A stretch of DNA of 34,643 nt, taken from contig CAYMEV010000030.1 in NCBI GenBank assembly GCA_964389675.1, forward strand, positions 1-34,643, read 5' to 3'. Below are positions 1 to 34,643 of the stretch, piece by piece. Every line of letters starts with the position of its first letter. Position 1 is the stretch's first letter. Under the pieces are notes generated by a model. The model was not told the origin of the DNA and did no database searches. It was given only the letters and a program-made list of their open reading frames with translations. Both the position numbers and the translations under genes were made by a program. This DNA comes from an uncultured Candidatus Sumerlaeota bacterium (lineage in GTDB: Bacteria > CAYMEV01).

Positions 1-154
1 TCTTGATTTTTGCTCGGATTTATCGTATAAATGTTTTATAAGAGATTTTTAGGTATTAAGGGAGTCTGTTTTTTATACCAGGCAGTCATATAAGCTTTAT
101 AAATCAAGCATTAAATCATCCATAGATTTTATACTCAAAAAAAGCAAAAGCCCC

Positions 155-511
155 ATGAGCATTAAGGAAATATATAATGATATAAGGAGGCTTAAAAAGA
201 AAAGCGTATCATTCGCCAAGGTGAGGAATATGGTCTATTCCAGCAGGGATTTCCTCACATGGGAAAGGGGCAGGTACATACATGTGCAAAGGCTGGTTTC
301 TGACCTTGACAGCCTTGAGAATATTGAAGCCCATATAATATCAGAGCTTGAGAGAAGAAGAGAAACCCTTTCCATCAGGGAAATATTCTCTTTTTTTTCA
401 GAGCAGTGCAGGGCAGAGAGGATAAACAACCCCTATGCCCTTTACTCCTGTCTGAAATACAGGGCAAACCCCTGTATCAGATATCCTTTATTTCCAAAAA
501 TTACCTTATAA
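155..511 (+). CDS. Hypothetical protein (118 aa)
   Basis: ATG-started ORF with protein-like composition and no obvious SD. Its 3' end overlaps the convergent C25 gene stop by 11 bp (501-511). No family recognised. Confidence 0.5.
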   Translation: MSIKEIYNDIRRLKKKSVSFAKVRNMVYSSRDFLTWERGRYIHVQRLVSDLDSLENIEAHIISELERRRETLSIREIFSFFSEQCRAERINNPYALYSCLKYRANPCIRYPLFPKITL

Positions 512-3500
512 CAGCCATTGCATTTGTATTGCCGGTCGAAGTCATAAGCTCAAATTCTGCTGATGATGTTTTCCACAGATATAATGCACCGCTGGATGTT
601 GAACACATAATAAGGTCATCTTTATCATAGCCTGTAAATTTTCCTGCAAGGATCCTCTTGTATGAACCGTTTGCAAGAACAGTCCATTCCAGTGTGGAGT
701 ATGCATAATAATAGACATTATCCTGATAGGTAATAACAACCTCACATCCGGAATCTCCTGCAATATCGCCTGTTGCGATGGGATGCCCCTTTGTGGGGGT
801 CGCTATAAGTATCCTGTTCCACTGCAGGCCCTTTGAATCACCGCCTTTGGAAATCCATGTATGATCTGACCTTATATCCTTTGCAAGATCAATTATTTGG
901 TATTTTTCATAGATGCTCTTTTTCAGCTCAAATGACAGGTCCTTATCAGGAATATACCTGACCATATAGATCCCTATACCGCTGAATACGCATGCCATTT
1001 CATTATAGCCATCACCGGTAATATCTGCAGCTGCAACATCTAAGGGCTTTGCCATAAGAATAGTGGTGAATGAACCTGCTGAAAAATCATACAGGTAAAG
1101 CCTTTCGATTCCATCAAAGGTGGCAATAAGCTCATCTATTGAATCTGCATCCCTGTCCATGTCAACTGCATGAAGCATATCTGCAGGATACTGGATAATA
1201 TTTGACCATGATGATGTATCGTAATTAAATCTGTAGAGCCCATATGAAGTAAAGCTGGCAATAACCTCCTTTTTAGGCCCCGCTGCAGTCTTTGCCAGGG
1301 TAAAATCTATGGTGTCATAGACTGCAATATTTGTCCACTGCATTGTATTCTGATCATAATAATAGAGTCCAAAACCTGGTATAAGAGCAACAAATTCTAA
1401 AATACCATCTCCGGTAATATCGCCCGCCTCTATCCTTGATGCAGTACTTCCGCTGAATATATTGCTCCATGTTGAACCCTTTGTTTTTAGTGTTATTGGT
1501 TTTGATTGGCTGTAACTCCATGTATATAGGCCTTCTGCTCCTTCATCTTCAATGCTGATAACTGCATTCTCTGAAACAATGTCAGGCTCCCATCTGACAT
1601 AGTCCACCCAGCCTGTGTCATCATTCTCTTCAACATACTCATCCTTATCATAGACCCACTCAAGGACATTTGTCCCTTCCTCTATCTCGTATGTCTTTTC
1701 CTGCCAGTCAACTACACCGCAGATAGCGTCCATCTCAGTGCTGTTTATATAGAAACGGAGATAATCATAATCATCCTCTGAAGATACCTTCCAGTGAAAT
1801 GTCAGTGTCCCGGGACCCGTTACCTCCGTGCTTAATGTAGTGGTTGAATTATTGCCTATTGCTCCGCTTCTTGCAGATGAACCCCCATAATAATAATTAT
1901 CGCTCTGCCCGTACCAGACATATTCCCCGCCTGCACTTGAGCTTGTGCTCCAGACAAGGGATGTATTGTCAAGTGCTTCACCCAGAGGCATAGAGTGAGT
2001 AAAAACATTTGCCTCATTGGAATAAGCTGAATTTTCAGATGCATTGTATGCCCTTACCCTGTAATAATAGCTCGTATTTGCAGAAAGGCCCGAATCCTGA
2101 TAACTGGAAACATTTGCGCCGACAGTACCTGCCTGGCTCCATGTTCCTGATGAACCGGTTTTTCTATCTACCTTAAACCCTGTCTCATTATCAGAATTAT
2201 CAGTCCAGGTAAGGTTGACCTGGCTTGATGAAACAGCAGTTGCCTGAAGGTTTGAAGGGGCTGATATATTGCTCTGCACATCTTTGTGAGCTGTAATTGA
2301 TGGATCGCCGAGGTGGTTCAGTGCAAAATGCACCCATCTGAAAGCATAGTCGGAATCAGCAGAGCCTGTCATCTGGATCTTTGCCTGGGTAAATCCCGCA
2401 CCTACAATATTCTGATATGTTGTATCCAGAGTATATCTGAATATCCAGTCATTATACTGAAAAGAAGGGCCGTGTGTATCATAGCTGTTATAGCCTATAC
2501 CGTACCTGGATGCTCCAAGGTAAGCAACAGCACCTCCGTCGGCATTCCTGATAAAAGCCTCTCCCAGGCATGGGTCTGAAGCCCCTGAAACCTCAGGGTC
2601 AAAAGCATTGGTAATACATGCAATAGTAACAACTATACCCGGAATATTGTCAAGCGCAAGAGCGCTTGAAGAGGTGAAATCACTTCCTGATTCCATGGCC
2701 CATATGGTTACATTACCATGTGTCGCCATATGGAAGAAATTCATCCCCTGGTTCAGCAAAGCTGAGAGGGTGGCAACAGAGACAGTAGCATTCGTATCAT
2801 AAAGAGTATTCTTATTATGCCCCGACCAGTAGGGTTCTATAAAATCTGAATACATGACCTCGCTCTTTGCTTCGGCATCACCTGAATAATAAAAAAGCTG
2901 GACGCCTGACAGAAGCAGGTTCTTCGGGAAGCTCGAATCTGAAGCTGCATCGATATATTCCCCTACCTTTGCCATATAATCCAGTATCTGCTGTGATTCC
3001 CTTACTGCCAGCCTGCCAATGATTACATCAGGAGATATATCTGCATTATCGCCGCTCATTTCACCGACATAGGAATCACCGTCGGCATTCCAGTCGAACT
3101 GGTCGTCAAAACAGCTGTAGAAGACATCGCCAGGCAATGTATTATCTGTCTCTTTTGCGAAGTCAAGATATCCGTACAGATTCTGGTCATGGACGCTGTA
3201 TGTTGAGCTTGTGCCTCCATCTCCTATAAGAAATACATATGTTATATTATTGTTCTGGACATAGTCATATATGCAGTTCTTGATCTTCATCTGTGTTGTA
3301 GATCCCGAATATGCTGATGTAATCTCAGATACTGTAATTATATCTGAGCTTATGCCTGCACCTGCCCTGAAGGTTGCATAACTCTGAGCTGCTGATTCAA
3401 ATGTGCTGGTAGTTATTATAAGCATATCATAATCAGTCTTCGCACGTACCGGATTCATCTTCTCAGGATAAAAAATGGCTATATCAGCCGGGTTAACCAC

Positions 3501-4100
3501 TGATCTGGATATAATATCATTAAAGACTGAATTTGGCCTGTAATAAACAGGGCTCTTTTCCTTTTTATAGCTGCATAAAACCTCGAAGGATACATCCTGA
3601 TACAATGACAGCTGGCCTGTATTTGTATCATAAATAAAGGGGTAATAGCTGAAATAAAGTATATTGAATCCCCTGGTCTTCTCTATGGAATGAAAAACAA
3701 TCCTACTGGAAGGATAAACTTTCCCGCTTTTGTATACTGAAGGATCAGCTCCTATTTCCGAAAACCTGGGTTTTGATATTATCTCATAACCCTGAAAGGG
3801 ATAAGGGATCATTTCTCCTAAAATGACTCTGTCTCTCTCGTCCAGTATGATATCCTTTACTTCACATTCTGCAGGTACAAGAACCCTGATCATATAGGCA
3901 GGGATATCAGGTTCTCCTTCCTTTGCAAGTGAATAAGCATTTGGATCGCTGTAGGATATCCTGTAATAATCCTTATACGGCTCCATGCGAACTTTATCAG
4001 CATCAAAGCAGATGTCAAAACGTACAGTTCCTGCAAAACATATATTACTTACAGCAGCCAATAGAATAAGCATAAAAGCAAACCTGGCGACTTTGTACAT
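501..4100 (-). CDS. Secreted gingipain-like C25 cysteine peptidase: signal peptide, C25 propeptide, C25 catalytic domain, FN3, jelly-roll domain, C-terminal FG-GAP-like propeller
   Basis: Signal peptide MYKVARFAFMLILLAAVSNICFA. Propeptide motifs EGEPDIP and YYPFIYD. C25 motifs YVFLIGD, DVIIGRL, catalytic His in ATHGN (~2718-2720), catalytic Cys in IACITNAF (~2616-2718 region, codon 2616-2618), LGEAF, GGAVAYLGASR and LGDPS. FN3 motif WTDNSDNETGF. SD-like AGGGGG upstream. Confidence 0.92.
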   Translation of the reverse strand: MYKVARFAFMLILLAAVSNICFAGTVRFDICFDADKVRMEPYKDYYRISYSDPNAYSLAKEGEPDIPAYMIRVLVPAECEVKDIILDERDRVILGEMIPYPFQGYEIISKPRFSEIGADPSVYKSGKVYPSSRIVFHSIEKTRGFNILYFSYYPFIYDTNTGQLSLYQDVSFEVLCSYKKEKSPVYYRPNSVFNDIISRSVVNPADIAIFYPEKMNPVRAKTDYDMLIITTSTFESAAQSYATFRAGAGISSDIITVSEITSAYSGSTTQMKIKNCIYDYVQNNNITYVFLIGDGGTSSTYSVHDQNLYGYLDFAKETDNTLPGDVFYSCFDDQFDWNADGDSYVGEMSGDNADISPDVIIGRLAVRESQQILDYMAKVGEYIDAASDSSFPKNLLLSGVQLFYYSGDAEAKSEVMYSDFIEPYWSGHNKNTLYDTNATVSVATLSALLNQGMNFFHMATHGNVTIWAMESGSDFTSSSALALDNIPGIVVTIACITNAFDPEVSGASDPCLGEAFIRNADGGAVAYLGASRYGIGYNSYDTHGPSFQYNDWIFRYTLDTTYQNIVGAGFTQAKIQMTGSADSDYAFRWVHFALNHLGDPSITAHKDVQSNISAPSNLQATAVSSSQVNLTWTDNSDNETGFKVDRKTGSSGTWSQAGTVGANVSSYQDSGLSANTSYYYRVRAYNASENSAYSNEANVFTHSMPLGEALDNTSLVWSTSSSAGGEYVWYGQSDNYYYGGSSARSGAIGNNSTTTLSTEVTGPGTLTFHWKVSSEDDYDYLRFYINSTEMDAICGVVDWQEKTYEIEEGTNVLEWVYDKDEYVEENDDTGWVDYVRWEPDIVSENAVISIEDEGAEGLYTWSYSQSKPITLKTKGSTWSNIFSGSTASRIEAGDITGDGILEFVALIPGFGLYYYDQNTMQWTNIAVYDTIDFTLAKTAAGPKKEVIASFTSYGLYRFNYDTSSWSNIIQYPADMLHAVDMDRDADSIDELIATFDGIERLYLYDFSAGSFTTILMAKPLDVAAADITGDGYNEMACVFSGIGIYMVRYIPDKDLSFELKKSIYEKYQIIDLAKDIRSDHTWISKGGDSKGLQWNRILIATPTKGHPIATGDIAGDSGCEVVITYQDNVYYYAYSTLEWTVLANGSYKRILAGKFTGYDKDDLIMCSTSSGALYLWKTSSAEFELMTSTGNTNAMAVIR

Positions 4101-4214
4101 AAAAATACCCCCTGATTATATTATATTTATATCATTGATATACATTGGTACCTATGGTACAGCGCTTTCATAGAAAAATCAATCTTTTTTACCTTTTTTC
4201 GGAAATATTTGAGA

Positions 4215-4240
4215 GGCAGGCGCCTTAACAGGCGCCTGCC
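4215..4240 (-). terminator. Stem-loop downstream of the metalloprotease gene (probable terminator or mRNA-stabilising hairpin)
   Basis: Perfect 10-bp stem GGCAGGCGCC-ttaaca-GGCGCCTGCC about 20 nt after the stop at 4260. The U-tract is weak. Confidence 0.65.
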
Positions 4241-4259
4241 CATTATTTTGGAAAAATAG

Positions 4260-7200
4260 CTATCTTATTGTAGCCATGGCATTGCTGTCACCCGCTGGTG
4301 ATATCAGCTCATAGGACGCTGTGGATGTTTTCCTTAAGTATATATCGCCATTGCTTGTAGCGCACATAATAAGGTCATCCTTTTCCCCTCCTGTGAACCT
4401 TCCGGATATTACCCTCTTGAATGAACCATTTATCAGTGTTGCCCATGATGATGTGTTATATGTATAAAAGGACAATTTCCCTCCGTATGTCATAAAAACT
4501 TCGGCACCTGCATCATCGCTGATATCTCCAGCCGCAATAAGATGGCCGGATGTTGGTGTACCCCATGTCAGCCTGTTCCATTGCAGGCCTCTGCTGTTCT
4601 TCGGCATCCATTCATGATTCCTCTCAATATCATTCAGATCAAACACCACATATTTTTCATCCAGAGTTTTCTCCATCTCCTGAAGCATGTTTTTCTCCGG
4701 TATGTACCTGACCATATAGACCCCTATACCGTCAAAAACGCATACCATCTCATAATTTCCGTCACAGGTTACATCAGCTGAAATTACCTGGGATGGCTTT
4801 GCCATCAGTATGGTAGTAAAACCGCTTGTATTGAAATCATACAGGTACATCCTGTTAATGCCTGTAAATGTTGCTATAAGTTCATCAATGCCTGAGGTGT
4901 CCCTGTCAATATTGACTGCATGCAAAAGGTCGGCAGGATACTGTATTATGCTCGACCATGAGGAGGCATCAAAGTCATACTTATAAAGGCCATAACTGCT
5001 GAAGGATGCTATTACCTGTTTTTTGACCCCGGCAGATGTCCTTGCAAGGGTAAAATCAAGGGTGTCATATGTCGCAAGGTTAGTCCAGCTGGCTGTTCCA
5101 GGATTATAGTAATAAAGGCCATACCCGTCTATCAGCGCGACAAAATCAAAGATTCCGTCCCCTGTTATATCAGCTACATCTATCTTTGATGCAGTAACAT
5201 TATTGAAGATCTTATTCCATGAAGATCCCTTCTCACTCTGCATGTTAGATTTAGACTCCGTATAGCCCCAGGTATATATTCCCTTTGCAGATGTATTTTC
5301 TATGCTTATTACAGCCTCATCCTGAGGAAACTCCATTTCAAAATCCACATAATCAAGGTATGCAGTATCAAGGTAGGATGAACCGGATGGATCCTTGACA
5401 TAGAACCACTCCAGCTGATGGCTTCCCGGCTCAATTGCATAGGCCTGCTGAACCCAGTCTACCTGGCCGCTGATCTGGTCCTGCGGTGTTCCATCTATAA
5501 AGAAGATGAAGAGATCCATATTCTCTTCTGATGATACCTTCCAGTAGAATGAAAGGTCTCCAGGGCCTTCCACAGTTGTCATAACACCCGTTTCTTCTCC
5601 ATGGGTTATGGCACCTGCCTGTCCCGCAGAGTTACCGTGGTAATAATCCCCGTCCTGGCCGTGCCAGTATGTATAATTTACTGTTCCTGTCGTATTCCAT
5701 ATAAGCTCAGCATTATCAAGGGCAATCTCCAGCGGATATGCCACAAGTGTCGTACTGTTTGTCTCGTTAGAATAAGGGGATATACCGTAATCATTATAGG
5801 CGCTTACCCTGTAGTAGTATGTAGTTACCGGCGTAAGCCCTGTATCATTGTAATATGTTGTCTCAGCAGGCAATGTTGTAATTTCTGCCCATGTCCCTGT
5901 TGAGCCTGCCTTTCTCTCAACAGCAAACCCCGTTTCATTTGTGGACATGTCAATCCAGTTAAGGTCTATCTGCGATGAGGAAAATGGTACTGATGCCAGC
6001 GAAGCAGGAGGCATAGGCGGAATATCAAATGTAGTGTCATAGGCCTCATTGGAAAAAGATGAGTCGCCTGCATTATTATATGCACATACCCTGTAATAAT
6101 AGGTCGTATTATAATTCAGCCCTGTATCGCTGTAGTATGTATAATTTGCCCCGACTGTCGTTATCTGGCCCCATGTCCCTCCGGCACCTGTTTTCCTTTC
6201 TATCTTAAAACCTGTTTCATTGCTGGAATTATCAGTCCAGCTTATGCCTATCTCAGATGATGAAACAGCCGTTGCTGACAGCCCTGATGGAGCATCTGGG
6301 ACTGACCTGTATGCAGCAATGACATGCTTTACCTCTCTGATGTCCCTGGCATTATCACCATCATTTACATCACCCGTTGCCACTCCCATGTGGTTTACAC
6401 TTGGATTTGAAAAATAGGCTACCCTTGAATGAGTCTGGCCGTCAGCAAAGTATGTCCCGCTTTCATAGGTCATTACGGAACAGTATCTGTTAGAATCAGA
6501 ACCAACCCATCTCCATCCTGCGGAGTAGCTGAAAAGCCCCGGGCCCGGCTGGACATTCTGCTGTTTGTGATGGTGAGCACCCATATTATGCCCTGCTTCA
6601 TGAATTGTCGTATATGTCCATGAAGCCTGCTGTACCCTTGATATTGCAAAAGCGTAATCCGGAAGCCCGTTAATTGTATTCAGCTGCCACCCCAGTCCCC
6701 CGGTATCCTCAACATAGGTAAACAATCCTACAAGGTCAGCACAGTATGTATCCCTCCATGTATGGACTTCATCCATATAGCCGTCAGTATATGTAAGCCT
6801 GTCCAGGTCAGTATATGAGCTTCCGCTTTCTGTATAGGTAACCTGTGCAGAATGCACCAGGGTCATTGTTACAATGGTAAGGCTGTTGTCCAGTGTCAGC
6901 TGGGCTTTCTGCATCGCCTGGGATATTGTATTGCTTATCCCGCTTTCATTTGAGCTTGCCCAGGAACTTGCTGCAGGAGTGTAAACTATCATTATATCGA
7001 TCGTTGCAGGATCTGATGGCCCGAGGTCCTTCCCATGGGGCCCTGCCTCCCCATCGACCTGAGATTCTTTTTTAGTATCTGCAATGGAGGGAGGTATCAA
7101 AACCGGCATGCTCTCAAGCTTATCCATAAATCTCATGTCAATTTCCATAAGGTAATGGGTCATGGTTTCCGGATTGCCTGTAATGATATAGTGCTCGCCC

Positions 7201-7607
7201 CTCTCAGGAATTTCTATTTCACCCAGGCTTCTGCCTTCAGTAGTGGATATTATAAGGTATCCATGCTCATATCCCTCAATTCGGGCCCTTATTGCCAGTG
7301 TGCCGTTTATATTGACACTTGTCCTGTCTATTATTGCTGTATAACGGCTGTCTGAAAAGAGATCCAGGATAACCCTGTCACCGGATTCTGCAATATCCTG
7401 AGACCTGAATTCTTCTGAGATTACTGCCTCCTTATATCTTGATACAGCGTCTGAATTGTCATAGAACCACAGGTCAGCCTCCGCAGTGCCGGAATATTTT
7501 TCTGATTTGCAGTCCTCGAAAAGGCTGTATTCAGAACCTGCCTGTGCAGAAAATGTAAAAGCCATAAAAATAAGAATTGTGCAAATAATAGTATAAAACC
7601 ATTTCAT
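4260..7607 (-). CDS. Secreted metzincin metalloprotease (M12/reprolysin-like): signal peptide, pro-region, catalytic domain, 2x FN3, jelly-roll domain, C-terminal FG-GAP-like propeller
   Basis: Signal peptide MKWFYTIICTILIFMAFTFSAQA. First catalytic strand TIDIMIVYTPAA. Zinc motif HEAGHNMGAHH (~6570-6602) and Met-turn CSVMTY. Two FN3 repeats (WTDNSSNETGF, WIDMSTNETGF). SD AAGGGG. Confidence 0.9.
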   Translation of the reverse strand: MKWFYTIICTILIFMAFTFSAQAGSEYSLFEDCKSEKYSGTAEADLWFYDNSDAVSRYKEAVISEEFRSQDIAESGDRVILDLFSDSRYTAIIDRTSVNINGTLAIRARIEGYEHGYLIISTTEGRSLGEIEIPERGEHYIITGNPETMTHYLMEIDMRFMDKLESMPVLIPPSIADTKKESQVDGEAGPHGKDLGPSDPATIDIMIVYTPAASSWASSNESGISNTISQAMQKAQLTLDNSLTIVTMTLVHSAQVTYTESGSSYTDLDRLTYTDGYMDEVHTWRDTYCADLVGLFTYVEDTGGLGWQLNTINGLPDYAFAISRVQQASWTYTTIHEAGHNMGAHHHKQQNVQPGPGLFSYSAGWRWVGSDSNRYCSVMTYESGTYFADGQTHSRVAYFSNPSVNHMGVATGDVNDGDNARDIREVKHVIAAYRSVPDAPSGLSATAVSSSEIGISWTDNSSNETGFKIERKTGAGGTWGQITTVGANYTYYSDTGLNYNTTYYYRVCAYNNAGDSSFSNEAYDTTFDIPPMPPASLASVPFSSSQIDLNWIDMSTNETGFAVERKAGSTGTWAEITTLPAETTYYNDTGLTPVTTYYYRVSAYNDYGISPYSNETNSTTLVAYPLEIALDNAELIWNTTGTVNYTYWHGQDGDYYHGNSAGQAGAITHGEETGVMTTVEGPGDLSFYWKVSSEENMDLFIFFIDGTPQDQISGQVDWVQQAYAIEPGSHQLEWFYVKDPSGSSYLDTAYLDYVDFEMEFPQDEAVISIENTSAKGIYTWGYTESKSNMQSEKGSSWNKIFNNVTASKIDVADITGDGIFDFVALIDGYGLYYYNPGTASWTNLATYDTLDFTLARTSAGVKKQVIASFSSYGLYKYDFDASSWSSIIQYPADLLHAVNIDRDTSGIDELIATFTGINRMYLYDFNTSGFTTILMAKPSQVISADVTCDGNYEMVCVFDGIGVYMVRYIPEKNMLQEMEKTLDEKYVVFDLNDIERNHEWMPKNSRGLQWNRLTWGTPTSGHLIAAGDISDDAGAEVFMTYGGKLSFYTYNTSSWATLINGSFKRVISGRFTGGEKDDLIMCATSNGDIYLRKTSTASYELISPAGDSNAMATIR

Positions 7608-7648
7608 AATATTTCCCCTTCTATTATTAATTTTTTACTTTTTTATCC

Positions 7649-7678
7649 ATTATAGCAGTTTAGTATGCATTAATGCAA
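7649..7678 (-). promoter_or_regulatory. Putative sigma70-type promoter of the metalloprotease gene
   Basis: Minus strand reads TTGCAT-18 nt-TATAAT with an extended -10 (TGcTATAAT), about 40 nt upstream of the ATG at 7607. Confidence 0.55.
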
Positions 7679-7740
7679 TCTTTTATAAAATATTTTCTTT
7701 TCTTTCCATATTTCATGCTGGTCTATTATGCATCATAAGG

Positions 7741-9798
7741 TCATTTCCCCTTAAGCAGATGGCTTACCTTTACTGATATATCTCTAATTGTAAACGGTTT
7801 CTGGATAAATGGCACACTTGCACCTGCAACACCCTGGTCTGCTACTACATCAGGAGAATATCCGGACATGAAAAGAAGCTTTATATCCGGGTGGATCTTT
7901 ATCATCTTACTCCCCAGTTCCCTGCCGTTCATTTCGGGCATTATAACATCAGTTATCAGCAGGTCCAGATTATCAGTGATCTCATTTGCCAGTTTGAGGG
8001 CTTCACCTGCTGACCTGGCCGTAAAGACCTTGTAGCCCAGCTGTTCAAGTATTGCCTTGCTTATCCTCAGGATCTCATCCTCATCTTCCACAAGAAGTAT
8101 TGTTTCACCATTCCCCAGTGCAATGTCCTCATCTTCTTCCTCACAGGCATCTTCGAGATTACCATCATATCTTGGCAAATATACCCTGAAAACACTGCCC
8201 TTGCCCGGCTCGCTTTTCACATCAATAAAGCCGTTGTTCTGCTTAACTATCCCGTACACTGTCGCAAGGCCAAGCCCGGTACCCTTTCCAACATCCTTGG
8301 TGGTATAGAATGGTTCAAACAGCTTTTTCAATGTTTCTTCGTCCATACCGCAACCGTCGTCGCTTACAGCAAGCATTACAAAATCCCCCTGCAGATATCC
8401 TGAGTGTTCTCTGCAGTAATCTTCATCAAAACTCAGCATGCCTGTTTCAATGGTTAGCATGCCTACGCCCTCTATTGCATCGCTTGCATTTACGCATAAA
8501 TTTACAAGTATCTGGTCAAGCTGTGTGGGGTCCATGTTAACATGCCATAACCCGCTCTTAGGCAGCCAGACTATGTCGATATCCTCGCTTATAAGCCTTC
8601 TGAGCATCTTCAGCATACCTTCAACAGTCTCATTCATATCTATAATATGCGGTTCAACAGCCTGCTTTCTGGCAAATGCCAGCAGCTGTCTTGTAAGTGC
8701 AGATGCCCTGTCAATACAGTGCATAATATCAACTGAAAATTCATGGGCTTTATTATCCTCGGGAAGTTCATTTAACAGCATCTCATTATAACCGAGCATG
8801 CTCTGAAGGATATTATTGAAATCATGGGCAATACCCCCGGCCAGCCTTCCCACGGACTCCATTTTCTGTGCATGGGTCAGCTGTGCATGAAGCCTTTCCT
8901 GTTCCTCTTCGGCCCTTTTTCTCTCAGTTATATCAGTAAAGACTATGAAATCAAATCCCCCGCTCGTGGACATCCTGAATTCTATCTCTTTGACCGTTCC
9001 GTCCCTGCATCTTACAGGGTACTCCATTGGCTTTATATCTGATCCGGCAGTTCTGGCCTTTTTGACCATTTCAAGCCATTCCTGCCTGAAATGCATTCTG
9101 ATCTCTTCATCAGGAAATGCATTACTCTGCCAGGCTTCAACATCAGGCGTATCATCAAGCGTATAACCGAACATGGATGTAAACTTCTTGCTTGCATAGA
9201 TCCCCACACCTTCTTTGTTTGTGATAATGACACCAACAGGGGCAGTATCTGCAAAAAGCCTGAAGCGTGACTCACTTTCCCTTAATGCCTCTTCAGCTTC
9301 AAGCCTTTCCTTCATCTGATTCTCTACCTCAAGCACCTTCTGCTCAAGCTTCTTCACAAGCCTTTCGCTGTATAGCTTCAGTGCCTCTTCCTCGTGTACT
9401 GAAGGCTTTGCAAGGGACCCTCCATGCTTCCTGTATTCCTCCATAAGCCCATTGACAGCATTTATAAACACATCCGGCTCACAGGGCTTTTCAATAAACC
9501 TGTCTGCGCCTATCTTCAGCGCGAACTCTTCATCCTGGGCACTGGTATATGTTGCAGTATATATTATAAATGGAATAATTCGCAGTTTTTCATCGGTCTT
9601 TACCTTTCTTAAAAGCTGGAAACCGTCCATTACAGGCATGAGAATATCGCTTATTATCATGTCAATCCCGCCCTTTTTTATTATATCCATTGCCTCTGCC
9701 CCGTTTGAAGCAAAGATGGTGTGGTACCCGTTTCCTTTAAGCAGGCTCTCCAGCAGATACCGGTTTTCTTCATGGTCATCAACAATGAGAATATTCAT
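7741..9798 (-). CDS. Cytoplasmic hybrid histidine kinase, REC-PAS-HisKA-HATPase-REC (CckA-like H box)
   Basis: MNILIVDD/ISDILMPVMDG receiver, PAS ending FTDITERK, H box GGIAHDFNNIL, N box NLCVNASDA, G boxes DDGCGM and GKGTGLGL, C-terminal REC with LLVEDE/ITDVIMPEMNG. Start moved from 9831 to 9798: SD AAGGAGG and an ATGA overlap with the upstream stop. Confidence 0.93.
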   Translation of the reverse strand: MNILIVDDHEENRYLLESLLKGNGYHTIFASNGAEAMDIIKKGGIDMIISDILMPVMDGFQLLRKVKTDEKLRIIPFIIYTATYTSAQDEEFALKIGADRFIEKPCEPDVFINAVNGLMEEYRKHGGSLAKPSVHEEEALKLYSERLVKKLEQKVLEVENQMKERLEAEEALRESESRFRLFADTAPVGVIITNKEGVGIYASKKFTSMFGYTLDDTPDVEAWQSNAFPDEEIRMHFRQEWLEMVKKARTAGSDIKPMEYPVRCRDGTVKEIEFRMSTSGGFDFIVFTDITERKRAEEEQERLHAQLTHAQKMESVGRLAGGIAHDFNNILQSMLGYNEMLLNELPEDNKAHEFSVDIMHCIDRASALTRQLLAFARKQAVEPHIIDMNETVEGMLKMLRRLISEDIDIVWLPKSGLWHVNMDPTQLDQILVNLCVNASDAIEGVGMLTIETGMLSFDEDYCREHSGYLQGDFVMLAVSDDGCGMDEETLKKLFEPFYTTKDVGKGTGLGLATVYGIVKQNNGFIDVKSEPGKGSVFRVYLPRYDGNLEDACEEEDEDIALGNGETILLVEDEDEILRISKAILEQLGYKVFTARSAGEALKLANEITDNLDLLITDVIMPEMNGRELGSKMIKIHPDIKLLFMSGYSPDVVADQGVAGASVPFIQKPFTIRDISVKVSHLLKGK

Positions 9799-10193
9799 CT
9801 TAAATCCTCCTTGTTTCCTTTGCAGTCCCATGAAAGGAACTGCATGATTTCATCAATAAAAGTCTCAGGGTCGATTGGCTTTTCTATGTATCCTGTTGCA
9901 CCTGCGTCAAGGACCTTTTCCCTGTCTCCGGCCATGGCATATGATGTGACTGCAATAATAGGTATGCACTCAGTTGCTGAGTCCTTCTTCAGTCTGCCTG
10001 CTACGGCATAGCCATCCATCTCCGGAAGCTGGATGTCCAGCAGTATAGCATCAGGCTGCTTCTCCCTGGCTGCTCTTATCCCATCAAACCCGTTTTCTGT
10101 AAGTATAACATTAAACCCGTGTTTTTCAAGCAGAAATCTCATCATATATGAGTTCTGCTCATTATCTTCAATAATAAGAAGTGTGTAGCTCAT
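9795..10193 (-). CDS. Single-domain response regulator (DivK/CheY-like receiver)
   Basis: LLIIEDNEQN, LLDIQLPEMDG, PIIAVTSYAMAGDREK and YIEKP motifs. ATGA overlaps at both ends (10190-10193 and 9795-9798). Confidence 0.93.
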   Translation of the reverse strand: MSYTLLIIEDNEQNSYMMRFLLEKHGFNVILTENGFDGIRAAREKQPDAILLDIQLPEMDGYAVAGRLKKDSATECIPIIAVTSYAMAGDREKVLDAGATGYIEKPIDPETFIDEIMQFLSWDCKGNKEDLR

Positions 10194-12301
10194 ACCTGTT
10201 CTCCGATTTCTTTTGGGAAGCGTATAGTAAATGTGCTTCCCTCACCGTATCTGCTCTGAACATCAATTGTACCCCCCATCATTTTTATCAGTTTCCGGCA
10301 AATTGACAGGCCCAGCCCTGTTCCTTCCCTCTTCCTTGCAAGGCCGCTGTCCACCTGGCGAAAGGGTTTGAAGAGATCCTCTAAATCTTCGTTTTTTATT
10401 CCGATGCCTGTATCTGTGACTGATATAATGTAATAGCCGCCGTCAGACCTGCTTTTAAGTTCGACGCTTCCCTTTTCTGTAAACTTTACTGCATTGTTAA
10501 GAAGGTTTATTATTACCTGTTCTATCCTTCGCTGGTCTGTTTTTGCATAGCCTACATCATCACCTGCGCTGACCCTGATCTCAATCCCCTTTTGCTCTGC
10601 CAGCGGCGTTACTATCTTTATCATCTTTTCAATTGATGAACTCAGGTCAAACTCCCCTATTGAAAGCCTGAGCTGGTCAGCTTCTATCTTGGATATGTCA
10701 AGCACATCATTGATAAGAGCCAGAAGATGCCTTGAGCTCAACTGCACCATCTTCAGCTGTTTTTCCTGCTCCTCGTTCAGAGGCCCTGCCAATCCCTGCA
10801 GCAGTATCCCGGTGAAGCCAATTATGGAATTCAAAGGAGTCCTGAGTTCATGAGACATGGTAGCAAGAAAGGCTGACTTAAGCTGGTCTGCGGATTCAGC
10901 CTTCTCCTTCTGTACCTCCAGTTCTTTTGTCCTTTCCCTCACGTGCTTTTCAAGGTTTATGTTTATCTCCTTAAGCTCAGCCTCTGCTTTCTTTCTCATG
11001 GTAATATCCCTTACAATTGCCTGCACGAGATGTTCTCCGTCTATTTCAAGAAGATTAAGGCCGACCTCTGCAATGAAAGGTGTGCCGTCCAGCTTTGAGT
11101 GGAGCCACTCAAAAGACTGGGGGCCTTCCTTTCTTGCTGCCCTTATCTTATCCTTCGCCTTATCCTCTGAATTCATGCCATCAAGCTGGATCTTGGGTGA
11201 GAATTTGTACGGCGATGCCCCCAGCAGATCATCCCGTGTGCATCCGAACATCTCTGCCGCCCTGCTGTTGCACTCTACGAAACGATCCTCGTGAATAAGC
11301 AGTATCCCGTCATTGGCAGTCTCAAAAAGCATCCTGTACATATTTTCACTCTGGCGAAGTGACTGCTCTGTAAGCTTTATATCCCTGTTGATTTCTTCAA
11401 GCTGTTCATTTCGCAGAGCCAGCTCCCTTGTTCTTAAATTGACCTGATGCTTAAACACTATGCTTACTACGGCACCTGCAAATACAGCTGCTACAGCAAT
11501 AATGCCCCCATAGGTCACCCACCTGGGCAGCAGATGTATGCTTTCTTCAGATGTCCATTTCTTGAGTGATTCATAATACACCGAATCAGGGTCTTCTTTC
11601 ATTTTTGCCAGATGCATGTCTATAGCCCTGGAAAGATCCCTGTTTTTACCCTTCAGTGAAGCATAGAACAGCCTTGTGGGATTGAATATTATTGCGGTAT
11701 TGTCAACATGAAAATTCCCATTTTTCTCTGCTGAATAAAAGCGGTTCACAATTGCAGCATCCGCTTTCCCTTCCTCAACCTGTTCAAAGATCGTCTGGTA
11801 ATCAGGCATTGAAATAAGATCGATCTTCAGTCCGAATGATTCAGCCAGTTTTCTGAAAGCAGCCTCCTGCGCTGACCGTTCAAGGACCTCCACCTTCTTT
11901 CCTTCCAGGTCCACTATGGATTTTATATTGCTTCCCTTGTGTATATATACCTGGAACCAGTCTGAAAGGACAGGCTCATTGTGAAAAGAATATATTTCAT
12001 CTCTCTCTGCAGTATATGCCACATCCGGCATCAGGTCTATCCCGCCCTTTTCCAGCCTGTCAAGCCCCTCGCTCCAGGTCCCTGTTACATATTCTAATTC
12101 CCAGCCTTCCTCTTCTGAAATATATTCGAGTATATCTATAAAAATACCCTTCGGCGTCCCGTCCTCGGTAAAGATCTTGGGAGCATTCTCATATACCCCT
12201 ACCCTTACTGGCCTGGCTCCTGATACCAAAACAGCAGCAGATATAAAAACAGCAGCAAATACTGCTAACCTGCAAAAATTATATAACAGATGCCTCTTCA
12301 T
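10190..12301 (-). CDS. Membrane sensor histidine kinase: extracytoplasmic solute-binding (family 3) domain, TM, PAS, HisKA, HATPase
   Basis: N-terminal hydrophobic segment. SBP motifs VRVGVYENAPKIF, GIFIDIL and GKADAAI. TM YGGIIAVAAVFAGAVVSIVF. PAS ending VRDIT. H box MSHELRTPLNSIIGF, NLLNNAVKFT and GTGLGL. ATG 12301 is preferred over GTG 12316 because the SD-like GAGGTG overlaps the latter; the start is uncertain. Confidence 0.92.
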   Translation of the reverse strand: MKRHLLYNFCRLAVFAAVFISAAVLVSGARPVRVGVYENAPKIFTEDGTPKGIFIDILEYISEEEGWELEYVTGTWSEGLDRLEKGGIDLMPDVAYTAERDEIYSFHNEPVLSDWFQVYIHKGSNIKSIVDLEGKKVEVLERSAQEAAFRKLAESFGLKIDLISMPDYQTIFEQVEEGKADAAIVNRFYSAEKNGNFHVDNTAIIFNPTRLFYASLKGKNRDLSRAIDMHLAKMKEDPDSVYYESLKKWTSEESIHLLPRWVTYGGIIAVAAVFAGAVVSIVFKHQVNLRTRELALRNEQLEEINRDIKLTEQSLRQSENMYRMLFETANDGILLIHEDRFVECNSRAAEMFGCTRDDLLGASPYKFSPKIQLDGMNSEDKAKDKIRAARKEGPQSFEWLHSKLDGTPFIAEVGLNLLEIDGEHLVQAIVRDITMRKKAEAELKEININLEKHVRERTKELEVQKEKAESADQLKSAFLATMSHELRTPLNSIIGFTGILLQGLAGPLNEEQEKQLKMVQLSSRHLLALINDVLDISKIEADQLRLSIGEFDLSSSIEKMIKIVTPLAEQKGIEIRVSAGDDVGYAKTDQRRIEQVIINLLNNAVKFTEKGSVELKSRSDGGYYIISVTDTGIGIKNEDLEDLFKPFRQVDSGLARKREGTGLGLSICRKLIKMMGGTIDVQSRYGEGSTFTIRFPKEIGEQV

Positions 12302-12537
12302 CCTAAGGATTCCCACCTCTCTTAGCAGATATTATACTGATATCAGGGTTATTTACTGCATAAAAAGTCACTTATTTAATTATGCATAAAAATACCTGCA
12401 AAGTCAAAAATAATTCTATTAAAGAAAAATTATTTTTATGGCAATATAACATTCCTTATCAGGAGTTTTTTCATCACTTTTTTTTTGATTTTTCTTTTCT
12501 GCTTAATTAACATATTAATAAACAAGGAGGTATAATT

Positions 12538-13152
12538 ATGGGTTTTCTTTCCAGCTTATTTAAAAAGACATACAATGAAAAGGATAATACAGGGACAAGG
12601 CATGACAGTGCCGAGTTTGCAACTGCCTACTGGATTACGCGCAATAAGAACCAGAAATTCGATCCATTCCTTCTCTATCTTTTTGATAATGAAAGCGATG
12701 CGAAAAAAGCACTTTTAGAGCTTGACTGCATACATGAAGCAGCTGACACCAGAAAGCTTATATGCAGGGAAATGCTTATATTCGGCTATTATAAAACCGA
12801 AAGAGGCAACTTTGAAGCTATTCTATGCGGAGAAGAATTGTCCCCTTCTCTTTACCAGAAAGCTCAGAAGGCATTTGTCAAGCATAATGGCAGAAAAAAG
12901 AACGAACTTGCCCCGAAAAAACAGCCTCCTAAACCAAAATCATCCCCTGCAGGGCAGGTCCAATTCGTCCGTGAAGACCGCCAGCAGAGAATGGGGCATA
13001 CCATGATCTACCGCATCCACAAGGCTCCCAATGCTGCAACAGCAAAGGCTTTCCTTGAGAAAAACCCTGTTACAAAACAGCTGTACTATATAGTTGTGGA
13101 AACACCTGAAGGAAACTACTGCAGGGATATACAGGGGATGTACAAGGAATAG
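12538..13152 (+). CDS. Hypothetical protein (204 aa), apparently two domains joined by a Pro/Lys linker
   Basis: Strong SD AAGGAGG before the ATG. Amphipathic N-terminus MGFLSSLFKK and linker APKKQPPKPKSSP. No family recognised. Confidence 0.8.
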   Translation: MGFLSSLFKKTYNEKDNTGTRHDSAEFATAYWITRNKNQKFDPFLLYLFDNESDAKKALLELDCIHEAADTRKLICREMLIFGYYKTERGNFEAILCGEELSPSLYQKAQKAFVKHNGRKKNELAPKKQPPKPKSSPAGQVQFVREDRQQRMGHTMIYRIHKAPNAATAKAFLEKNPVTKQLYYIVVETPEGNYCRDIQGMYKE

Positions 13153-13444
13153 TCGGTATTATTACAATTTATTATTGCATTAATCTGGAAAGAAAGAATT
13201 CAGACATAAAGGCAGACAGACCATAACTAAATGACTAAAAATAATTTTTTGCATTTTTCATTTTAATTTATAGAAAATAATTCAATAAATAACTGAGAAA
13301 CGTACTGCTGCAGAAAAGCTGAGGATCCTCTCAAGAAAAACCACGAAAGACTACATTCCAAGAAATGAAAATTAATTTCTCATTTTTTTTAATTTAAATA
13401 TAATAGGCCTATGTCATAAAAACAGAAATAGGAGTTTTGAATCT

Positions 13445-13717
13445 ATGGCAAGTACTGAGTATGAAATACTCGAACATGTAGGAGTTATCAGCGAGACATC
13501 AAACGGATGGACCAAGGAGCTGAACCTTGTATCATGGAACAAGCACAAACCCGAGTATGAGATAAGGACATGGGAACATGAGAACAACAAGACTGGAAAA
13601 GGCATTACCCTGACACTCGAGGAGCTTGTCACATTAAAAGAGCTGCTTGAAGGCATGGACCTGGAGAACATTGAAGAAAACGCATATGAAGATGACTATG
13701 AGGACATAGACTATTAG
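13445..13717 (+). CDS. YdbC/PC4-family single-stranded nucleic-acid-binding protein
   Basis: Signature GWTKELNLVSWN...YEIRTW...GKGITLT. SD AGGAG. Acidic tail. Confidence 0.88.
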   Translation: MASTEYEILEHVGVISETSNGWTKELNLVSWNKHKPEYEIRTWEHENNKTGKGITLTLEELVTLKELLEGMDLENIEENAYEDDYEDIDY

Positions 13718-14123
13718 TAATTTTTAATATCAAAAGCCATATATCTGACTGAAAATTTATTAAAACACTGTTATTATCATTTTTGAAGGCATGCTTTATC
13801 AATTATCCTGAAAATTATTGCCTTCTTATAAAATACATATAGTTTCTTCATGCAAAACAATACATTGAGCTGGATGCTTTAAGGCCATTCCTCGCGGGAT
13901 GGTTACCATTTATGATATAATAAACTCCATACATTTCTGGCCTTTAATAATCAAACCATATATTCCTACCCTTAAAATAATAATCAATATGAGAAAGCTG
14001 CACAAGGTATTAAAACCTTTTTTTAACTGGAATTCTGCATAAGGATCAATATAGAAAGATTTCCTGTTAACAAGGGATAAATAAGGCATTGCAAATTTAA
14101 AGAATAGAAAATCAACAAATACA

Positions 14124-14152
14124 TTGAATAATACTGCAGTTTAGTTTACAAT
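14124..14152 (+). promoter_or_regulatory. Putative sigma70-type promoter of the SBBP-repeat gene
   Basis: TTGAAT (14124-14129), 17-nt spacer, TACAAT (14147-14152), followed by SD GGAGG at 14176-14180. Confidence 0.55.
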
Positions 14153-14186
14153 AATATTCAATATTGTTTAAATTGGGAGGTATCTT

Positions 14187-16247
14187 TTGATGTTAAAAAA
14201 TATAATACTCTTTTTATCAATAATCTTATTTGCTTTGTTTTATTCTCCTTCAGCTTATGCATTTCCGCCCTATCTATGGGCAGAAAATTTTGGCGGTACA
14301 GGAGATGATGCCAGCGAAGATACTGGAGTAGATGGATACGGCAATGTATACATTACGGGCTGGTTTTCGGATACAATTGTTTTCGGCGATAAGGAGGTTA
14401 TTTCCAATGGTAAAAATGATATTTTTATCGCAAAGTTGAACAGTGAAGGAGAATGCCTCTGGGTAAAAAGCGCTGGGTCAGCAGAAGTAGATTGTTCCTA
14501 CTGTATATATGTAAATTTCTGGGGTTATTCAATTATTACCGGTTGTTTTCAGGAAACGGTAAACTTTGGTGATATCGAGCTTGTTTCAGATGGCAATATG
14601 GATATGTTTATTGCAAAGCTTGACCCTGATGGGAATTTTCTCTGGGCAAAAAGGGCAGGAGGCGTGGAGATGGATGTAGCAGCGGGTATAATAGCTGATT
14701 CCATGGGCTATTCATATATAACCGGATGTTTTTCAGGTAATGCATTTTTCGGTGATACAGAACTGACCTGTGATGGACAAACAGATATATTCATTGCAAA
14801 GATCAGCCCCCATGGGAATTTCTTATGGGCCACCAAAGCAGGCGGGGCTGACTATGACGCAGGTATTTCTGTTGCTGTTGATACGGAAGGTAATATCTAT
14901 TGTACAGGTTCATTCATGGACACTGCATACTTTGGTGATACACAGCTGGTATCAAACGGTGATTATGATATCTTTATTGCTGGCCTGTATCCTGATGGCA
15001 GTTTCAAATGGGCCAAGGGGGCTGGTGCACAAGATGAATCTTGGGCGAAAGATTATGGAAGGGACATTGCAACAGACAGTTCCGGAAATGTTTATGTCAC
15101 TGGCGGTTTCCACAATACAACGTATTTTGATGATATAGAGCTTACTGCTTATGGCTATGAGAATGCTTCAGACATATTTATAGCAAAGCTCAATGCTGAC
15201 GGTGATTACCAATGGGTCAGGCATGCCGGGCAATCAGGAGCTGACCAAGGAATGAGCATTTTTTCCACTCCAGGCGGTGACTGCTATTTCACAGGTTATT
15301 TCCAGGAAGCTGCCACTTTCGGCAACTTTACTATAAGTTACCTCGATATGGACGGCATTCATATATTTGCTGCGAAGATGGATACTGAGGGAAATTTCCT
15401 TTGGGCAAAGGGCGGTTATGGGTATCTGATAAAGCACGGAAATGGCATAGCAGTTGATAATGCAGGATGCACATATATATCAGGCTATTTCTATGACACT
15501 GTATTATTTGATTCAATGCAGATATACTCTGCCGGAGAGCGTGATATACTTGTGGCAAAGCTTTCCTACGGAACCCCCAGTGGACCGGATGCAAGCATTG
15601 TATCCCAGGATATAGTTTTAAGCCCATCCTTCCCAAGCCCCGGTGATACTGTTGAGATTACTGCAAGGGTAAGAAACACAGGTACAGCTGATATAAATTC
15701 TGGGAATGTAAATTTTTATTTCAGTCAGATACCAGGTACAGACCTTCAGCTGATAGAAAGTAACAGTTTTTCAAATATAGCTCCCTCAGGCTATAGTGAT
15801 ATCACTATAAACTGGAATTCAGACCCGGGGCTTGAACAGATACCCTATGTCCTTACTGTGGAAATTACAGGTGTAGAACCATCAGAGTCTTATACAGGCA
15901 ATAATACAGCCTACAAAGAATTGCCGCTTCCTGTTGAGATTGGATACTTCTTAGCACTGGGTACTGGTGATAAAGTCCGAATAAACTGGATGACTGTCTC
16001 AGAAATTGATAATCTTGGTTTTAACCTTTACAGATTAAAAAAGGGGAAAATAAGCCCATTTTTATCTTCCAGCCCTGTCAAACTGAATGATGAACTTATA
16101 CAGGGACAGGGCACATCATCAGACCCTGCAGACTATTCCTATAGCGACAATATAAAGAATATGGGAAAATATATATATATTCTTGAATCAGTCTCGATCA
16201 GCGGTGAGACCAGAGAATTCAGGACAGAACTGCAGTGGATTCTTTAA
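14187..16247 (+). CDS. Secreted SBBP-repeat beta-propeller protein with a CARDB/Ig-like domain and a C-terminal LPVE-type domain
   Basis: Signal peptide ending PSAYA. Seven repeats of type (V)DxxGNxYxTGxF...DIFIAKL...G..LW. CARDB-like GDTVEITARVRNTGTAD...ESYTGNNTA. Terminal LPVEIGYFLA...INWMTVSEIDNLGFNLYR. Start is TTG 14187 or ATG 14190. Confidence 0.88.
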   Translation: MMLKNIILFLSIILFALFYSPSAYAFPPYLWAENFGGTGDDASEDTGVDGYGNVYITGWFSDTIVFGDKEVISNGKNDIFIAKLNSEGECLWVKSAGSAEVDCSYCIYVNFWGYSIITGCFQETVNFGDIELVSDGNMDMFIAKLDPDGNFLWAKRAGGVEMDVAAGIIADSMGYSYITGCFSGNAFFGDTELTCDGQTDIFIAKISPHGNFLWATKAGGADYDAGISVAVDTEGNIYCTGSFMDTAYFGDTQLVSNGDYDIFIAGLYPDGSFKWAKGAGAQDESWAKDYGRDIATDSSGNVYVTGGFHNTTYFDDIELTAYGYENASDIFIAKLNADGDYQWVRHAGQSGADQGMSIFSTPGGDCYFTGYFQEAATFGNFTISYLDMDGIHIFAAKMDTEGNFLWAKGGYGYLIKHGNGIAVDNAGCTYISGYFYDTVLFDSMQIYSAGERDILVAKLSYGTPSGPDASIVSQDIVLSPSFPSPGDTVEITARVRNTGTADINSGNVNFYFSQIPGTDLQLIESNSFSNIAPSGYSDITINWNSDPGLEQIPYVLTVEITGVEPSESYTGNNTAYKELPLPVEIGYFLALGTGDKVRINWMTVSEIDNLGFNLYRLKKGKISPFLSSSPVKLNDELIQGQGTSSDPADYSYSDNIKNMGKYIYILESVSISGETREFRTELQWIL

Positions 16248-16527
16248 TGAGGCATAACTGTGGAAATTAAAAAAGAATTATTCAGTTTAATATTTTATAT
16301 ATTATGAAAGGGTACTGAAAAGATAGAATTAGTAATTGCATTATAATAATTATACTAATTACCATAGAAAGAATATTTTCATAATTTTTTTGTAATTCTG
16401 AGAAAAATTTATTATTTTATATAAAAATATTATCGAGAACAATCCTTTCTAGGATATTTCAAGCTAACTGGATAAGCAAGTTAAATTAAAACATTTAATT
16501 GATATAAATCAAAAAGGAGACTGATTT

Positions 16528-18735
16528 ATGAAAAGAACAGCCATTTTTCTAACATTAATGTTTATCCTTACATTAAGCATTACTTTTGCCGAGTATGATA
16601 AACTAACTGCATCTGATATGATGATATCTGACAGCCAGAATCTATTTATGCAGGAAAACAGGGGTTCCCATTACTGGGATACCGGGATAGGCAATCCGGG
16701 AATGGATGACGATTACTGTTATGTATTTGCTCTAACCATTTATAATGGCGATTTGATAGCAGCAGGCCAGTTCTGGACTGCAGGCGGTATATCTGTGGAT
16801 GAATTTGCAAAATGGGACGGGGCTTCATGGTCAGGCCTGGGCAATTATGGGTCAGACGGCATGGTAAGAGCTCTTACAGTATATAATGACGATCTTATAG
16901 CAGGCGGGTACTTTCAGAATTTAAATGGCATGGCTGTAAATGGCATTGCCAAATATGACGGAGCCAGCTGGTCTGCGCTTAGCACCGGAATGGGGACTAC
17001 CAATCCTTATGTACGTGCACTTACCGTTTATGACGGATATCTTATTGCAGGTGGGACTTTTACTGCTTCCGGGGGAGCGGCAGGAGACCGCATTGCAAAA
17101 TGGAACGGGACTTCATGGTCTGCTCTGGGGTCCGGGATGAACAGCACTGTCTACAGCCTCACCGTATATGATGGCTGTCTGTATGCAGGAGGGACATTCA
17201 CAACTGCCGGCGGCGTAACTGTGAACCGCATTGCCAGATGGGACGGGACTTCATGGTCTGCTCTGGGATCAGGGATGAACAGCACTGTCTACAGCCTTAC
17301 CGTATATGATGGCTGTCTTGTTGCAGGGGGCTCTTTTACAACTGCCGGGGGCGTAACTGTGAACAATATTGCTAAATGGGATGGCAGCTCATGGTCTGCT
17401 ATGGGGTCCGGTATTTCTGCCAGCAGTGAAGTCTATGCACTTAAATTCATAGGCAATGACCTGTATGCAGGCGGGACATTCATCAATGCCGGGAGCGTGA
17501 CTGTGAACCGCATTGCTAAATGGGACGGTAGCTCATGGTCTGCCCTTGGATCTGGTATGAATTCTACTGTAGCAGCACTTGAAAACTATAATGGCTCTCT
17601 TATTGCAGGGGGTCATTTTACCACAGCTGGAGGTATTACATCAAACCATATTGCCAGGTGGTATTACAGGGACTCTGCCGCAATAAGCCTCGAGAATGCT
17701 TCGCTTGAAGGAATATGGCAATGGGATTATGACCCTTCCAGGTCACCATATATAGAATCAAAGGGTTCAAGCTGGAGTAAGATCCTTTCAGGGGTTTCTG
17801 CAACAAGGATCCTTGCCGGGGATATATCCGATGATGGAAATCTTGAACTGGTGGCCTTATTCCCTGATATGGGCCTTTATTATTATGATATTGCAGGCGC
17901 TTTATGGACAAATATTATATGCAGTACAGCCGGTTGCACAGACTTTACAATAGCCAGGACATCATCAGATGGCCCTGTTGAGGTTGTTGCAACATTTGAA
18001 GAGACCGGGATACAGAAATGGACATTTCAGGATGCCTGGACGGTTATCAACAGCATGTCGGCAGACCTGCTAATAGCCTCTGATATAAACAGGGATGAAA
18101 ATTCAATTGATGAACTGGTCCTTGCCCTTACGGGGTATGAAGGATTCCTGATATATGACTTTGCAACTGAACAGTTCTCAAGCATTATAAATATCAGCCC
18201 ATCCCAGGTCGTGCCAGCTGATGTTACAGGGGATGGTTATGATGAGCTTATATCCGTTTTTGACGGGTTCGGCATTTACCTTGTAAGGTATCTTCCAGAA
18301 AAGGGGCTTGACATAAAAACCGCCTCAGAGATCGATCCGGCTTTTGACCTTATCAGTGATATAACAGAAAACTCCATCTGGGTATCAAAAGACAGATGCA
18401 GCAGGGGCTTCCAGTTCAACAGGCTTACATGCGGTTCCCCGGCTGCAGGCCATTTTGCAGCAGCTGGAGATATAACCGGAGACAGCGGTGCTGAGGTCAT
18501 ATTTACCTATACTGACGGAAAGACATACTATTATGAATATGAAGCAAAGGGCTGGGCAACACTCGTCATGGCCTCCCTAAAGAGGATAACCTCAGGCAGA
18601 TTTACCGGAGGTGCCAGGGATGACCTTATTGCCTGCGAGACATCCACCGGAAATATTTACCTGAGGGTTACATCAACAGAAACATGGGAAAACATAGCTG
18701 CATACGGAGATACGAATGCAATGACAGCATATTAG
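16528..18735 (+). CDS. Secreted protein with seven ~46-aa WDG-repeat units (one predicted propeller) plus the shared C-terminal FG-GAP-like propeller
   Basis: SD AAGGAG. Signal peptide MKRTAIFLTLMFILTLSITFA. Repeats L(Y/I)AGGxFTTAGGxxxNxIAxWDGxSWSALGSG. The region from 17671 aligns by eye with the C-termini of both proteases. Confidence 0.88.
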   Translation: MKRTAIFLTLMFILTLSITFAEYDKLTASDMMISDSQNLFMQENRGSHYWDTGIGNPGMDDDYCYVFALTIYNGDLIAAGQFWTAGGISVDEFAKWDGASWSGLGNYGSDGMVRALTVYNDDLIAGGYFQNLNGMAVNGIAKYDGASWSALSTGMGTTNPYVRALTVYDGYLIAGGTFTASGGAAGDRIAKWNGTSWSALGSGMNSTVYSLTVYDGCLYAGGTFTTAGGVTVNRIARWDGTSWSALGSGMNSTVYSLTVYDGCLVAGGSFTTAGGVTVNNIAKWDGSSWSAMGSGISASSEVYALKFIGNDLYAGGTFINAGSVTVNRIAKWDGSSWSALGSGMNSTVAALENYNGSLIAGGHFTTAGGITSNHIARWYYRDSAAISLENASLEGIWQWDYDPSRSPYIESKGSSWSKILSGVSATRILAGDISDDGNLELVALFPDMGLYYYDIAGALWTNIICSTAGCTDFTIARTSSDGPVEVVATFEETGIQKWTFQDAWTVINSMSADLLIASDINRDENSIDELVLALTGYEGFLIYDFATEQFSSIINISPSQVVPADVTGDGYDELISVFDGFGIYLVRYLPEKGLDIKTASEIDPAFDLISDITENSIWVSKDRCSRGFQFNRLTCGSPAAGHFAAAGDITGDSGAEVIFTYTDGKTYYYEYEAKGWATLVMASLKRITSGRFTGGARDDLIACETSTGNIYLRVTSTETWENIAAYGDTNAMTAY
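17101..17376 (+). repeat. Near-identical 138-bp tandem duplication (two propeller blades)
   Basis: Units start at 17101 and 17239 and share long identical stretches such as acgggacttcatggtctgctctggg and gggatgaacagcactgtctacagcct. Confidence 0.85.
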
Positions 18736-18765
18736 GATAAAGGGGGCGATGCCCCCTTATCTTTT
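18736..18765 (+). terminator. Rho-independent terminator
   Basis: gataaaGGGGGC-gat-GCCCCCttatc followed by TTTT, immediately after the stop at 18735. Confidence 0.8.
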
Positions 18766-18961
18766 CATGTCTTAATCATTCCGCATCTTTTATAAGTACT
18801 TTTAAATTAAAGACTTTTTAATTTTTTGATTTTTCCTCTAAGACAACGATTAAAAAAAGCTGAAATCAAAATATTAAATACTAAAGACCTCATCTCATTT
18901 TATAAAAAACTTATTAAAATGCTTAGCTGGTACAAAAGCAAATATGTATTTTAAGGGTTTA

Positions 18962-19195
18962 TTATGATTTCAGAGCTCTCTTTATTTCATCAGGTTTCAG
19001 CACCTTTCCCGCTGATACTAATTTCCCGTCCACAATGAGCGCAGGCGTCACCATTACACCATGATCAACAATGTCTTTAATCTTGGTGATCTTTACAATA
19101 TCAGCTTCAATGCCCAGTTCCTTAACTGCATCTCTTGCATTTGATTCAAGCGCCCTGCATTTGGGACAGCCGCTTCCCAATATCTTAATCTCCAT
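18962..19195 (-). CDS. Small redox-active disulfide protein (thioredoxin-like, MTH895-type)
   Basis: [13 protein letters not shown] (CxxC) and GVMVTPALIVDG. Start reassigned to ATG 19195 with SD AAGGAGTG. Overlaps the arsC 3' end. Confidence 0.9.
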   Translation of the reverse strand: MEIKILGSGCPKCRALESNARDAVKELGIEADIVKITKIKDIVDHGVMVTPALIVDGKLVSAGKVLKPDEIKRALKS

Positions 19196-19625
19196 GGTTT
19201 TCACTCCTTTGCTTAATAAATTCAATTATTTTTTCTTTAATCATGTCCCTGATTTTCCTTAGTACAGCCAGTTTTTCATCTTCCGGGCCCTTCAGGGATG
19301 CCGGGTCTTCAAATTCCCAGTGAAGTTTTATCCCTTTTCCAGGAAAGACAGGGCACTGCTCTGCTGCTTCAGGACTGCACACTGTAATTACATAATCATA
19401 CTGTCTCTGTTTTCTAAGCATATCATAAACACTTTTCGTACTGTTCCGGGATATATCATACCCATCTTCCATCATTGCCTTTATAACAAGCGGATTAAGC
19501 ATTCCAGGCTCAATGCCTGCACTTTCTGCTGAAAAGCCATCAGACAGGCGGTTAAGAAAAGCCTCTGCCATCTGGCTTCTTGCTGAATTGTGGACACATA
19601 TAAACAATACCCTTTTCTTTTCCAT
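19185..19625 (-). CDS. arsC: Thioredoxin-coupled arsenate reductase (LMW-PTP fold)
   Basis: [27 protein letters not shown]...EQCPVFPG (all three cascade Cys present) and HWEFEDP. The true start is ATG 19625 with SD AGGAG; the longer 249-aa ORF is an overlap artefact. Confidence 0.9.
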
Positions 19626-19636
19626 TAAAAGATCTC

Positions 19637-20806
19637 CTATGGGAACAATGTGCCGTAGATCATACCTGTTAATGTGGACATAACAATAACAAGGCTTACA
19701 TAAACTGCTGTTTTCTTTGTACCTATCATACTCCTTATAGCAAGCATGCTCGGGAGAGACAGAGCAGGGCCTGCCAGAAGAAGCGCCAGGGCAGGGCCTT
19801 TTCCCATACCGCTTCCAAGAAGCCCCTGCAGTATTGGTATCTCTGTCAGCGTAGCAAAGTACATGAATGCCCCTGCAATTGAAGCAAAGAAATTTGCCCT
19901 GAGGCTGTTCCCCCCGAGCAGGCCTGAAACCCATCGGGAAGGAATAATGCCTTCCTGCCCGGGCCTTCCGAGAAAGAATCCTGCTAAAAGTACCCCTATA
20001 AAGAGCAGGGGCATTATCTGCAGTAAAAACTCATGGCTTGAGATTGCCCATAGCTTCAGCTCCTGTCTTTCAAACCATAATATAAGTATCAGTATGAGTC
20101 CCGCTATGAAAAACCCTGTAATATAGTATTTCATGCTGTAGATGGTATTCCACAAACCCATGCTGTCATCCTTGCCCCAGTTAACAAACACCAGTATGCC
20201 GACCATTGAAAAAATATAGAGTGCGGTCTGGAGAAGGTTTCTATTTTGACCCTCTTCCGATGGCAACATAAGTCCAAGGCTGTTATTCCTGTTTGTCTCC
20301 TCCCTCAGGAATATAAAATGCATCGCCAGTCCGATGATCACAGAAAAAATGACTGCCCCCAAAGCCCTTGCCAGGCCCATCTGAAAACCCAGAACCCTTG
20401 CGGTAAGTATTATTGCAAGTATATTTATTGCAGGGCCTGAATATAGAAAGGCTATAGCAGGCCCAAGCCCGGCACCCCTTTTATATATGCCTCCAAAAAT
20501 AGGCAATACCGTACAGCTGCAGACAGCAAGTATAGCTCCTGAGACAGATGCTACGCCGTAGCTTAACACTTTATTGGCCTTTGCCCCGAGGTATTTCAAG
20601 ACTGCCCCCTGGCTTATGAAATTGCTTATCGCCCCTGCAATAAAGAAAGCAGGGATCAGGCACAGGAGCACATGCTCCCTTGCATACTCCTGAAGCATAA
20701 GCAGAGACTCTTTCATTGGCCCGTAAAGCACAATTCTATCAAAAGGAAAGAAATAAAAAAAGGCAAATACAATCAATATCAATAAGAACTTGATCTTCCT
20801 GTTCAA
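19637..20806 (-). CDS. arsP: ArsP/DUF318-family permease
   Basis: Multi-TM protein with [48 protein letters not shown] and GPALSLP. TTG start with SD AAGGAG. Lies between arsR and arsC. Confidence 0.85.
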
Positions 20807-20808
20807 TC

Positions 20809-21159
20809 TTACTCTCCTTTACACTTTTCTGTTCTTCTGCATCTAAGAAGCCTTTTTTCAAGGTTTCTGATATCCTTCTCATTTTCCGGAATGGCTGCCA
20901 GCATTTCTTCCAGCCTTGCATCAAAATCATCTTCTTTCAGATCAGCCTTATACAGGATAAACCTGCCATCCCTTCTTTCACTCACCAGGCCGGCATACTT
21001 AAGCTCCTTCATATGCCTTGATATACTGTATGCAGGGATTTTCAGGCTGTCCACTATCTCGCATACACAAAGCTCCCTATGGGCATACAGGAGGATCTTC
21101 ATGATCCTGATGCGTGTTTCATCGCTTAAAGCCTTAAATATTTTCTTATAATATCTCAT
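20809..21159 (-). CDS. arsR: ArsR/SmtB-family metalloregulator
   Basis: FKALSDETRIRI, ELCVCEI (arsenite-type CxC site) and winged helix ISRHMKELKYAGLVSERRDG. Confidence 0.9.
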   Translation of the reverse strand: MRYYKKIFKALSDETRIRIMKILLYAHRELCVCEIVDSLKIPAYSISRHMKELKYAGLVSERRDGRFILYKADLKEDDFDARLEEMLAAIPENEKDIRNLEKRLLRCRRTEKCKGE

Positions 21160-21188
21160 AATAATAATTATTACGTTTTAATGATTGC

Positions 21189-21217
21189 ATAGTTGCACAT
21201 ATATACAAATATGTCAA
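21189..21217 (-). promoter_or_regulatory. ars operon promoter -35 with a putative ArsR operator
   Basis: TTGACA at 21217-21212 (minus) abuts an imperfect 12-0-12 palindrome ATAGTTGCACAT|ATATACAAATAT (21189-21212; 9 of 12 positions pair). The -10 is non-consensus. Confidence 0.6.
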
Positions 21218-21661
21218 GATAAATTATCATTAATAGAATTGTCTGTTTTTCCATACCTCAGTTTCAAGGCTTTACGATCAGGTTATATTTATAAAAAATG
21301 GACCCCGATATTATTTTATACTAAAGATTAAATATTTTTTATTAAATATTAAAATATTCCTTTTGAATATGGCAAATTTTGATGTATATTTCTTATAAGG
21401 AAATTAAAATTATAAAAAGAATATCAGGGAGGGCTTTATCTGCAGTAATAGTTGCCTTTTTGCTCTTACCCGTTTCTTATGGTTTTCCTGAATTACAGCA
21501 TTTCTTTTATACTTGAGTTTTTTTATGAATATTTCAAATAAATCTCATTCAAATTACCTGGATCTGATGCTATTATCTATACCCAAAATGTGTTTAATCC
21601 TATTAATATATAAATTTTTCTGTAAAAAAAGATAATAAATTTAAAAAAGGGGTTTATTTTT

Positions 21662-24600
21662 ATGAAAAGATCATGCATCTTATTATCATTTCTCTTGTTA
21701 TTCACCATAAGCATTACCTTTGCAGAAGACTTGTTTTCTGGAATTTTGAGCCATGAGAACTATAATTTAAATGCTGATGGTTCTCAATCTTTGACTGCCT
21801 GTGAAAATATAGCTGAATCTTCCAAAGATTATTTCTGGGAATGGGATGAGCAGTTCTGGATATCCGGAGTGAATGGCTACATATATGATATTGCAGTCCT
21901 TGATCAGGATGTCTACATTGCAGGGGAATTCACTACTGCAGGCAATGTTTTTGCCAGTAATATTGTCAAATGGGATGGAACATCATGGTCTGCCCTGGGG
22001 GATGGCTTGAACGGTCGTGTCAGTGCCCTTGCTGTACTTGACGGCGAATTATACGCAGCAGGTGGATTCAACACCGCAGGGGGCGTATCCGCCAACAGAA
22101 TTGCCAGATGGGACGGATCTTCATGGTCTGCCCTGGGATCTGGTTTAAATGCATATGTAGAGACTATCTCTGTAATGAATGGTGAAATATACGCTGGCGG
22201 AAATTTCACTGCAGCCGGCGGAACACCTGCCAACAGAATAGCCAGATGGGACGGATCTTCATGGTCTGCCCTGGGGAATGGCATGAACAACTATGTTTTT
22301 TCGCTTGCTGTACTGGATGGTGTGCTCTATGCAGGAGGAAATTTTACAACTGCAGGGGAAATCTCTGCTAACTATATGGCCAGATGGGACGGATCTTCAT
22401 GGTCTGCTCTTGGTGATGAAACTAATAGTTATGTCAATGCGCTGACAGTCATGAATGGCAATCTGTATGCAGGGGGAATGTTTACGGAGGCTGGGGGAAT
22501 AACAGCTAATTATATTGCTTCCTGGGATGGCAGTTCCTGGTCTGCACTGGGTGATGGTATGGGCTATGCTGTATATTCTCTAACTTCCTATGACGGCAGT
22601 CTTTATGCAGGAGGAACATTCAGCACTGCAGGCGGGAATCCAGCACAAAATATTGCCAGATGGGACGGGTCTTCCTGGTATGCTCTTGGAGAAGGGGTTG
22701 ACGTCAATGTTCAGGCTTTGGAAGTACTTGACGGCATTCTTTTTGCAGGGGGAGCTTTTACTACTGCAGGAGGGGCAGCAGTAAATTATATTGCATCATG
22801 GGACGGCACAGCATGGTCGCCTCTCGGATCAGAACCAGGCTCAGGCATGAACAGTACAGTCAGGGCTTTTCATTCCATGGATGGTGATCTCTATGCTGGA
22901 GGTGAATTTAAGAATGCAGGTGGAAATACAGTTAATTATATTGCATCATGGGACGGCACAGCATGGTCGCCTCTCGGAGAAGGCATGTCCAATAACAGTA
23001 ATGTAATGGCGCTTGCTTCCATGAATGGCAGTCTTTATGCAGGGGGGACCATTCTTTATGCAGGAGGAGTCTATGTCAAGAATATCGCCTGCTGGGACGG
23101 TATAGAATGGTCGGCGCTTGGCACGGGTATGAACAACTATGTCTATGCTCTGGCAACACTCGACGGTACCCTCTATGCTGGGGGACAATTCACGACCGCA
23201 GGAGGGATCTCTGCAAATTATATTGCTTCCTGGGACGGAGTCTCCTGGTCAAGCCTTGGCGATGGAATGGATAATAAAGTAAATTCTCTTGCTGTCATGG
23301 ACGGTGAGCTTTATGCAGGAGGAAACTTTACAACCGCCGGAGGAGTATCTGCAAATCATATTGCTAAATGGGACGGCGTTTCGTGGTCTGCTCTTAGTGA
23401 GGGAACAGATAATGTTGTTTATTCTCTTGCTGTCATGGACGGTGAGCTTTATGCAGGAGGATATTTTACGACTGCGGGAGGCATATCTGCAAAGAATATT
23501 GCTAAATGGGACGGTACTTCATGGTCTCCTCTTGGTTCCGGGGTAGGGAACAATCTTTATTGCCTCGGAACGATGAATGGCTGTCTGTATGCAGGAGGAA
23601 ATATTACTGTAGCCGGCGGAGTATCTGTAAACTATATCGCAAGATGGGACGGAACAGAATGGTCCGCTCTCGGTGAGGCTGTTAATTCTTATGTGCATGC
23701 CATTTCTCAGCATGACGGAATGCTATATCTCGGAGGCAGATTTTTTACCGCAGGGGGAAAAATTTCAAATAGAATTGCCTGCGGTTCTCTGTATTTTGAG
23801 GGAACAGTATCCCTTTATGCGGACCCTGATACGCTTAATGTGAATCTCACCGGGGAGGGAAACTATATATCCGGCCAGGAGGTAGCAATATCTGCCGAAC
23901 TGGTCAGGGATTACCAGTTCCATGAGTGGGCAGGCTTGCCTGATGATATTGCACTTCTTGCAGATCCGGCATCTTCATCAACCACTTTCATCATGCCGGA
24001 GAGAGATGTTTCCTTTACTGCGGTATACAAGGATTTTTATGATGTTGCTTTAACTGCAGACCCTGATAATATAGGGGTTGTTTTAACAGGGGACGGGACT
24101 TACTATGTAGATTCTCAGGTAGATATTTCAGCCTCCTTAAATAAGGCATACCAGTTTTCAGAGTGGACAGGCTCTCCTGATGATATTTCCCTTCTGGATG
24201 ACCCTTTTTCCGCCATCACTTCTTTCATAATGCCCCAAAGGGATGTATCATTTACAGCTGTATACATAAATCCTGTTCCTGACGCTCCTTCAGGGCTTGT
24301 TGCAGGTTCAGCATCCCACTCTCAGATAAACCTTGAATGGACAGACAATTCAGACAATGAGAAAGGGTTCAAAATAGAAAGAAGGCCGGGTTCATCCGGT
24401 TTCTGGATCCAGATAGCCGTAACGGGCGCTGATATCATATCATACAGTGACACAGGGCTTCCTGCTGAAAAAGAATACTGCTACAGGGTCAGGGCGTATA
24501 ACAAGGTAGGCAATTCAGAGTATTCAAACACAGACTGCGCTACAACCTCGCCTCTTCCCTATTATCCTGTGCCAGTATACAGATTTTTCAACAATTTAAG

Positions 24601-25069
24601 GGGAGGACACCTTTATACTATAAGCGAAGCTGAAAGGGATTATATCATAGAGAACCTGCCTCAATGGACATATGAGGGGCCTAAATTCAAAGTATATGAA
24701 GATCCTGCACCGGAGAGCACGCCTGCATACAGGTTTTTCAACACCAGGACAGGCATTCATTTTTATACAATAAATGAAACTGAAAGGGATAATCTAATGC
24801 AGGTCGAACATTTTATTTATGAGGGGATCAAGTTTTATGTTCATGAATTTCCTGCAGAGAGTACTATACCTGTTTACCGTTTTTTCAATACGAACAGGGG
24901 TGGCCATTTCTATACAGTCAGCACTGATGAGAGGGATGCGCTTATGCAGATGCCGCACTGGAATTATGAGGGCATATGCTTTCATGTTTTTCCTCTGGAA
25001 CAGGCTCATAGGTCATTCTCTGCAAATGAGTCAAAGAAAACATCATCCTCCGGGAAAAAGGATGAATAA
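21662..25069 (+). CDS. Secreted surface protein: 14 WDG-repeat units (two predicted propellers), 2 InlB-B-repeat-like domains, FN3, C-terminal DUF5648-like triple repeat
   Basis: Signal peptide ending TISITFA. 13 WDGxxW motifs plus a final partial unit. Two ADPD...YQFxEWxG...FIMPxRDVSFTAVY domains. FN3 motif WTDNSDNEKGF. Three P(V/A)YRFFN...H(L/F)YT...ERD...YEG repeats from ~24572. SD AAGGGG. Confidence 0.88.
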   Translation: MKRSCILLSFLLLFTISITFAEDLFSGILSHENYNLNADGSQSLTACENIAESSKDYFWEWDEQFWISGVNGYIYDIAVLDQDVYIAGEFTTAGNVFASNIVKWDGTSWSALGDGLNGRVSALAVLDGELYAAGGFNTAGGVSANRIARWDGSSWSALGSGLNAYVETISVMNGEIYAGGNFTAAGGTPANRIARWDGSSWSALGNGMNNYVFSLAVLDGVLYAGGNFTTAGEISANYMARWDGSSWSALGDETNSYVNALTVMNGNLYAGGMFTEAGGITANYIASWDGSSWSALGDGMGYAVYSLTSYDGSLYAGGTFSTAGGNPAQNIARWDGSSWYALGEGVDVNVQALEVLDGILFAGGAFTTAGGAAVNYIASWDGTAWSPLGSEPGSGMNSTVRAFHSMDGDLYAGGEFKNAGGNTVNYIASWDGTAWSPLGEGMSNNSNVMALASMNGSLYAGGTILYAGGVYVKNIACWDGIEWSALGTGMNNYVYALATLDGTLYAGGQFTTAGGISANYIASWDGVSWSSLGDGMDNKVNSLAVMDGELYAGGNFTTAGGVSANHIAKWDGVSWSALSEGTDNVVYSLAVMDGELYAGGYFTTAGGISAKNIAKWDGTSWSPLGSGVGNNLYCLGTMNGCLYAGGNITVAGGVSVNYIARWDGTEWSALGEAVNSYVHAISQHDGMLYLGGRFFTAGGKISNRIACGSLYFEGTVSLYADPDTLNVNLTGEGNYISGQEVAISAELVRDYQFHEWAGLPDDIALLADPASSSTTFIMPERDVSFTAVYKDFYDVALTADPDNIGVVLTGDGTYYVDSQVDISASLNKAYQFSEWTGSPDDISLLDDPFSAITSFIMPQRDVSFTAVYINPVPDAPSGLVAGSASHSQINLEWTDNSDNEKGFKIERRPGSSGFWIQIAVTGADIISYSDTGLPAEKEYCYRVRAYNKVGNSEYSNTDCATTSPLPYYPVPVYRFFNNLRGGHLYTISEAERDYIIENLPQWTYEGPKFKVYEDPAPESTPAYRFFNTRTGIHFYTINETERDNLMQVEHFIYEGIKFYVHEFPAESTIPVYRFFNTNRGGHFYTVSTDERDALMQMPHWNYEGICFHVFPLEQAHRSFSANESKKTSSSGKKDE
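22784..22978 (+). repeat. Exact 45-bp intragenic direct repeat (150-bp period)
   Basis: aattatattgcatcatgggacggcacagcatggtcgcctctcgga at 22784-22828 and 22934-22978. Confidence 0.85.
23283..23461 (+). repeat. Exact 41-bp intragenic direct repeat (138-bp period)
   Basis: attctcttgctgtcatggacggtgagctttatgcaggagga at 23283-23323 and 23421-23461. Confidence 0.85.
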
Positions 25070-25121
25070 TCATCTGACTGTAAATAGAGTGTTTATCATC
25101 TGGATAAAATAGATCTTTTAG

Positions 25122-25146
25122 AGAGGGGGTGAATACCCCCTCTTCT
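25122..25146 (+). terminator. Probable Rho-independent terminator between convergent genes
   Basis: Perfect 9-bp stem AGAGGGGGT-gaat-ACCCCCTCT followed by TCT, about 50 nt after the stop at 25069. Confidence 0.7.
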
Positions 25147-25367
25147 GATTACTCTACATAATGATCAATATGAGATGCATTTCATTGTTTGCCTTATAAG
25201 CAGCGATACTTCAGGTCTGTCCATGAGTTCGCTATTAAGCAATTAATTAACTAAAAACAATATTCATGCAAAATGCAATAAGAAACAATTTAAGATATTG
25301 CACTTAATTATTAATTATAGTCTTTATTCTGTTTTTAATCCGTTTTTTATATTAGAATAATTTTCCC

Positions 25368-26483
25368 TTACTTTACCAGCCCGGTTATATCCAGTACATC
25401 CTGTTCAATTGGCTTATCAAGAGGGATCTCCCTTGCAGGCTGTCTTGAGAAGTCAACATTCTTAAGGTCTGCCTTTCTGATTCTCCTGTTATACATTGTA
25501 TGGTAATAAACTGTAAGGTTCTTTGTATCAAATGCTACTGTCCACTGAGTAGCAGAAGGCATATTGACAGCACCGGCCATGCCAGAGCCTTCAGCCTGGC
25601 TTATTCCTTCATTGAAGTTGTCGAGTATCCTGAACAGCTCATTAACTGTATCTATTCCGCCCTTTGTCCTGCGCGAATACTGCGAGAATACTGCAGCCCT
25701 GACAAACCTTGATGGAGATGTAAAATCCCCGGGCAGGCCCAGCATTCCGGATCCTCCTGCCAGAGGTGTAATTTCAAGATCTCCCCATTTTTTTCCTTCA
25801 AAAGGCTGGTTTGATATATAGCCGTAATTTCCGAGGTTTGTAAGATGCCATGGGAAATTAGGATTATTGGTAATTACCCCCACGGGATTATCATATATCA
25901 TGATCTTACCTTCGGTGAATTCTATAACAATGCATTTGCCGTCAGGCTGTGTCACCATCGCATGTGCAGGCCAGGGCATTCCTATCTTCTCTGCGATTAC
26001 TGGCACTACTGAAATTTTGCTCAGGCCTTCTTTCAGCTCTTCAATATCTGCAAAATTTGAAAGGATAAATGTCAGAAAATCGCCTGGCGCAATACTGATA
26101 TCTGCCTTCGCTGGATCATAAGGGGTATATTCTGCAAAGCCATTGTGGAAAAACCCTCCTGCTGAAAGGCCCTTTTCATTCATACCGTCTGTTACAATAC
26201 CCTCAAGCACTGCCAAAGCAGCAAACCCGTATTTTGACTTCCATTTATGCCCGATAAGGCCCTCGGGTGTCAGCCCGACAAAGTTGGTATCCCTGGGAAC
26301 TACCTGAAGCCTTGTTTCCATATCGAAAGACCCCCATTCCATTGTGCGCCCCCTTACAACAGTCCCATCTTCTCCCTCAAGCTGGATCCCAGTACATGCA
26401 AAAACAATTGGACCGCAAAAAAGAAATACAGTCAGCAAAACTGCAGAAATAACCCTGTTGCCGATGGATGAATTATTTGGCAT
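25368..26483 (-). CDS. Secreted choloylglycine hydrolase/penicillin V acylase family Ntn-hydrolase (C59)
   Basis: Signal peptide ending GPIVFA, directly followed by the nucleophile CT(GI)...RGRTMEW. Motifs DGMNEKGL, VITNNPNFPWH, GLPGDFTSPSRFVRA and TQWT. Start reassigned to ATG 26483 (SD GAGGAGG). Confidence 0.9.
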   Translation of the reverse strand: MPNNSSIGNRVISAVLLTVFLFCGPIVFACTGIQLEGEDGTVVRGRTMEWGSFDMETRLQVVPRDTNFVGLTPEGLIGHKWKSKYGFAALAVLEGIVTDGMNEKGLSAGGFFHNGFAEYTPYDPAKADISIAPGDFLTFILSNFADIEELKEGLSKISVVPVIAEKIGMPWPAHAMVTQPDGKCIVIEFTEGKIMIYDNPVGVITNNPNFPWHLTNLGNYGYISNQPFEGKKWGDLEITPLAGGSGMLGLPGDFTSPSRFVRAAVFSQYSRRTKGGIDTVNELFRILDNFNEGISQAEGSGMAGAVNMPSATQWTVAFDTKNLTVYYHTMYNRRIRKADLKNVDFSRQPAREIPLDKPIEQDVLDITGLVK

Positions 26484-26744
26484 CTCCATTTCCTCCTCTA
26501 AATTTTTTGAAGCAGCGATATTATAGCTAAGGATTTTAGACCATTGATAGAAATGCTTCAAGGATAAAATTCTCCTGGTTTCAAAAGAAGAAAGATGCTC
26601 CCGCTTTCAATTAACTGAAATATCACTTAAGGAATATTACCATTGCTGAGCTCTCCGGATCTCTTTGAAAAATATGAATCATGCAGGTACACCCGTATTT
26701 TGGAGATTCTTTCCAGTATATAGCATATTTTCCGGCTTTTTAAG

Positions 26745-27287
26745 CTATGTTTTTTGGTTTTTCAGGCTTTTAGCAATATTATCAATATATTTTCTGATAT
26801 CTTTTCTTTTTCGTATGACAGTAATATCCTTTTCGTTTTTTACTTTCCTTAGCTTGCTGTATATTCTCTGCCTCTGTGAGGATGGAAAAGCTATTATATA
26901 TCTAATAAATTCCAGGTCTATTTTTTCACTGCATCCTTCTGCCAGGTCTTCCCTGGTTCTGTTCCTGTACTTAAATCGCCTTCTGATGACTCCCCAAAGG
27001 CAATATAGCAGTGGTATATCAAGAAAAATGATCGTATCTGATGCATCTATCCGCATATCCATTGTTCTCAGGTAGTTTCCGTCAATTATCCAGGATCCAA
27101 GCGGAAGGATACCGCTTATCTTATCCATAAGCTCTTTATGTGAGCTCTCTTTCCAGCCAGGCTTCCAGAACAGCCTGTCCATATGAAACACCCTTATTCC
27201 TGTAAGCATGCCCAGTTCTCTTGACAACTCTGATTTGCCAGATCCAGGACATCCTATCACCATTATTTTTTTCATGTTCTTTGCCAT
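26745..27287 (-). CDS. FlaR-like / adenylate-kinase-like P-loop protein ('DNA topology modulation protein' family)
   Basis: KIMVIGCPGSGKS, HMDRLFWKPGW, WIIDGNY, DTIIFLD and REDLAEGCSEKIDLEF. Confidence 0.85.
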   Translation of the reverse strand: MAKNMKKIMVIGCPGSGKSELSRELGMLTGIRVFHMDRLFWKPGWKESSHKELMDKISGILPLGSWIIDGNYLRTMDMRIDASDTIIFLDIPLLYCLWGVIRRRFKYRNRTREDLAEGCSEKIDLEFIRYIIAFPSSQRQRIYSKLRKVKNEKDITVIRKRKDIRKYIDNIAKSLKNQKT

Positions 27288-27309
27288 TATCTGAAAAGTA
27301 TTTTTGATT

Positions 27310-30300
27310 TCAGCTTTGTTTCATCTCTTCAATATATTTTTTATAATAGCAGCTGTCTTCCTTTTTCAGCATTTTTTTAAAAATAGCTGTCGCTGCCGTG
27401 CTATATCTGTTATCTTTTGTGATTTTCCATAATTCATAGTTTATCATAGATTTCTGTACATTATCCAGCCCTGGCTTTTCAAGCATTGCTTCAAGCGCTT
27501 TCATATTATTCTCCATCTTGTACTTAAGGATATTAGAATTTATCACCATGTCAGACCTGTTAATTTCTTCTGCCGTCCTTAAAGCTTCTTCATTTAAGGC
27601 CTCTGCTTCCTGAATCCTGCCAAGGACGTAAAGAAGTTCAGCCTTTTGATACAGGCAATTGCAAAGCTGGTATTTGAGTTTCACCTCCCTGGCCATTTGA
27701 AGAGCCAGGTCATAATGCTTCATTGCTTCACCCAGCCTGCCTTGATTGTGATATAGAACACCCAGATTGCTTACAGCAGTGCATATTTTTCTTTTATCAC
27801 CCATTTCCTGGCTTATTTCCAGGTATTTGCGGTAGCATTTATCAGCTTCTATATATCTGCCCTGGTTTTCATATATATTCCCTATATTCCCTGTAGCCAT
27901 GCCATAGCCGCTCTTATCCCCTGTCTCCCTGCATATTTTCTGCTGGTTTCTGTAATACTCGAGTGATTTAGCCTGATTGCCAAGGGCTTTATATACAAGC
28001 CCCAGGTAGCAGTAGCCATTGCTTATAGCTTTTTTGTTTCCCATCTCTATGCTGATTTCAAGGTATTTTTTATAGTTTCTCATCGCCTTCTTAAAACTGG
28101 ACTGCTCAGCATATATATGCCCCATATTTCCAACTGCTGCGCACAGGCCCCTTTTGTCCCCAAGCTCCTGGCATATGGCCAGCTGTCTTTTATAGCACTC
28201 CATGGCACTTTTCTGGTCGCCTGTCTTCCAGTAAAGTACTCCCATATTATTAAGGGTTTTCCCCATACCGTATTTATCCTTAAGCTTTTCCTTCAGTGCC
28301 AATGACCTGCTGTAATACTCAAGTGCCTGATCTATATTTCCCTTAACTGAACAGACACTTCCCATATTCCCCATTGCTCTGCTTACACCGTTTAGGTCAT
28401 CTGCCTTTTCACAGACAGACAAGAGTCTTCTGTAATAGCTTTCAGCTTTTTCATAATCCCCGAGTTCATAATGTATATTTCCCATATCATTAGTGGCTGC
28501 GCAGAATGCTTTCTTATCATCAGCAGCCTCAGCAATCCTAAGGGAATCCTCAAATATTGCTTTAGCCTCACGGAGTCTCCCCTTCATCCTGAAGACATTA
28601 CCCAGGTTGTTCATGCACTCTGCTATTAATGACCTGTCTTTATTAATCCTCGATATCTCCAGAGCCTTTTCAAAAGCCTTTTCTGCATCATCCAGCCTTC
28701 CCGTTAGCTGCATTATATTTCCTTTTTTTATCAGGTACCCTGCAATTTCCTTCCGGTCATGGCCAACCTCGAGGTACCTCATCAGCCGTTCATAAAAGAT
28801 CAGGGCCTTTTCATTTTTATAGCTTTCTTTTGCTTTGTCTCCTGATTTTGCAAGGTACTCAACTGCCTTTATCGTGTTCCCTGCTTTGTCATAATGATCG
28901 GCCAGCTCCTCATAGTGCTCATCCAGGCTTTCGGCATATAATTCTTCTATAATGTCCCCCGCCAGGCCATGCAGTCTCCGCACCCTCTCTTTAAGCTGTA
29001 TTTCATAAACTGCATCCCTGATCAGGGCATGCCGAAATATATAGTACAGTTCTGAGATATCCTGCCATATCTTTTCCCTGCACCCAATATCAAGATATTT
29101 GGCAAATTCCTTATCAGTCTGAGTAATATCAGCTGCAGAAAGCAGCCTTTTCAGGACATTAAGGGCAAAGTCCCTGCCCAGGATTGAGGCAGTCTTGATT
29201 GTGTTTTTCATCCTTGAGGATAATCTGTCAATACGTGATATTATCACCTGGCTGATCTCTTTTGGAATATCGCTGACTTCATTGCATAGATTAAAATCAT
29301 CATCTAAAATATTATTCTCTTTAAGATAAAGCATAAGCTGTTCTGCAAAGAATGGATTCCCGCCGCTCTTTTCCCATATGTAATTCTCAGTGTCCTGAGG
29401 TATCCGGAAACTTTCCAGCTTTTCATGCAGGAGTGCCTTCATATTCTTTTTTTGCAAAGGAAGCAACTCAAGCCTTTTTACCCTCATGTCCGCTTCTTTT
29501 GTCCTGAAAAGCGTGAATTTACTGCCATCATCCATAAGACGGCATGGGATAATTATAATAAACGGAAATTCATTAACATTCCTGGTCAGTACTTTCAGGA
29601 GTTCGACAGAATCATTATCTATCCAGTGCCCGTCATCGATTATTATTATAAGAGGCTTCTGCAGGCTTTGTGCTATAATGAAATTCTTGACGGCAAAGAC
29701 TGTATTATCATACCTGCCTTTGGGGTCAAGCTGTGAATATAGCGAATCTCTCCATTCCAGGCCTATTAAAGCACCAATAATAGATTGAGTGCGGATAAGC
29801 TCTTTTCTTAGCTCTTCATCATCTGTCTTTTCTAAAAGCTCATTGTATCTTTTCAGGAAATCCAGTTTCCGGGTTTCAATAACTGAAGATTCATCCAGCT
29901 GAAAATAATTCTTAAAAAAGCTCACAAAGGGGTTGAATGATCTTTTCAGGATCTCATCGCAAACCGTATAGAAAATTGTGCAGTCCTTAAGCAGCCTGCC
30001 AAAATTATGGATAAACCTGGTCTTCCCAATACCCGCAGGGCCGTCAATATATATGATCCCGCCAAAGCAATTTTGAAATACAGGTGCAGCAAACCGCATC
30101 AGCCTCCCTGTTTCTTCATCCCTGCCTATAAAACTGCCAGAGAATGAAATCAGCTGTTTTCTTGGTTTTTTGGATATAAGGTAATTTGGCCTTACGCTTT
30201 TGCTGAAACCTTTAAGCCTTACTGCACTTTTTTCTTGAAATGTATAATATTGGTACAGGCTTTTAGCCATTTCCTGGTCTGTCAGAATATCCATCCATTC

Positions 30301-31347
30301 TGCTTTCATCATCAGCCTTGCAGCCAGGTTCACAATATCACCAAATGCCGTATATTCTCTTCTAATACTTGATCCGACAAAACCTGCAAAGGCTGTTCCG
30401 CATGTAATACCTGCCCGGAATCTGAAATCCGGAATATCCCTGAGCCTCAGCATAAAATCAGCAGCCCTCTGGTAAAGCTTTTCCCTGCTTATCGGAGCTC
30501 CGAAAAGGACCAGGACAACACCCCCCTTATCCCCGAAATCTACCCGGTTAAAATAGCCATCATAAAGATGGCAGTTTTCAACAACCTTTTTTAAGGCATT
30601 TTTATAACTGGACTCCTCTGAAAAGCTTATAAAGCAGGCCACAATTTCCCGAAATTCCCCCTTTTCCTGAAGATCCACAACAGCCTGTGGCACAAACAGC
30701 CTTTCGATCACTTTGGATGGTGGCTCATATACTTTTGCCCTTTTTGCTTTTAGGTCCATTTCCTGTTTGCTTAACAGGAAATATTCATTTTTAATGGGTA
30801 TTCTACTGATATTGACAGAAAGATTATCCAGAAAGCATTTATCAGATATGATCTGCATTTTATCAGCGTGATGCTCAGCTTTTGCAGAATTATCAATCCC
30901 CTCTCCCTTAAAAAAATAAGCCTTTTGAACATCCGCATCTATTATATGGAATTCAATGCCCCCGAAGGATAAACCTGTCTTCACAGCGAGCTGAAAATCC
31001 CCGAATTTTGTACAAATACAGCCATGTTCAGCAAATATTTCATGTATTCTATACGCTGCTTTCAGGGCATATTCAGCCTTTTTTATTTTGAATATGGAAG
31101 TAAAGGCATCTCCTGCAAATGATGATACGAAACCTCCGTTAACATATATTGCTTCAATGGAGGGTGAGAAGATATCGTTAATGATGTTTGAAAGGATTTC
31201 AACTCCTTCTTTGCCGTGACTCATTAAATCCTGAGTCATGGCAGTAAAACCTGATATATCAGTAAAAATAGTATATGCCTTAAATCTGCCGGAATGCTTT
31301 TTTTCCTTAAATCTTCTCAATATAAAATCAGGTACAAAGCTGGCCAT
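27310..31347 (-). CDS. Tandem class III nucleotide cyclase - STAND-type ATPase - TPR protein (soluble adenylyl cyclase-like architecture)
   Basis: Cyclase 1: FTDISGFT and FAGDA. Cyclase 2: GDKGG and RREYTAFGDIVNLAARLM. ATPase: FIGRDEE, Walker A GPAGIGKT, Walker B IIIIDDGHWID, SGGNPFF, RIDRL and FRHALIRDAVY. Long C-terminal array of ~40-aa TPR-like repeats. Confidence 0.9.
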   Translation of the reverse strand: MASFVPDFILRRFKEKKHSGRFKAYTIFTDISGFTAMTQDLMSHGKEGVEILSNIINDIFSPSIEAIYVNGGFVSSFAGDAFTSIFKIKKAEYALKAAYRIHEIFAEHGCICTKFGDFQLAVKTGLSFGGIEFHIIDADVQKAYFFKGEGIDNSAKAEHHADKMQIISDKCFLDNLSVNISRIPIKNEYFLLSKQEMDLKAKRAKVYEPPSKVIERLFVPQAVVDLQEKGEFREIVACFISFSEESSYKNALKKVVENCHLYDGYFNRVDFGDKGGVVLVLFGAPISREKLYQRAADFMLRLRDIPDFRFRAGITCGTAFAGFVGSSIRREYTAFGDIVNLAARLMMKAEWMDILTDQEMAKSLYQYYTFQEKSAVRLKGFSKSVRPNYLISKKPRKQLISFSGSFIGRDEETGRLMRFAAPVFQNCFGGIIYIDGPAGIGKTRFIHNFGRLLKDCTIFYTVCDEILKRSFNPFVSFFKNYFQLDESSVIETRKLDFLKRYNELLEKTDDEELRKELIRTQSIIGALIGLEWRDSLYSQLDPKGRYDNTVFAVKNFIIAQSLQKPLIIIIDDGHWIDNDSVELLKVLTRNVNEFPFIIIIPCRLMDDGSKFTLFRTKEADMRVKRLELLPLQKKNMKALLHEKLESFRIPQDTENYIWEKSGGNPFFAEQLMLYLKENNILDDDFNLCNEVSDIPKEISQVIISRIDRLSSRMKNTIKTASILGRDFALNVLKRLLSAADITQTDKEFAKYLDIGCREKIWQDISELYYIFRHALIRDAVYEIQLKERVRRLHGLAGDIIEELYAESLDEHYEELADHYDKAGNTIKAVEYLAKSGDKAKESYKNEKALIFYERLMRYLEVGHDRKEIAGYLIKKGNIMQLTGRLDDAEKAFEKALEISRINKDRSLIAECMNNLGNVFRMKGRLREAKAIFEDSLRIAEAADDKKAFCAATNDMGNIHYELGDYEKAESYYRRLLSVCEKADDLNGVSRAMGNMGSVCSVKGNIDQALEYYSRSLALKEKLKDKYGMGKTLNNMGVLYWKTGDQKSAMECYKRQLAICQELGDKRGLCAAVGNMGHIYAEQSSFKKAMRNYKKYLEISIEMGNKKAISNGYCYLGLVYKALGNQAKSLEYYRNQQKICRETGDKSGYGMATGNIGNIYENQGRYIEADKCYRKYLEISQEMGDKRKICTAVSNLGVLYHNQGRLGEAMKHYDLALQMAREVKLKYQLCNCLYQKAELLYVLGRIQEAEALNEEALRTAEEINRSDMVINSNILKYKMENNMKALEAMLEKPGLDNVQKSMINYELWKITKDNRYSTAATAIFKKMLKKEDSCYYKKYIEEMKQS

Positions 31348-31446
31348 ATAGAATCACACTCCCGGTTTAAATAAATCAGCTCTTCTCAATAGTATAATTA
31401 TTCATCTAATAATTGAAGAAAATTTATCATATCATCAGAGTTTATT

Positions 31447-31474
31447 TAAGATATCAGTAATGTATGATATCTTA
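31447..31474. promoter_or_regulatory. Perfect 10-8-10 inverted repeat (candidate protein-binding site)
   Basis: TAAGATATCA-gtaatgta-TGATATCTTA, about 100 bp upstream of the cyclase start codon. Confidence 0.45.
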
Positions 31475-31728
31475 TGAGACCATTTATACCTGCTTTGCAT
31501 GCCAGAACAATAAATATCTTACAGGATTGAACCGATAGCAGATAAAGATCCAAAGATTTTGAGAGGCAGTAATAACAAACATGATCAGCGCGATATTATA
31601 TAAGGCATTTATTTTGCCATTGCCTGGGTGCTTATTATCCTGGATATCAATAGAAACCTTTCCCGGGCAGAGGCTTATGTTAAATCTATGAGAGATCCTG
31701 CCCTGCCCGAAAAAGCATCTATTTTAGT

Positions 31729-33429
31729 CTATTTTTCCCTTGGATAGGGCCATGCCATGACCCCGCCCTCCATTACCTTTACATTCTTCCAGCCATGACC
31801 GTTTAGAGCCCTTGCTGCTTCATATCCCCTTAATGATATTTTGCAGAAAGCTATTATCTCTGCATTCTTATCTTCCGGCAGCTCATTCAGCCTTTTTCTG
31901 AGTGCACCGAGGGGAATAAGGTGCTCGCCTATGCCCAGCCTCATCTGTTCAAACTCATCAGGGCCACGTACATCCAGAATGAAGATATTTTCACCTGAAT
32001 CAACCTTTTGCTTTACCTCCCTGCAGGAGATGCCATTCATGAATCCCCGCATTTTGTTCTGCATAATATGTGCTGTTGCTATGCTGTGATCAACAGCAAG
32101 TGAGAAAGGAGGCGCATATGGCAGGTCTGCGTTAACCATGTCATCAACCATAAGCCCGCCTTTAATTGCCATAGCCCATATAGCGATCTGCTTGCTTACA
32201 TCCCCAGGCCCAACACATTGTGCCCCGAGGATCTTCCCTGTCTTGCTGTCCGCAATAAGCTTGGTTATGAGAAGCTTGGCTTTCATAAATCCAGGCTTAT
32301 CCGGGCTTGCATTTATTACAGTTTCAATATCATTATATCCTTCAGCCCTGGCAGCCTTTTCTGAAAGCCCTGTAGACCCTGCTGTAAAATCAAATACCTT
32401 GCAGATACCTGTCTGTATCGTCCCTGGAAAAACAGCAGTATTTCCCACGCAGGCATTCTCTCCTGCTACCCTTCCCTGCAGGTTTGCAAGGTCTCCATAC
32501 GGCGCATGTATTTTATTGCCGGTAATAAGATTATGTGCTTCAATGCAGTCTCCTGCAGCATATATATCCGGGTCAGACGTCTGCATGTAATTGTTTACCA
32601 CGATACCCCCGGTTTTTCCTGTTTCCAGGCCTGCTTCCCTTGCAATACCTGAATTAGGGCTTACTCCCACTGCAACTACTGCAAGTTCACATGTAAGTTC
32701 TGTTCCGTTCTGGAGTTTGACTCCGGTTAAAACACCATCCTGTCCAAGGAATTCGGTTATGCCGTTGCCGGTGATCACATTTGCCTTTTTTGTACGCACA
32801 TGATTTTCAACAAGCTTTGCAAGTTCCCAGTCGAGAAAAGTAAGGAGCTGAGGCAGCATTTCAATTACAGTAATTTCAATGCCGGCCAGCTGAAGGGCTT
32901 CGCATGTTTCTATTCCTATAAGCCCTCCGCCGATTATTACAGCCTTCTTGATCTTTTTATCTGTCCCGACCTTTTTTAGAAAATCAGCATCTGCCATGGA
33001 TTGAAGAGTAGTTATGCCTTTGAGGTCTCTCCCCGGGATCGGGGGAAACTTTGGAACTGCTCCAGTAGCTATAATAAGCTTGTCATAGAGCATTTTCTGC
33101 TCTTTGCCCGATTTCAGATCCACGGCTGTAACGGTTTTTTCTTTACGGTTAATAGCCTTAACCTCATACTCCGTCTGTGCATTAATGTTTTTTGCGTTCA
33201 GGTAGAATTTTGGGTCCCTGACAACTCCTGTAGGAGTGCAGAGCAACATATTCCTGTTATCAAAGAAACCTCCAACATAGTATGGATATCCACATGAAGC
33301 CATAGAGAGGTCAGGGGCTTTCTGCAGGATGGTAATATCTGCGTTCTCATCCATCCTCCTTGCCCTGGCTGCGGCTTTCGGCCCGGCAGCAGAACCTCCA
33401 ATTACAATAATCTTTTTTATCTTTTCCAT
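31729..33429 (-). CDS. CoA-disulfide reductase - rhodanese fusion (CoADR-RHD / Npsr-like persulfide reductase)
   Basis: FAD motif IGGSAAG, redox Cys SMASCGYPY, NAD(P)H motif GGGLIG, TSDPDIYAAGDC, YAPPFS, and C-terminal rhodanese LDVR...FCKISLRG...MEGGVMAW. Start ATG 33429 with SD AAGGAG. Confidence 0.9.
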   Translation of the reverse strand: MEKIKKIIVIGGSAAGPKAAARARRMDENADITILQKAPDLSMASCGYPYYVGGFFDNRNMLLCTPTGVVRDPKFYLNAKNINAQTEYEVKAINRKEKTVTAVDLKSGKEQKMLYDKLIIATGAVPKFPPIPGRDLKGITTLQSMADADFLKKVGTDKKIKKAVIIGGGLIGIETCEALQLAGIEITVIEMLPQLLTFLDWELAKLVENHVRTKKANVITGNGITEFLGQDGVLTGVKLQNGTELTCELAVVAVGVSPNSGIAREAGLETGKTGGIVVNNYMQTSDPDIYAAGDCIEAHNLITGNKIHAPYGDLANLQGRVAGENACVGNTAVFPGTIQTGICKVFDFTAGSTGLSEKAARAEGYNDIETVINASPDKPGFMKAKLLITKLIADSKTGKILGAQCVGPGDVSKQIAIWAMAIKGGLMVDDMVNADLPYAPPFSLAVDHSIATAHIMQNKMRGFMNGISCREVKQKVDSGENIFILDVRGPDEFEQMRLGIGEHLIPLGALRKRLNELPEDKNAEIIAFCKISLRGYEAARALNGHGWKNVKVMEGGVMAWPYPREK

Positions 33430-33462
33430 AGAATCTCCTTTCAAAAAATAGTTTGATACTTA

Positions 33463-33491
33463 AGAATAAAATTATGCCATTAAACTGTCAA
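33463..33491 (-). promoter_or_regulatory. Putative sigma70-type promoter of the CoADR-rhodanese gene
   Basis: TTGACA (33491-33486), 17-nt spacer, TATTCT (33468-33463), about 33 nt upstream of the ATG. Confidence 0.65.
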
Positions 33492-33719
33492 GGCTAAAAA
33501 CTGCATTTTTGAAAAAAACTCTATTCACTTTGCAAAAGCACTGTTTTTCTTGATTATCGTCCAGGGGATGAGAATGCCTCCTTGTAAATACTTTCTTCTT
33601 TTATGGATGCAAGCCCCCCGGCCCTGATAATCTCTTTTGATATTCCCTTCTGATCTGCAGGCTGTAAATAATGCTTAATTAACAGGTCTTTTTAATTATA
33701 TTACAGGAGATCTAATACC

Positions 33720-34592
33720 CTATTTTACGGCTGTTATCATCAGATCTCTTTCAATGGGGGCATCAAGGCTGACAGTTACAGCTACAACGGGCATCAGGAG
33801 CCTGTCTATCTCATTCATGGTGACAGGCCTTTTTTTCAGCATCTTAAACAGCTTCAACGCAGCTTCCTGGCCTGTATGGGTCATCCTTACCTTACTGAAG
33901 CCTGCCTCCCTCATCCATTTCATAAATGTTCTGCCTGAGGGATGGATGGTTCTCAGCTTCTGTACTTTAATTATATGGTTTTTAAGAAGATCCAGTTCAC
34001 TTATTCCAAAAGTGGCCCATGTAAGGCTGCCGAGCCTTTTTTTCGGCAGGTTGACTGTTATACCGTAATGTTCAGCATATTCCTTTTTAATGTTCCTTCT
34101 GTATAATACTATTTTTGATGCTTCGGACATGTCCATTATAAATATTTCATCAGGATTTTCCCTGTAAGCAGATAATGCTTCATAGTTTATCCTTAATGCA
34201 CAGCCCTTTCTAAGCACACGGTAAAGTTCATTTACAGTCTTTTTAGGATTTAGGGACTGCTCGACGGAAGAAGCAGCTGTAATGCCGTCAAAGGATCCGT
34301 CTTCAAACGGCAGGTCTTCACAGGGGTCATAATGCAGAAATGAAGTATTCTTAATGCCCATCCTGTCTGCATTATTTATGCAGGCATCCACTCTCTTTTT
34401 TGATGCATCAATTCCTGTAACACACCTGAAGAAGCAGGCCATGAGCAATGACGGCCATCCATCACCGGGCCCGAAATCCAGTATATTCCCCTTCTCATTA
34501 TTAAGAGAGCATACATAATCAAGTACGCTTCCCCTGTCGGCCCAGTGGCTTATATCTGACGGGTCGAATTCCCTGTATATTACAGGCAGTGA
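33720..34592 (-). pseudogene. Class I SAM-dependent methyltransferase, 5'-truncated
   Basis: The frame continues 48 codons upstream of the called TTG (34448) and reads SLPVIYREFDPSDISHWADRGSVLDYVCSLNNEKGNILDFGPGDGWPS. It contains SAM motif I but no ATG/GTG/TTG start, and is closed by an in-frame TGA at 34593-34595. Downstream motifs: VTGIDAS, LPFEDGSFDGI and ELYRVLRKG. Confidence 0.72.
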
Positions 34593-34643
34593 TCAGCGAC
34601 AACTATTAATGAACACTGGCGAAATTTAAAAATACCCACCGAC
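34590..34643. mobile_element. Possible IS21-family-like terminal sequence at the window edge
   Basis: TGATCAGCGACAACTATTAATGAACACTGGCGAAATTTAAAAATACCCACC starts where methyltransferase-like coding ends. It contains two imperfect 22-nt repeats at a 23-bp period (34596 and 34619; 13/22 identical), as in IS21-type multi-repeat ends. No transposase is in the window. Confidence 0.4.

Follow-up and report, generated by a model that had tools for sequence, protein, structure and literature searches.

Three genes in the window, i.e., the whole 34,643-nucleotide stretch of DNA analyzed here, encode exported proteins that end in the same domain of about 355 amino acids. What does such a constant tail do for its passengers: does it sort them, anchor them, dock them onto each other, aim them at a target, or is it a fold that has merely been copied along? 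The first gene (501..4100, minus strand) was assigned from its open reading frame and Pfam to a C25 (gingipain-family) peptidase of 1199 aa, composed of a signal peptide, the C25 propeptide and catalytic domain, an fn3 domain (residues 613-697 according to Pfam), a jelly-roll and the tail (copy 1, residues 842-1199; 504..1577, minus strand). The second (4260..7607, minus strand) encodes a reprolysin-like (M12) metzincin of 1115 aa, as identified with Pfam and NCBIfam, in which two fn3 domains and a jelly-roll precede the tail (copy 2, residues 760-1115; 4263..5330, minus strand); both copies were delimited by alignment and profile. In the third protein (735 aa; 16528..18735, plus strand) the tail follows a DUF5122/Rax2-type propeller (copy 3, residues 379-735; 17662..18732, plus strand). 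Two histidine kinases are encoded in the window as well. As the earlier note had proposed, the three tails (~355-357 aa each) are colinear. Their pairwise identity is 44-59%, with 59% for one and 44% for another window copy when compared to the C25 tail, 133 columns are invariant, and all motifs listed in that note, including the terminal NAM, are found in the alignment. A profile built from the three copies scores its own members with E-values of 1e-193 to 1e-208, far beyond chance. The region common to the two proteases is longer than described there, as it includes the fn3 and jelly-roll spacer upstream of the tail (1578..2261, minus strand, in the C25 gene). Across the entire cassette of fn3, jelly-roll and propeller, the C25 and metzincin proteins are 51% identical over ~640 aligned columns.

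The module is not limited to these three neighbors. By profile search it is present at 34 loci of this 3.57-Mb genome, 29 of which encode intact signal-peptide proteins, and truncated and fragmentary copies also occur among the loci. A single other genome belongs to the same GTDB phylum; it contains ~22 loci, while none was detected in 39 genomes of other phyla (0/39), in line with the expected lineage-restricted paralogous module. Tail-bearing exoenzyme genes account for ~1% of the genes in this lineage, which has almost no known relatives. A profile search of genome contigs gave three loci in one MAG and three generic FG-GAP matches at 24-27% identity, and a metagenome search with the three-copy alignment gave a single JGI contig. 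When the family profile was compared to 1.84 billion cluster representatives, 3001 proteins matched at E<=0.001. Among the 150 matches listed, the best ~43 are full-length and in a single stretch, and the remaining ones are partial, multi-stretch and repeat-type. The tail domain is also kept in metagenomic proteins that are more distant (35-45% identity).

Which fold does the tail adopt? The AF2 model of copy 3 (pLDDT 90.5, pTM 0.89) comprises 28 strands, organized as seven blades of four strands each. The C-terminal NAM strand seems to form the innermost strand of a blade of which the other three strands are contributed by the N-terminus of the domain. Also the anticipated FG-GAP/VCBS character is recovered, as PF13517 matches 23 of 27 copies and PF01839 17 of 27 (E<=0.01). 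The three window copies score just under the Pfam gathering cut-offs, and some paralogues exceed them. According to PMC8023676, both Pfam families belong to one superfamily. In a sample of 40 partial profile matches, most carry FG-GAP or FG-GAP_3, and nine of the 40 metagenomic proteins combine an FG-GAP-type propeller with a preceding secreted S8, M12, M36 or M43 peptidase. The nearest ESM Atlas clusters belong to FG-GAP/DUF5122 families (0.83-0.85), which we regard as a lead only. Each copy contains one to four putative Ca-type loop motifs (D-x-[DNST]-x-D-G), located in most blades between the first strand and the second and among the best conserved segments, and the copies are strongly acidic (median pI 4.36); the tail may bind Ca. 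The closest solved folds are the lectins PLL, BP39L and CV39L (Z 23-24, ~299 aligned residues, rmsd 3.0-3.2, TM 0.55-0.61), followed by the PVL lectin, integrin alpha (Z ~20) and CRTAC1 (Z 19.7). Across 50 entries, Z falls gradually from 24 to 18.5, hence these matches indicate the common seven-blade fold only. Identity to the PLL-type lectins is 9-16%, and the three-copy profile has no sequence match in the PDB at E<=1. No NCBIfam family covers the tail in the three window proteins, and the curated families in Pfam, NCBIfam and the PDB give no full-length match, which agrees with the idea of a yet undescribed module. On the basis of the model and the profiles, the tail is a divergent, uncatalogued and lineage-specific subfamily of FG-GAP/VCBS (integrin-alpha/tachylectin-type) seven-bladed propellers. 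The kind of module as such is not new, because the combination of a secreted peptidase and a following FG-GAP propeller is common also beyond this lineage.

In the earlier note, a sorting or anchoring role was suggested on the basis of a constant C-terminal module on variable passengers, all three of them with a Sec signal peptide. Signal-peptide-like N-termini, called by eye and with a crude hydrophobicity rule, are indeed present in all 29 intact carriers (29/29) compared to 650 of 1586 background ORFs. The position holds for 48 of 50 family members, in which the tail ends at most eight residues from the C-terminus, but it is not strict: in the remaining two the tail is located directly behind the signal peptide, with the NAM strand retained internally. 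Also the expected variety of passengers under one module is seen across the 29 intact carriers, which include C25, S8, M12 and M14 peptidases, a peptidyl-arginine deiminase, a wall amidase, a GHL10 hydrolase, beta-helix proteins and others. Ig-like, fn3 or jelly-roll domains serve as spacers between passenger and tail. Taken together, the family has no full-length counterpart among curated families, does not occur at arbitrary positions and extends far beyond three local copies.

[quoted passage not shown] The cargo set, moreover, presumably resembles that of the Porphyromonas T9SS (C25, PAD_porph, M14, ~30 cargos). The cell is a diderm, with Omp85 and Tol-Pal-like genes in the genome, and a 937-aa PorU-like C25 protein is encoded adjacent to Tol-Pal-like genes. 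This protein, however, stays below both curated cut-offs (187 vs 450 bits and 165 vs 420 bits), and no comparably long match was seen in the second genome of the phylum. Searches for SprA, PorV and PF18962 gave no match in the two genomes (93.8 and 91% complete), but they were nearly silent in the control genomes too, and the lack of matches does not show absence. Within the three window proteins, Pfam and NCBIfam gave no match to a T9SS CTD, SLH, sortase signal or autotransporter, the same result as had been noted from the letters. Type II secretion was considered as well: one secretin locus corresponds to a type IV pilus (PilM and PilQ above cut-off), and the other, with GspF-, GspE/PilB-, secretin- and pseudopilin-like genes plus PilT, remains below the curated cut-offs. 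The two N-terminal placements argue against a C-terminal signal. With 355 aa the folded propeller, in addition, exceeds all known signal domains by far, its surface loops are poorly conserved, it diverges faster than its passengers and it can be replaced by other modules. We therefore consider the sorting reading distinctly unlikely.

The conservation pattern is informative in this respect. Among 27 paralogues, strands B and C and the Ca-type A-B loops are conserved, and the C-D loops and the putative ligand-face loops (D-A and B-C) are variable; the loops were assigned to faces from integrin topology together with secondary structure. A single conserved binding site is consequently not evident. 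Seventeen colinear orthologue-like pairs were compared, and in 16 of them conservation is lower in the tail than in the remainder of the protein (59% vs 69%). Such faster divergence is more easily reconciled with relaxed or diversifying evolution than with a single fixed receptor. Two genes that differ in their catalytic domain are identical over a 542-aa tail, clear evidence at the sequence level for cassette copying among carriers. If the copies simply go back to duplication, the module could be constant without having a common ligand. Along this line, the tail may have no specific ligand and have spread by cassette duplication, as an acidic and stable cap that promotes folding or solubility in a Ca-dependent manner, or as a spacer. 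Its rapid divergence, the confinement of conservation to fold-determining positions, the copied cassettes and the truncated and fragmentary copies all agree with such a role. Yet, the maintenance of a 355-aa domain in ~30 genes in each of two species, with 17 colinear pairs, implies selection, and the distant metagenomic set also retains the domain, which makes a cap without ligand unlikely.

The tail has alternatives, as the same passenger types end in a propeller, in an Ig-like module of ~100 aa or in DUF5648. Both alternatives are encoded in the window itself. The exported SBBP-propeller/CARDB protein (14187..16247, plus strand) terminates in the recurrent ~100-aa Ig/fn3-like sandwich (about 15945-16244, plus strand), for which a fold search had no hit at E<=0.001, the weak best hits being generic fn3/Ig folds. 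The exported DUF5122-propeller protein (21662..25069, plus strand) ends in DUF5648, the third recurrent module. This exchange is well-illustrated by P0069, a metagenomic homologue of the latter protein with a propeller tail in place of DUF5648. As judged from these architectures, three C-terminal modules can stand in for each other, and the propeller is one of them. The exchange speaks for a binding module and against a secretion tag, for which the 100-aa Ig-like module would have a more signal-like size. Two papers regard DUF5648 as a domain with a putative cell-wall-binding or auxiliary function, and on endolysins its putative role is wall binding.

Since sugar-binding lectins have the most similar folds, and the Foldseek matches include an umbrella-toxin lectin complex (9oee), the propeller could aim the enzymes at external polymers or at surfaces of other cells, such as detritus or prey walls, in the manner of a CBM or of umbrella-toxin lectins. 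Variable surface loops and a divergence faster than that of the passengers would suit diversified targets, the passengers include wall-lytic enzymes and many peptidases, and the alternative module DUF5648 occurs on endolysins. On the other hand, one domain family serves passengers of very different substrates, several carriers already possess a substrate-binding module of their own (SH3_3, MAM or mannanase GBD), and the PDB holds no sequence match at E<=1 against which a sugar site could be read. The carriers' own modules suggest that the role of the constant propeller is independent of the passenger, and we see a target-directed lectin as a tentative possibility.

Beta-propellers are common interaction platforms, and a constant module on many enzymes follows the logic of dockerins. 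The propeller might then assemble enzymes on a scaffold or on each other as in a cellulosome. Against this, a fragment-versus-self BLAST of the 321 ORFs of at least 700 aa revealed no scaffoldin-like protein, with propeller-repeat or TPR proteins as top repeats (a non-repetitive partner would escape this search), and no conserved neighboring partner gene was seen in a non-systematic view of the neighborhoods. Protein-protein docking thus seems highly unlikely, even if a putative anchoring or docking role in the broad sense is plausible.

Weighing these observations, we propose that the tail, rather than a secretion tag, is probably a lectin-like module for retention or binding that can be exchanged for others. 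In the most specific form of this proposal, to which we assign a probability of roughly 35%, it would act as a lectin-like holdfast. Carriers would be exported via Sec, and the propeller would be exposed at the far end of an Ig-like, fn3 or jelly-roll stalk behind the enzyme. It would there bind non-covalently to a surface of polysaccharide, in all likelihood the glycan of the producer's own envelope or its matrix, and retain the set of exoenzymes such that hydrolysis takes place beside the cell. The 29 intact carriers of one constant module, all with a signal-peptide-like N-terminus, the substrate-binding modules that several carriers already possess and the module exchange on the same passenger types support the holdfast; the variable ligand-face loops, the rapid divergence of the tail and the fold-level nature of the structural matches weigh against it. 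A bolder version, which we find doubtful, is that a diderm, phylum-level lineage without detectable T9SS has evolved its own surface display, in which ~30 exoenzymes would be kept on the outer membrane by a propeller that binds the cell's own LPS or capsule, and the Ig-like tag and DUF5648 would route paralogues elsewhere. The secretome would then follow an address code with three C-terminal options. Uncultured sediment lineages presumably feed on detrital protein, and to our knowledge the retention of large exoenzymes at diderm surfaces outside Bacteroidota is poorly understood. If the holdfast exists, it would provide an expressible 355-aa module for tests of surface retention and polymer targeting, and a marker to predict the surface degradome of the lineage. 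If the fold has only been copied as a cassette, this is an example of the usual modularity of secreted proteins.

The closest known relatives are the FG-GAP/VCBS propellers (PF01839, PF13517; integrin alpha N-terminal, CRTAC1 and ITFG-type), with which the tail shares seven blades, Ca-type D-x-D-x-D-G loops and the association with secreted peptidases observed in the metagenomic sample. It differs in that the window tails remain under the gathering cut-offs and in the re-use of one subfamily on ~30 proteins per genome. The PLL/PHL/BP39L/CV39L and fungal PVL lectins are the best structural neighbors and similar in size (~340-400 aa), yet they are stand-alone proteins instead of terminal enzyme modules, and at such low identity the likeness concerns the fold only. 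The T9SS CTDs of Bacteroidota (type A, PF18962/TIGR04183, and type B) likewise form a constant C-terminal domain on ~30 Sec-exported cargos, among which are presumably C25, PAD and M14 carboxypeptidase. They are, however, Ig-like sandwiches of 70-100 aa that are cleaved by PorU, whereas the tail is a 355-aa propeller that also occurs N-terminally, in genomes where no PF18962, SprA or PorV matches were found. CWB2 repeats of Clostridioides difficile and SLH domains are non-covalent anchors to wall polysaccharides. Both are unrelated to the tail in fold and sequence, neither appeared in the Pfam scans, and they function on monoderm walls as opposed to the diderm envelope with Omp85 and Tol-Pal-like genes found here. 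As a functional analogy only, they come near to the holdfast that we propose: one binding module on ~30 surface proteins, with varied enzymatic passengers and placed at either end.

Three of the 16 window ORFs of at least 150 aa encode proteins with a common C-terminal domain, here called the propeller tail. According to ORF and Pfam analysis, these are a 1199-aa Peptidase_C25 protein with a propeptide and one fn3 domain (501-4100, minus strand), a 1115-aa reprolysin-like M12 metzincin with two fn3 domains (4260-7607, minus strand) and a 735-aa DUF5122/Rax2-type propeller protein (16528-18735, plus strand). Their C-terminal ~357 residues are alignable over the whole length in colinear fashion with 133 invariant columns. 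The other two copies are 59% and 44% identical to that of the C25 protein, and a three-copy profile finds each window copy at an E-value of 1e-193 or better. The tail that the earlier note had described as common to the three proteins is hereby confirmed, as are all the motifs it named. The three N-termini look like the Sec signal peptides it assigned, being positively charged and then hydrophobic (judged by eye and a hydrophobicity rule). The extent of the shared part was understated for the two proteases, whose similarity extends upstream of the propeller through fn3 and jelly-roll domains (51% identity over ~640 columns).

Situated between the protease genes and those of the other exported proteins are two histidine kinase genes (7741-9831 and 10190-12316, both minus strand). 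The first kinase type is a receiver-PAS-HisKA-HATPase hybrid and the second has a periplasmic SBP_bac_3 sensor domain of the amino-acid-binding type; they may regulate the adjoining peptidases in response to amino acids. Further along (27310-31347, minus strand) a STAND-type guanylate-cyclase/AAA_16/TPR protein of 1345 aa is encoded, belonging by C-terminal clustering to a 33-member family of the source genome.

The source genome (3.57 Mb in 58 contigs, 93.8% complete, the window being contig 30) contains 35 ORFs matched by the propeller tail HMM. A six-frame search with split rows merged gives 34 loci, namely 29 intact carrier genes, one TGA-broken gene and four fragments. Each of the 29 intact carriers starts with a signal-peptide-like segment; the same lenient hydrophobicity rule passes 650 of 1586 background ORFs. 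The GTDB phylum holds only one further genome, from the same genus, with ~22 propeller loci in a six-frame search, and the tail was not found in any of the 39 genomes examined from other phyla, in line with the proposed lineage restriction. A word-based search through 5.8 billion proteins returned 18 matches. Run exhaustively against 1.84 billion cluster representatives, a profile retrieved 3001 at E<=0.001. Among the best 150 of these 3001, compact single matches spanning the full domain are limited to the top ~43; the rest are generic FG-GAP repeat proteins matched only in part and over several stretches. About 15 full-length relatives share only 35-45% identity with any protein of the source genome, carry other passengers and probably derive from related, unbinned organisms. 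Further matches lie on one JGI metagenome contig and on three contigs of one MAG. None of these proteins carries a name in the sources consulted.

The structural identity of the tail is secure. Pfam assigns FG-GAP to 17 and FG-GAP_3 to 23 of 27 propeller copies at E<=0.01 and no other families, with the window copies slightly below the gathering cut-offs; NCBIfam and PDB sequence searches gave no matches. An AF2 model based on 27 paralogues (pLDDT 90.5, pTM 0.89) comprises 28 strands forming seven four-stranded blades. We infer from strand and motif periodicity, not from coordinates, that the D-x-[DNST]-x-D-G loops connect strands A and B in each blade and that the conserved terminal NAM strand supplies strand A of the blade whose strands B-D are the first three of the domain; the propeller closure by this strand that had been suggested agrees with this periodicity. 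The domain is acidic (median pI 4.36). One C-D loop carries a 35-40-residue insertion with short conserved motifs and low model confidence, which is missing from 8 of 27 aligned copies; in the copy of the 16528-18735 gene it spans propeller residues ~212-248 (window ~18295-18405).

The best structural neighbors (Foldseek, VIA-align) are the bacterial lectins PLL, PHL, BP39L and CV39L (Z 23-24, ~299 residues aligned, rmsd 3.0-3.2), followed by PVL, integrin alpha (Z ~20), CRTAC1 and KICSTOR chains. The Z-score declines gradually to 18.5 at rank 50, and these similarities are therefore at fold level only. According to PMC8023676, a single supercluster unites the VCBS-like, integrin-like and tachylectin propellers. 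We tentatively propose, with a probability of about 0.35, that the tail is a non-covalent, lectin-like retention module keeping exoenzymes bound to a polysaccharide surface, most probably that of the cell itself. A lectin directed at external substrates comes next and is possible, if less likely. Of 17 orthologue-like, colinear pairs, 16 show lower conservation in the propeller than in the remainder of the protein (mean 59% vs. 69%). Among paralogues, strands B and C and the A-B loops are conserved while the D-A, B-C and C-D loops vary, and no single conserved surface patch was seen, with faces assigned without coordinates. A propeller without any specific ligand ranks third and is rather unlikely.

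The passengers are diverse. In the Pfam classification, the 29 intact carriers fall into peptidases (three C25, three S8, three M12-like, one M14), one PAD_porph deiminase, one Amidase_2/SpoIID/SH3 wall hydrolase, one GHL10 hydrolase, two beta-helix, two MAM, one DUF5122 propeller, one Lcl_C and one SH3-only protein, and nine with spacer domains alone or without Pfam match. Mostly, an Ig-like spacer (Flg_new_2, fn3, CarboxypepD_reg or jelly-roll) precedes the propeller with a short linker. Across 50 family-proper proteins, including the genome's own and some members of the same clusters, the propeller ends within 8 residues of the C-terminus in 48. The strictly C-terminal position that the earlier note had asked about is broken by the other two (G000:C35:303-2393 and G000:C51:1101-3254 of the source genome, both minus strand), where it directly follows the signal peptide and precedes two Lcl_C domains in one protein and 330 residues without family assignment in the other. 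Both retain the NAM segment internally, which is therefore part of the fold and not a free-end signal.

Clustering the last 120 residues of every ORF of at least 300 aa yielded three recurrent C-terminal modules on signal-peptide proteins: the propeller tail (27 members), an Ig/fn3-like sandwich of ~100 aa (21 members; window copy 15945-16244, plus strand, at the end of ORF 14187-16247) and DUF5648 repeats (8 members; also at ~24572-24988, C-terminal in window ORF 21662-25069, plus strand). Searches of Pfam and NCBIfam with the Ig-like module gave nothing at E<=1, and its seven-stranded AF2 model (pLDDT 90.9) gave no specific PDB match in a fold search. Six-frame matches number 25 in the source genome and 15 in the congener, with weak relatives in 9 of 39 other-phylum genomes. 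In size the module resembles a typical sorting tag more closely than the propeller does.

Each of the three tails is found on C25 peptidases, the tail is the sole difference between two paralogues whose N-termini are identical, and a metagenomic homologue of the window DUF5648 protein (47% identity) ends in a propeller tail instead. Moreover, genes for an M14 carboxypeptidase and for a C25 peptidase, 7.8 kb apart (G000:C1:93165-96548 and G000:C1:100929-105209), encode C-terminal cassettes of 542 aa that are identical, and at the DNA level the identity covers ~1.5 kb of coding sequence as well as 300 nt downstream. The cassette was either copied or converted very recently, or is a product of repeat mis-assembly. 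We consider a sorting tag, the role envisaged in the earlier note, improbable: two proteins carry the domain N-terminally, other tails occur on the same passengers, the surface is variable, and the domain's size and fold also speak against it.

With regard to the envelope, the source genome and the congener each have three Omp85 matches. The former also encodes Tol-Pal-like and LpxL-like genes and two secretins, one in a type IV pilus locus and the other in a GspE/F/D-like cluster under curated cut-offs. The T9SS markers PF18962, SprA and PorV gave no matches in either genome, in searches where the controls were almost silent too. A single 937-aa PorU-like C25 protein (locus L061, 8290-11103, plus strand, corresponding to G000:C4:132289-135102) scores below cut-off with NF052324 (187 bits, cut-off 450) and NF033707 (165 bits), and lies near TolB-, Pal-, YbgF- and LpxL-like genes; the congener showed no PorU-like match of comparable length. 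Among 321 ORFs of at least 700 aa in the source genome, none resembled a scaffoldin with repeated modules, and a docking module, the last of the alternatives, is very unlikely.

Judged by abstracts, a full-text literature search turned up no publication in which an FG-GAP propeller is presented as a sorting or anchoring module. Modules of this kind are already known: of 40 metagenomic proteins sampled, 9 have FG-GAP propellers behind secreted S8, M12, M36 or M43 peptidases. What is new is the propeller subfamily itself, its scale, with ~30 carriers in each genome of a phylum of two genomes, and the three-way exchange of tails.
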